Positions 1 to 63,602 are shown, counted from the first letter of the whole stretch. The stretch: 63,602 bases of DNA, filler included, from Reclinomonas americana ATCC 50394 (GCA_048213135.1; 18 parts of 18 records of this genome joined end to end with filler, not necessarily neighbours in it); one strand, 5' to 3'. Translations and numbers: made by a program. The notes: generated from the sequence alone by a model not told the origin.

Positions 1-65
1 CTCTCTCCACCCCTTCTCTGTCTCTCCATTGCTGCGATTACTCATGATTTCTCACCCCCGTGCAG

Positions 66-3000
66 CTCCGACGCATCGGCACTGTCGTGCTTGTGCTCGA
101 CGGATACGACGAGTGCGGTGAGCCACCCGGCAATCTGTACGTCAACCACGAGCTGGGTGTTGCGTTGCCATTACCAAGGGATGCATCAACACACGCACAC
201 AATGACTCTTACTCGAATCACGCAGTGCCGGCCCAACGTTCTCCTGGTGATGTCGGTGCGGCGCGAGTTCATCAGCCGCATCGGCAACCTGTGGGCAGAG
301 GGGCATTTTGTGCCAGTGGACGCAGATCTATCACGTGCTGCGCGGCTTGAGCAGCCTGAACGGACGCTGGCGCGATGCATGCTGCGCCACTTTTCAAAGG
401 ACGACGTTGATCTCTTCCTGCAAAAGTTGCGAGCATTCCTGCCAATTTCCCCCATTGCACATCCGACTCTTACACTGTCTGCGCAGATATGTGGCGTCGC
501 ATGCGGGACATTCGCGCTCGTGGGAGCAGTACAAGCAGCAGATCAGGCGCACGCCTGGGCTGGATGGACTTGCGTCGTCGGTGAGTCGATGGCGATGGGA
601 AAGGGAAAGGGACACATTAGAAGGCACAAAGAGAGAGTGGCAAGGCAAGCGGGCATTGGGGAACTGACGCGCTAGTAAGGAAATGAGTGCCAAGAGGTTC
701 ACGCAGACAGTTGTAGGACACCCGATGTGAGGTTCCTCCGTCAGCACAGGCCTTGGTGTGTAGATACAACAGAGTGCTTCAGGATGAGTACCGACACGAA
801 TAGGGAAGAGGATCGCCGGGAACACACCAGAATCAGAAGTGCTGGAAATGTTCCAGAGAAGGGCTTGATGCAGAAGTACTGTTGAACAGTGTACCAGATC
901 GGATAGTGAAGAAGTGCGCCGGGCATACACGTGAATCAGAAGTGCTGGACATGTTCCAGAGTAGGGCTTGATGCAAAAGTACAATAGAGTGTACCATGGA
1001 GAGTGAAGTGGAGCGCCGGGTGCCAGAAGGTCAGCGCAGAGACGGCACTCATAATAGCAGGATAAACGAATCAGAAGTGCAGGAAGTACTCCAGAGTTGG
1101 GGCTTTGAAGCAGAAGTACAATGGTGGGCGCATGGTACGGAAAGGTAACAGGAACGTCGGTACGGAGAGTAAGAAACTGTGACAGAAAATGGCTGCTCCA
1201 CACCTGATGCAGCTAAATTCCGCATAGCTTCAGAGGGAAAGAAGAATGAGGAACAGTAACTTTGGTCAACGGGAGAAAGAAAATGTAACAGCTGCCCCCA
1301 CAGAAGACATAACCTGATGCAGGTAGATGCAAATTAGTACCAGAGGATAAGTAGTATAGGTTGTCAACAGCTCATCCTACACGTCGAGTGTGCTGTGCGT
1401 TGTTCTCACTTTCACCGTCGTGCAGCCTCTGATGTTGAACATGATTGTACTGGTAATGGAGGATCTGGAGAGAATCGGACACCACCACGGTAGTGGTGAT
1501 GACACCACACCACGGCTGTCGCGAGTGACCCGTGCACGGTTGTATGAAGCGTTTGCCAAACGCAAACTGCGACTGGAATTCGAACACCACCAAATNNNNN
1601 NNNNNNNNNNNNNNNNNNNNNNNNNNNNNNNNNNNNNNNTTAATTAATTAANNNNNNNNNNNNNNNNNNNNNNNNNNNNNNNNNNNNNNNNNNNNTCATC
1701 TCGTGTGTGCGTGTTTGTCCTGTGTGCCTTGTGCGAATCGCGTCGGCGGTGTGAATCACTCACATCGCTCTATTCTTCATCCACCCCTCCCCTCCTCTCT
1801 CTCTTCTCACTCTTCATCTACGGCTACCACTACACAGATTTCGCGCTCAGACGAAGATTTGATAGTGGGTGAGGAGAGGAGACAGCCAGCTGCACGAGAG
1901 ATAAGAGAGACTGTTGTTTCTGACTGAGACGTATGTGGAAGTGTCTGGCGTCGCTGATGGCGTGAATTTGAGTGGTCAGAGATGTCAGAGAGAGAGATGA
2001 GAAAGAGAAGTGGAAAGTATTTTTTTGGTGCCACTGTCCCTTTTAGTGGGCTGTGTGGCGCACATCACCGTTCTACCCAGACACCCTCGTTCATGCCTCA
2101 CTCTTCTTTCATCTCTTTCCCGACTTTTTGGTGCCACTGTCCCTTTTCATCACCGTTCCGCCCAGACACCCTCATTCGTGCCTCACTTTTCTTGCATCTC
2201 TTTCCCTATTTTTTGGTGCCACTGTCCCTTTTCATCACCGTTCCGCCCAGACACCCTCGTTCGTGCCTCACTCTTCCATCGTCTCTTTCCCTATTTTTTT
2301 GGTGCCACTGTCCCTTTTCATCACCGTCCCACCCAGACACCCTCATTCGTGCCTCACTCTTCTTTCATCTCTTTCCCCCTACGGCAGCGCACTCACCAAT
2401 CCCTCGCGGAGCAAGAACTGTGGAACAAGTGGTTCGATCGCTCTGACCCGTTGCAGAACTCGCTTGTTCGCGCTGTTGCGTTGCGCTGTTGCGTTGTGCT
2501 GTGTGACCCCTCTGTGTGCGTCTTATTTGAGTTTGACGGTTCAGGCATTGTTGAAGTGGAGCCGACTTGGAGTGTCGCAGCAACGTGTCGAGTTCATGCA
2601 CAAATCTGTGCTTGAATACTTTGCCGCGCAGTCGTGGCTGGCGGATGTGCAGATGTTGGCCAATGACGAGGTGGAGTTGGAGGTGAGCAATGGCGTGCGT
2701 CGCACTGCTTGTACCAACTGCACGGTTGTCATGGTGCTTCTGTTTTGTGCAGGATCGAGTCGACCGATTGTGCTACAGTTTCAGTGGACAGCGGGCGCTA
2801 CTCACATCGGATGAAGTGAGCGCCTCTGTATCATCGCCGCGTGTGCTCATCTCAATCACTCACTCCTCCTTTTCCATGATCGCAGGCTCTCAACTCCATC
2901 CTGTCATTCATTGCCGAGCAAGTGCAGTCGGATCCGTCTCTCCACGACGCATTATGGAAGGCCATTGCACTCTCGCGCACAGAGGAGAGAGTCACTGCCG

Positions 3001-3804
3001 TTTCATCGAGTGCGGCGAGTGCGCTGTGCCTCGCAGAGGTGTCGTTCAGTGGACGCGATCTGTCGAGTGTGCGAATCCCAGGTGCGGACTTGAGGGACGC
3101 AGTAATGCATAGGACGGTGTGGCGTGGTGCCGATCTGCGAGGGGTGAATCTGTGCATGGCCTTTGCGAAAGAGGCGGATTTTCGAGGGGCGGATGTGACG
3201 GGTGTGAGGTGGCCGAGGAGGCCGATGGTCGGACACACCGATGACGTGAACGCTGTTGCTTTCACACTCGACGGTCTCCACATTGTGAGTGGCGGCCGAG
3301 ACAAAACATTGCGAGTGTGGTCACTGGCGAGTGGGAAAGAGGTGCAGCGGTTGGAGGGGCACGCTGGCGAGGTGCGCTCCATTGTCATCACTCCCGATGC
3401 GCAGCACATTGTCAGTGCCGGTGACGACAAGACCGTGCGCGTGTGGTCGCTGGCGACTGGACAAGAGGAGCGACGGTTTGAAGGACACACCGATAGAGTG
3501 TTCTCGGTCGCAGTCTCCCCCGATGGTCAGCACCTTGTCAGTGGGAGTAGAGATGCAACGGTGCGAATGTGGTCGTTGGCGAGTGGAGAGGAAGTGCGGC
3601 GGTTGGACGGACACACCGACTACGTGCGGTCCGTCGCCGTTACTCCGGATGGCCAGCACATTGTGAGTGGCAGTGGCGACAAGACTGTGCGTGTGTGGTC
3701 ACTGTCGAGTGGAGAGGAGGTGCGACGGTTGGAAGGACACACGGATGATGTGAGGGCGGTCACGGTCACACCCGACGGCCACTTCATTGTGAGTGGGAGC
3801 AATG
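66..3804 (+). CDS. Partial spliced NLR-like NACHT/STAND NTPase-pentapeptide-WD40 (NWD) protein
   Basis: Phase-consistent GT-AG exons at 66-158, 226-425, 487-580, 1426-1595, gap, then 1838-1864 (tentative), 2388-2474, 2545-2682, 2753-2815 and 2886-3804. Motifs: Walker B VVLVLDGYDE, sensor-1-like LLVMSVR, GLASS/PLMLNM helix, winged-helix EFMHKSVLEYFAA, pentapeptide repeats GADLRDA..GADLRGVNL..EADFRGADV, then WD40 repeats. The 5' end lies outside the window and the 3' part runs into a gap. Confidence 0.88.
830..1119. repeat. Three imperfect ~50-bp direct repeats in the long NWD intron
   Basis: GAATCAGAAGTGCTGGA..TTCCAGAG..GGGCTTGATGCAGAAGTAC-like units at 830-879, 933-982 and 1068-1119. Confidence 0.8.
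2021..2377. repeat. Intronic minisatellite, 4 copies of ~85 bp
   Basis: TTTTGGTGCCACTGTCCCTTTTCATCACCGTTCCGCCCAGACACCCTC.. repeated four times just upstream of the acceptor at 2387. Confidence 0.9.
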
Positions 3805-3905
3805 NNNNNNNNNNNNNNNNNNNNNNNNNNNNNNNNNNNNNNNNNNNNTTAATTAATTAANNNNNNNNNNNNNNNNNNNNNNNNNNNNNNNNNNNNNNNN
3901 NNNNA

Positions 3906-4013
3906 GCTGCGATTTCCAAGGAAGCTTGGTTGACCAGTGGATTTGACGCACTTGCATGGACGCAGCGTTTTCTGCGATCGTACACGGCACATCGAATTGT
4001 CAGCGCAACTTGA
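3906..4013 (+). CDS. Possible C-terminal end of the NWD gene (AAISKEAWLTSGFDALAWTQRFLRSYTAHRIVSAT*)
   Basis: Open frame from the contig edge to TGA at 4011-4013, on the same strand as the NWD gene. Array-type sequence begins right after it. Linkage across the gap is unproven. Confidence 0.35.
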   Translation, partial: AAISKEAWLTSGFDALAWTQRFLRSYTAHRIVSAT

Positions 4014-4580
4014 GCAGAATAGCATGCTCGGCCTTGAGCGTGTGTAGAAGGATGGGATGGATGACTGGGTAAGCAGATCTGCAGCGCACGAAGGGGGAGA
4101 TGGTGGAGAAAGAGAAAGACTTAGCAAGGAACAAAACAGAGAAAGATAGAGTAGCAAGACATGCATTCTTCAGAGACGGAAGGAGAGCATCCGCGGCGCA
4201 CATGCACACACTGAGATTGAGAGTAGTGGCGCCAAGGAGGTGCGCAAAACGAGACGCGAGGGAATAATCATCGGTGACTCGCTCTCCTGAGGCACATACA
4301 TGCGCGACTAATGATGCGCGCAAAACACGAGAATAAAGACCCAACAGACTCCCAAGTGACTCGTCGCACAAGCTGAGGTGACAGACACGCATACAGAAGG
4401 AGACACCCGTCATGACCATTCTCATGATAGGGCAACTAGCACAGAGAACAATTCTTCATCAACGACCTCTCTCTCTTCCTCTGTCGTCCTCTTTTCCCCC
4501 ACCCACTCTCCTTCGCAAGACACGAATTGCAACTCACAATCACCAGCAGCCACCGCCCTCCCTCCCCTCGACTCACCAAC

Positions 4581-5753
4581 TCAGCACCGGAAAAGGACAA
4601 CCTCGGCATCCTCGACGATGAAGCAGCGCAGAACCAGCTCGGGAAGACACCGTGAATCTTCTTCATCCTCCTGCATCTCCTGCACAGCCTGCATGGCCAA
4701 GCGCGCGGCGTCCAGTTCAAGGCGGGCGAGGCCACGCAGCGTGGACCACACTCGTATCGTCCCGTCAATGCCACCCGCACTCACAATGCGTTCATTGTCA
4801 GGAGAGACGGCCACACACGACACCCATTCTGTGTGTCCCTTCAACCGTCGCACCTCCTCGCCACTCTCCAGAGACCACACTCGCACGGTGCTGTCTCCGC
4901 ACCCGCTCACAATATGCTCACTATCAGGGGTGACAGCGACAGACGTCACCGTACTGGCGTGTCCCTTCGGCTGTCGCATTTGCTCTCCACTTGCCAGTGA
5001 CCACACCCGCACCGTGTTGTCCCTACTGCCACTCACGACGTGTTGACCATCTGGAGTAACAGCGACAGACATCACCCAGTCAATGTGTCCCTCCAACCGT
5101 CTCACTTCTTCCCCGCTCGCCAGCAACCACACCCGCACGGTGTTGTCTCCACCCCCACTCACAACGTGCTTACCATCGGGGGTGACGGCGACACAATACA
5201 CCACTCCAGTGCCTCCTTCCAACCGTCGCACCTCCTCCCCACTCACCAGTGACCATACCCGCACTGTGTTGTCATAGCCGCCGCTGACAATGTGCTGCCC
5301 ATCAAGCGAGACGGCGACTGACATCACCGCACTGGCGTGTCCCTCCAGCCGTCGCACTTCTTCTCCACTCGCCAGCGACCACACACGTACGGTACCGTCT
5401 CCACTTCCACTCACTATCTGGTGGCCATCAGGAGTGACGGCGACACAATACACCCATCCAGTGTGTCCATACAGCCGTCGCACTTCTTCTCCGCTCGCCA
5501 GAGACCACACTCGTACTGTCTTGTCCAAGCACCCACCGACAATGTGTCTGCCATCGGAAGTGACTGTGACGGACCTCACTGCAGCGGGACTCTGAATGAT
5601 CTGTGCCAGAGGCTCGCAGTGAGACGCATGCACAGCAGCAACGTTGGAAGACACGCACACATACGACAACCGCACACGATGCACAAGCACATGAATCCAC
5701 ACACGTGCACCAACCAAGCAAAAGTACGCACAAATTCACACCTTTGTTGTCAT
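4581..5753 (-). CDS. Standalone 7-repeat WD40 protein, copy 1 (343 aa)
   Basis: Exon 1 at 5742-5753 (ATGACAACAAAG, MTTK), intron 5601-5741 (GTGTGA..CTCAC..CACAG), exon 2 at 4581-5600. Seven WD repeats plus tail ..LPELVLRCFIVEDAEVVLFRC*. Confidence 0.9.
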
Positions 5754-5781
5754 TCTCCGTGCGTGCGTGCGTGCGTGTGTG

Positions 5782-5878
5782 ATTTGCTCGCTCGGGATTG
5801 TCATCGTTTCCCGCCTTTCTTCCCCCGCCTTGCTCTGAGACGTCGTCCATCCCTCACCAGTCTGCAACCAGCACCCCG
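5782..5878 (-). promoter_or_regulatory. Conserved upstream block of the WD40 genes with E2F-like TTTCCCGC motif (representative copy)
   Basis: GTTTCCCGCCTTTCTTCTCCCGCCTTGCTCTGAGACGTCGTCCATCCCTCGCCAGGCTGCAGCCAG is near-invariant upstream of most copies. TTTCCCGC at 5807-5814 matches the E2F consensus TTTSSCGC. Confidence 0.55.
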
Positions 5879-7755
5879 CACACGATACAGCAGTATGTGG
5901 CTTCTTTGATGCCTGTGGGCTTTCAAAGACCGACATGGGACAGGTCGATGAGAAATCGGCAGAATGGACATGGTGGTGGTGACGACACAAGGTGGCGCTC
6001 CACTGCACTGTGCTGCTGACCAGCGACACTCTCTTTCGACTGACCTGCATTATCTCTCAACGAGGACTGGCATGTCGGATTGCTTGGATACGCAGCTGTG
6101 GCCCTGCACCCGAGAATCCAATGAGCACCGAGTCAGCGACACCTCATCTCCTTGGATCGGCCCACAGCGAGGTTGATGAGGGCACGATGATGGCACAAGG
6201 AACAGGAGACGAGCGACCAGCACAGCAGCTCAGCGGTGGACGAGGCAGCTGCGTCATGAGACACGTCTCCCATCACCCAAGTCACAATCAATGCCTCGCG
6301 CCTTCAATCACACTCACAGTCGGTCGGTTGAATCATCTCACGCAGGTACTGTGAGGCATGGAACCACGTGCACGTGTCTTCGCATGCCAGTGACGAGTCA
6401 CTTGCCAGCACGCCTGTCACACAGAATTGAGACAGTCAATCTCCAAGTCTCATCAACTTACTCCTCAACGCAGATGCAGAACACGTACGCACCAGACCAC
6501 GCGCGCATCTGCAGTCCCCCATGGCCACCACCATCGTCACTCGGCAGAAACAGCAACAGCCAACGTGCGCACATCATCAATCTGCTCCGCCATGCCAGCC
6601 GGGATTGAAACAAGCCACCGACCAGGCCACCCATCGCACAGCACGGCACGCATGCGTACACCCACTCACGCCACGCTCTCCATGGCCTGCACGACCTGCA
6701 GGAATGAAGTGAGTGGGAGGGAAGAAGAAAGAGCGATTAAGACGAACAAGGTCACACGCCTGCATCGTGCATTGGTGGGATTCAGGTGTGGAGCTCGAGC
6801 CGACTGAGTGAGGTGACAGCCGGCAGCGGGCGATGCACAGCACGCCTGCAATCATTACGGAACAACGAGAATGGCCTGCCCCTAAGGTGCCTGCATGTCG
6901 GTACACTGTGAGCAAAGAATGGAGGACGGGGAGAGAAATCTGCTCTGTCTCACTGACAAACACACCGATCAGCACCTGAGACCAACACGCGTTTGTCAAG
7001 AAGCAAGCCAAGGGACGCTCACACAACCATCCTGCAAGAGAGAGTCAGTATGCAGGTATGCCACCTCACACACTTCGGCATCGGGAAGCTCACCATGATG
7101 GACTGGCAGGATAGCAATCGGAACACGGTGAGCAGACCAGCAGCTCGACCTCGAGCGTGTGCGGCAAGGAGGGGTGGATGACTGGGGAAGCAGATAAGCG
7201 CACAAAGGAGGGAGACGGTGGAGAAAGAGAGAGAGAGACTCTACAAGGGACAGAGAAGGAGGACTCGAGAGCGGAAAGACAGGCATTCTTAAGAGCCCGA
7301 AGGAGAATGTCCGTGGCGCACATGCACGATGGGACATACAGAGCAGCGGTGCCAAGGAAGTGCGCAAAACAAGACGCGAGGGAAACAGACAACGGTGACT
7401 CGCTCTCACGAGGCGCATACACGAACGACGGAAGAAGCACGCACAACACAACAAAGCAAGAAAGACACAACAGACATCCAAGCAATCCATCGAGCTTGCA
7501 CACACAAATGGAGGTGAGAAAGGGACACGCCAACAGAGGGAGACATGTTCCACGCCCACCCACTCTCATTCACATGACAGGGGAACAAGCACGTGAGAAC
7601 AATTCATCACCATCCACATCGACTTCTCTCTCCTCCTGTCATCCTCTCTTCCCCCATCATCTGCACCCGCATGATCACCCACTCTCCCTCGCACGACACG
7701 GAAATAACTCACGATCACCAGCAGCCACCGCTCTCCCTCCCTTCGACTCACCACC

Positions 7756-8917
7756 TCAGCACCGGAAAAGGACAACCTCGGCATCCTCGACGATAAAGCA
7801 GCGCAGAACCAGCTCGGGAAGGCATCGTGAATCTACTTCTTCCTCCTGCATCTCCTGCACAGCCAGCATGGCCGAGTGCGCAGCGTCGAGTTCGAAGCGA
7901 GCAAGGCCGCGCGGCGTCGACCACACTCGCACCGTCCTATCTTGGCCATCCGCACTCACAATGTGCTGACCATTGAGAGAGACGGCCACAGACGATACCC
8001 ATCCAGTGTGTCCCTCCAACTGTCGTACTTCCTCCCCGCTCGCCAGAGACCACATCCGAACGGTGCTGTCTCCGCACCCACCAACAATGTGCTGGCCATC
8101 GGGAGTGACGGTGACAGACGACACCCTTCCAGTGTGTCCATCCAGCCGTCGCACTTCCTCCCCACTTGCCAGAGACCACACCCGCATGGTGCGGTCCTCG
8201 CTCCCACTTACGATGTGCTGACCATCAGGTGTGACGGTGACAGACTGCACATATCCAGTGTGTCCCGCCAACCGTCGCACCTCCTCCCCGCTCGCCATCA
8301 ACCACACTCGAACGGTGTTGTCTCCACTCCCGCTCACGATGCGCTGACCGTCGGGGGTGATGGCGATAGAGTACACCCAATTAGTGTGTCCCTGCAGCCG
8401 TCGCACCTCCTTGCCACTCGCCAGCGACCACACCCGAATTGTGTTATCCCTACTACCACTCGCGATGTGATGACCATCAGGGGTAACGACGACAGACAAC
8501 ACCGCATTGGTGTGGCCTTCCAGCCGCAGCACCTCTTCTCCACTCTCCAGCAACCACACACGTAGGGTGTTGTCTCCACCTCCACTCACGATGTGCTGAT
8601 TATCAGGGGTGACGGCGACAGACCACACCCTTCCAGAGTGTCCCTCCAGTCGTCGCACTTCTTCGCCACTCGCCAGTGACCACACTTGAACGGCACTGTC
8701 CACACACCCACCAACAATGTGCTTGCCATCGGGAGTGATGGTGACGGATCGCACTACAGCAGCGCGACTCTGAATGATCTGTGCCGATCACTCGCGGTGA
8801 GGCGCACGCACAACATCAACACAAAGAACAACAACCGCACATATGCACGAGCACACGAATGCACGCACAGACACCAACCACGCAAAAGCGCGCATACATT
8901 CACACCTTGGTTGTCAT
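7756..8917 (-). CDS. WD40 array copy 2
   Basis: Exon 1 at 8906-8917 (MTTK), exon 2 at 7756-8778, 7 WD repeats plus conserved tail. Confidence 0.9.
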
Positions 8918-10967
8918 TCTCCGTGCGTTGTGTGTGTGTGATTTGCTCGCTCGGGATTGTCGCCGTTTCCCGCCTTTTTCTCCCGCCTTGCTCTGCGACG
9001 TCGTCCATCCGTCGCCAGGCTGCAGCCAGTACCCCACACAGCATACAGCAGTATGAGAGCGATGTGGCTTCGTTGATGCGTGTGAGCTTTCGAAGACCGA
9101 CATGGGACTCGTCGATGCTAAGTCGGCAGAATGGACAAGCAGGGTGGTGGTGGTGACACGAGGTGAAGCTCCACTGCACCGTACATGTCCAGCGACACTC
9201 TCTTTCTACTGCCCTGCATTATCTCTCAACGAGGACTGGCATGTCGGTCTGCTTGGATACGCAGTTGTGGCCCTGGTGTGCTGCTGCCACAGCATTAACG
9301 AGAATCTATAACGCACCGAGTCATCGAAACCGCACACCTCCTTTGATCGGCCCACAGCGAAGCTGACGAGGTGCACGTCATGATGGTACGACGAAGAAGG
9401 AGAGTCACAGGGGACAGGAGAGGAGCGACCAGCACAGCAGCTCAGCGATTGAAGAGGCAGCTGCGTCGTGAGGCTCGCCTGCTCTCACCCAAGTCACAAT
9501 CAACGCCTCGCGCCTTCAATCATACTCACAGTCGGTCGGTGAATCGTCTCATGCATGTACTGCGAGGCAAAGAACCACGTGTCTTCGCATGCCAGTCACT
9601 TGCCAGCACGCCTGTGTTCAGATCACACACAGGCGCGCGGAGTCAGCCTGTCTCCAAGTCTCGCCAACTTGCTCCTCAGTGCAGATACAGAACACGCACG
9701 CACCATGAGTTGCTAGCCTGGCACGAGTCTGCAGTCTCCCGTGGCCACCACCAGCATCACTCGGCAGTGACAGCAGCAACCAAGGAGCGCACATCATCGA
9801 TCCGCTCCGACTTGAGGGCCGGGATTGAAAACGATTCACCGACCAGGCCATCCATCGCACATCACGACACACATGTGTACATCCTCCCAGCCACGCTCTC
9901 CATGACGTGCACGGCCTGCATAATTGAGGTGAGTGGGAGGGAAGGAGGAGAGAGAGATCACGAAGAACAGGGCCACACAACTGCTGAGTGCATGGTGGGA
10001 TGCGAGTGGGGAGCCGAGTGAGTGAGGTGACGGTCGACAACGGGCAATGCACATCACGCCTGTCATCGCCACGACATGCTTTCCATGGTCTCTGCATGCC
10101 GGTGTGCTGTGAATAAAGAATGGAGGACAGGGAGAGATATCTGCTCTGTCTCTCTGACAAACACACTGATCAACATCAGATACCAACACGCGTTTGGGCA
10201 AGAGGCAATGCGAGCTCGAGGGACAGTTCAGCACATTCAATCATCCTTCAAGAGAGAGAGAGAGAGAGAGAGAGAGAAGGAGCAGAGTCAGTATGCAGGT
10301 ATGCCACCTCACACACTTCGGCATCGACATGCTCACCATGATGAACTGACAATCGATGGCAGTCGGAACACGGTGAGCAGACCAGCATGTTCGACCTCGA
10401 GTGTGCGGCAAGGAGGGGTGGATGACTGGGGAAGCAGATGAGCGTACAAAGGAAGGAGACGGTGGAGAAAGAGAGATTCAGCAAGGGACAGAAAAGGGAG
10501 GAAAGGGATGACATGCATTCTTCAGAGCCGGAAGGAGAATGTCTACGGCGCACATGCACGATGAGAGGAAGAAAAGTGGCACCAAGAAGGTGAATCAAGA
10601 AGCGATGAAACAATCATCGGTGACTCGCTCTACTGAGGCACATACACGAACGACGGAAGATGCACACACAACAGACATCACAACAAGACGAAAAAGAGCA
10701 AGAGACTACCAAGTGATTCATCGCACTTGCACACAAAATGAAGGTGAGAAAGAGACACGCATCCAGAGAGAGATATCCTTCACGCCCACACTCACATTCA
10801 CATGACAGGGCAACAAGCACGGTGAGCAATACATCATCATCAACAACGACCTCTATCTCCTCCTCTGTCGTCCTCTCTTTCCCCCACCCGCACCCACATG
10901 ATCACCCGCATCCCCGCACAAGGCACGAAAACAACTCACAATCACCTCTCTTCTTCGACTCACCATT

Positions 10968-12226
10968 TCAGCACCGGAAGAGGACGACCTCGGCATCCTC
11001 GACGATGAAACAGCGCAGAACCAGCTCGGGAAGGCATCGTGAATCTACTTCTTCCTCCAGCATCTCCTGCACAGCTCGCATGGCCAAGCGCGCGGCGTCG
11101 AGCTCGAGGCGAGCAAGGCCACGCGGCGTGGACCACACTCGTACCGTCCTGTCGTACCCACCCGTACTCACAATGTGCTGACCGTCAGGAGAGACGACTA
11201 CAGAGACTACCGTACAAGTGTGACCTTCCAGCCGTCGCACTTCCTCGCCACTCGCCAAAGGCCATACCCGCACGGCGCTGTCCTCGCTCCCACTCACGAT
11301 GTGCTGGCCATCGGGGGTGACAGCGACAGACTGCACCGCACCAGTGTGTCCTTCTAGTCGTCGCACTTCTTCTCCACTCGTCAGTGACCACACCCGCACT
11401 GTGTTGTCCCCGCTCCCGCTTACGATGTGCTGTCCATCAGGGGTGACGGCGACTGAAATCACCCAGTCACTGTGTCCTTGCAACCGTCGCATTTCTTCGC
11501 CACTCGCCAGCGACCACATACGCACCGAATAGTCATCGCCCCCGCTCACAATGTGCTCACTATCAGGGGTGACAGCGACTGACCACACCTTATCGGTGTG
11601 TCCCTCCAGCCGTCGCACCTCCTCCCCACTCGCCAGAGACCACACTCGTACTGTGNNNNNNNNNNNNNNNNNNNNNNNNNNNNNNNNNNNNNNNNNNNNT
11701 TAATTAATTAANNNNNNNNNNNNNNNNNNNNNNNNNNNNNNNNNNNNNNNNNNNNTAGTCCCAGCTCCCACTGACCATGTGCTGACCATCGAAGGTGACG
11801 GCAACAGACCACACCTTATCATCATGTCCCTCTAACCGTCGCACCTCCTCCCCACTCACCAACGACCGCACACGCACGGTACAGTCTCCACTCCCACTCA
11901 CTATCTGCTGGCCATTGGGAGTGACGGCGACAGACCACACCGGGCCAGCGTGTCCCTCCAGCCGTCGCACTTCTTCTCCACTCGTCAGTGACCACACCCG
12001 CACTGTGTTGTCCAAGCACCCACCGACAATGTGCTTGCCGTCTGGAGTGACAGCGACGGATCGCACCACTGTCGCGAGACTCTGAATGATCTGTGCCGAC
12101 CATTCGCGGTGAGACGCACATGCACAAACACAAAGAACAACAACCGCACACACGCACGAACACACGAATGCACGCACAGACACCAAACACGCAAAAGTGC
12201 GCATACATTCACACCTTTGTTGTCAT
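10968..12226 (-). CDS. WD40 array copy 3 (interrupted by gap 11656-11755)
   Basis: Exon 1 at 12215-12226 (MTTK), exon 2 starts at 12090, WD repeats on both sides of the gap, tail ends at 10968. Confidence 0.8.
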
Positions 12227-14260
12227 TCTCCGTGTGTGTGCGTGGGTGTGTGATTTGCTCGCTCGGGATTGTCACTGTTTCCCGCCTTTCTTCTCCCGCC
12301 TTGCTCTGAGGCGTCTTACATCCCTCGCCAGGCTGCAGCCAGTACGCCACATAACATGCGGTAGTGAGTGAACGATGTGGCTTCGTTGATGCGTGTGGGC
12401 TTTCAAAGACCGACATGGGACTCGTCGATTAGAAATCGGCAGAATGGACATGCAAGGTGGTGGTGACACAAGGTTGGCGCTCCATTGCATCGAGACCGGC
12501 CAGCATTCTCTGCCAACGAGGATTGGAATGTCGGGCTGCTTGGATACGGTTGTGGCCCTGGTGTGCTGATGCCACGGCACACCCGAGAATCCATGGAACA
12601 CCGAGTCTTCGAAACCTCACACCTCCTTGGATCGGTCACAACGAGGTTGAGGTGAGACAATGAAGAAAAAGAGCCACAAGAGACAGGAGAGCAGCGATCA
12701 GCACAGCAGCACAGCGGTGGAAGAGGCAGCTGTGTTGTGAGACTCGCCTCCTCTCACCCAAGTCACAGTCAATGCCTCGTGCCTTCAATCACACTCACAG
12801 TCGGTCGGTGAATCGTCTCATGCATGTACTGTGAGGCACAGAACCACGTGTCTTCGCATGCCAGTCACTTGCCAGCACGCCTGTGTTCATGGCACACACC
12901 GAACTGAGTCAGTCGATCTCCGAAACTCACCAACTTCTTCCTCAACGCAGATGCAGAACACGCACGCACCATGCATGTGTTGCTGGCCGAGCGTGTGTCT
13001 GCAGTCTCCCATGGCCATCATCTTTGTCACTTGGCAGTGTGAGCAGCAACCAACGTGCGCACATCATCGATCTGCTCCGACTCGAGAGCCGGGATCGAAA
13101 ACAATTCACCGACCGGGCCACCGCCGCACATCACGACACGCATGTGTACATCCACCCGGGCCCACGCCACGCACTCCATGATACGCACGGCCTGCACGAC
13201 TGAGGTGAGTGGGAGGGAAGAAGGAAAGAGAGATCAAGACGAACAGGGCCACACACCTGCATCGTGCATGATGGGATGCGAATGGGGAGCCGACTGAGTG
13301 AGGTGACAGCCGGCAGCGGGCGATGCACAGCACGCCTGCATTCATTACGGAACAACGAGAATGGCCTGCCCCTAAGGTGCCTGCATGTCGGTACACTGTG
13401 AGCAAAGAATGGAGGAAGGAGAGAGAAATCTGCTCTGTCTCACTGACAAGCACACCGATCAGCACCTGATACCAACACGCGTTTGTCAAGAAGCAAGCCA
13501 AGGGACGCTCACACAACCATCCTGCAAGGGAGAGAAGGAGCAGAGTCAGTATGCAGGTACGCCACCTCACACACTTCGGCATCGGGAAGCTCACCATGAT
13601 GGACTGGCAGGATGGCAATCGTAACACGGTGAGCGGACCAGCAGCTCGACTTCGAGCGTGTGCGGCAAGGAGGGGGCGGATGGCTGGGGAAGCAGATGAG
13701 CGCACAAAGGCAGGGAGATGGCGGAGAAAGAGATAGACTCTGCAGGAGGCAGGAAAAAGAGAGCTGAAAGACAGGCATCCTGCAGAGACGGAAGGAGAAC
13801 GTCCGCGGCTCACGCGCCAATGGGAAGCAGAGTATAGCGGTGCCAAGGAAGTGTGCAAAACAAGATGCGAGGAAACAGACAACGGCGATTCGCTCTCCTG
13901 AGGCACATTCATCAGCGACAAAAGATGCACGCACAACAGACATCACAAAGAGACGAAAAAACACAACAGACTACCAAGTGATTCATCTCGCTCGCATAAA
14001 CAAATGAAGGTGAGAAAGAGGCAAGCATGCAGAGGGATCCGGAGACGTGCACGTGCTTCACTACCTCTCTCTAACTCACATGATATGGTAACAAGCACAG
14101 AGAACAATTCTGCATCATCCACGTCGACTTCTCTCCTCTCGGCTGTCATCCTCTCTTCTTCAATCTGATCCTTGCATGATCACCCATTCTCCCTCGCACA
14201 ACAAGAAAAACAACTCACATTCTCCAGCAACCAACTTCTCCCTCCCTCCGACTCACCACC

Positions 14261-15406
14261 TCAGCACCGGAAAAGGACGACCTCGGCATCTTCGACGATG
14301 AAACAGCGCAGAGCCAGCTCGGGAAGACACCGCGAATCTTCCTCCTCCTCCTGCATCTCCTGCACAGCTTGCATGGCCGAGCGCGCGGCATCGAGTTCGA
14401 GACGAGCGAGGCCGCGTGGCGTGGACCACACTCTCACGGTCTTGTCGTAGCCACCTGCGCTCACAATGTGCTGACCATCGGGAGAGACGGCCACAGACGA
14501 CACCCATCCTGTGTGACCATCCAACCGCCGCACTTCCTCGCCACTTGCCAGAGACCATACCCGCACGGTGCTGTCCTCGCTCCCACTCACGATTTGCTGA
14601 CAATCCGGAGTGACAGCGACAGACCACACCGCACCAGTGCGCCCCTCCAATCGTCGCACTTGGTCTCCACTCATCAGCGACCACACCCGCACTGTGTTGT
14701 CCCCGCTCCCGCTTACGATGTGCTGACCATCTGGAGTAACAGCGACTGACATCACCCATCCAGTGTGTCCCGCCAACCGTCGCACCTCTTCCCCGCTCGC
14801 CAGCAACCATACCCGCACGGTGCTGTCCTCGCTCCCACTCACTATATGCTGACTATCAGGGGTGACAGCGACTGACCACACCCAGTCAGCGTGTCCTTCC
14901 ATCCGTCGCACCTCCTTGCCACTCGCCAGCGACCACACCCGGATGGTGCTGTCCCAGCTCCCACTCACGATGTGATGACCATCAGGGGTGACGGCGACAG
15001 ACATCACCGTGTCGGCGTGTCCCTCTAACCGTCGCACCTCTTCCCCACTCGCCAGCGACCACACACGTACAGTACAGTCTCCGCTCCCACTGACAATAAG
15101 CTGACCATCAGGAGTGACGGCGACAGAGAACACCCCGCCATCGTGTCCCTCCAGCCGTCGCACCTCCTTGCCACTCGCCAGAGACCACACTCGAATCGTG
15201 TTGTACATGTCCATGCATCCACCGACAATGTGCTGACAATCTGGAGAGACGGCGACGGATCTCACCACAGAAGTGAGACTCTGAATCTGTGCCGATCATT
15301 CGCGGTGAGACGCACATGCACAAACACAAAGAACAACAACCACACCAATGAACACACAAACATCAACCACGCAAAAGTGTGCACACATTTACACCTTTGT
15401 TGTCAT
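14261..15406 (-). CDS. WD40 array copy 4
   Basis: Exon 1 at 15395-15406 (MTTK), exon 2 at 14261-15286, 7 WD repeats plus tail. Confidence 0.9.
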
Positions 15407-17418
15407 TCTCAATGCGTGCGTGTGTGTGTGTGATTTGCTCGCTCGGGATTGTCACTGTTTCCCGCCTTTCTTCTCCCGCCTTGCTCTGAGACGTCGTCCA
15501 TCCCTCGCCAGGCTGCAGCCAGTACGCAACACAACATACAGCAGTATGGCTTCTTTGATGCGTGTGGGCTTTTGAAGACCGACATGGGACAGGTCGATGA
15601 GAAATCGGCAGAATGGACATGCTGGCGACACAAGGTGGCGCTCCACTGCATTGCGCTGCTGTTCAGCGACACTCTCTTCCGACTGACCTGCATTATCTCT
15701 CAACGAGGACTGGCATGTCGGACTGCTTGGATACGCAGTTGTGGCCCTGGTGTGCTGATGCCACGTGCACGGCACACCCGAGAATCCATGGAGCACCGAG
15801 TCTTCGAAACCTCAAGCCTCCTTGGATCGGCCCACAGCGTAGCTGACGAGGTGCACGTCATGACTGCACGACGAAGAAGGAGAGTCACAGGGAACAGGAG
15901 AGGAGCGACCAGTACAGCAGCACAGCGATGGACGAGGCAGCTGCGTCGTGAGGCTCGCCTTCTCTCACCCAAGTCACAGTCAATGCCTCGCGCCTTCAAT
16001 CACACTCATAGTCGGTCGGTGCATTGTCTCATGCATGCACTGTGTGGCACGGAACCACGTGTCTTCGCATGCCAGTCACTTGCCAGCACGCCTGTGTTCA
16101 TGGCACACACAGAACTGAGTCAGTCAATCTTCAAGTCTCACCATCTTACTCCTCAACGCAGATGCAGAACACGTACGCACCAGGCCACGCGCGCGTCTGC
16201 AGTCTCCCATGGCCATCACCATCATTACTTGGCGGCGACAGCAACAGCCAAGGAGCTCACATCATCGATCCGCTTCGACTTGCCAGCCGGGATTGAAAAC
16301 GATCCACCGACCAGGCCATCCATCGCACATCACGACACACATGTGTACACCCACCACGCCACGCCCTCCATGGCATGCACGGCCTGTATAAGTGAGGTGA
16401 GTCGGAGGGAAGGAGGAAAGAGAGATCACGACAAACAAGGCCACACAACTGCTGAGTGCATGGTGGGATGCGAGTACTAGTGGGGAGCCGAGTGAGTAAG
16501 GTGACTGCCGGCAACAGGCGAGGCACAGCACGCCTGTCATCGCCACGACATGCTTTCCATGGTCTCTGCATGCCGGTGTGCTGTGAGCAAAGGAATGGAG
16601 GAAGGAGAGAGATATCTGCTCTGTCTCACGTGACAAACACACCGATCAGCACCTGACACCAACACGCGTTTGTCAAGAAGCAAGCCAAGGGACGCTCACA
16701 CAACCATCCTGCAAGGGAGAGAAGGAGCAGAGTCAGTATGCAGGTATGCCACCTCACACACTTCGGCATCGGGAAGCTCACCATGATGGACTGGCAGGAT
16801 GGCAGTCGGTGCATCCTGAGTAGGGAAGCATGCTCGGCCTCGAGCGTGTGCGGCAAGGAGGGGTGGATGACTGGGGAAGCAGATGAGCGTACAAAGGAGG
16901 GAGACGGTGGAGAAAGAGAAAGAGAGAAATTCAGCACGGGACAGAGAAGGAGAGAGCGGAATGACAGGCATTCTTCAGGGCGGATGGAGAATGCCCGCCG
17001 CGCACACGCACAACGGGAAGCAGGGTAGTGGCGCCCAGGTAGGGCGCAAAACAAGACGCGAGGGAAGCAGACAACGGTGACTCGCTCTCATGAGGCACGT
17101 ATATCAGCGACGAAAGATGCACGCACAACAGACATCACAACGAGGGGAAATGAAATCACAGACTCCAATTGATTCATCTCGCTCGCATACACAAATAGAG
17201 GTGAGAAAGAGGCACGCATGCAGAGAGAGACATGCTTCACTACCTCTCTCTCACTCACATGATAGGGCAACAAGCACAGAGAACAATTCTGCATCATCCA
17301 CGTCGACTTCTCTCCTCTCGGCTGTCATCCTCTCTTCCCCCACCAGCTCTCCCTCGCAAGACATGGAAAAAAACTCACAATCACCAGCAGCCACCTTCTC
17401 TCCCTTCGACTCACCAAC

Positions 17419-18047
17419 TCAGCACCGGAAAAGGACGACCTCGGCATCCTCGACGATGAAACAGCGCAGAACCAGCTCGGGAAGGCATCGTGAATCTACT
17501 TCATCTTCCTGCATCTCCTGCACAACCTGCANNNNNNNNNNNNNNNNNNNNNNNNNNNNNNNNNNNNNNNNNNNNTTAATTAATTAANNNNNNNNNNNNN
17601 NNNNNNNNNNNNNNNNNNNNNNNNNNNNNNNCGACGGCGACGGACATTACAAAGCCAGTGTGTCCCTCCAACCGTCGTACCTCCTCCCCACTCGCCAGCG
17701 ACCACACACGTACTGTGTTGTCTCCACTTCCACTCACAATGTGCTGATTATCAGGGGTGACGGCGACAGAAAACACCCAATCAGTGTGTCCCACCAGTCG
17801 TCGCACCTCTTCCCCACTTGCCAAAGACCACACTTGAACTGTACTGTCCAAGCACCCACCGACAATGTGCTTGCCGTCGGGAGTGACGGCGACGGATCGC
17901 ACCACTGCGAGACTCTGAATGATCTGTGTCGATCATTCGCGGTGAGGCGCACATGCACAAACACAAAGAACAATACCCGCACACAAACGAATGCATGCAC
18001 AGACACACCACGCAAAAGTGCGCACACATTCACACCTTGGTTGTCAT
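17419..18047 (-). CDS. WD40 array copy 5 (middle lost in gap 17532-17631)
   Basis: Exon 1 at 18036-18047, exon 2 starts at 17923, tail and stop at 17419-17531. Confidence 0.75.
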
Positions 18048-20017
18048 TCTCCGTGTGTGTGTGTGATTTGCTCGCTCAGGATTGTCACTGTTTCCCGCCT
18101 TTCTTCTCCCGCCTTGCTCTGAGACGTCGTCCATCCCTCGCCAGGCTGCAACCAGCACCCCGCATAGCATACAGCAGTATGAGAGCAATGTGGCTTCGTT
18201 GATGCGTGTGAGCTTTCGAAGACCATGGGACTCGTCGTAGTGAAATCGATATCAGCAGAATGCATGCAAGGTGGTGGTGGTGACACGAGGTTGGCGCTTC
18301 ATTACATCGAGACCGGCCAGCATTCTCTGTCAACGAGGACTGGAATGTCGGGCTGCTTGGACATGCAGCTGTGGTCCAGCTGTGCTGAAGCCACAGCACA
18401 GCACACTAGTACTCGAGATTCCAATGAGCAGCGGGTCAGCGACACCTCACACCTCCTCGGATCGGTCCACAGCGAGGCTGATGAGGGCACACCGAAGAAA
18501 AAGAGCCACAAGAGACAGGAGAGGAGCGACCAGTACAGCAGCACAGCGGTGGAAGAGGCAGTCGTGTCGTGAGACTCGCCTCCTCTCACCCAGTCACAAT
18601 CAATGCCTCGTGACTTCAATCACACTCACAGTCATCTCATGCATGTACTGTGAGTCATGAAACCACGTGTTGCCCAGTGGCCAGTCACTTGCCAGGACGC
18701 CTGTGTTCATGGCACACACCGAACTGAGTCAGTCGATCTCCGAATCTCATCAACTTGCTCCTCAGTGCAGAAACAGAACACGCACGCACCATGTGTTGCT
18801 AGCCTGCCAGAGACAGCAGCAACCAAGGTGCGCACATCATCGATCCGCTCTGACTTGCCAGCCGGGATTGAAAACGATCCAACGACCAGGCCACCATCGG
18901 GGAATCACGACACGCATGTGTGCACCCACTAATCCACGCTTTCATGGCCTGCACGACCTGCATGAATGAGGTGAGTGGGAGAAAAAGAGGAAAGAGAGAT
19001 CACGACGAACAAGGCCACACACCTGCATCGTGCATGATGGGATTCGGATGGGGAGCCGAGTGAGTGAGGTGACAGCCGGCGATGGGCGATGCAATGCATG
19101 CCTATCATCATCGCGGCCGACGGAGACCGCGTGCTTCCAAGGTATCTGCATGCCGGTGCGCTGTGAGCAAAAGGAATAGAGGAAGGAGAGACAATCTGCT
19201 CTGTCTCTCTGACAAACACGTGCACACCGATCAGCACCTAATACCAACACACGGTTGGGCAAGAAGCAAGCCAAGGGACGCTTCTGTACACACAACCATC
19301 CCGGCAAGGGAGAGAGAGAGCAGAGTCAGCATGCAGTCATGCCACTTCGGCATCGACATGCTCACCATGATGGACTGGCAATCGATGGCAGTCGGAATAC
19401 GGTGAGCGGACCAGCAGCTCGGCCTCGTAAGTGTGTGGGAAGGAGGGGCGTATTACTGGTGAAGATCATGAGCGCACAAGGGAGGGAGAAGGAGGAGAAA
19501 GAGAGATTCAGCACGGGACATGAAAGAGGGAGAGCGGGATGACATGCATTCTTCAGAGCCGGAAAGAGAATGTCCGCGGCGCACAGGCACAATGGGAAGC
19601 AGAGCAGTGATGCCAAAGTGGTGCGCAAAAGAAGACGCGAGGAAATAGACAACGGCGACTCGCTCTCCTGAGGCACAAACACGAACGACGGAAGAAGCAC
19701 GCACAACAGACTTCACAACAAGACAAAAAACGCAACAGACTCCCAAGTGATTCATCGAGCTTGCACACATAAATTGAGGTGAGAAAGAGACACGCACACA
19801 GAGAGACATGCTTCACGCCCACCCACTCTCATTCACATGACAGGGCAACAAACACAGAGAACAATTCACCACCATCAACAGCGATCTCTCGATCTCTCTC
19901 CTCTGTCATCCTCTCTTCCCCCACCTGCATCCCCATGATCACCCACTCTCCCTCATAAGACACGAAAAAACAACTCACGATCACCAGCAGCCATCTCTCT
20001 CAATTCGACTCACCGAC

Positions 20018-21189
20018 TCAGCACCGAAAAAGGACGACCTCGGCATCCTCTGTGACGAAGCAGCGCAGAACCAGCTCGGGAAGGCATCGTGAATCTTCTT
20101 CATCCTCCTGCATCTCCTGCACAGCTCGCATGGCCAAGCGCGCAGCGTCGAGCTCGAGACGAGCAAGGCCGCGCGGCGTGGGCCACACTCGTATTGTCTT
20201 GTCTTGGCCACCGGCACTCACAATGTGCTGACCATCGGGAGAGACGGCCACAGACGACACCCATCCGTCATGTCCCTCCAACCGTTGCACTACCTCGCCA
20301 CTCGCCATTGACAACACCCGAACGGTGCTGTCTCCGCTCCCGCCAACGATGTGCTGGCCATCGGGAGTGACGACGCATACCGCATCGGTGTGTCCCTCGA
20401 AACGTCGCACCTCCTTCCAACTCTCCAACGACCACACTCTCGCTGTGTAATCGTAGCCACCGCTCACGACGTGCTGACCATCGGGAGTTATTGTGACAGA
20501 CACCACCCCCTCAGTGTGTCCCTCAAGTCGTCGCACTTCCTCCCCGCTCGCCAGAGACCACACTCGCACGGTGTGATCGTAGCTTCCACTCACAGCGTGC
20601 TGACCAACGGGAGTGACTGACACACACTCCACACCGTCAGTGTGCCCCTCCAACCGCCGCACCTCCTCCCCATGCACATGTGACCACACCCGCACTGTCT
20701 TGTCGAGGCTGCCACTCACGATATTCAGACCATCGGAGGTGACTGCGACGGACACCACCGTATTGGAGTGACCCTCCAGTCGTCGAACCTCTTCTCCACT
20801 CGCCAGCGACCACACACGCACGGTACAGTCTCCACACCCACTCACGATGTGCTGGCCATTGGGGGTGACGGCGACAGAGAACACCCCGCCAGCGTGTCCC
20901 TCCAGCCGTCGCACCTCCTTGCCACTCGCCAGAGACCACACTCGGACGGTACTGTCCATGCACCCACCAACAATGTGCTTGCTATCGGGCGTGACGGCGA
21001 CGGATCGTACCACGGAAGTGAGACTCTGAATGATCTACGTCGATCACTCGCGGTGAGGCGCACGCAGCAGCAATCAAAGACAACATAACAACACAAAGAA
21101 CAACAACTGCACACATGCACACGCACACCAATGAACGCACAGACATCAACCACGCAAAAGTGCGCATACATTCACACCTTGGTTGCCAT
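20018..21189 (-). CDS. WD40 array copy 6
   Basis: Exon 1 at 21178-21189 (MATK), TAG acceptor, exon 2 at 20018-21034. Small in-frame deletion in blade 6 (DAVCVVTP). Confidence 0.88.
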
Positions 21190-23227
21190 TCTCCTGTGTG
21201 TGTGTTTGTGCTTTGTGTGTGATTTGCTCGCTCGGGATTGTCACCGTTTCCCGCCTTTCTTCTCCCGCCTTGCTCTGAGACGTCGTCCATCCCTCGCCAG
21301 GCTGCAGCCAGCACCCCACACAGCATGCGGTAGTGTGTGAACGATGTGGCTCCGATGATGCGTGTGGGCTTTCGAAGATCGACATGGGACTTGTCGATGC
21401 GAAATCGGCAGAATGGACATGCTGGCGACACAAGGTGGCGCTCCATTGCATCGCGCTGCTGTCCAGCGACACTCTCTTTCTACTGCCCTGCATTATCTCT
21501 CAACGAGGACTGGCATGTCGGGCTGCTTGGATACGCAGCTGTGGCCCTGGTGTGCTGATGCCACGGCACACCCGAGAATCCATGGAGCACCGAGTCAGCG
21601 ACACCTCAAGCCTCCTTGGCTCGGCCCACAGCGAAGCTGACGAGGGTACGACAAAGAAAGAGAGTCACAGGGAACAGGAGAGGAGCGACCAGTACAGCAG
21701 CACGTGCACAGCGATGGACGAGGCAGCTGTATCGTGAGGCTCGCCTCCTCTCACCCAAGTCACAATCAATGCTTCGCGCCTTCAATCACACTCACAGTCG
21801 GTCGGTGAAACGTCTCACGCATGTACTGTGACGCACGAAACCACGTGTCTTCGCATGCCAGTCACATGCCAGCACGCCTGTGTTCAGATCACACACGGAA
21901 CTGTGTCAGTCAATCTCCAAGTCCCACCAACTTGTTCCTCAACGCAGATGTAGAACACGTACGCACCAGGCCACGCGCGCGTCTGCAGTCTCCCATGGCC
22001 ATTACCATCATTACTTGGCGGCGACAGCAGCAACCAAGAAGCGCACATCATCGATCCGCTCCGACTTGCCAGCCGGGATTGAAAACGATCCACCGACCAG
22101 GCCATCCATCGCACATCACGGTACGCATGCGTACATCCACCCCGCCACGTTCTCCATGGCCTGCACGACCTGCATGAATGAAGTGAGTGGGAGGGAAGAA
22201 GGAAAGAGAGATCACGAAGAACAGGGCCACACACCTGCTGAGTGCATGGTGGGATGCGAATGGGGAGCCGAGTGAGTGAGGTGACAGCCGGCAACGGGCG
22301 ATGCACAGCACGCCTGCAATCATTACGGAACAACGAGGGGGACCTGCCCCTAAGGTGTCTGCATGTCGGTACACTGTGAGCGAAAGAATGGAGGAAGGAG
22401 AGAGAAATCTGCTCTGTCTCACTGAGACACACACCGATCAGCATCGGATACCAACACGCGTTTGTCAAGAAGCAAGCCAAGCGGACGCTCACACAACCAT
22501 CCTGCAAGGGAGAGAAGGAGCAGAGTCAGTATGCACGTACGCCACCTCACACACTTCGGCATCGGGAAGCTCACCATGATGCATATGGACTGGCAGGATG
22601 GCAGTCGGAAAACAATGAGCAGACCAGCATGCTCGACCTTGAGCGTGTGCAAGGAGGGGCGGATTACTGGGGAATCAGATGAGCGCACAAAGGCAGGGAG
22701 ATGGCGGAGAAAAAGATAGACTCTGCAGGAGGCTGGAAAAAGAGAGCTGAATGACAGGCATTCTTCAGAGTCGGAAGGAGAATGTCCACGGCGCACAGGC
22801 ACAATGGGAAGCAGAGTATAGCGGTGCCAAAGTGGTGCGCGAAAGAAGACGCGAGAAAACAGACGTCGGTAACTTGCTCTCCTGAGACATACATGGGCGA
22901 CTAAAGATGCACACCCAACAGACATCACAACGAGACAACAAACGCAAGAGACTCCCAGGTGATTCATCGAGCTTGCACACAAAATGGAGGTGAGAAAGAG
23001 GCACGCATGCAGAGGGAGACGTGCTTCACTACCTCTCTCTAACTCACATGATAGGGCAACAAGCACAGAGAACAATTCTGCATCATCCACGTCGACTTCT
23101 CTCCTCTCGTCTGTCATCCTCTCTTCTTCAATCTGATCCTTGCATGATCACCCGCACTCCCGCGCAAGACACGAAAAAACAACTAGCGATCACCAGCAGC
23201 CACCTTCCCTTCCTCCGACTTACCAAC

Positions 23228-24374
23228 TCAGCACCAGAAAAGGACGACCTCGGCATCTTCGACGATGAAACAGCGTAGAACCAGCTCGGGAAGGCATCGT
23301 GAGTCTACCTCTTCCTCCTGCATCTCCTGCACAGCATGCATGGCCAAGCGCGCGGTGTCGAGTTCGAGGTGAGCAAGGCCGCGCGGCGTGGACCGCACTC
23401 TCACGGTCTTGTCGTAGCCACCCGCACTCACAATGTGCAGACCATCGGGAGAGACGGCAACAGATATCACCAGGTGCGTGTGTCCCTCCAACCGCCGCAC
23501 TTCCTCGCCACTCTCCAGAGACCATACCCGCACGGTGCTGTCCTCGCTCCCACTCACAACATGCTGGCCATTGGAGGTGACTGTGACAGACGAGACCCAT
23601 CCAGTGTGTCCTTCTAGTCGTCGCACTTCTTCTCCACTTGTCAGTGACCACACTCTCAATATTCTGTCCCTACAGCCACTCACGATGTGCTGACCGTCTG
23701 GAGTAACAGCGACTGACATCACCCAGTCAGTGTGTCCCTCCAACCGCCGCACTTCTTCGCCGCTCGCCAGTAACCAAATCCGCACGGTGTTGTCGAAACT
23801 GCCGCTGACAACGTGCTTACCATCGGGGGTGACTGCCACAGATATCACCCTTGCAGCGTGTCCCTGCAGCCGTCGCACCTCCTCCCCACTCACCAGAGAC
23901 CACACTCTCACTGTCTCATCATAGCCGCCGCTGATGATGTACTGTCCATCTGGGGTGACGGCGACAGACCACACCTTATCATCGTGTCCCTCTAACCGTC
24001 GCACCTCCTCCCCACTCTCCAGCGACCACACACGCACGGTACAGTCTCCACTTCCACTCACGACATGCTGGCCATTGGGGGTGACGGCGACAGACCACAC
24101 CGAACCAGTGTGTCCCACCAGTCGACGCACTTCTTCTCCACTTGTCAACGACCACACACGAACGGAGCTGTCCAAGCACCCACCGACAATGTGCTTGCCG
24201 TCGGGAGTGACAGTGACGGACCGCACCGAAGAAGCGAGACTCTGAATGATCTGTATCAAGCACTCGCGGTGAGACGCACATACACAAACAACAACCGCAC
24301 ATGCACGAGCACACGAATGCATGCACAGACACCAACCACGCAAAGTGCGCATATATTCACACCTTGGTTGCCAT
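23228..24374 (-). CDS. WD40 array copy 7
   Basis: Exon 1 at 24363-24374 (MATK), exon 2 at 23228-24250. Confidence 0.9.
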
Positions 24375-26587
24375 TCTCCTGTGTGTGTGTTTGTGCTTTG
24401 TGTGTGATTTGCTCGCTCCTGATTGTCACTGTTTCCCGCCTTTCTTCTCCCGCCTTGCTCTGAGACGTCGTCCATCCCTCGCCAGGCTGCAGCCAGCACC
24501 CCACACAACATACAGCAGTATGTGGCTTCGTTGATGCGTGTGGGCTTTTGAAGACCGACATGGGACAGGTCGATGCAAAATCGGCAGAATTGACATGCTG
24601 GCGACACAAGGTGGCGCTCCACTGCACCGTGCTGCTGACCAGCGACACTCTCTTTTGACTGACCTGCATTCTCTGCCGACGAGGACTGGCATGTTGGGTT
24701 GCTTGGATACGCAGCTGTGGCCCTGGTGTGCTGATGCCACGGCACACCCGAGAATCCATGGAGCACCGAGGCTTCGAAACCTCAAGCCTCCTTGGATCGG
24801 CCCACAGCGAGGTTGACGAGGTGCACGTCATGACTGCACGACGAAGAAGGAGAGTCACAGGGAACAGGAGAGGAGCGACCAGTACAGTAGCACGTGCACA
24901 GCGATGGACGAGGCAGTTGCGTCGTGAGACTCGTCTCCCATCATCCAATCACAATCAATGCCTCGTGCCTTCAATCACACTCACAGTCGGTCGGTGCATT
25001 GTCTCATGCATGCACTGCGAAGCACGGAACCACGTGTCTTCGCATGCCAGTGACGAGTCACTTGCCAGCACGCCTGTCACACAGAATTGAGTCAGTCAAT
25101 CTCCAAGTCTCACCAACTTACTCCTCAACGCAGATGCAGAACACACACGTACGCACCAGGCCACGCGCGCGTCTGCAGTCTCCCATGGCCATCACCATTG
25201 TCATTCGGCAGTGACAGCAGCAACCAAGAAGCGCACATCATCGATCCGCTCTGACTTGCCAACCGGGATCGAGAACGATCCACCGACCAGGCCACCAATC
25301 GGGAAACACGAAACGCATGTGTCCACCCATGAATAGATTGCCGAGCACGTGTGTGCAGTCTTCCATGGCCACCACCATCATCACTCGGCAGAGACGGCGG
25401 CAACCAAGGCGCGCACATCATCGATCCGCTCTGACCTGCCAGCCGGGATTGAAAACGATCCACCGACCAGGCCATCCATCGCACATCACGGCACGCAGGT
25501 GTACACCCACCTCGCCACACTCTCCATAGCATGGACGGCCTGCAAGAATGAGGTGAGTGGGAGGGAAAAAGGAAAGAAAGATCACGCTGAACAAGTCCAC
25601 ACAACTGAATCGTGCATTGGTGGGATTCAGGTGTGGAGCCGACTGAGTGAGGTGACAGCCGGCAGCGGGCGATGCACAGCACGCCAGCAATCATTACGGA
25701 ACAACGAGAATGGCCTGCCCCTAAGGTGCCTGCATGTCGGTACACTGTGAGCGAAGAATGGAGGAAGGAGAGAGATATCTGCTCTGTCTCAACGACGAAC
25801 ACACCGATCAGCACCTGATACCAACACACGGGATTGGTCAAGAGGCAAGCCAAGGGATGCTTCTTTACACACATCCATCCAACAAGAGAGAGAGAGAGAG
25901 TAGAGTAGAGCCAGCATGTAGTCATGCACCCCACACACTTCGGTATCGGGAAGCTCACCATGATGAACTGCCTTACGCGATGGCTGAATCGCAGCCGGCG
26001 CATCTTGAGCAGATACTCGGATCGACCTTGTGCGGCAAGGAGGGGTGGATGGCTGGCGAAGCAGATGAGCGCACAAAGGAGGGAGACATTGGAGAAAGAG
26101 AGTGACTCTGTAAGGGACAGAGGAGGGCTTGAGAGCGGAATGACATGCATTCTTCAGAACCGGAGGGAGAATGTTCACGGCGCACATGCACGATGAGTGG
26201 AAGAAAAGTGGCACCAAGGAGGTGAATCAAGACGCGAGGAAACAAACATCGGTGACTCGCTCTCCTGAGGCATTGAAAGATGCACGCACACAACAGTCAC
26301 CACAAAGAGACAAAAAGACGCAAGAGACTACCAAGTGATTCATCGCGCTGGCACACACAAATGGAGGTGAGAAGAAGACACGTACACAGAGGGAGACATG
26401 CTGCACGCCCGCACAATCACATTTACGTGCACATGACAGGGCAACAAGCACGGGAGAACAATTTCATCAACGACCTCTCTCTCCTCCTCTGTTATCCTCT
26501 CTCTCCCCCACCCACTCTCCCTCGCAAGACGCAGAAAGCAAGCGTACAATCACCAGCAGCCACGTTACCTCCCTTCGACTCACCGAC

Positions 26588-27742
26588 TCAGCACCGGACA
26601 AGGACGACCTCGGCATCCTCGACAATGAAACACCGCAGAACAAGCTCGGGAAGGCATCTTGAATCTACTTCCTCCTCCTGCATCTCCTGTACGGCGTGCA
26701 TGGCCGACCGCGCAGCGTCGAGTTCGAAGCGAGCAAGGCCACGCGGTGTGGACCACACTCGCACGGTCTTATCTTTGCCACCGGCACTCACAATGTGCTG
26801 ACCATCGGGAGAGACGGCCACAGACGACACCCATTCAGTGTGTCCCTCCAACCGTCGCACCTCCTCTCCACTCGCCAGAGACCATACCCGCACGGTGCGG
26901 TCTCCGCACCCGCCAACGATGTGCTGGCCATCGGGAGTGACGGTGACAGACGACACCCAGTCAGTGTGTCCCTCCAACTGTCGCATTTCCTCCCCACTTG
27001 CCAGCGACCACACCCACACTGCGTGCTCACTGCCACTCACGATGTGCTGACCATCGTAAGTGATGGCAACAGAGTACACCCATTGAGTGCGTCCCTCCAG
27101 CCGTCGCACTTCTTCCCCGCTCGCCAGCAACCACACCCGCACGGTGTTGTCGAAACTGCCGCTCACAATGTGGTGACCATCGGGGGTGACTGCCACAGAC
27201 ATCACCCTTGCAGCGTGTCCCTGCAGCCGTCGCAATTCTTCCCCACTCGCCAGAGACCACACTCGCACTGTCTTGTCGAAGCCGCCGCTGACAATGTGCT
27301 GGCCATCGAAGGCGACGGCGACAGACAACACCGCATTGGTGTGTCCCTCAAACCGTCGCACTTCTTCTCCACTTGCCATCGACCAGACACGTAGGGTGTT
27401 GTCTCCACTTCCACTCACTATCTGCTGGCCATTGGGGGTGACGGCGACAGACCACACCGAACCAGTGTGTCCCTCCAGCCGTCGCACCTCCTTGCCACTT
27501 GCCAGAGACCACACACGGATGGTGCTGTCCATGCACCCACCAACAATGTGCTTGCCGTCGGGAGTGACGTCGACCGACCGCACCGAAGAAGCGAGACTCT
27601 GAATGATCTGCGCCGATCATTCGTGGTGAGACACACATGCACAAACACACAAACAACAACCGCACACACGCACGAACACAACGAATGCACGCACAGACAC
27701 CAACCACGCAAAGGTGCGCACAAATTCACACCTTTGTTGCCA

Positions 27743-27743
<1 letters not shown>
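26588..27743 (-). CDS. WD40 array copy 8
   Basis: Exon 1 at 27732-27743 (MATK), exon 2 at 26588-27607. Confidence 0.9.

Positions 27744-27746
<3 letters not shown>

Positions 27747-27788
<42 letters not shown>
27747..27788. repeat. (GT)21 microsatellite directly upstream of the copy 8 ATG
   Basis: Perfect dinucleotide run. Confidence 0.95.
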
Positions 27789-27790
<2 letters not shown>

Positions 27791-29293
27791 TTGCTCGCTC
27801 CGGATTGTCCTACCCGTTTCCCGTCCTTTTCTTCCTCCCCGTCCTTGNNNNNNNNNNNNNNNNNNNNNNNNNNNNNNNNNNNNNNNNNNNNTTAATTAAT
27901 TAANNNNNNNNNNNNNNNNNNNNNNNNNNNNNNNNNNNNNNNNNNNNCGCTCCGACTTGCCTACCGGGATCGAGAACGATCCACCGACCAGGCCACCCAT
28001 CCCCATCGGGAAACACGACACGCATGTGTCCACCCATGAGTAGATTGCCGAGCACGCGTCTGCAGTCTTCCATGACCACCAGCATCATCACTCGACAGAG
28101 ACGGCGGCAGCCAAGGTGCGCATATCATCGATCCGCTCCGACTTGCCAGCCGGGATTGAAAACGATCCACCGACCAGGCCATCCATCGCACATCACGTCA
28201 CGCACATCCACCCAGCCACGTTCTCCATAGCATGCGCAGCCTGCATAATTGAGGTGAGTGGGAGGGAGGGAGGAAAGAGAGATCACGAAGAACAAGGCCA
28301 CACACCTGCTTCGCGCATGGTGGGATGCGAGTGCGGAGCCGAGTGAGTGAGGTGACGGTCGACAACGGGCAATGCACATCACGCCTGTCATCGCCACGAC
28401 ATGCTTTCCATGGTCTCTGCATATCGGTGCGCAGTGAGCAAAAGGAATGGAGGAAGGAGAGAGAAATCTGCTGCTCTGTCTCACTGAGACACACACCGAT
28501 CAGCACCTGATACCAACACACGGTTGGTCAAGAGGCAAGCCAAGGGATGCTCACACAACCATCCTGCAAGGGAGAGAAGGAGCAGAGTCAGTATGCAGGT
28601 ATGCCACCTCACGCACTTCGGTGTCGGGAAGCTCACCATGATGGACAGGCAGGATGGCAATCGGAAAACGGTAAGCAGACCAGCATGCTCGGCCTCGAGC
28701 GCGTGCGGCAAGGAGGGGTGGATGGCTGAGGAATCAGATAAGCGCACAACGGAGGGAGACGGCGGAGAAAGAGAGAGATTCAGCACGGGACAGAGAAAAA
28801 GAGAGCGGAATGACATGCATTCTTCAGAGCCGGAAAGAGAATGTCCGCGACGCACAGCCACGATGGGAAGCAGATCTAGAGCAGTGATGCCAAAGTGGTG
28901 CACAAAAGAAGACGCGAGGAAATAGACAACGGTGACTCGCTCTCATGAGGCACGTACATCAGCGACGAAAGATGCACGCACAACAGACATCACAACGAGG
29001 GGAAAAGAAATCACAGACTCCCAAGCGATTTATCGAGTTTGCACACACAAATGGAGGTGAGAAAGAGGCAAGCATGCAGAGGAAGACGTGCTTCACTACC
29101 TCTCTCTCACTCACATGATAGGGCAACAAGCACAGAGAACAATTCTGCATTATCCACGTCGACTTCTCTCCTCTCGTCTGTCATCTCTCTTCCCCCACCT
29201 GCATCCCGCATGATCACCCACTCTCCCTCGCAGGCCACGAACAACAACTCACAGTCACCAGCAGCCAACTCTCACTCCCTCCGACTCACCCAC

Positions 29294-29963
29294 TCAGCAC
29301 CGGAAAAGAACGACCTCGGCATCCTCGACGATGAAACAGCGCAGAACCAGCTCGGGAAGGCATCGAGAATCTACTTCATCCTCCTGCATCTCCTGCACAG
29401 CCCCCATGGCCGAGCGCGCAGCGTCGAGTTCAAGGCGGGCGAGGCCACGCGGCGTCGACCACACTCGTACCGTCCCGTCAATGCCACCCGCACTCACAAT
29501 GTGCTGACCGTCGGGAGAGACGGCCACACACGACACCCATTCTGTGTGTCCCTTCAACCGTCGCACTTCCTCGCCACTTGCTAGAGACCACATCCGAATT
29601 GTGCCGTCTCCGCTCCCACCAACGATATGTTGGCCGTCGGGAGTGACGGTGACAGACCACACCGCACCAGTGCGTCCCTCCAATCNNNNNNNNNNNNNNN
29701 NNNNNNNNNNNNNNNNNNNNNNNNNNNNNTTAATTAATTAANNNNNNNNNNNNNNNNNNNNNNNNNNNNNNNNNNNNNNNNNNNNGACGGCGACGGACCG
29801 CACTGCAGCGGGACTCTGAATGATCTGTGCCGATCATTCGCGGTGAGACGCGCACACACATACAAGCACACAATCAACAACCACACACACGCACGAGCAC
29901 ACGAATGCACGCACAGACACAAACCACGCAAAAGTGCGCATACATTCACACCTTTGTTGTCAT
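29294..29963 (-). CDS. WD40 array copy 9 (middle lost in gap 29686-29785)
   Basis: Exon 1 at 29952-29963 (MTTK), exon 2 starts at 29824, last two blades and tail at 29294-29685. Confidence 0.75.
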
Positions 29964-31926
29964 TCTCCGTGTGTGTGTGTGTGATTGCTCGCTCGGGATT
30001 GTCACCGTCTCCCGCCTTTCTTCTCCCGCCTTGCTCTGAGACGTCGCCCATCCCTCGCCAGGCTGCAGCCAGCACCCCACACAGCATGCGATAGTGTGGC
30101 TTCTTTGATGCGTGTGGGCTTTTGAAGACCGACGTCGACATGGGACTTGTCGATGAGAAATAGGCAGAATGGACATGGTGGTGGTGGCTCGAGGTGGCGC
30201 TCCACTGCATCGCGCTGCTGTCCAGCAACACTCTCTTTCGACTGACCTGCATTATCTCTCAACGAGGACTGGCATATCGGGCTGCTTGAATGTGCAGCTC
30301 TGGCCCAGCTGAGTTGCTGCCACGGCACGCCCGAGAATCCAATGAGCACCGAGTCATCGACTCCTTGGATCGGTCCACCGCGAGGTTGAGGTGAGACAAT
30401 GAAGAAAAGGAGCCACAAGGGATATGAGAGGAGCGACCAGCACAGCCGCTCAGCGATGGAAGAGGCAGCTGTGTTGTTCGCCTCCTCTCACCCGGTCACA
30501 ATCGATACCTCGCGCCTTCAAGCACACTCACAGTCGGTCGGTGCATTGTCTCATGCATGCACTGTGTGGCACGGAACCACGTGTCTTCGCATGCCAGTGA
30601 CGAGTCACTTGCCAGCACGCCTGTCACACCGAACTGAGTCAGTCAATCTCCAAGTCTAACCAACTTACTCCTCAACGCAGATGTAGAACACGTGCGCACC
30701 AGGCACGCGCGCGTCTGCAGTCTCCCATGGCCATCACCATCATTACTTGGCGGCGACAGCAGCAACCAAGAAGCGCACATCATCGATCCGCTCCGACTTC
30801 CAAGCCGGGATTGAAATCGATCCACCGACCAGGCCATCCATCGCACATCACGACACGCAGGTGTACACCCACCACGCCACGCCCTCCATGGCATGCACAA
30901 CCTGCATGAATGAGGTGAGTGGGAGGGAAAGAGTAAAGTGAGATCACGAAGAACAGGGCCACACAACTGCTGAGTGCATGGTGGGATGCGGTGGGGAGCC
31001 GAGTGAGTGAGGTGACGGTCGACAACGGGTAAAGCACATCACGCCTGTCATCGCCACGACATGCTTTCCAAGGCGTCTGCATGCCGGTGTGCTGTGAGCA
31101 AAGAATGGAGGAAAGAGAGAGAAATCTGCTCTGTCTCACTGACAAACACACCGATCAGCTGATACCAACGCGCGTTTGTCAAGAGGCAAGCCAAGGGACG
31201 CTCACACAACCATCCTGCAAGGGAGAGAAGGAGCAGAGTCAGTATGCAGTCATGTCACCTCACACACTTCGGTGCCGGGAAGCTCACCATGATGGACTGG
31301 CAGGATGGCAGTCGGCGAATCACGAGCTCGAGCCGACCGGCACGCTCGGCCTCTAGCGAGTGCGGAAAAGAGGGGTGGATGGCAGGGGAAGCAGATGAGC
31401 GCACAAAGGAGAAAGACGGTTAGGAAAGAGATGGGAGAGACTCTGTAAGGGACAGAGAGAGAGAGAGAGCGGAATGACATGCATCCTGCAGAGCCGAAAG
31501 GAGAATGTCTACGGCGCACATGCACAATGTGAAACAGGGCAGTGGCACCTAGGTGGTGCGCAAACGAGACGCGAGGGAACACTCTCCTGAGACATACATG
31601 GGCGACTAAAGATGCACACACAACAGACTTCACAACAAGACAACAAACGCAAGAGACTCCCAAGTGATTCATCGCGCTGGCACACAAAATGGAGGTGAGA
31701 AAGAGACACACACAGAGGGAGACATGCTTCACGCCCGCACAATCACATTCACGTGAAAGGGCAGCAAGCACGGGAGAACAATTCTTCATCAACGAACTCT
31801 CCCCTCCTCTGTCATCCTCTCTTCCCCAACCTGCACCCCGCATAACCACCATTCTCCTTCGCAAGACACGAATTGCAACTCACAATCACCAGCAGCCACC
31901 GCTCTCCCTCCCTTCGACTCACCTTC

Positions 31927-32748
31927 TCAGCACCGAAAAAGGACAACCTCGGCATCTTCGACGATGAAACAGCGCAGAACCAGCTCGGGAAGGCATCGAG
32001 AATCTACTTCCTCCTCTTGCATCTCCTGCACAGTGCGCATGGCCGAGCGCGCAGCGTCGAGTTCAAGGCGAGCAAGGCCGCGCGGCGTGGACCACACTCG
32101 TATCGTCCCGTCAATGCCACCCGCACTCACAATGCGTTCACCGACACCCATCCAGTGTGTCCCTCTAACCGTCGCACTTCCTCGCCGCTCGCCAGCGACC
32201 ACACCCGCACAGTGCTGTCCCCACTCCCACTAATGATGTGCTGGCCATCGGGAGTAACAGCGACAGACGACACCCATGCAGTGTGTCCCTCCAGTCGGCG
32301 AACCTCTTCTNNNNNNNNNNNNNNNNNNNNNNNNNNNNNNNNNNNNNNNNNNNNTTAATTAATTAANNNNNNNNNNNNNNNNNNNNNNNNNNNNNNNNNN
32401 NNNNNNNNNNTCCCACTGACGATGTGTTGGCCATCGGGGGTGACGGCGACAGTGTACACCCCGCCAGCGTGTCCCTCAAACCTTCGCACCTCCTTGCCAC
32501 TCGCCAGAGACCACACTCTCACTGTGCAGTCCCAGCTCCCGCTAACAATGTGCTTGCCGTCGGGAGTGACGGCGACGGACCTCACTGAGGAAGGGAGACT
32601 CTGAATGATCTGTGGCGATCATTCGCGGTGAGACGTACACACACAAACATACACACAAACAACAACCACACACATGCACAAGCACACAAATGCACGCACA
32701 GACACCAACCACGCAATAGTGCGCACACATTCACACCTTTGTTGCCAT
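31927..32748 (-). pseudogene. WD40 array copy 10, frameshifted by a ~22-nt deletion in blade 7 (also gapped)
   Basis: Exon 1 at 32737-32748 (MATK). At ~32140 the sequence reads AATGCGTTCAC-CGACACCCA, versus AATGCGTTCATTGTCAGGAGAGACGGCCACACACGACACCCA in copy 1. Confidence 0.7.
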
Positions 32749-34800
32749 TCTCCCTGTGTTGTATTGTGTGTGATTGCTCGCTCACGATTGTCACCGTTTC
32801 CCGCCTTTCTTCTCCCGCCTTGCTCCGAGACGTCGTCCATCCCTCGCCAGGCTACAGCCAGCACCCCACACAGCATGCGGTAGTGTGTGAACGATGTGGC
32901 TCCGATGATGCGTGCGGGCTTTCGAAGACCGTGGGACTCGTCGATGAGAAATCGACAGAATGGACAAGCAGGGTGGTGATGGCGGTACAAGGTTAGCGCT
33001 CCATTGCATCGAGACCGGCCAGCATTCTCTGCCAACGAGGACTGGATTGTCGGGCTGCTTGGCTATGTAGCTGTGGTCCAGCTGTGCTGATGCCACGGCA
33101 CACTCGAGAATCCAATGAGCAGCGGGTCATCGACACCTCACCTCCTTGGCTCGGCCCACAGCGAGGTTGAGGTGAGACAATGAAGAAAAGGAGCCACAAG
33201 GGATATGAGAGGAGCGACCAGCACATCAGCACAGCGATGGAAGAGGCAGCTGTGTTGTGTGACTCGCCTCCTTCTCACCCAGTCGCAATCAATGCCTCGT
33301 GCGTGCCTTCAATCACACTCACAGTCGGTCGGTGAATCGTCTCATGCATGTACTGTAAGGCACGGAACCACGTGTCTTCGTATGCCAGTCACTTGCCAGC
33401 ACGCCTGTGTTCATGGCACACACCGAACTGAGTCAGTCAATCTCCATGTCTCATCAACTTGCTCGACCTCGTCAACGCAGAAGCAGAACACGCACGCACC
33501 TTGTGTTGCTGGCCAAGCTTGTGCCTGCACTCTCCAACGGTCACCACCGTGATCACCCGGCAGTGACGGCGGCAACCAAGGTGCGCACATCATCGATCTG
33601 CTCCGACTTGCCAGCCGGGATTGAAAACGATCCACCGACCAGGCCACCCATCGCACATCACGACACACATGTGTACATCCACCCAGCCACGCTCTCCATG
33701 ACCTACACGACCTGCATGAATGAGGTGAGTGGGAGGGAAGGAGGAGAGATAAATCACGACGAACAAGGCCACACACGTGCACCTGCTGAGTTCACGGTGG
33801 GATGCGAGTGGGCAGCCGAGTGAGTGGGGTGACAGCCGGCAACGGGCGATGCATAGCACGCCTGTCATCGTCACAGCCGACGGCAAGCACGTGCTTCCAA
33901 GGCGTCTGCATGTCGGCACACTGTGGGCAAAGGAATGGAAGAAGAGGAGAGAAATCTTCTCCGTCTCCATGACAAATACACCGATCAGCACCTGATACCA
34001 ACACGGGGTTTTGTCAAGAGACAAGCCGAGGGACGGTTCTGCACACACAACCATCCTGCAAAGGAGAGGGAGAGCAGAGTCAGCATGCAGGTATGCCACC
34101 TCACACACTTCGGCATCGGGATGCTCACCATATGCATGATGGACTGGCAGGACGGCAGTCGGTGCATCTTGAGCAGACCAGAATGCTCGGCCTCAAGCGT
34201 GTGCGGCAAGGAGGGGTGGATGACTGGGGAAGCAGATAAGCGCACAAAGGAGGGAGACGGTGGAGAAAGAGAGAAACTCTGCAAGGGACATGAAAGAGGG
34301 AGAGCGGAATGACAGGCATTCTTCGCAGTCGGAAGGAGAATGTCCGCGGCGCACAGGCACAATGGGAAGCAGAGTATAGAGGTGCCAAAGAGGTGCGAAA
34401 AACAAGACGCGAGGGAATAGACAACGACGACTTGCTCTCCTGAGGCACATACATGCACGGCTGAAGATGCACGCACAACAAATGTCACAACGATACAAAT
34501 TGACACACCAGATTTCCAAGCAATCCATCTCGCTCGCACACACAAATAGAGGTGAGAAAGAGACACGCCAACAGAGGGAGACATGTTCCACGCCCACCCA
34601 CTCTCATTCACATGACGGGGCAATAAGCACGCGAGAAGAATTCACCACCATCAACAGCCATCTCTCGCTCGCGATCTCCCTCCTCTGTCATCCTCTCTTC
34701 CCCCACCTGCATCCCGCGTGATCACCTACTCTCCCTCGCAAGACACGAAAAACAACTCACAATCACCAGCAGCCACCTTCCCTCCCTTCGACTCACCGAC

Positions 34801-35970
34801 TCAGCACCGGAAAAGGACGACCTCGGCATCCTCAACGATGAAACAGCGCAGAATCAGCTCGGGAAGACACCGTGAATCCCGTTCCTCCTCGGTGGCCCTC
34901 TCCTCCTCCTGCATCTCCTGCACAGCTCGCATGGCCGAGCGCGCGGCGTCGAGTTCGAAGCCAGCAAGGCCACGCGGAGACGACCGCACTCGCACGGTTT
35001 TGTCCTTGCCACCCGCACTCACAATATGCTGACCATCGGGAGAGACGGCCACAGACGACACCCATCCGTCATGTCCCTCCAACCATCGCTCTTCCTCGCC
35101 ACTTGCCAGAGACCACATCCGAATTGTGCCGTCTCCGCTCCCACTCACGACATGCTGGCCATCGGGAGTGATGGTGACAGACGACACCCAGTCAGTTTGT
35201 CCATCAAGCCGTCGCATTTCCTCCCCACTTACCAGTGACAATACCCACACGTCGCTGTCGCCACCCCCACTCACAATGTGCTCACTATCAGGGGTGACGG
35301 CGACAGACCACACATATTCCTTGTATCCTTCTAGTCGTCGCACCTCCTCCCCGCTCGCCAGCAACCACACCCGCACTGTGTTGTCTTCACCACCGCTGAC
35401 AATGTGGTGACCATCAGAAGTGACGGCGACAGACCGCACCGAAATAGCGTGCCCCTCTAACCGTCGCACCTCTTCCCCGCTCGCCAGAGACCACACTCTC
35501 ACTGTGTTATCGAAACTGCCACTCACGATGTGTTGACAATCGGGGGTGGCGGAGACACAATATACCCATCCAGTGTGTCCCACCAGCCGTCGCACCTCTT
35601 CCCCACTCGCCAGCGACCACACACGTACTGCGTTGTCTCCACCGCCACTGACAACGTGCCGGCCATCAGGAGTGACGGCAACAGAAAACACCACATCAGT
35701 GTGTCCCACCAGCCGTCGCACCTCTTTTCCACTCGCCAGTGACCACACTCGGACGGTTCTGTCCATGCATCCACCAACAATGTGCTTCCCATCGGGAGTG
35801 ACGGCAATGGACCGCGCCGCAGAAGCGAGACTCTGAATGATCTGTGCCGACGATTCGCGGTGAGGCGCACGCAGCAGCAATCAAAGACAAACATAACAAC
35901 ACAAAGAACAACAACTGCACACATGCACAAGCACACAAAAGTTCGCACAAATTCACACCTTTGTTGTCAT
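34801..35970 (-). CDS. WD40 array copy 11
   Basis: Exon 1 at 35959-35970 (MTTK), exon 2 at 34801-35841. The tail has an in-frame duplication, EEERATEEER. Confidence 0.9.
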
Positions 35971-37250
35971 TCTCCGTGTGTGCGTGTGTGTGTGTGTGTG
36001 TGTGTTTGCTCGCTCCGGATTGTCACCGTTTCCCGCCTTTCTTCTCCCGCCTTGCTCTGAGACGTCGTCCATCCCTCGCCAGGCTGCAGCCAGCACCCCA
36101 CACAACATACAGCAGTATGAGAGCAATGTGGCTTCTTTGATGCGTATGGGCTTTCAAAGACCGACATGGGACACGTCGGTGCGAAAAATCGGCATGCGCA
36201 GCATGGACATACTGGCGACACAAGGTGGCGCTCCACTGCATCGCGCTGCTGTCCAGCGACACTCTCTTTCGACTGACCTGCATTATCTCTCAACGAGGAC
36301 TGGCATGTCGGGCTGCTTGGATACGCAGTTGTGGCCCTGCACCCGAGAATCCACTGAGCATCGAGTCTTCGAAACCTCACACCTCCTTGGATCGACCCAC
36401 AGCGAGGTTGATGAGGGCACGATGATGGCACAAGGAATAGGGGAGGAGCGAACAGCACAGCAGCTCAGCAATGGAAGAGGTAGCTGTGTTGTGAGGCTCG
36501 CCTCCTCTCACCTAACTCACAATCAATGAATCGTGCCTTCAATCACACTCACAGTCTGTCGGTGAATCGTGTCGCGTACGTACTGTGAAGCACGACACCA
36601 CGTGTCTTCGCATGCCAGAGACGAGTCACTTGCCAGCACGCCTGTCGCACAGAATTGAGTTAGTCAATCTCCAAGTCTCACCAACTTGCTCGTCAACGCA
36701 GATGCAGAACACGCACGCACCATGTGTTACTGGCCCAGCACGCGTCTGCAGTCTTCCATGACCACCAGCATCATCACTCGACAGAGACGGCGGCAGCCAA
36801 GGTGCACACACCATCGATCCGCGCAGACCTGCCAGCCGGGATTGAAAACGATCCACCGACCAGGCTATCCATCGCACATCCACCCAGCCACGCTCTCCAT
36901 GACGTGCACGGCCTGCATAATTGAGGTGAGTGGGAGAGAAAGAGGAAAGAAAGATCACGAAGAACAGGGCCACACAACTGCTGAGTTCACGGTGGGATGC
37001 GAGTGGGGGAGCCGAGTGAGTGAGGCAACAGGCAACGGGCAATGCACTGCACGTCTGCAATCGTCATGGAACAACAACGACGAGCACGTGCCTTCAAGGC
37101 GTCCGCATGTCGGTGCGCAGTGAGCAAAGGAATGGAGGTTGGAGAGAGACACCTGCTCTGTCTCACTGACAAACACACCGATCAGCACCTGATGCCAACA
37201 CGCATTTGGTCAAGAGGCAAGCGAGGAACGTTTCTGCATCCAGACGTCCA

Positions 37251-37254
<4 letters not shown>

Positions 37255-37294
<40 letters not shown>
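37255..37294. repeat. (AG)20 microsatellite in spacer
   Basis: Perfect run. A shorter run lies at the homologous site near 10250-10277. Confidence 0.9.
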
Positions 37295-37295
<1 letters not shown>

Positions 37296-38017
37296 AGACT
37301 CAGCAGGCAGTCATGCCACCCCACACACTTCGGTGTCGGGATGCTCACCATAATGAACTGGTAGGATGGCAATCGGTGCATCATGAGCAGACCAGCATGC
37401 TCGGCCTCGAGCGTGTGCGGCAAGGAGGGGTGGATGACTGGGGAAGCAGATGAGCACACAGAGGAGAAAGACGGCGGAGAAAGAGAGAGAAAGAGAGAGA
37501 CTTTACAAGGGACAGAGAAGGAGGGCTCGAGAGCGGAATGACATGCATCCTGCAGAGCCGGAAAGAGAATGTCCGCGGCGCACAGGCACAATGAGAGGAA
37601 GAAAAGTGGCACCAAGGAGGTGCGCAAAGCAAGACGCGAAGAAACAATCATCGGTGATTCGCTCTCCTGAGGCACTCACATGGGCGACGAAAGATGCACG
37701 CTCAACAAACATCACAAAGAGACGAAAAAGACACAACAGACTACCAAGTGATTCATCGCGCTCGCACACACAAACTGAGGTGAGAAGGAAACAAGCACAC
37801 ACACGGAGAGAGACATGCTTCACGACCTCTCACTCACATTCACGTGACAGGGAAACCGACGGGGGAGCTCCTCGTAAACAACAATCTCTGCCTTCCTCTG
37901 TCATCCTCTCTTCCCCCACCTGCATCCCGCATGATCACCCACTCTCCCTCGCAAGACACGGAAAACAACTCACAATCATGAGTAGCCAGCCACCTTCCCT
38001 CCCTTCGACTCACCAGC

Positions 38018-38771
38018 TCAGCACCGAATGAAGACGACCTCGGCATCCTCGACGATAAAGCAGCGCAGAACCAGCTCGGGAAGGCATCTTGAATCTTCCT
38101 CTTCCTCCTGCATCTCTTGCACGGCCTGCATGGCCGAGCGCGCGGCGTCGAGCTCGAGGCGAGCAAGGCCACGCGGAGTGGACCACACTCGCACGGTCTT
38201 GTCCTTGCCACCCGCACTCACAATGTGATGACCATCGGGAGAGACGGCCACGGACGACACCCATCCGTCATGTCCCTCCAACCGTTGCACTTCCTCTCCA
38301 CTCGCCAGAGACCACACCCGAATGGTGCAGTCCCCACTCCCACTCACAATATGCTGACCGTCGGGAGAGACGGCGATCGATTGTACAAATGCAGTGTGTC
38401 CCTCCAACCGTCTCACCTCCTCCCCGCTCGTAACTGACCACACCCGCACGGTGCAGTCCCCGCTCCCACTCACGATGCGCTGTCCATCAGGAGTGACGGC
38501 GACAGCGTATACCCATCCAGCGTGTCCCTCCAACCGTCGCACCTCCTCCCCGCTCGCCAGTGACCACAACCGCATTATGTTGTCTCCACCGCCACTGACA
38601 ATGTGCTGACCATCTGGGGTGACGGCGACTGNNNNNNNNNNNNNNNNNNNNNNNNNNNNNNNNNNNNNNNNNNNNTTAATTAATTAANNNNNNNNNNNNN
38701 NNNNNNNNNNNNNNNNNNNNNNNNNNNNNNNAACCACGCAAGTAGCGCACATTCTACACCTTTGTTGTCAT
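38018..38771 (-). CDS. WD40 array copy 12 (gap 38632-38731, atypical upstream region)
   Basis: C-terminal blades and tail at 38018-38631, MTTK micro-exon at 38760-38771. Confidence 0.75.
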
Positions 38772-39655
38772 TCCCGTGTATGTGTGTGAGAGAGAAAGAG
38801 GGTGTGTGCGTGCGTGCGTGCGTGCGTGCGTGTGTGTGTGTGTGTGTGTGTGTGAAGCACTCTGATTCATCCGACGGAACATCAACAACATCCTCTTTCT
38901 CTCTCGCGCGCGTGCGTGCGCCTCGCGGTGCTGTCTGTGTCTCAGTGCCTCCTCTCTCTCTCTCTCCACGTCCTCGGCGTGGTGCTCCATTCAGCGATGT
39001 GAGTGAGATGTTGTGGCATTGAATGTGTATGCATGCATGCCGAGCCTGTTCAACACGACGCGACATGAGCATCAACTCCTCCGAGCCATGCACGTGAGTG
39101 GGGTGGAGAGCAACAGCACACGATTCTGAAAGAGAGTCACGAGGCAATTCAACTCGTGAGTGGGGTGCATCACACCGGATACATGTACACATGCAGTGCA
39201 GGGCAAGTGCACTCCCTCTCTCCTCGTGGCGTGCGCGGAGAAGGGTGGCCATCTGAATCGATGCTTGGTGAGCTCTCCATGTTCATGCGGTGCCAGTGTG
39301 CGATGGGGAGACGCGTCAATGATGCCATTGGCCGCTGCTTTGATAGGCGACAGGCTGGCATCCGCTCCATTAGAATGACAGGGACGAACAAACACATGTC
39401 GTGTGGTGGGTTAGTGAGGGAGGACTCGCTCAATGCCGAGCAGCGCGTGTTAGTACACATCTCAACCACCCACTCACACCTCGTTCTCGGAATACTCTTG
39501 TTGCAATCCCACGGCACAGAGCTGTGTCTGCTTTCCGGCTTCCTCCACTTGGGAGGGCAACAAGGAAGCACGTTGGTACGTATGAGGCGGTGCGGCAGTC
39601 AACAAGACAGAGTTACGCGCAGTGACAGCAATCGGTCTTCGTATATTCATTCACG

Positions 39656-40791
39656 TCACTCCGTCCAGCACCATCCAGGCGCACGGCGTTCAATCACCGC
39701 TGCATCTTCCAGCGCAAAACACCGCAGCACAACGTCGACCAGGATCCAATCGCGGTCATCTTCTTCGGCAAGCAGCTCGTTGACGGTCACCACCGCCTGT
39801 CGGGCGGCCGCAACCTCGTGCCGCGCCAGCCCGCGCGGCGTGGACCACACTCGGATCGTCTCGTCTCCGCACCCACTTACAATGTGCTGGCCATCGGGGG
39901 ACACGGCCACAGACGACACAAACCCAGTGTGTCCCTCGAAGCGTCTGACTTCTTGCCCACTTGCCAGCGACCACACACGGATCGTCCTGTCGTCACTCCC
40001 GCTCACAACGTGCTGACCATCGGGAGTGACGGCGAGAGACCACACCGCACCAGTGTGTCCCCCCAGCCGTAGTACTTCCTCCCCACTCGCCAGTGACCAC
40101 ATTCGTACCGTACGGTCATCGCCCCCGCTCACAATGTACTTGCCATCGGGAGTGACGGCGACAGACCACACTTTTTCAGCGTGCCTTTTCAGTCGCCACA
40201 CTTCTTCTCCAGTCCCCAGCGACCACACCCGTACAGTGCTGTCCCAGCTACCACTGACAATGTGCTGCCCATCCAGCGTGCTGGCGACAGAGAGCACCAT
40301 GCCAGCTGCGGGGTGCCCGTCCAACCGTTGCACTTCCTCCCCACTCGCCAGTGACCACACTCGAACTGTCTTGTCCAAGCTGCCACTCACAATACGCTGA
40401 CCATCGGGAATGACGGCGACACACATCACTCTTTCAGTGTGCCCCTCCAACCGCCGCACCTCTTCTCCACTCGCCAGTGACCACACCCGCACAGTCTTGT
40501 CGTGGCTGCCACTCACAATGTACTGGCCGTCGGGAGCGACAGCGACTGAAAACACCAAATCAGTGTGTCCCACCAGTTGTCGCACTTCTTCCCCACTCGC
40601 CAGTGACCACACTCGCAGCGTCTTGTCAAGGCCTGCACTCACGATGAAATGACCATCGGGAGTGATGGCGACACCTCGCACCGTGTCTATGTGACCTCGC
40701 AAGACCTGTGTTGACCAGTCATGGTGAGATGAACACAAAGAGAGAGAGCAACAGTCAAACACACGAATCCCTCACGCACCTTGGTCGCCAT
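39656..40791 (-). CDS. Divergent WD40 array copy 13
   Basis: Exon 1 at 40780-40791 (MATK), 74-nt intron, exon 2 at 39656-40705 starting VLRGHIDTV. Divergent tail RGLARHEVAAARQAV..ILVDVVLRCFALEDAAVIERRAPGWCWTE*. Confidence 0.88.
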
Positions 40792-42956
40792 TGGAGAAGG
40801 GGAAGGATAAATGTCACTTGTGCCCTCTCTTGATAGGATCGCTTCTGTTGACTTGCGCTCTTCGGAGAACCAGCCACCTGGTTGGTACTCGACTGCGGTG
40901 GTGGTCGCGAAGAGTCTGTTCTCACGTGGGTGCGTGTGTGCGTGTGTTTGTGTTCGTTTGCTCGCTCCTGATTGTCACTCTTTCCCGCCTTTCTACTCCC
41001 GCCTTGCTCTGAGACGTCGTCCATCCCTCGCCAGGCTGTAGCCAGCACCCCACATAGCATGCGGTAGTGTGTGAGCAATGCGGTGCGTGTGGGCTTTCGA
41101 AGACCGACATGAGACTGTCGATGCGAAGTCGGCAGAATGGACATGCAGGCGGTGGTGACACCAGGTCGCGCTCCACTGCATCGCGCTGCTGTCCAGCGAC
41201 ACTTCATTTCGACTGGCCTGCATTCTCTGCCAACGAGGACTGGATTGTCGGGCTGCTTGGATGTGCAGCTGTGGCCCTGTTGTTCATGTTGTCACAAGAA
41301 TCCAATGAGAACCGAGTCATCGAAACCGCACACCTCATTGGATCGGTCCACAGCGAGGTTGATGAGGGCACGATGATGGCACAAGGAACAGGAGAGGAGA
41401 GACCATTACAGTAGCACGTGCACAGAGATGGAAGAGGCAGCCGCGTCGTGAGGCTCGCCTCCTCTCACCCAAATCACAATCAATGCCTCGTGACTTCAAT
41501 CACACTCACAGTCGGTCGGTGAATCGTCTCACACATGCACTGTGAAGCACGGAACAACATGTGGTCATGTTGCATGCATGCCAGTGGCAAACTACTTACC
41601 AGCACGCCTGCGTTCAGATCAAACACAGAATTGAGTCAGTCAATCTTCAAGTCTCGCCGCAGAAAATGCATGAACGCACCATGTGTTGCAGGCCTTGCAC
41701 GTATCTGCTGTCCCCCATGGCCACCACCATTGTCACCTGGCAGTGACAGCAGCAACCAAGGTGTGTACATTATCGATCTGCTCCGACTCGCCAGCCGGGA
41801 TTGAAACAAGCCACCAACCAGGCCACCGGCGCACATCACGACACGCATGTGTACATCCCCCCACCACGCACTCCTTGACGAGCACGGCCTGCACGAATGA
41901 GGTGAGTGGGAGGGAAGGAGGAAAGAAAGATCACGCCGAACAAGGCCATGGCCACACACCTGCTTCGTGAACGGGTGTGGAGCTCACTGAGTGAGGTGAC
42001 AGCCGGCAGCGGGCGATGCACAGCACGCCTGCAATCATTACGGAACAACGAGGCGGACCTGCCTCCAAGGCGTCCGCATGTCGGTACGCTGTGAGCGAAA
42101 GAAATGAGGAAGGAGAGAGATATCTGCTCTGTCTCACGTGACGAACACACCGATCAGCAGCTGATACCAACACGCGGTTGGGCAAGAAGCAAGCCAAGGG
42201 ACGCTCATACAACCATCCTGCAAAGGAGAGTAGAGTGAGCAGAGTCAGTCTGCAGTCATGTCACCTCACACACTTCGGTGTCGGGATGCTAACCATGATG
42301 GACTGCCCAACACGATGGCTGAATCGCAGCCGGCGCACATTGAGCAGATACTCGGATCGACCTTGTGCGGGAAGGATGGGGCACATGACTGGGGAAGAAG
42401 ATAAGCGCACAAAGGAGGGAGACGGCGGAGAAAGAGAGAAACTCTGCAAGGGACAAAAAGCGGGAGAGCTGAATGACAGGCATTTTTCAGAACCGGAAAG
42501 AGAATGTCCGCGGCGCACAGGCACAATGGGAAGCAGGGCGGTGATGCCAAGGAAGTGTGCAAATGAAGACGCGAGGAAATAGACAACGGCGGCTCGCCCT
42601 CCTGAGGCGCATACACGAACGACGGAAGAAGCACGCACAACAGACATCACAAAGAGACAAATTGACACACCAGATTTCCAAGCAATCCATCTCGCTCGCA
42701 CACACAAATAGAGGTGAGAAAGAGACACGCATGCAGAGGGAGACATGTTCCACGCCCACCAACTCTCATTCACATGACAGGGCAATAAGCACGCGAGAAG
42801 AATTCACCACCATCAACAGCGATCTCTCGTCCTTCTCTGTCGTCCTTCTATCCCCCCACCTGCACCATGAACAACCACCCATTCTCCCTCGCACAACAAG
42901 AAAAAAAACTCACGATCGCCAGCAGCCACCGCTCTCCCTCCCTTCGACTCACCAAC

Positions 42957-43417
42957 TCAGCACCGAAAAAGGACAACCTCGGCATCCTCGACGATGAAAC
43001 AGCGCAGAACCAGCTCGGGAAGACATCTTGAATCTTCTTCTTCCTCCTGCAAATCCTTCACAGCCTGCATGGCCGAGCATGCGGCGTCGAGTTCGAAGCG
43101 AGCAAGGCCACGCGGCGTCGACCACACTCGCACGGTCTCGTCGTAGCCACCCGCACTCACAATGTGCTGACCATCGGGAGAGACGGCCACAGACGACACC
43201 CATCCGTCATGTCCCTCCAACTGTCGTACTTCCTCGCCACTTGCGAGAGACCACATCCGCACGGTGCTGTCCTCGCTCCCACTCACAATATGCTGACCGC
43301 TGGGAGTAACAGCGATGGCGCACACCCTTCCAGTGTGTCCCTCCAACCGGCGCACTTCCATCCCACTTACCAGCGACAATATTCGCACTGTCTCGTCCCC
43401 ACCGCCACTCACAATGC
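42957..43417 (-). CDS. WD40 array copy 14 (3' part only)
   Basis: Last blades plus conserved tail, truncated at the contig end. Confidence 0.8.
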
Positions 43418-43517
43418 NNNNNNNNNNNNNNNNNNNNNNNNNNNNNNNNNNNNNNNNNNNNTTAATTAATTAANNNNNNNNNNNNNNNNNNNNNNNNNNN
43501 NNNNNNNNNNNNNNNNN
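43418..43517. other. Artificial contig linker at the eukaryote/bacterium boundary (one of 17 identical linkers)
   Basis: N44-TTAATTAATTAA-N44, which has stops in all six frames. Others start at 1596, 3805, 11656, 17532, 27848, 29686, 32311, 38632, 45663, 47055, 48778, 50394, 51667, 56189, 59834 and 62040. Confidence 0.98.
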
Positions 43518-43619
43518 CGGAATCCGCAGCCGGCCTACTTTCCGCCCTTTGAGCCCCCTCAGCCTCCGCTGGCGGCGTCATCTGCCACGCTGCCACCAGC
43601 CTCCCGTTGTGATGGAGCC

Positions 43620-44561
43620 ATGAGCATCGCGCAGCTCTTCGAGGCGATGCGCGAAGCGATGCTGGAGTTCGTCAAGCCCTCGACGCTGCGTCGCTACCAG
43701 TCGACGATCGAGAAGCTCTCTGCGTTCACCGACCATGCCGACTTTCGCTCGCTGACCAAAGATCGTGTCAACGCTTGGATCAAGCACCGAACGACCCAGG
43801 AAGGCATCAGCAAAAAGACGGTCAGGAACAACGACCTCGTCGCCGTCCAGTCGGTGTTGAACTTCGCGATGACGGAGGAAGGCGGCGCGCGGATCAAGGA
43901 AAATCCGATCCACGGCCTCAAGATCAAACTGCCCAGGGCCGCGAAGACGAAGCACGAGAGACGCTTCCATGATGCCGAAATCGTTTCGATCCTCACGGCC
44001 GCAAACGCGGTCGAGATGGGAGGGCGATATCCAAAATCCGCCGCGGGCAACCGCTGGACGCCTTGGCTCGCGGCTTATTCGGGTGCTCGCATCCAAGAAC
44101 TCGTCAGCCTCGAGGCGGAGCATATCCGCAAGGAGGGCAGCACGTGGGTGATGGATCTCTTCAAGACCAAGACGGACGAGGACCGAACCGTTCCGATTCA
44201 CGAGCACGTCATCGAAATCGGCTTTCTCGACTACGTCCGCAGCGTCGGCAAAGGGCCCCTCTTCATTGATCCGCCCGAGGTGTCTGGTCGCACCGATAGC
44301 GCATCGCGAGATGCCTCCGAGGTTCGGGCTTCAGGCGTCGCCGTCTTCATCCGCGCCAAGGCCACCCTACGGAAAGAGGTCGATCCAAACCACGGATGGC
44401 GCGGTACCTGGAAGTCGATCGCAGCGAGCTTCGGTATCGAGGAACGATACCGTGACGCGATCACCGGGCACACGCCGGGATCGGTCGGACGCAAGTACGA
44501 AAGACCGACCACCGCCGAGTTGGCCAAGGCGATGAAGAGGTTCCGCCGCTACGCCCTATAG
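43620..44561 (+). CDS. Tyrosine recombinase/phage integrase family (probably 5'-truncated)
   Basis: Catalytic motifs YSGARIQE (R), KTK, HGWR (HxxR), ITGH and RKYE (Y). The frame is open back to the contig edge. Confidence 0.9.
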   Translation: MSIAQLFEAMREAMLEFVKPSTLRRYQSTIEKLSAFTDHADFRSLTKDRVNAWIKHRTTQEGISKKTVRNNDLVAVQSVLNFAMTEEGGARIKENPIHGLKIKLPRAAKTKHERRFHDAEIVSILTAANAVEMGGRYPKSAAGNRWTPWLAAYSGARIQELVSLEAEHIRKEGSTWVMDLFKTKTDEDRTVPIHEHVIEIGFLDYVRSVGKGPLFIDPPEVSGRTDSASRDASEVRASGVAVFIRAKATLRKEVDPNHGWRGTWKSIAASFGIEERYRDAITGHTPGSVGRKYERPTTAELAKAMKRFRRYAL

Positions 44562-44617
44562 TCCAGTCATGATGGCGTCGGCCGCTCGTGTCGTTGGCGG
44601 ACGACGGATCGCATCAC

Positions 44618-44640
44618 GGGGCGGCGCCACGCGCCGTCCC
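44618..44640. terminator. GC-rich hairpin between convergent genes
   Basis: GGGGCGGCGC-CAC-GCGCCGTCCC, 10-bp stem. Confidence 0.5.
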
Positions 44641-44746
44641 CGAATGAGCGAAAGCCCGGTTCATTCCCTAGGAAAGCCGACCGCGTCCCAGCGTGGCGGG
44701 CCCGTTGCAGGCCACCTCGCAAAAGGCTCTTGACGGACTTGAGCCT

Positions 44747-45616
44747 TCAGAAGTCCCCTTCCTTCTCGATGCCCTGTCCGCGGGACAGAAAGCTCACATT
44801 CGCGACGGCAGTCCCGAGCGTGACGTGCCGATGGATGATGACCTCGATGATCCTGATCAGGCGATCGACATCGTCGGTCTTCGGCCGGAAGAAGTAGATT
44901 TCGTTTGCGACCGAGCGGCGCCAGGTCGCGTTGAAGCCGTAGGCCGAGTAGCGCCGCAGCGTTCGGCGGTCGATATCGGCCATCTTGCAATGGGCGATGC
45001 CGTCAGGCGATTCGAGCCAGGCGCCGAGCGAGCAGCCCTGCATCAGGTCGTGCATGCGCTTCTCGAATTCCTCGCTGCCGAGGTTGTGGGGCAGGCGCAC
45101 GGACAGGCCACGCTTCTGAACCGTCACCGGCGATCCTTCGAGCGGCTTGCCGACCGGAAGCAGGACTTGGAAGGTCCACGTGTTGAAGCCGAGCTCGCTG
45201 CACAGATGGCCCTCTTCGGTCATTGTGAGCGCGCCATAGCGGTCGAGATTCAGCTCCCGTAGCCGTTCCGTTGGGTCCGATTGTGTCGTCGCCGACAGCT
45301 TGTGCAGGGGAGCATTCAGCCGCCGGGCGATCCCGGCCAGGCCCTGCGCCGCGGGGTTGTGCGGGTGGTAGCCGCACCCAGCCGCGTAGGCGAAGGTAAG
45401 GAAGCCTGGCCGGTAACGCGAGAGGAACGCGTCTGTCAGGAACGCATCGGCGGGCAGCGGAAGAAGCTTCGTGCCGCAGATGCGCGGCCACTGCGTCGGG
45501 TACCAGCGCCGGACAGCGCCGGCCGAGCCTTCGGGCAGGAGCGCGCTGCCGATCTCTCGCTTCGCGTGCGGCTTCCCGCTGGTGTCGTCGGTCTTGGTCG
45601 TCATGATCTGATCCAT
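44747..45616 (-). CDS. Hypothetical protein, possibly GIY-YIG/T5orf172-like
   Basis: Long ORF. GFLTFAYAAG..LHKLSATTQSDPTERLRELN loosely resembles the T5orf172 Y..KIGxT..p.eRl.eLn pattern. Confidence 0.6.
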   Translation of the reverse strand: MDQIMTTKTDDTSGKPHAKREIGSALLPEGSAGAVRRWYPTQWPRICGTKLLPLPADAFLTDAFLSRYRPGFLTFAYAAGCGYHPHNPAAQGLAGIARRLNAPLHKLSATTQSDPTERLRELNLDRYGALTMTEEGHLCSELGFNTWTFQVLLPVGKPLEGSPVTVQKRGLSVRLPHNLGSEEFEKRMHDLMQGCSLGAWLESPDGIAHCKMADIDRRTLRRYSAYGFNATWRRSVANEIYFFRPKTDDVDRLIRIIEVIIHRHVTLGTAVANVSFLSRGQGIEKEGDF

Positions 45617-45762
45617 CCGTCTGGGGCTTCCCGGGGGCATTCCCGATCTCACCTCACTCCCGNNNNNNNNNNNNNNNNNNNNNNNNNNNNNNNNNNNNNN
45701 NNNNNNTTAATTAATTAANNNNNNNNNNNNNNNNNNNNNNNNNNNNNNNNNNNNNNNNNNNN

Positions 45763-46270
45763 CGTCGAGCGAGGGCGCGGGCGGCGCCGGCGGAACGGTC
45801 AGTTCGCCGACATGGAACGCGGCCCGCATCACACGGATCCGACGCGCCGTCGCGGGCTCGAGCGCCGCAATGTAGTCTGCCTCCTGGTCGGTGCCGAACG
45901 GCCCCCGCGCGTGCGCGAGGGCGAGCTTTGCATCGACCTCGTCCAGGCTGTCGGCCGGCCAGACGCAGACCAGGCTGTCGAAGAGGAGCGCTGCGAGTCC
46001 GAGACCGGCTGCGACCGTGCTCGCCTGCGGGTGCCGATCGACGGCATAGGCGACGCGATGCGCCTCGTTGTTGAACTGCCGCGACATCCGCGCCGCCTCC
46101 TTGAGGTCGGGCCGGCTCTGCCGGAAGGCGATGAGGTCGCCGAGCGCCGGGTCATCGCCGAGGCCCGAGGTCAGCGCCTCGATCGGGTCGGGGAAGCTCT
46201 CCCCCTCGCGAAGCGCGAGGGTGGTGTTCTGGGGCGGCGGCAGCCTGCCCTGATCGTCATTCTTGGACAT
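45763..46270 (-). CDS. Hypothetical protein (3'-truncated)
   Basis: ATG at 46270, open to the gap, high-GC bacterial codon style. Confidence 0.6.
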
Positions 46271-46330
46271 GATGTGTTTTTCCGTGGGTTACAGCCATCT
46301 CGACTGCATCCCCTACTGCTCTCTGGAATC

Positions 46331-46362
46331 ACGAAGGGGCGCCCGTGGGGACGCCCCTTCGT
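46331..46362 (-). terminator. Strong inverted repeat, likely intrinsic terminator
   Basis: ACGAAGGGGCG..CGCCCCTTCGT just downstream of the stop at 46384. Confidence 0.7.
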
Positions 46363-46383
46363 CTTCTGGAAGGACTTGGACCC

Positions 46384-47052
46384 TCAGCGGCCGCGCACGG
46401 CCGCCGAGATCGTGCGAGCCGTCCTGCCGAGCTCGCCGATGATCGCGCCCGTCATCGTGGCGAAGGTCACGATGCTGCGCAGCCTCGGCTCGGGGAGGCG
46501 CGAGGCGAGAGCCCGCGCACGATCCTTTGCGGCCGCCCCGTCATCGACGAGGTCGGCGTAGAGGCAGGCGCGTGCGAGGTCGACTGTCGCCAGCAGGGCA
46601 GCCCCGTGCCGGGCTCGTTCGAGCCGTTCCAGCGCCTCGGGCCCAATATCGCCCTCGGCGATCTCACGCGCGTGGCGATCCGCATCGTCGAGCTGGAGCG
46701 CGGCCCGCTCGACCAGCGCCGCGACCTGCGGAAGATCCCGCATGAAGGCCGTCAGGCTCAGGCCCTGCTCGAGCGCGACCATGGCGGGTTCGCCCTGCCG
46801 CGCGTTCTTCACCGAGGACGGGACGGCGCTCGCCAGCATGAAGGTCCTGCGCTGGCGCTCGCCGATGGTGATCGGCAAGGGGCCGATCTCGAAGGCGAGC
46901 GCCGCAGCTTCGACCATGGCGGGATCGCCGGTCAGGCGGAGCTTGCAGTCGACGCTGTCGGCGATGAACGCGCGCGCCAGCACATCCTCGCCGGTTCGAC
47001 CTCCTCCTTGTAACAGCTCGGCAGCAGCACCGGCAAAGATCCATCTAGCGTC
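46384..47052 (-). CDS. Hypothetical alpha-helical protein (5'-truncated)
   Basis: Frame open from the contig edge through MLARAFIAD.. to TGA at 46384. Confidence 0.6.
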   Translation of the reverse strand, partial: DARWIFAGAAAELLQGGGRTGEDVLARAFIADSVDCKLRLTGDPAMVEAAALAFEIGPLPITIGERQRRTFMLASAVPSSVKNARQGEPAMVALEQGLSLTAFMRDLPQVAALVERAALQLDDADRHAREIAEGDIGPEALERLERARHGAALLATVDLARACLYADLVDDGAAAKDRARALASRLPEPRLRSIVTFATMTGAIIGELGRTARTISAAVRGR

Positions 47053-47255
47053 ACNNNNNNNNNNNNNNNNNNNNNNNNNNNNNNNNNNNNNNNNNNNNTT
47101 AATTAATTAANNNNNNNNNNNNNNNNNNNNNNNNNNNNNNNNNNNNNNNNNNNNTCATGTCGGATCCAGAAGTTTTTGGGGGTTACTGCCTCGTGGCAGC
47201 GCCTCTCCGCTTCCTTCCGGAATGGCCGGCGCTTCGGGCGCCGGCCTCTTACCCT

Positions 47256-48662
47256 TCACGCCGCCATCTGCTGGCGGTCGCTGCGCTCGCGCAGCCAGCG
47301 CTCGATCGCATCGAGATGGGCATGGCGATCCGCATCCTGCGCATCGAGCGAGGAACGCAGTTCCGCCACCTCCCTGATCGCCTTAGGCAAGGTTAGCCAA
47401 GGAACGTCCGTCTCCGTCGTCAGGCGCTCGCGCAGCCAGTCGCGGCCCTTGCGCCAGGCTTCCGGCGCGAGGCACTCAGGCGCCTCCAGGAACATTTGCC
47501 TGTTGGCGAAGGCCTGGAGCCGGACGTCGCCTAGGTGCTTGACCAGGGCGCCACGCTGATCCCAGGGCAGCTCATGCCAGCGCGCGCAGATGCGCATGTC
47601 GGCATCCGAGAGGAAGCCCCCGGAATAGAGCGTCGCCTCCGGATATGGCAATGGCTCCCGATCGGCGAAGCGGTTCTTCAGCGCCTCGGTGAGATGGCGC
47701 TGGAAGGTCGGATGCCGACGCACCTGGCGAGCGCGGTCGTTGTAGACCGCGTCATCGAGCCGATCGGCCGGCAAGGCGTGCTGGGCATCCTCCCAGGCCA
47801 GCACGATCGGCTGGGCATTCGTCTTGACCATCCGCACCGGCCTTGCGCCCGACCGCGTCAGCAGGCCGGCGACGTCCTCGGCGGAGCCGTCGAGATAACT
47901 TGCAGGGTCGATCGAAAGATCGAGCGCGGCCCAGGACGTCGCGTTATTGGGGTTGGCCATGACACCGACCGCGGGCACCAGTGCCGACTGGCCGCCGAGG
48001 CAGATGAGGTCACCGCGGGAGAGGAGACGGATCGGTCCCGACTTGTGCGCGTTGGCAAGCATCAGCTCGACGCTGCGCGGGGCGCGCTCGCGCAGCAGCC
48101 GAAACAGCGCCAACGTGGCGCGGGCATCGAACAGCGCATCATGCGCCTCGTCCTCAGTGAGGGCGATCCCATTGGCGCGGCAAACCGCGCCGAGCTTAAG
48201 CGAGCGCTTGCCGTTGCCGTCGACGGGAACCGTGATCGCGCCCGGCTCGATCAGGATCGACGCGCGAAGCATGACAAGGGTATCGGCCCGCTTCAGCCCG
48301 GTGGACTGCGTGGCATAGGGCGGCAACAGATGGGTGAGGAAGTTGTGGCGGAGGACCTCCTCGTCGTAGCGCAGCACATTGTGGCCCAGAATCGTCGCAG
48401 GCGCCCACGCCCGCAGCGCCCGGCCGATCTGGCCGAGCAGCTCGAGGCTCGACATCGGCGCCTGATCCAACTGGTCCGGGCGAATACCCGTGGTCAGCAA
48501 GGCGCCCGGCGACGGCACGATGTAAGCCGGCAGACGACACCTCAACGAGAGCTCGCTGAGCGGGCGCAGCTCGTCATCGACGTGAATGAGGGCGGCCTGG
48601 AGCGGCACGTTCCAGGCCGGATCGAGACCGCTCGTCTCGAGATCGTACACGATGAAGGGCAT
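47256..48662 (-). CDS. sbcB: Exodeoxyribonuclease I-like DEDDh 3'-5' exonuclease
   Basis: FIVYDLETSG (Exo I), GHNVLRYDEE (Exo II), AHDALFDARAT (Exo III), VKTNAQPIV and EATLYSGGFLSDAD. 468 aa, with GGAG RBS. Confidence 0.85.
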   Translation of the reverse strand: MPFIVYDLETSGLDPAWNVPLQAALIHVDDELRPLSELSLRCRLPAYIVPSPGALLTTGIRPDQLDQAPMSSLELLGQIGRALRAWAPATILGHNVLRYDEEVLRHNFLTHLLPPYATQSTGLKRADTLVMLRASILIEPGAITVPVDGNGKRSLKLGAVCRANGIALTEDEAHDALFDARATLALFRLLRERAPRSVELMLANAHKSGPIRLLSRGDLICLGGQSALVPAVGVMANPNNATSWAALDLSIDPASYLDGSAEDVAGLLTRSGARPVRMVKTNAQPIVLAWEDAQHALPADRLDDAVYNDRARQVRRHPTFQRHLTEALKNRFADREPLPYPEATLYSGGFLSDADMRICARWHELPWDQRGALVKHLGDVRLQAFANRQMFLEAPECLAPEAWRKGRDWLRERLTTETDVPWLTLPKAIREVAELRSSLDAQDADRHAHLDAIERWLRERSDRQQMAA

Positions 48663-48922
48663 CGGCGTGCTCCTACTGCACGCCGCCGGAGCCAGTCGCG
48701 ACCGGCTCCTTGCGCAGCTTGATGCCGAGCGCGCTCGCGTCGGCGTGCATGGCGATCTCCACCATGTAAGCCGTGCGNNNNNNNNNNNNNNNNNNNNNNN
48801 NNNNNNNNNNNNNNNNNNNNNTTAATTAATTAANNNNNNNNNNNNNNNNNNNNNNNNNNNNNNNNNNNNNNNNNNNNCCTAGTCGCCCTATTGTCCGTCC
48901 CGCCAGCAGCGGTGCGCCGCTT

Positions 48923-49807
48923 TCAGGCGACGGAAACAGCCGCTTCGATGGCCTGTTGGTAAGGTGTCGTCGGACGGCCGAGCAATGCCTGCAACTGGCG
49001 GCCATGGTCTTCCAGTTCACCTCTGGACGCGCTGATGTCCGACTCCGCAATCAGTTCGGCCAAGACATCGGGAAGTCCCATGCCGACAAGGGCCTGCTTG
49101 AACTTTGCCTTGGGCATGTCCTGATAGTTGACTGGTCTGCCCGCTGCTGACGCGATGGTGTTTGCTAGGTCGGTGAGGTCATAGCTCTCGTCTCCGGCCA
49201 GTTCATAGATGCGTCCCGCCTGGCCTTCTGTCGTTAGAACGACAGCATCGGCCTCCGCATAGTCGGCGCGCGTGGCCGACGAGAAACGTCCCTGTCCCGC
49301 GCTGCCAATAACTGCCCCGTACTGAAGTGCAGGTGGCACGGAAGCCGTGTGGTTCTCGGTATACCAGCCGTGCCGGAGAAGGACGAACGGCAGGCCGGAT
49401 GCTCGCAACGCGGCTTCGGTGTTTTTGTGATCTTCGGCGAGACCGGAGGTCGAGGTATCGGCGTGAAGCAGGCTCGTGTAGGCAAGCAAGCCGACATTGG
49501 CCGCTTTCGCGGCATTGATGACGTTCTGGTGCTGGGCAGCCCGGTCGTCCCCCGCAGTCGATGAGATCATCAGCAGCCGACCGATGCCTTCAAATGCTGA
49601 TGACAAGGTGTCGGGGCGGGCATAGTCGGCAACGCGGATCTCGACGCCTCGCGCACTGAACTGCCTCGCCACCTCATGATCGGGCGACCGGACGCCCGCC
49701 ACAATGCTGCTTGCTGGGACCTGCTTTAATAATTCCCCGATAACGAGGCGTCCAAGCTGGCCGGTAGATCCGGTAACGAACAGTCGGGGCTGAGTGTCAT
49801 GCGTCAT
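48923..49807 (-). CDS. NmrA/atypical SDR NAD(P)H-binding oxidoreductase (QorB/YtfG-like)
   Basis: VTGSTGQLGRLVI Rossmann motif, ADYARPDTL, LRHGWYTEN. Confidence 0.9.
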   Translation of the reverse strand: MTHDTQPRLFVTGSTGQLGRLVIGELLKQVPASSIVAGVRSPDHEVARQFSARGVEIRVADYARPDTLSSAFEGIGRLLMISSTAGDDRAAQHQNVINAAKAANVGLLAYTSLLHADTSTSGLAEDHKNTEAALRASGLPFVLLRHGWYTENHTASVPPALQYGAVIGSAGQGRFSSATRADYAEADAVVLTTEGQAGRIYELAGDESYDLTDLANTIASAAGRPVNYQDMPKAKFKQALVGMGLPDVLAELIAESDISASRGELEDHGRQLQALLGRPTTPYQQAIEAAVSVA

Positions 49808-49866
49808 TTTAATTCAATATCCTTCTACGTCGTCAGAGCAGCCTGAAGGGCCGCGTTTGGCCGCGC

Positions 49867-50235
49867 TCAGCTTTGCGCAGTGTGGAACGTGATGGAGTAA
49901 CCATCGGGATCGCTGGCCACGAAGAATCTACCGAACGGGCCATCGCTCAGCGGGCTGAGCACCTTCCCGCCGCGCTCGACGATCAGGTCGTGGAAGGTGT
50001 CCGCATCGTCGCAGGCAACCCACAAGACCATGCCGGTTCCCAATGGGCCGTTTTCGGGCAGTGGCCGCAGCGGTTCGCGCAGTGCCAGGGCAATCGGCCT
50101 GGTGGTGAAGACGACAGCGCCGGGCGGATTCCGGTCTGCTGCCGTGAAGCCGAACACGTCCTTGTAGAACGCCGCGGAGGTTGCGAGGTCACGAACCTGC
50201 AACGCGATGAAGGATGGTCCGATCGGTATTGTCAT
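49867..50235 (-). CDS. VOC/glyoxalase family protein
   Basis: LQVRDLATSAAFYKDVFGF and GPFGRFFVASDPDGY. Confidence 0.9.
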   Translation of the reverse strand: MTIPIGPSFIALQVRDLATSAAFYKDVFGFTAADRNPPGAVVFTTRPIALALREPLRPLPENGPLGTGMVLWVACDDADTFHDLIVERGGKVLSPLSDGPFGRFFVASDPDGYSITFHTAQS

Positions 50236-50254
50236 TTTGTACGCTCCAGCATAT

Positions 50255-50290
50255 TATCAGGTTCCTTATATCTATATCAGGCTCCTTATA
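50255..50290. promoter_or_regulatory. Tandem pseudo-palindromic operators, probable MarR sites
   Basis: TATCAGGTTCCTTATA (50255-50270) and TATCAGGCTCCTTATA (50275-50290) between divergent genes. Confidence 0.7.
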
Positions 50291-50393
50291 TGTCAATGCG
50301 TAAAATGACCCCTTCGAGTGGGGAGGGCTGGATCGGCTACAGTTTGAAAATCGCCCAACATCGTCTGCGACAACGGTTGGAGGCAGAATTGGC
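50290..50393 (+). CDS. MarR-family regulator, N-terminal fragment
   Basis: IGYSLKIAQHRLRQRLEAELA is a typical MarR first helix. Divergent from the VOC gene and truncated by a gap. Confidence 0.7.
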
Positions 50394-50678
50394 NNNNNNN
50401 NNNNNNNNNNNNNNNNNNNNNNNNNNNNNNNNNNNNNTTAATTAATTAANNNNNNNNNNNNNNNNNNNNNNNNNNNNNNNNNNNNNNNNNNNNGGCAGTG
50501 CCCTTGAAGGATGCGGCGATGCGTTTCACTGCGGTCGAAGCCATTTGGCTCGCGGCTCGATCGCATGGGCGAGCCGTTCGACCGAGCAAGTCGACGATCA
50601 ATAGACACATCTCGAAGGGCGGCTGAATTGCTACGCGTCGTAATCACGCAGTCGCGCTCTGGCACTAAAGGCCCTCGT

Positions 50679-51455
50679 TCATCGCTCCATAAGATCGAGC
50701 AACTGCGGCGCGATGGCCTCGCGGCTTCGGCCGATGTGAATGGCCGTGATCCCAAGACGTTCTGCTCCGGCGACGTCGGTCTCGCGATTGTCGCCGACCA
50801 TCACGGCGTCTGCGGGAGCGACACCTTCAAGCGCGCGGCGGAACATCTCCAGCGAAGGCTTTCCGATGATTGTCACGGTCGCCCGCGGCACGGCTGCTCG
50901 CAGTGCCGCCAGGAGTGTTCCGGTCTCGATCAAAGGCGTACCTGCGCGATCGGGACGCCAGCGGTCGGGATTGGCGACGATGACCGGCACGCCGCGATGA
51001 GCCGCGGTAATCACCTGCTGGAGCCGCTCGATGTCGAGCATGGGATTGTTGCACAGCACAACGACATCGGGCCTGGCATCGGTCAGGTGGAGGCCCAATG
51101 CCTCGGCCTGTCTGCGGATCGCCGGCGTGGCGACTGCGAGCACTCGCAAGCCTGAATAGTGGTCGCGAGTATAGGCGAGCGCCATTTCGCCAGCAAGGAA
51201 GCAGCGCGCTGCGGGCACATCCAGGCCCAGGGTGCCGAGATAGGCCGAGAGCGCCGCTGCCGTCATGGTCGAATTGTTGGTCACGAGCCGCAACCGGTCG
51301 CCATGACGGGCGACAAACGCCGCTGCGCCAGCGCATAGTGCGTCGCTCTCGACGAGGCAGCCATCGACATCACAGAGCACGAGCTTGGCACGATCGAGCT
51401 GCGTCCTCGCGGTCGCCAGCAAGTCGCCGTGTGTCGCCGAGTAGGGGACGATCAT
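50679..51455 (-). CDS. HAD-IIA family phosphatase
   Basis: DVDGCL, VTNNS, NPD, IIGKP and MVGDNRETDVAGA motifs. Confidence 0.9.
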   Translation of the reverse strand: MIVPYSATHGDLLATARTQLDRAKLVLCDVDGCLVESDALCAGAAAFVARHGDRLRLVTNNSTMTAAALSAYLGTLGLDVPAARCFLAGEMALAYTRDHYSGLRVLAVATPAIRRQAEALGLHLTDARPDVVVLCNNPMLDIERLQQVITAAHRGVPVIVANPDRWRPDRAGTPLIETGTLLAALRAAVPRATVTIIGKPSLEMFRRALEGVAPADAVMVGDNRETDVAGAERLGITAIHIGRSREAIAPQLLDLMER

Positions 51456-52362
51456 TCGACCCTCATGCCCAGCGCGTAGCTTCTTCCCGCCGTTTCCTCG
51501 GCGGTCAGCGAAAAGCGCGAGCCATGGTCGAGAAACGCGACCGCGTGGACGACGATACGATCCTCCGCGATCAGGGCGACATTGTAACCGGGCGGTTCGC
51601 GGCTCCCGACGATATCGCCGACGTCCTCGCCTCCCTCGATGCGCAACTGTCCGTCCAGCGAGAGCTNNNNNNNNNNNNNNNNNNNNNNNNNNNNNNNNNN
51701 NNNNNNNNNNTTAATTAATTAANNNNNNNNNNNNNNNNNNNNNNNNNNNNNNNNNNNNNNNNNNNNCCGGTGCAGATGACCGAAGAAGATCGGTGCCGGA
51801 TGCGCTCGCGATGGGGCACCACGACCGATGCAAAAGCCTCGGCATCGGCGAGCGCGATGGCGTCCATGGCCGGAACGCCGACTGCGAAGGGCGGGTGATG
51901 CATGAAGATCAGGACATCGCCCGGCGCCTCGGCCAGGGCCTGCGCGAGCCAGGCGCGCCTTCGCTCGCAATAGGCCCCGGCATGACTGCCGGGCGAGGCG
52001 GTGTCGAGAAACAGGCAGGTCAGGTCGCCGAGAACGCGTTGGCCTTGGACGAAGCCATCCGCATCGACCATCGCGGGTGAGATCACCGCCTTGAACGACT
52101 CCCGGTCGTCGTGATTGCCGATCATCAAGATGGTCGGCAGCGGGCAGCCTGCCCAGACGCTGGCAAATGCCGCGTAGGCATTCCGCTCCCCCCAATGCGC
52201 GAGATCGCCCGTCACCACACACAGCGCCGCATCGTCGTGGCGCAGGGCGATGTCGGCGACGGCGCGCGCGAGACGATCGCGCGGATCGAGGCCATAAAGC
52301 GTGTGAGGGGCAGCCACGACATGGGTGTCGCTGACATGGACGATCTTGATCACGGGCGGCAT
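51452..52362 (-). CDS. Metallophosphoesterase/phosphodiesterase (CpdA/GpdQ-like), split by gap 51667-51766
   Basis: VSDTH, TGDLAH, GNHD, MHHPP and FFGHLHR motifs, the last with a small frameshift near the contig end. C-terminal SREPPGYNV..VVH segment lies after the gap. Confidence 0.85.
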
Positions 52363-52389
52363 TTGCAGAATCCGGGGGAAGAGCAAAGA

Positions 52390-52414
52390 GGCCGGCGGAC
52401 GAAGTCCGCCGGCC
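52390..52414 (-). terminator. Intra-operon hairpin after the solute-binding protein gene
   Basis: GGCCGGCGGAC-GAA-GTCCGCCGGCC perfect inverted repeat. Confidence 0.65.
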
Positions 52415-52430
52415 CGAGGAGGTCTGGAAG

Positions 52431-53702
52431 TCACTTGCCTACGGGCAGGAGAGCCTGGGTGTCGCGGGCCATCTCGGTGAGGACTTCGTTGGCCTGCGCC
52501 GTGCGCTTGCCGTCCATCACCGACTGGAGATGATCCTTGATCACATCGGTGATCTTCAGGCCGTTGTCGCCTGGAAAGGCGTACCAGTTGGTCAGATAGG
52601 GCAGCTGCGCGAGCGCGGTGTACTGGTTGGGATTGCGCTTGTAGAAATCGGCAAGATGGTCGGCGGCTTTCGCGTTGGGGGCCATGTAGCCCGTGGTCTC
52701 GACCATGCCGGCGCCGCCGCGCGGACCGGTCCAGTACTTGACCACTTCCCAGGCCGCCTTGCGCTTTTCGGCCGAGGTCGCCGTGATCATCATCACATTG
52801 CCGCCGGCCGGCAGGCGGGACATGCCCGGCGTCAGGCCCGGAAAGAGCGACGTCTTCATGGTGAACCGGTCGCCGATCTGGCGGGTGAAGGCGTTCACAT
52901 AAGCCGTCGTCGTCAGCAACACGCCGACCTGACCGGCCGCGAAGGCGGTCCGCATGTCGTTGCCGGAGATGTTGGGCGTCTTCGTCTCGGTCACCAGGCG
53001 GGCAAGCGTGCCGATCGCCTTGCGGCCGGCTGCGTCATCGAATGCCACCTTCGTCTCGCCAGCGTCCATCATGGCGCCGCCGTTTTCGAAGACCAGCGCC
53101 TGAAACAGCCAGTTGCCGGAGATCGACCACTCCGCCGCGATGCCGTGGACGCCGGGGCGCAGGCCCTCGATCTTCGCGGCCAGGCTGATCACGCCATCCC
53201 AGCTGGTCGGCAGCGCGGCGGGGTCGCCTCCGGCGGCCTTGACCAGATCCAGGTTGAAATAGGCGATCGGCAGAGACACGGCGAAAGGCAGGCCATAGAC
53301 CTTGCCGCCGATCGAGCCGGCGTCCCGCATGGCCTTATGGAAGCCCTGCGCCTCGAAATCCGCCTCGGCCTTGATGAAATCGTCGAGAGGGGCGGCGACC
53401 TGCTTGTCGGCAAGCGCGCGGACACGGTTCAAGCCCTGGAAGGTGATGTCGGGCGTCGTGCCCGTGACCGCTTCGCGCAGGATGCGCTGCGTGGCGTCCT
53501 CATAATCCTTGTAAGGCGCGCGGAAGGTGACCTTGATCCCCGGATGCGTCTTGGCGAATTCCTCGGCGAGGCGGCTATGGGTCTCCTTGAAGACGTCGCC
53601 GTAAGGATATTGGACGACGATCTCGGTTACCGGCTGAGCCGCGGCCGGGAGCGTGAAGGCGAGAGCCAGGGCGAGCGCCCGGCATGAGTGTTTCGCAAGC
53701 AT
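52431..53702 (-). CDS. ABC transporter solute-binding protein, family 1 (UgpB-like)
   Basis: Signal peptide, YGLPFAVSLPIAYFN, AAWEVVKYW and TGYMAPN. Confidence 0.9.
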   Translation of the reverse strand: MLAKHSCRALALALAFTLPAAAQPVTEIVVQYPYGDVFKETHSRLAEEFAKTHPGIKVTFRAPYKDYEDATQRILREAVTGTTPDITFQGLNRVRALADKQVAAPLDDFIKAEADFEAQGFHKAMRDAGSIGGKVYGLPFAVSLPIAYFNLDLVKAAGGDPAALPTSWDGVISLAAKIEGLRPGVHGIAAEWSISGNWLFQALVFENGGAMMDAGETKVAFDDAAGRKAIGTLARLVTETKTPNISGNDMRTAFAAGQVGVLLTTTAYVNAFTRQIGDRFTMKTSLFPGLTPGMSRLPAGGNVMMITATSAEKRKAAWEVVKYWTGPRGGAGMVETTGYMAPNAKAADHLADFYKRNPNQYTALAQLPYLTNWYAFPGDNGLKITDVIKDHLQSVMDGKRTAQANEVLTEMARDTQALLPVGK

Positions 53703-53763
53703 TGATAGGTCCAGTTCTGGAGGGGAAATCGACCACCGCGCCCACGGCGGATCGGGTGGAAAG

Positions 53764-54612
53764 TCACTTGATGCCGCTGAAGGCGATGCCTTCGATGAAA
53801 CGGCGTTGGGCGAGCAGGAAGGAGGCGACGAGCGGCAGGACGATGATCGTCGCCGCAGCCATCAGGGGGCCGTAATGGGTGCCGGCATCGTCATTTCGGA
53901 ACGCGACGACCCCGAGCGGTGGCGTGAACAGGGCGTCGCTCGACACGGCGATCAGCGGCCAGAAATAGTCGTTCCAATGCGCGACCACCGAGAAGACCGC
54001 GAAGGACGAGATCGCCGGCAGCGCGGCGGGCGCCATGACCCGCCAGACAATGGCGAATTCCGACATCCCATCCATCCGGGCCGCATCGACGAGGTCGCTC
54101 GGCACGCTGAGAAAGAACTGCCGCATCAGGAAGATGCCGAAAACCGAGATCGAGAACGGCGTGACCAGAGCTGCGTATGTGTCGAGCAGACCGGCGGCAT
54201 GCAGGCTCACGAAGAGCGGCACCGCGATGACGTGGTAGGGCACCAGCAGCCCGAACAGCACGATCGCAAACAATGCCTTGCGCCCGCGGAACTCGGATTT
54301 CGCCAGGGCAAAAGCCGCAGGCAGCGCAACCACCAGCTGGAGGATCAGGATCGTCGCGGTGACGAGGGCCCCGTTCAGAAGATAGCGGCCGAGCGGGGCC
54401 ATCCGGAAAGCCGCGCCATAGTTCTCGGCTGCCGAGAAATTGCGCGGCCACCAGTGGATGTCGGCCACCAGGATCTCGTCGGGCCCCTTGAGCGAGGTCG
54501 AGACCATCCACAGAAAGGGAAGCAACGTCAGGGTGGCGAGCACGAGAAGCGTCGCGTGACGCAGGACGGGGCCGAGCACCGACCGCCGCCGCTTGGAATG
54601 GCGGGCGGTCAT
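53764..54612 (-). CDS. CUT1 ABC permease (UgpE/MalG-like)
   Basis: IFLMRQFF..DAARMDG EAA loop and WNDYFWPL. Confidence 0.92.
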   Translation of the reverse strand: MTARHSKRRRSVLGPVLRHATLLVLATLTLLPFLWMVSTSLKGPDEILVADIHWWPRNFSAAENYGAAFRMAPLGRYLLNGALVTATILILQLVVALPAAFALAKSEFRGRKALFAIVLFGLLVPYHVIAVPLFVSLHAAGLLDTYAALVTPFSISVFGIFLMRQFFLSVPSDLVDAARMDGMSEFAIVWRVMAPAALPAISSFAVFSVVAHWNDYFWPLIAVSSDALFTPPLGVVAFRNDDAGTHYGPLMAAATIIVLPLVASFLLAQRRFIEGIAFSGIK

Positions 54613-55541
54613 TGGCTGTGAATCCTCTTCTCGGCGATGAAAACCTTGGCCAGCGTCAGCATCAGCATGGCCGTGACGAAGACGACCGCGATGGCGGCGG
54701 CATAGCCGGTGCGGAAGAATTCGAAGCCCTCGGCATACATCGTGTAGAGCAGCACCTCCGTTGCCTTATTGGGGCCGCCCTTGGTCAGTGCATGGACGGT
54801 GTCGAAGACCTGGAAGGACCGGATCGTCGAGATCACCACGACAAACAGCGTCACGGGCGCCAGCAGCGGCCAGGTGACGAGCTGGAAACGGTCCCAGGCC
54901 AGCGCGGCGCCATCCATCTCGGCCGCGTCATGCAGCGATTGCGGGATGCCGGAGAGTCCCGCGAGAAACAGAACCATGTTGAAGCCGAACTGCTGCCAGA
55001 TGCCGATGACGGCGAGCACGCCGAGCGCGGTGTCGCCATTCTGAAGCCAGTTGACCGGGGCGAAACCGACAAGGCCCAGCGCGGCGTTGATGAGGCCGAA
55101 TGTCGGATGGAGCATGAACTCCCAGACGATCGCCATGGCGATCAGCGAGCCCATGACCGGCAGGAAGAACACGGTGCGCCAGACCTGCGTCAGGAGGCTC
55201 GACCGACCCAGCATCAGCGCCACGCCCAGACCGAGCCCGGTCGATCCCAGAACGACGATGGCCGCATAGGTCGCCGTGTTGCCGACCGAACGCCAGAAGA
55301 CGTGATCGTTCGCCAAAGCCGCGTAGTTGGCCGCCCCGACATAGCTCCACGCCTTGGCGCCCAGTTGATAGTCGGTAAAAGACAACCCGAGCACGGCGGC
55401 GAGCGGCATGATGAGCAGCAGCAGGATAAGCGATGCCGCCGGCGCGACGAGGAACCAGGAGGCGACCTCCTCATGCGGCCGGCGCCGTTTGGCGGTCGCT
55501 GGATGCGGGCTAGCGCCTGGGGTGAGGACGGCACTGGTCAT
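54609..55541 (-). CDS. CUT1 ABC permease (UgpA/MalF-like)
   Basis: [25 protein letters not shown] and TKGGP. Confidence 0.92.
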
Positions 55542-56188
55542 GCCGCCCTCCTCATGAGCGGTGCGCGCAGCCTCACGCCCGCGCCATCGAAGGCCAGGAG
55601 GCGTTCGGGCGGGACCACGATGCCGCAGCGTTCTTCCAGACGCAGGCGGGGCGCATGGGGATCTCGCCGCACGATGATCGGCGCCGCCTGTCCTTCGATC
55701 GCCAGATGGACGTGGAGGTCGGCTCCAAGATTTTCCAGGTGTACGATCAGCCCGACGAGGCCACCTTCGGTGGGATCGACCAATGTGGCCGCCTCGGCCC
55801 GGAAGGCGAGGCGCAGCCCCGGCACCAGCGCCATGGCGGAATCGTCGAGGCGAGCGGCTAGGGCCCGCGCCGCATCCGCTCCGGCGACATTGATCTTCGG
55901 GCTGCCGATGAACTCCGCGACGCGCAGATCGGAAGGATCGGCATAAATCTCCTCGGGGGATCCGACCTGAATCAACTGCCCGTCCATCATGACCGCGATG
56001 CGGTCCGCCATCGTCATGGCCTCGGCCTGGTCATGCGTGACGTAGACGAAGGTGGTTTCGAGCCGGCGGTGAAGCCGCACGATTTCGCTTCGCATCTCGA
56101 CGCGCAGCTTGGCGTCCAGGTTCGACAGAGGCTCATCCATCAGGAAAGCCTTGGGTGCGCGCACCATCGCCCGGCCGAGCGCCACGCG
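55538..56188 (-). CDS. ABC ATPase (UgpC/MalK-like), 5'-truncated
   Basis: [15 protein letters not shown] and [16 protein letters not shown]. Confidence 0.92.
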
Positions 56189-56288
56189 NNNNNNNNNNNN
56201 NNNNNNNNNNNNNNNNNNNNNNNNNNNNNNNNTTAATTAATTAANNNNNNNNNNNNNNNNNNNNNNNNNNNNNNNNNNNNNNNNNNNN

Positions 56289-57030
56289 TGTCCTTGCGCA
56301 GGATGGCTTGGAGGGAATCGAAATCCGCGCGGGTTGCCGTCCAGGCGTCATAAGCCTCGCCTGCATCGTTCGGGCGGACGGTGAAGAAGTTGCGCCCTGT
56401 GCTGGCTTCGAATACCGGAATAGCATCCGGCAGCGCGATGCCGTTTTCGCCGGCAATGCGATAGGCTTCGGCCGCGATCATCAGCGTGGTGATGCCCACA
56501 AGATTGTTGACGATCTTGGTCGCCTGCCCCGCTCCAAGTGGGCCGCAATGGAAGATGCTGCTGCCCATGGACTGCATCAGGGGGCGCAGTTCCGCGCAAT
56601 CCTCAGCACGCCCTCCCATGATGATGGCGAGGGTCCCATCGCGAGCCTTCAAGGCTCCGCCGCTGATGGGGGCATCGACGACCCGCACGCCGTCAGGTTC
56701 AAGTTCCTGCGCGAGCTCGCGCATGGTTTCGGGAGCGATCGTCCCCATGATGACGAGGATCGGCTTGCGGCCGTTGAGCCCGCTGCGCAGGCCGCCTTCC
56801 CCCAGCACGACGGAGCGAGCCTGCTCGGGGGTCGCGACCAGGATGATGGCTGCGTCGCAGCCAGCGCAGTCGGCGGCGCGTTCAACGCAGTTGACGCCCA
56901 GCGCGGCGAACGGCGCGCGGGCTGCTTCGCTGCGGTCGCAGACCGTAAGGGCGAAGCCCGCCTTATGGATGTTCATGGCCATCGGAGCACCCATGGCTCC
57001 GACGCCGATGACGGCGACTGAATTGATCAT
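56289..57030 (-). CDS. NAD(P)-dependent beta-hydroxyacid (3-hydroxyisobutyrate DH family) dehydrogenase, 3'-truncated
   Basis: IGVGAMGAPMA, DAPISGG and GAGQATKIVNN. Confidence 0.9.
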
Positions 57031-57040
57031 GGGTTGCGCC

Positions 57041-57793
57041 TCAGGAAATGGTCACGCCGCTGTCGACAGAGATGACCTGGCCCGTGACCACGCGGGCTTC
57101 ATCACTGCCGAGGTAGACCGCCATGTCGGCGATATCGAGCGGCCGACAGGGGCCGAGAAGGTGCTGGCCGGCGAGACGCCGCAACTCCTCTCGCTCCTGC
57201 AACAGCGCTTCGGCACGCGGTGTCAGAACGAGGCCGGGCGCAATCGCGTTCACGCGAATGTTGTCAGGCGCGTATTCGACGGCCATCGAACGGGTCATCG
57301 CCGCGACGCCACCTTTGGCCGCGGTGTAACAATCGCGCTCCGGCAGAGCCATCAAGGCGACCATCGACGAGAGATTGACCACGGCGCCGCCGCCCGAACG
57401 AACCATCTCGGGGATCGCATATTTGGAGCACAAGAACGTGCCGTAGAGATCGAGCTTGATGACGCGCCAGAACTCCTCGTCCGGCGCCTCCGTCACACGC
57501 GCATCGGCTGAGCTGGATCCGCCGGCGATGTTGCAGAGGATGTCGAGCCTGCCGAACTCCGACACGGTCTTCGCCATCGCGGCCTTGACCTGTTCGGGGT
57601 CGGTGATGTCGCACACGAGCGCTAGCCCATTCTCGCCCGCCACGGCCTCTTCCAAGGTTTCATCGAGCGCAGGCCCGCTGATATCGGCCGCGACGATGCG
57701 GGCCCCCTCGGCAATGTAGCGGGCGCAAGTCGAGCGTCCGATGCCGCCAGCAGCACCGGTAATGAAAGCAACTTTGCCGGACAGCCTTGCCAT
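57041..57793 (-). CDS. SDR oxidoreductase
   Basis: TGAAGGIG, YTAAKGG and IRVNAIAPG. ATG at 57793 after GGAGG RBS. Confidence 0.92.
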   Translation of the reverse strand: MARLSGKVAFITGAAGGIGRSTCARYIAEGARIVAADISGPALDETLEEAVAGENGLALVCDITDPEQVKAAMAKTVSEFGRLDILCNIAGGSSSADARVTEAPDEEFWRVIKLDLYGTFLCSKYAIPEMVRSGGGAVVNLSSMVALMALPERDCYTAAKGGVAAMTRSMAVEYAPDNIRVNAIAPGLVLTPRAEALLQEREELRRLAGQHLLGPCRPLDIADMAVYLGSDEARVVTGQVISVDSGVTIS

Positions 57794-57806
57794 GTCGTCC
57801 TCCTGT

Positions 57807-59833
57807 TCAGACCATCCAGCCGGCGCGTTCGCCGTCGAGAATGGCGATGTCCACCTGACGCGGGGCCACGGCATCACCGACGAGCTGGACCTCCAGGTCA
57901 TTCCCCGCCAGTTCGGAAGCCAGGCTGGCGTTCGCGCTATTGCCCATGGCGAGAATGACCGGGCCGGCGTGCTCGATTTCGCTGAACGCGCCGCCGAAGC
58001 GGTCCTCGCAGATCAGGCGCCGTTCCTCGATTGCGGTGACGAAGCGCGTCGGCAGGACCTGGATCCCCAGAGCAGCCAGACGCCGGTACAGCGCGGGCGC
58101 ATGATGGACAGGCAAATCCGCGCCGGCGTGCATGTGCGGTGTGACGATGGTGACGGCATGCCCCAACTCGGCCAACTTCTCCGCGGCAGCTGTTCCGGAG
58201 AGATGTGGATCGTCCTCGATCACAATGACCGGGCCGTTGAAGCTCTCAGGTTGAAGAAATGCGTCCCAGACGGTTCGGACGCGCGGGAGTTCGGCGCCGG
58301 GAATGCCGGAAGCCCCGGGCCTCAGCGAACTGTACCCGTCGCGGCGTGGCGACGAGCCTGTCGCAAGGACAACGGCTTCGAAAGCGCCGTTCGCCAAGGT
58401 CGTCCGGTCCGCCTCGGCATTCAACCGGATGTCGACCTGCAGCCTCTCCAGCATCTCGATCTGCCAGCGGTGAATCTCTGCGAAGCCGCGCCGCGACGTG
58501 ATCTCGCTGGTCATGAGGTTCTGACCGCCGAGCCGATTGCTGCGCTCGAACAGCGTCACGCGATGTCCGCGCTCGGCGGCGACACGCGCGGCTGCCAGTC
58601 CTGCGGGGCCACCACCCACAACCGCCACGCGCTTCGATCGCGGCGCAGGACGCATGGTCCCGATTCCAATCTGGGCTTCCCGGCCGACTGCGGGGTTGTG
58701 GACGCAGCCAACGCCGCGCCCGCGATCGAGGCCGACGATGCAGGACTGGTTCGAGTAGGTGCAGATGCGGATGCTCTCGCGGTCCCCTCTGGCCGCCTTC
58801 AGCGGCAACTCGGGATCAGAGATCAGCGCGCGGGCCATGCCGATGAAGTCGGCGCTGCCGGATGCGAGCACCGCCTCGGCCGCTTCCGGAGTCGCGATAC
58901 GGGAGCTGACGCAAACCGGGAGGCCATCTACGGCCTGCCGAATGGCTCCCGCCTCGTCAGCAAACTGAGCTTCCGGCGCAGTGATGTCTGCGATCCAGCC
59001 GGGATAATGGAGGGAGGTCAGCCCGCTGACATTCAGATAGCTGATGCCTTCCGTCCGAAGACGCGCGGCGATCGCGGTGGCATCGGCAAGCTGAAGTCCA
59101 CCCGGAACATCATCCCTGCCGTTTACCCGGGCGCCGATAAGGAAATTCGGGCCGACCGCGGCTCGGATTGCTCGAAGCCCTTCGAGCAGGAAGCGCATGC
59201 GGTTTTCGAGGGAGCCGCCGTAGTGGTCTGTCCGCTTGTTGGTCGCCGGCGACAGGAATTCGTGCAGCAGGTAGCCTTGAGCCGCAAAAAGCTCGACTCC
59301 GTCGGCGCCCGCCTCCTGCATGTTCAGGGCAGCCTCGACCATTGTCGCAACGTATTCAGCGATGTCCTGTTCGCTCATCTCCTTTGGGATCTCGCCGGTT
59401 CGCGGACACGGCAGCGGCGATGGAGCAAATAGCGGGATGCCGAACTGGGTTGTGCCTGGTGACCGCAATTGGCGGCCGCTCATGTTGAGCTGCGAGACGA
59501 AGCAGGCTCCCTCGGATTTAATCGCCGAGATCATGCGTTGGTAATGCGGCTGCAGACCGCGATCGTTGGCCAGGTCCAGCCCACCGAGTGCCGTCGTTTC
59601 GAGCGCGCCGCCCCAACTCGCGGTTTGGCGCCAGGACGGCGGCATCAGAAAGTTGGACATGACAATGAGGCCGGCGCCGCCCTTCGCGCGCTCGACATGG
59701 TAGGCGATCGTGCGCTCGATCGCGGAGCCGTAGCCGGCGCCGAACATCACCGCATGCGGCATCATCGCAATGCGATTGCGCAACGTGACGTGGCCGAGAG
59801 CGAGCGGGCTCAGCAGCCTCTCGTAGCCGGCGG
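57807..59833 (-). CDS. Old-yellow-enzyme family NADH:flavin oxidoreductase with FAD/Fe-S domain (5'-truncated)
   Basis: RAKGGAGL, GADGVELFAAQGYLLHEFLSP, NKRTDHYGGSLENRMRF, CTYSNQSC..C, VVGGGPAG. Confidence 0.9.
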
Positions 59834-59933
59834 NNNNNNNNNNNNNNNNNNNNNNNNNNNNNNNNNNNNNNNNNNNNTTAATTAATTAANNNNNNNNNNN
59901 NNNNNNNNNNNNNNNNNNNNNNNNNNNNNNNNN

Positions 59934-60036
59934 GCGCTCTCCGCTCGCGGAAGGAGTCGAGACCTTCATGCGGGTCGGGACCTGAGAACCCAAGCATCTC
60001 CAATGCGAGAGAGGCATCGAAGGTCGGGCCGGCCAT

Positions 60037-60069
<33 letters not shown>

Positions 60070-60717
60070 CTGGATGGCGGAAGGCGCCCCCTCTGCAAGC
60101 CTCGTGGCCACGGCGAGCGCCTTCTCCTGCAGCTCTTCTTCGTCGACTGCGAGCGCGACGAGTCCGAGTTGCTCGGCCTTCTCACCGCTCACGGGTTCGT
60201 TGAGCAGGAGATGATACTTGGCCTTGGCCATGCCGCAGAGCAGCGGCCAGATGATTGCGGCATGGTCGCCCGCGGCAACGCCAAGCCGAACATGGCCGTC
60301 GACCAGCTTGGCATTCTTGGCAGCGATCGGAATGTCGGAAACCAGGGCCGCGGCAAGACCGGCACCGACGGCCGCTCCTTGAATGGCCGAAACGATCGGC
60401 TTCGAGCAGTTGACGATGTTGTAGACGAGGTCTCTCGCCTCCCGCCACATATTGGCGCGTTCCTCGAAGCTCTGCGTCAGCTTTTTCACGACCTCGAAGT
60501 CGCCGCCGGCAGAAAACGCCTTCCCCTTGGCGCAGAGCAGGACGGCCAGCGTTTCGCGATCTCGATCGACAACCCGCCAGATGTCGGCCAGCTCGCGATG
60601 GGCGTCGGCGCCGAGCGAGTTCAAGCTTTCCGGGCGGTTCAGCGTCAGACGCAGCACACCTGGAGCGGGCCGGTCGCAGAGGATCGAGGGAAAGGCGGAA
60701 TAGGCTTCTAGTGTCAT
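59934..60717 (-). CDS. Enoyl-CoA hydratase/isomerase (3'-truncated)
   Basis: [18 protein letters not shown] and [18 protein letters not shown] at 60717 after GGAGG. Confidence 0.9.
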
Positions 60718-60728
60718 GCTGCCTCCGG

Positions 60729-61508
60729 TCAGATCGAGCGGCGCGACGTGATGCCGCCATCGACGGTGATGATTGTGCCGGACGTGTAGGCGGAGCGCGG
60801 CGAGGCGAGGAACGCGAAGAGGTCGGCCACCTCGCGCACGCTCGCTGCGCGGCCAAGCGGATAGGCCGCCAGCAGTTCGATGTAGCGGCTCTCGTCGTCC
60901 CACTGCTCGCGGGCACGCTTCTTCATGATGTTGACGATCCGGTCCGTGGCGACGGGGCCGGGATTGATGCCGAGGACGCGGATGCCGTCATCGAGGCTGC
61001 GGCCACCGAGCGCCCGGGAGAAAGTCATCAGGGCAGCGTTGCCGGTCGAACCCGCGATGTAGCGGAAATCGGTGTTCTCGCCGCCATTGCCGATATTGTT
61101 CAGGATGACGCCGCCTCCAGCCGCCTTCATCGCTGCGTAGAATTCGCGGCAAAGGTCGATGTAGCCGAAGACCTTCACCTCCCAGCCTTCGCGCCAGCGC
61201 ACTCCGTCGACCTGCCAGAGATCGCCGCCTGGAATGGCTCCGGCATTGTTGACCAGCACATCAACACGCCCGGCGGCCTTCCCGATCGCCTCAGCGGCCC
61301 CCTTCGCGGCAATGTCCTGCTCCTGAACCACCACCGTGATGCCGTGCTGATCGCGCAGGCGTTCGGCAAGCCTGGTGAGCTTGTCGCCCGAACGCGCGAC
61401 GAGATGCAGGTTGCAACCCTCCTCTGCGAAGACCTCGGCCAGCCCTTCGCCGATGCCCTGAGAGGCACCGGTGATCACGACTTTCTGGCCGCGCAATTGC
61501 AGATCCAT
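60729..61508 (-). CDS. SDR oxidoreductase
   Basis: MDLQLRGQKVVITGASQGIG, VNNAGA and INPGPV. Own ATG at 61508. Confidence 0.9.
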   Translation of the reverse strand: MDLQLRGQKVVITGASQGIGEGLAEVFAEEGCNLHLVARSGDKLTRLAERLRDQHGITVVVQEQDIAAKGAAEAIGKAAGRVDVLVNNAGAIPGGDLWQVDGVRWREGWEVKVFGYIDLCREFYAAMKAAGGGVILNNIGNGGENTDFRYIAGSTGNAALMTFSRALGGRSLDDGIRVLGINPGPVATDRIVNIMKKRAREQWDDESRYIELLAAYPLGRAASVREVADLFAFLASPRSAYTSGTIITVDGGITSRRSI

Positions 61509-61512
61509 GGCT

Positions 61513-62039
61513 TCAGGCTCCTTGGCGGACGATGCGCTCGATGTCGGCGATCGCTTCCGGATTGACGAGCGAGGACAGGTCTCCCGCGGGGGAGCCGGAA
61601 TAGACGCTGCGGATAACGCGACGCATGATCTTGGAGCTGCGGGTCTTCGGCAGCTGAGGCACGACGAAGACGGCCCGGGCGCAAATGGCTTGCCTAGCCT
61701 TTCCTGGATTCGTGCTGTTGCGAGCTTGAGGATGTCGTCGGCCGGCCCCGAGCACGTGAGGAAGGCAACGAGCGCCTGGCCCTTGACCGGATCGTCTGCG
61801 CCGATCACCGCGGCTTCGATGACACCTTCGATCTCGACCAGGATTTCCTCGACCTCGGCAGGGCCGACGCGCTTTCCCGCGACCTTGATGGTGTCGTCCG
61901 AACGCCCGAGCAAGAGATAGTGTCCCTCCCCAGTACGCATCGCGAGGTCACCGTGTATCCAGACGTCGGGCACAGTGCTCCAATAGGTTTCGAGATATCG
62001 CTGCTCGTCCTGCCAGAAGCTCGCAGTCATGCCCACGAA
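61513..62039 (-). CDS. AMP-binding acyl-CoA synthetase C-terminus (5'-truncated, frameshift ~61680)
   Basis: HGDLA..LGRSDDTIKVAGKRVGPAEVE, then LPKTRSSKIMRR in the shifted frame. Confidence 0.85.
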
Positions 62040-62139
62040 NNNNNNNNNNNNNNNNNNNNNNNNNNNNNNNNNNNNNNNNNNNNTTAATTAATTAANNNNN
62101 NNNNNNNNNNNNNNNNNNNNNNNNNNNNNNNNNNNNNNN

Positions 62140-63602
62140 AATGCCCTTACCTTGGTGACGCATGTCGTCGATCATCTTGTGATACGAGTCGTCGGCGATA
62201 GCCATCCGTGTCTTTTCGGCGTCATACGCAGGTCGTCCGGGGTGATTGGGGTCGAGCTTGATCGCGTCCCGTCGGCTCTGCTCGGCCTGCGCCGCGTCCG
62301 CAGTGTCCCTGTCGAACAACGGGTGGTCCGGGTGGTGGACGTGGTTCTTGTCGCCGCCATGGTAGACCCGCTCGGAAAAACTGTGCGGGAGGGGGCCGCT
62401 CCTCGAGTCACCGATGAACCCCTGCTGGTGTCCGTACCCGAGCTGGTTCACCTGCGTGGCCGTGCTCGGGTCGTTGGCCTCGATTGCGTTGCGCTGGGCG
62501 TTGCGATAGGAGCCCAACCGGTCTCCATACCCGATCGCATCGGCGTCGGTGGTGTCGGGCGCATCTCGCACCGTTCCCTTCGTGAAGCCGGACTCGTGCT
62601 TTCCGTGCCCGCCCCCGTGCCTGGGTGATAGCGGTGATTCGCGTAGTCCTCGTTGTACGCGAAGGCGTTGTTCTCGAGGGGCTTGTTAATCGGGTCCTTC
62701 CGACCTGGCTTGAAAGTGCCGTTGTCGGCCAAGATGTCGAACCCGGCGACGTGCTCAGACTGGTGCGTCGAGTTTCCGTCGATTCGGAAGTTGTACTTTG
62801 TGGCGAGGCGCCTCTTCTCGGCAGGGTTGTCGCCGTAGGTGCTCAACGGCCACTTACGCGACTGGCTCACCGGGCCCGTGTTTCCCCGGTCGTAAGGGTT
62901 GAAGCGTGCGCCACCGCTTACGCATGGCGTGGTTCGCTGTGGGGCGAGACCGAGCGGATCGATCATGGCCGTGGGGTTCTTCACGTATGCCTGGGAGTCT
63001 GGCGCCGGCGTCAGGCCCAGCGGGTCGTGCGAGAGATAGCGCCCCGTCTCAGGGTCGTAGTAGCGATGCCTGTTGTAGTGCAGGCCTGTTTCCTCGTCGT
63101 CGTATTGGCCGGGAAAGCGGAGCGGCGTGCTCGCGGTTCCGTCGGAGGAGACCGTTGGTCCCCACAGCGCCGTGTGGCGGTGACCGGCCAACTCGCCCGT
63201 CTCAGCGACGAGTTCTGTGGGAGCGCCTACCAAGTCGGACACGACGAAGTGGAACTGCTCCTTTGCGGCGGGGTCGAGGACTCTGTCGATTTGTGTGAGG
63301 GGGATGTCCGAGTCAGGGGCGTACTCCCAGACCGTGGCGACCGATGGCCGCCCGATCCCGCTGCGGACTTGTTCGGCCGGAAGCTGACCGTCCCAGGCGA
63401 ACTCGATCGTCTCGAGGACCTCCCCGCTCGTTGGGTCTACGCGCTCCTTGGCGACTCGCCGACCGAATGGGTCGTAACGGTAGCGCCACTCAGCTCCTTC
63501 CGGCGTCAGCACGCCGACCAGACGATTTTCCGCGCTCCACCGGTACGTCCACCGCTCGCCGCTGCGGTCGCGGGTCGTGACCCGCCCGTCCTCGTCGTGC
63601 GT
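62140..63602 (-). CDS. RHS repeat-associated core protein with C-terminal toxin domain (both ends truncated, 1-nt frameshift ~62600)
   Basis: YRYDPFGRR, LRFPGQYDDEETGLHYNRHRYYDPETGRYLSHDPLGL and a terminal DPLGL cleavage motif. The toxin continues in ORF 62092-62571. Confidence 0.88.

What the first reader, a model, noticed from the sequence alone, without database searches (positions are those of the whole stretch)
4581..43417. Hypervariability confined to predicted top-face residues of each blade
Seen: the scaffold is nearly invariant. Variation is concentrated in the residues after GH (TGW, ASA, TNA, DDK, AAR, TEW, DGW, SNT), the residue in V-x-S/C-V (Y, M, W, L, F, Q, I, T, S) and SG-x-x-D-x (SGD, GYD, SRD, SFD, SWD, SED, CGD). 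Many changes are radical. Known: these match the ligand-facing positions under positive selection in Podospora HET-E/HET-D WD repeats. Inference: diversifying selection for recognition specificity.
Basis: partly seen in the sequence, partly recalled or inferred. Interest (0 to 1): 0.72.

Follow-up and report, generated by a model that had tools for sequence, protein, structure and literature searches.

The report
Tandem WD40 genes with variable top face
A eukaryote-like stretch of DNA carries at least 13 tandem copies of a small seven-bladed WD40 propeller gene whose differences sit almost entirely at the known ligand-contacting residues of each blade, a design already known from fungal HET-E-type receptors but here found in stand-alone propellers arranged as a gene array.

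Summary
Observation confirmed. In 78 blades taken from 15 full or partial copies, the six highest-entropy positions of the 42-residue repeat are the three residues after GH, the x of V-x-S-V, and the two residues flanking the invariant Asp. By the predicted strand layout and the published WD40 hotspot rule these are R1-2, R1, D-1 and their neighbours on the top face. They coincide with the positively selected HET-E/HET-D codons.

Interpretation partly supported. Hotspot codons change about 5-10 times faster than the scaffold (nonsynonymous rate 1.25-2.2 against 0.2). They exceed the gene-average synonymous rate: approximate M1a/M2a LRT 32, and 0 of 30 constant-dS null simulations reach the observed value. 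The excess over the synonymous rate at the same codons is only 1.2-1.8-fold (p 0.01-0.5), and 5 of 38 simulations of a null with site-specific rates match the observed LRT. Diversifying selection is likely, not proven.

New context: the window is a concatenation of contigs. The array (about 3.2 kb units, two-exon gene, orphan C-terminal tail, no NACHT) looks eukaryotic and sits beside bacterial contigs. The kind is known, the organisation is a new variant, and the interest is moderate.

The parts
3905..43417 (-). Tandem array on 7 concatenated contigs. Units of about 3.2-3.4 kb, GC about 0.55, with 13 gene 5' ends and 13 gene 3' ends. Contig breaks fall inside units.
   Evidence: N-run joiners (44 N + 12 nt + 44 N) listed. 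Self-BLAST of one unit shows the period. Composition. 13 start motifs.
14261..15286 (-). Exon 2 of a complete copy, used as reference: 7 WD40 blades plus a 55-aa tail and the stop codon.
   Evidence: Pfam WD40 8.6e-79. AlphaFold2 pLDDT 89.4, pTM 0.85, 7 blades plus helix 290-314. Foldseek rmsd about 1 A to 7big, 5yzv and 2ymu.
15395..15406 (-). Inferred exon 1 of the same copy: ATG plus 3 codons (M-T-T-K) followed by a GT donor. The intron spans 15287-15394 and ends in cacAG.
   Evidence: Unit alignment. Motif ATGRCRACMAAGGTG occurs 13 times, all on the minus strand and each upstream of a WD exon, against 0.04 expected. No RNA evidence.
4581..5600 (-). Exon 2, complete copy (exon 1 at 5742-5753).
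7756..8778 (-). Exon 2, complete copy (exon 1 at 8906-8917).
20018..21034 (-). Exon 2, complete copy with a 2-codon deletion in strand a of blade 6 (exon 1 at 21178-21189).
23228..24250 (-). Exon 2, complete copy (exon 1 at 24363-24374).
26588..27607 (-). Exon 2, complete copy. Blade 5 lacks one codon at the b-c turn, so the tetrad Asp is missing (exon 1 at 27732-27743).
34801..35838 (-). Exon 2, complete copy with a 6-residue insertion in the acidic tail helix (exon 1 at 35959-35970).
39656..40705 (-). Exon 2 of the most divergent complete copy. It has a different tail end, a 2-residue insertion in the d-a loop of blade 4, and a shorter intron of about 74 nt (exon 1 at 40780-40791).
   Evidence: Identity to the reference copy is 67%.
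10968..11655 (-). Partial copy cut by a contig end: blades 3 (part) to 7 plus tail.
11758..12069 (-). Partial copy cut by a contig start: blades 1 to 3 (part). Start motif at 12212-12226.
17633..17902 (-). Partial copy: blades 1 to 3 (part). Start motif at 18033-18047.
29294..29685 (-). Partial copy: blades 6-7 plus tail.
31927..32310 (-). Partial copy with a frame-shifting deletion inside blade 7. Either a pseudogene or an assembly error.
   Evidence: Blade hits lie in two frames. Translation.
32412..32585 (-). Partial copy: blades 1 to 2 (part). Start motif at 32734-32748.
38018..38631 (-). Partial copy: blades 4 (part) to 7 plus tail.
42957..43417 (-). Partial copy: blades 5 (part) to 7 plus tail.
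2880..3804 (+). A different gene, cut by the contig end: pentapeptide repeats followed by at least 4.5 WD40 blades of the same blade type, variable at the same positions.
   Evidence: PF00805 at 2e-8. Blades. Its blades lie 0.12-0.21 (scaffold nt distance) from the nearest array blade and 0.185-0.27 from each other.

Best explanation
The region is a tandem array of at least 13 paralogous copies of a two-exon, eukaryote-type gene.

Shown: each copy encodes a stand-alone seven-bladed WD40 propeller followed by a conserved, family-specific helical C-terminal tail of about 55 residues. The blades share a strongly constrained scaffold (dN/dS about 0.2). They differ mainly at five to six residues per blade, and nearly every blade has its own combination of these residues.

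Shown by strand layout plus a published rule, not by coordinates: those residues form the top, ligand-contacting surface (R1-2, R1, D-1 and neighbours).

Inferred: each paralogue presents a different binding surface on a common chassis, and the constant tail couples all of them to one common partner or location. The array would then be a germ-line repertoire of binding specificities. It would be kept diverse by selection acting on the hotspot residues and by occasional exchange of whole blades, in the manner of the WD40 sensor domains of fungal HET-E/HET-D/HET-R.

Not shown: that selection rather than lack of constraint drives the turnover, what the ligands are, and that the gene is expressed and spliced as modelled.
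For: Concentration of variability at positions 3, 4, 5, 7, 23 and 25.

All six fall among the 10 of 42 positions that make up the d-a loop, R1 and the b-c turn. The hand-computed chance of that is C(10,6)/C(42,6), about 4e-5.

Nonsynonymous rate at the hotspots is 1.25-2.2, against 0.2 for the scaffold, on two tree designs.

Approximate M1a/M2a LRT is 32.1, with omega2 = 1.85 and sites 4, 5, 7, 23 at posterior above 0.94. M7/M8 gives 55.9 and M8a/M8 gives 30.1.

Under a constant-dS null with the hotspots at omega = 1 and the tree re-inferred, 0 of 30 simulations reach the observed LRT (maximum 5.6). Mean estimated omega is 0.98-1.12, so the pipeline is unbiased.

Pooled FEL for the hotspots of blades 2-6 gives beta/alpha 1.8, p = 0.010. 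Position 5 gives 2.75 (p = 0.035) and position 23 gives 2.25 (p = 0.048).

Hotspot residues are not a neutral sample. W is 38 observed against 9.8 expected and P is 1 against 24.5. N, Y, K, M and S are enriched and A, V, L, T and R are depleted. The sites are therefore filtered yet still turn over at or above the silent rate.

There are 67 distinct residue combinations at positions 5/7/23/25 among 71 blades.

Replacements are radical.

The WD part is an island of divergence. Four-fold-site p-distance is 0.309 in the blades, 0.193 in the tail, 0.176 in the intron and 0.111-0.177 upstream. The blades exceed the tail in 12 of 15 copy pairs, the intron in 14 of 15 and the far upstream region in 15 of 15.

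The copies are functional-looking. All 8 complete copies have open frames, tail dN/dS is about 0.15, and a start-codon/donor motif is kept in 13 of 13 copies.

The positions coincide with the selected HET-E codons. They also coincide with the variable hotspot sites reported for highly repetitive WD40 proteins in general (PMC5587647, passages).
Against: With a synonymous rate fitted at the same codons the excess is small and mostly not significant.

On the all-blade tree no single site reaches p<0.05. Position 5 gives 2.25 (p = 0.08). Positions 7 and 25 have beta below alpha.

Pooled five hotspots give 1.2 (p = 0.24) and 1.44 (p = 0.36). The four HET-E-equivalent positions give 1.2 (p = 0.53) and 1.44 (p = 0.087).

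A null without any positive selection but with site-specific rates gives an M1a/M2a LRT at least as large as the real one in 5 of 38 simulations.

Pairwise counts give pN(hotspot)/pS(all) of only 1.0-1.25. Among 8-35 independent sister pairs, pS measured at the hotspot codons themselves (0.30-0.51) exceeds pN there (0.20-0.40).

The codon models are my own approximate implementation, with branch lengths fixed at M0 and a grid or interpolation. Trees rest on 126 nt.

No ligand, no expression data, no coordinates of the model, and the organism is unknown.
Confidence: 0.6

Rival explanations
1. Relaxed constraint only. The hotspot residues are solvent-exposed loop positions that the fold does not need. 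After gene duplication they drift at roughly the neutral rate, with no selection for new specificities.
For: FEL-type estimates are compatible with omega = 1. 5 of 38 no-selection simulations reproduce the site-model LRT. Sister-pair pN at the hotspots does not exceed pS at the same codons. Pairwise pN/pS is about 1.
Against: Residue usage at the hotspots departs strongly from the mutational expectation: W up 4-fold, P down 25-fold, chi-square 119-395 on 19 df per site. The counts are not phylogenetically independent. Part of the nonsynonymous mutations is therefore rejected, yet the net rate still equals or exceeds the silent rate. The nonsynonymous rate exceeds the gene-average synonymous rate in 30 of 30 comparisons with a neutral simulation. 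Silent divergence is about twice as high in the blades as in the flanks, which drift at exposed residues does not explain.
Confidence: 0.25
2. Apparent turnover produced by mosaicism. Old, fixed differences between blades are moved between copies and positions by gene conversion or blade exchange, or by chimeric short-read assembly of a repeat array. This inflates inferred substitution counts at exactly the positions where blades differ.
For: For 16 of 72 blades the nearest neighbour is a blade at a different position in another copy. For example the TPDSEH blade is blade 6, 4 or 5 in different copies. Contigs break inside units. Short-read assemblies are known to misbuild internally conserved WD40 arrays (PMC12222747, abstract passage). 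Elevated synonymous rates at some hotspot codons, with alpha 1.8-2.7 at positions 4, 7 and 25, fit imported multi-nucleotide differences.
Against: The all-blade tree treats every blade as its own lineage and gives the same rates as the position-wise trees. For 55 of 72 blades the nearest neighbour is the positional homologue, and these homologues still differ at the hotspots. Copies differ by about 20% in nucleotides, which is enough for assemblers to separate them. The differences between blades still had to arise at these positions.
Confidence: 0.08
3. The array is a decaying or non-functional amplification, for example satellite-like or a contaminant curiosity, without a role as proteins.
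For: One copy carries a frameshift (31927-32310). Two copies carry in-frame deletions in core elements. No RNA holder was found, but that is not evidence either way.
Against: Scaffold dN/dS is 0.2 and tail dN/dS about 0.15. All 8 complete copies have open frames. The coding signal is restricted to the one frame. The ATG-N9-GT motif is conserved in 13 of 13 copies.
Confidence: 0.04

Closest known systems
Podospora anserina HET-E / HET-D / HET-R (HNWD/NWD family of NACHT-WD40 NLR-like proteins)
   Same: 42-residue WD40 repeats with a conserved scaffold. Hypervariability falls at the same codons: two pairs flanking the conserved Val of strand a and the Asp of the b-c turn, plus the residues after GH. 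These map to the top interaction surface. Almost every repeat carries a unique combination: 55 of 69 there (PMC1805685) and 67 of 71 here. There is a sign of repeat exchange between family members, and the coding part is more variable than the flanks.
   Different: The array genes have no HET or NACHT domain: 0 of 54 spacer ORFs hit Pfam, and the gene model starts 4 codons before the propeller. There is a fixed 7 blades instead of variable repeat numbers. Within-gene repeat identity is 73.5% nt / 68% aa, instead of over 80 to 100%. Blades are mostly positional homologues rather than homogenised within a gene. There is an extra conserved C-terminal tail with no detectable relatives. The organisation is a tandem gene array. 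FEL-type positive selection is not significant here.
Highly or moderately repetitive WD40 proteins of prokaryotes, protists and fungi (Hu et al. 2017), e.g. Nostoc Npun_R6612 'WRAP' (PDB 2YMU) and Thermomonospora PkwA (5YZV)
   Same: These are the best structural matches, at rmsd 0.9-1.2 A and 41-43% identity. The scaffold is a canonical DHSW-type one. It has been reported that conserved repeats remain diverse at the predicted hotspot sites (PMC5587647). WRAP shows nonsynonymous-only changes, six of them at one position (PMC6805158).
   Different: Those are usually multi-domain proteins with 14 or more blades in one chain. Here diversity is spread over many separate 7-blade paralogues in a tandem array with an intron. 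Internal identity (0.68) is just under their 0.7 'HR' cut-off, and their metric was not reproduced exactly.
Single-copy WD40 adaptor propellers such as WDR5 or Tup1
   Same: Same fold: TM 0.78-0.81 normalised to the query. Same use of the R1-2/R1/D-1 residues for partner binding (PMC3419727).
   Different: Those are conserved single genes with divergent blades and fixed partners. Here the binding residues are the least conserved part and the gene is amplified.

Membership tests
WD40 seven-bladed beta-propeller (Pfam PF00400 superfamily) | Repeated GH...WD units recognised by the family profile | tested here: met
   PF00400 at E 8.6e-79 and 1.1e-84 for two copies, with 6-7 stretches.
WD40 seven-bladed beta-propeller (Pfam PF00400 superfamily) | Four-stranded blades closing into a 7-fold ring | tested here: met
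   AlphaFold2 pLDDT 89.4, with 27 strands of 3 or more residues plus an N-terminal bridge residue. Foldseek rmsd is about 1 A to solved 7-bladed WD40 propellers.
WD40 seven-bladed beta-propeller (Pfam PF00400 superfamily) | [quoted passage not shown] | tested here: met
   H2 in 59 of 75, S20 in 63 of 76, D24 in 74 of 74 and W30 in 69 of 75 blades. Which Ser belongs to the tetrad is recalled, not tested.
Highly repetitive (HR) WD40 with diverse hotspots (Hu et al. 2017) | Internal repeat identity at least 0.7 (HR) or at least 0.4 (MR) | tested here: inconclusive
   Mean amino-acid identity between blades 2-6 of one protein is 0.68 (scaffold only 0.76) over 80 pairs in 8 genes. That meets MR and is borderline for HR. 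Their exact metric was not reproduced.
Highly repetitive (HR) WD40 with diverse hotspots (Hu et al. 2017) | Diversity concentrated at the predicted hotspots R1-2, R1 and D-1 | tested here: met
   Positions 5, 7 and 23 are three of the four highest entropies. The rule is from PMC3419727.
HNWD/NWD NLR family (HET-E, HET-D, HET-R) | NACHT NTPase (and an N-terminal effector such as HET) on the same polypeptide as the WD40 repeats | tested here: not met
   The array gene model is ATG + 3 codons + intron + propeller. 0 of 54 ORFs of at least 50 aa in two spacers hit Pfam at E <= 0.01. A coding signal is present only in the WD exon. A separate pentapeptide-WD40 gene (2880-3804) may have a NACHT upstream, but the only hit is 22 residues at E 0.18.
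HNWD/NWD NLR family (HET-E, HET-D, HET-R) | Repeats over 80% to 100% identical within a gene, kept so by concerted evolution | tested here: not met
   Within-gene nucleotide identity is 0.735. The nearest neighbour is in the same gene for 1 of 72 blades and is the positional homologue in another copy for 55 of 72.
HNWD/NWD NLR family (HET-E, HET-D, HET-R) | Variable repeat number | tested here: not met
   8 of 8 complete copies have 7 blades. Only one genome was seen.
HNWD/NWD NLR family (HET-E, HET-D, HET-R) | Hypervariable codons at the two pairs flanking conserved repeat positions, on the top surface | tested here: met
   Positions 5, 7, 23 and 25 correspond to their 7, 9, 25 and 27. The numbering offset is inferred from the conserved flanked residues and the loop assignments, not from an alignment to HET-E itself.
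HNWD/NWD NLR family (HET-E, HET-D, HET-R) | Significant dN/dS > 1 at those codons by counting and FEL methods | tested here: inconclusive
   significant against the gene-average dS, not against the site-specific dS.
HNWD/NWD NLR family (HET-E, HET-D, HET-R) | Role in allorecognition or cell death with a polymorphic partner | not testable with these tools
   Organism and partner unknown.

The most novel reading that the evidence does not exclude
An unidentified eukaryote, possibly soil-dwelling, keeps a germ-line repertoire of single-domain WD40 'binders'. These are a tandem array of a dozen or more propellers, each with its own 7 x 5-6 residue top-face paratope on a constant scaffold. All carry one orphan C-terminal tail that plugs them into a common effector. 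The recognition module would thus be uncoupled from the NACHT switch found in fungal NLRs. The array shares a blade pool with a pentapeptide-WD40 (possibly NACHT) gene nearby. It may therefore also exchange blades with it, acting as a cassette reservoir for that receptor.
Probability: 0.2. Interest if true: 0.8.

Novelty: new variant of a known kind. Interest (0 to 1): 0.5.

Why it matters
Top-face hotspot diversification on a constant WD40 scaffold is the recognised signature of fungal HET-E-type non-self receptors and of recently amplified WD40 proteins. Here the same signature appears in stand-alone propellers that are multiplied as whole genes, not as repeats inside an NLR, and that carry a conserved orphan tail. 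If that is real, propeller-based recognition repertoires can be built in a second way, by a paralogue array, and outside the known NLR architecture. The array is also a compact natural data set: about 80 blades on one scaffold with about 67 different hotspot combinations. It could be used to study how WD40 surfaces acquire specificities. On the practical side, the window mixes eukaryote-like and bacterial contigs, so any annotation of this 'genome' as one organism would be wrong.

Tried and rejected
Whole-genome access: none is held for this window.

Relatives of the tail:
- The word-indexed protein search of tail residues 284-343 in near-length proteins gave 78 candidates and none at E <= 0.001.
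- The same search in longer proteins gave 23 candidates and none.
- The metagenome scan used patterns that included the tail motif. Of the 80 loci kept, 0 carry the tail by tblastn; the best hit has E 0.36.
- The protein atlas gave one hit at 0.76 for the tail, below its chance level.

Relatives of the propeller:
- Prokaryotic genome contigs gave only generic WD40 at <= 44% identity, and the window's own source is not there.
- Near-length proteins gave at best 62% identity over 83% of the query, never covering the tail.
- The exhaustive representative search lists only giant multi-propeller proteins in its top 150, so it cannot show small orthologues.

Sequencing runs:
- One listed run, a rhizosphere metagenome, holds 0.05 of the words. 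No RNA holder is listed.
- Laying it gave 28 short contigs, 2 of them at >= 99% and 15 under 90% likeness, on both blades and spacers.
- It may be the source sample or a relative, so I draw no habitat or expression conclusion.

Non-coding RNA: there were 0 Rfam matches at gathering score and 0 tRNAs in the window.

Upstream exons or domains in the spacers: none were found.

NACHT on contig 1: only a 22-residue Walker-B-like hit at E 0.18, so it is not claimed.

Pairwise Nei-Gojobori counts were abandoned as a test because the hotspot sites are near saturation.

A first FEL table was wrong because zero-likelihood grid points gave NaN. It was fixed.

PMC7159879 was read for hypervariable WD40 systems. 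It bears only on other domains.

Full report
WHAT THE WINDOW IS

The 63.6 kb window is not one piece of DNA. It contains 17 joiners of the form 44 N + 12 bases + 44 N, so it is a concatenation of short contigs.

Contigs between 3905 and 43417 have GC of about 0.55. They have a strong strand skew, no long start-to-stop ORFs, and (GT)n, (AG)n and (GTGT)n microsatellites.

Contigs from 43518 onward have GC 0.57-0.65 (0.60-0.65 in 9 of the 10 2-kb windows). They carry ordinary bacterial genes:
- integrase-like;
- an exonuclease with the Exonuc_X-T_C domain, ABC solute-binding protein and permease, OYE-type reductase, enoyl-CoA hydratase, and SDR.

The finding therefore lies in eukaryote-like contigs that were filed together with bacterial ones. 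No whole genome is held.

ANATOMY OF THE ARRAY

Self-comparison shows a unit of about 3.2-3.4 kb repeated head to tail on the minus strand. Copies are 75-84% identical in nucleotides.

Each unit ends in a stop-to-stop frame of about 340 codons with seven WD40 repeats (Pfam E 1e-79 to 1e-85). These are followed by a conserved tail of about 55 residues.

The frame has no start codon. A stop lies directly upstream in most copies.

The alignment of seven full units shows a conserved ATG followed by nine bases and a GT donor. Then comes a TG-rich gap of about 75-140 nt, and then cacAG directly before the first codon of the WD frame, in phase.

The motif ATGRCRACMAAGGTG occurs 13 times in the window. 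All 13 are on the minus strand, each upstream of a WD exon. Chance expectation is 0.04, and 0 of 100 shuffles gave 13.

I therefore read the gene as two exons: M-(T/A)-T-K, then the propeller and tail. This is inference, because no RNA evidence is available.

A sliding dN/dS and stop-codon scan over the unit alignment finds a coding signal only in the WD exon (frame-specific ratio about 0.2, no stops). Of 54 ORFs of at least 50 residues in two spacers, 0 match Pfam at E <= 0.01. No Rfam family or tRNA is present. So the array genes are stand-alone propellers.

There are 8 complete copies, all with open frames. Seven further pieces are cut by contig ends, one of them with a frameshift in blade 7.

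THE OBSERVATION

I cut out 78 blades with a profile built from one copy and repaired the few indels by hand.

Numbering from the G of GH, the entropies are:
- position 7: 3.25 bits;
- position 23: 3.22;
- position 5: 3.19;
- position 25: 2.84;
- position 4: 2.57;
- position 3: 1.80;
- all other positions at or below 1.91, most below 1.2.

The same positions vary among positional homologues in different copies (mean within-index entropy 1.67-2.07 bits).

At positions 5/7/23/25, 67 different combinations occur in 71 blades.

Replacements there are radical: mean BLOSUM62 is -0.91 with 62% negative, against +0.08 with 32% negative in the scaffold.

Only 'nearly invariant scaffold' is too strong, since scaffold identity between blades is 0.76-0.79.

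WHERE THE POSITIONS LIE

AlphaFold2 on an alignment of 12 copies gives a confident seven-bladed propeller (pLDDT 89.4, pTM 0.85). A long helix follows at residues 290-314, and the end is poorly predicted.

Foldseek finds designed and natural WD40 propellers at about 1 A (7big, 5yzv, 2ymu) and also WDR5.

DSSP places strands a, b, c and d at repeat positions 6-11, 17-22, 26-31 and 37-42. Positions 1-5 are therefore the d-a loop and 23-25 the b-c turn.

Wu et al. 2012 (PMC3419727, passages read) define the top-face hotspots from sequence:
- R1 is the residue after the first (V,L,I) of strand a;
- R1-2 is two residues before R1;
- D-1 is the residue before the tetrad Asp.

Here these are positions 7, 5 and 23.

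I could not obtain model coordinates. The face assignment rests on strand topology plus this published rule, not on a measured geometry.

All six most variable positions fall among the ten positions of these top-side elements. The hand-computed chance is about 4e-5.

The lesser variable positions 16 and 33 are in bottom loops and have rate ratios of only 0.4-0.65.

COMPARISON WITH HET-E/HET-D

Paoletti et al. 2007 (PMC1805685; sections 9 and 10 read) found four codons, 7, 9, 25 and 27, under positive selection by a counting method and by FEL. They form two pairs around the conserved codons 8 and 26. One pair lies in the d-a loop and the other in the b-c turn, on top of the propeller.

That geometry is identical to my 5, 7 around V6 and 23, 25 around D24.

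Ament-Velasquez et al. 2025 (PMC12222747, passages) use seven high-dN/dS positions: 10, 11, 12, 14, 30, 32, 39. With the same offset logic these are my 3, 4, 5, 7, 23, 25, 32. Six of the seven are my top six.

The match is inferred from the flanked conserved residues. I did not align HET-E itself.

IS IT SELECTION?

Method. No PAML or HyPhy was available, so I wrote a GY94-type likelihood. It reproduces the IQ-TREE M0 value (-4842.12 against -4842.24). I used branch lengths fixed at M0.

All-blade tree. On a tree of 73 blades the global omega is 0.355 and kappa is 3.46.

Constant synonymous rate (the PAML assumption):
- omega is 1.8, 1.8, 2.2, 1.8 and 1.25 at positions 4, 5, 7, 23 and 25;
- M1a/M2a LRT is 32.1, M7/M8 is 55.9 and M8a/M8 is 30.1;
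- sites 4, 5, 7 and 23 have posterior above 0.94.

Site-specific synonymous rate (FEL):
- no site is significant: position 5 gives 2.25 (p = 0.08) and position 23 gives 1.8 (p = 0.15);
- positions 7 and 25 are below 1;
- pooled, positions 4, 5, 7, 23 give 1.44 (p = 0.02), the five hotspots give 1.2 (p = 0.24), and the four HET-E-equivalent positions give 1.2 (p = 0.53).

Seven separate trees of positional homologues give the same picture:
- position 5 gives 2.75 (p = 0.035) and position 23 gives 2.25 (p = 0.048);
- the five hotspots give 1.44 (p = 0.36), and in blades 2-6 they give 1.8 (p = 0.010);
- the scaffold gives 0.2.

Two parametric simulations with tree re-inference bracket the result.
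- Null 1: constant synonymous rate and hotspots at omega = 1. 0 of 30 replicates reach the real LRT of 26.06 from the same fast pipeline (maximum 5.6), and the estimates are unbiased.
- Null 2: every site keeps its fitted overall rate, but beta never exceeds alpha. 5 of 38 replicates reach it.

Tree-free checks agree with 'about neutral or somewhat above'. Thirty-five independent sister pairs were chosen on scaffold codons only. They give pN(hotspot)/pS(all) of 1.0 to 1.21, but pS at the hotspot codons themselves is higher than pN.

Conclusion. Hotspot residues are replaced significantly faster than silent sites change on average. Whether they are replaced faster than silent sites in the same codons remains open.

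TWO FURTHER OBSERVATIONS BEARING ON THE CHOICE BETWEEN SELECTION AND DRIFT

First, hotspot residue usage is far from the mutational expectation derived from four-fold-site base frequencies:
- W 38 against 9.8;
- N 21 against 5.3;
- Y 18 against 5.8;
- P 1 against 24.5;
- A, V, L, T and R all depleted.

The sites are therefore filtered for interface-type residues, yet they turn over at the silent rate or faster. The counts are not phylogenetically independent and the expectation is crude.

Second, the blades form an island of divergence within the unit. The p-distance at four-fold sites is 0.309 in the blades. It is 0.193 in the tail, 0.176 in the intron and 0.111-0.177 in the upstream DNA.

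Some copy pairs have almost identical tails (1 of 23 four-fold sites differ) but blades at 0.35. The blades exceed the tail in 12 of 15 pairs, the intron in 14 of 15 and the far upstream region in 15 of 15.

This fits homogenisation of the flanks with diversity retained in the blades. It also fits blade exchange with more distant family members, or a locally raised mutation or conversion rate. I cannot separate these.

Variation is also uneven around the ring. Hotspot dN is 0.90-0.98 in blades 3-5 and 0.39-0.58 in blades 1, 2, 6 and 7.

HOW THE BLADES ARE RELATED

For 55 of 72 blades the nearest neighbour (scaffold nucleotides only) is the same blade number in another copy. For 1 of 72 it is another blade of the same copy. 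For 16 of 72 it is a different blade number in another copy; 6 of these 16 are blades of the divergent copy at 39656, and that copy is the nearest neighbour in 2 more.

The array therefore grew by duplication of the whole seven-blade gene. There are hints of later blade exchange, and no within-gene homogenisation.

Within-gene blade identity (0.735 nt) is only a little lower than between-copy identity of homologous blades (0.78 nt).

A second gene lies on the plus strand at 2880-3804, cut by the contig end. It has pentapeptide repeats (PF00805, 2e-8) followed by blades of the same type. These blades are closer to particular array blades (0.12-0.21) than to each other (0.185-0.27).

A NACHT upstream of it is suggested only by a 22-residue Walker-B-like hit at E 0.18 on the neighbouring contig. 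I do not claim it.

RELATIVES ELSEWHERE

The propeller has many generic relatives. Among proteins of similar length the best is 62% identical over 83% of the query, and none covers the tail.

The tail has no detectable relative:
- none in the word-indexed protein collection at near or longer lengths;
- none in the 80 metagenome loci kept from a scan that used a tail motif;
- none in the atlas.

The top 150 of the exhaustive representative search are all giant multi-propeller proteins. That search is therefore uninformative for small orthologues.

One rhizosphere metagenome run holds short contigs that match both blades and spacers at 85-99%. It may be the source sample, so I treat it as no independent evidence.

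INTERPRETATION

The best-supported reading (0.6) has three parts:
- a paralogue repertoire of binding modules;
- a constant, tetrad-stabilised propeller and a constant tail under purifying selection;
- a top surface rebuilt in every copy from interface-type residues, most probably maintained by selection for diversity.

Simple relaxation of constraint (0.25) is not excluded by the codon tests. It is disfavoured by the residue filter and by the divergence island.

Mosaicism or assembly chimeras (0.08) could inflate the rates but cannot create the positional pattern.

A dead amplification (0.04) is contradicted by the strong purifying selection on the scaffold and tail.

NOVELTY

Hotspot diversity on a conserved WD40 scaffold is documented for the Podospora NWD family. 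It is also documented in general terms for highly repetitive WD40 proteins of prokaryotes, protists and fungi (PMC5587647, passages). The WRAP propeller shows nonsynonymous-only change (PMC6805158, passages). The phenomenon itself is therefore known.

The new elements are:
- the carrier, a stand-alone seven-blade propeller with an orphan tail and no NACHT;
- the way the repertoire is built, as a tandem array of whole genes with mostly positional homology rather than concerted repeats within an NLR.

I did not search the literature specifically for tandem arrays of WD40 genes. My three paper searches were aimed at HET-E, recently amplified propellers and hotspots. 'Not described' is therefore not claimed.

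CAVEATS

- The codon models are my own and approximate.
- The trees rest on 126 nucleotides.
- The contigs come from a fragmented assembly of a repeat array.
- There are no coordinates, no transcripts and no organism.

Noticed in passing
window 1-63602 (joiners e.g. 3805-3904, 43418-43517): The window is a concatenation of about 18 short contigs joined by 44 N + 12 nt + 44 N spacers. It mixes eukaryote-like contigs (GC about 0.50-0.58) with bacterial ones (GC 0.57-0.65).
   Followed up: partly
window 43518-63602: Typical bacterial genes on short contigs: a tyrosine-integrase-like ORF (43620-44561), an exonuclease with the Exonuc_X-T_C domain (47256-48662), an NmrA-like protein, an ABC solute-binding protein and permease (52431-55541), an OYE/pyridine-nucleotide reductase (57807-59783), an enoyl-CoA hydratase and an SDR. 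They are probably a different organism from the array.
   Followed up: partly
window 2880-3804 (+) and 48-350 (+): A second WD40 gene has pentapeptide repeats in front of blades from the same blade pool as the array. A VLVLDGYDE-type Walker-B-like stretch lies on the neighbouring contig (NACHT E 0.18 only), and an FxHxSxxEYxAA-like stretch lies at about 2600-2700. It is possibly an intron-split NACHT-pentapeptide-WD40 gene.
   Followed up: partly
window 2063-2377: An 85-bp tandem repeat with 3.7 copies at 90% identity (also scored as a 171-bp period), upstream of the pentapeptide-WD40 exon. Its role is unknown.
   Followed up: no
window 31927-32310: An array copy with a frame-shifting deletion inside blade 7. 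The tail is still intact. It is either a pseudogene or an assembly error.
   Followed up: partly
window 39656-42956: The most divergent unit. Its tail ends differently (extra residues after the last Cys), it has a 2-residue insertion in a d-a loop and a shorter intron, and its upstream region has a different insert before the ATG. Its four-fold-site distance to the other copies is 0.35-0.51 in the blades and 0.80-0.93 in the tail.
   Followed up: partly
unit alignment columns 1600-2560, e.g. window 15410-16300 (-): The roughly 1 kb directly upstream of the start codon is the best conserved part of the unit (p-distance 0.09-0.13). It is better conserved than the coding exon, has no coding signal and no Pfam or Rfam match. 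It may be a promoter or 5' UTR, or a homogenised tract.
   Followed up: partly
window 27747-27788, 37255-37294, 10251-10277, 35976-36005, 38802-38854: Perfect or near-perfect dinucleotide and tetranucleotide microsatellites ((GT)21, (AG)20, (AG)13, (GT)15, (GTGT)13) at corresponding places in the spacers. Their length differs between units.
   Followed up: no
array blades, e.g. 4842-4964, 11481-11603, 35203-35322: A blade type marked by TPDSEH in the a-b loop sits at blade 6, 4 or 5 in different copies. This suggests exchange of whole blades between positions, or an assembly chimera.
   Followed up: partly
window 14261-17531 against run X1: A rhizosphere metagenome run holds 28 short contigs that match blades and spacers of the unit at 85-99% likeness. 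Some have joints that skip one or three blade lengths. They come from related copies or a related strain, and possibly from the source sample.
   Followed up: partly
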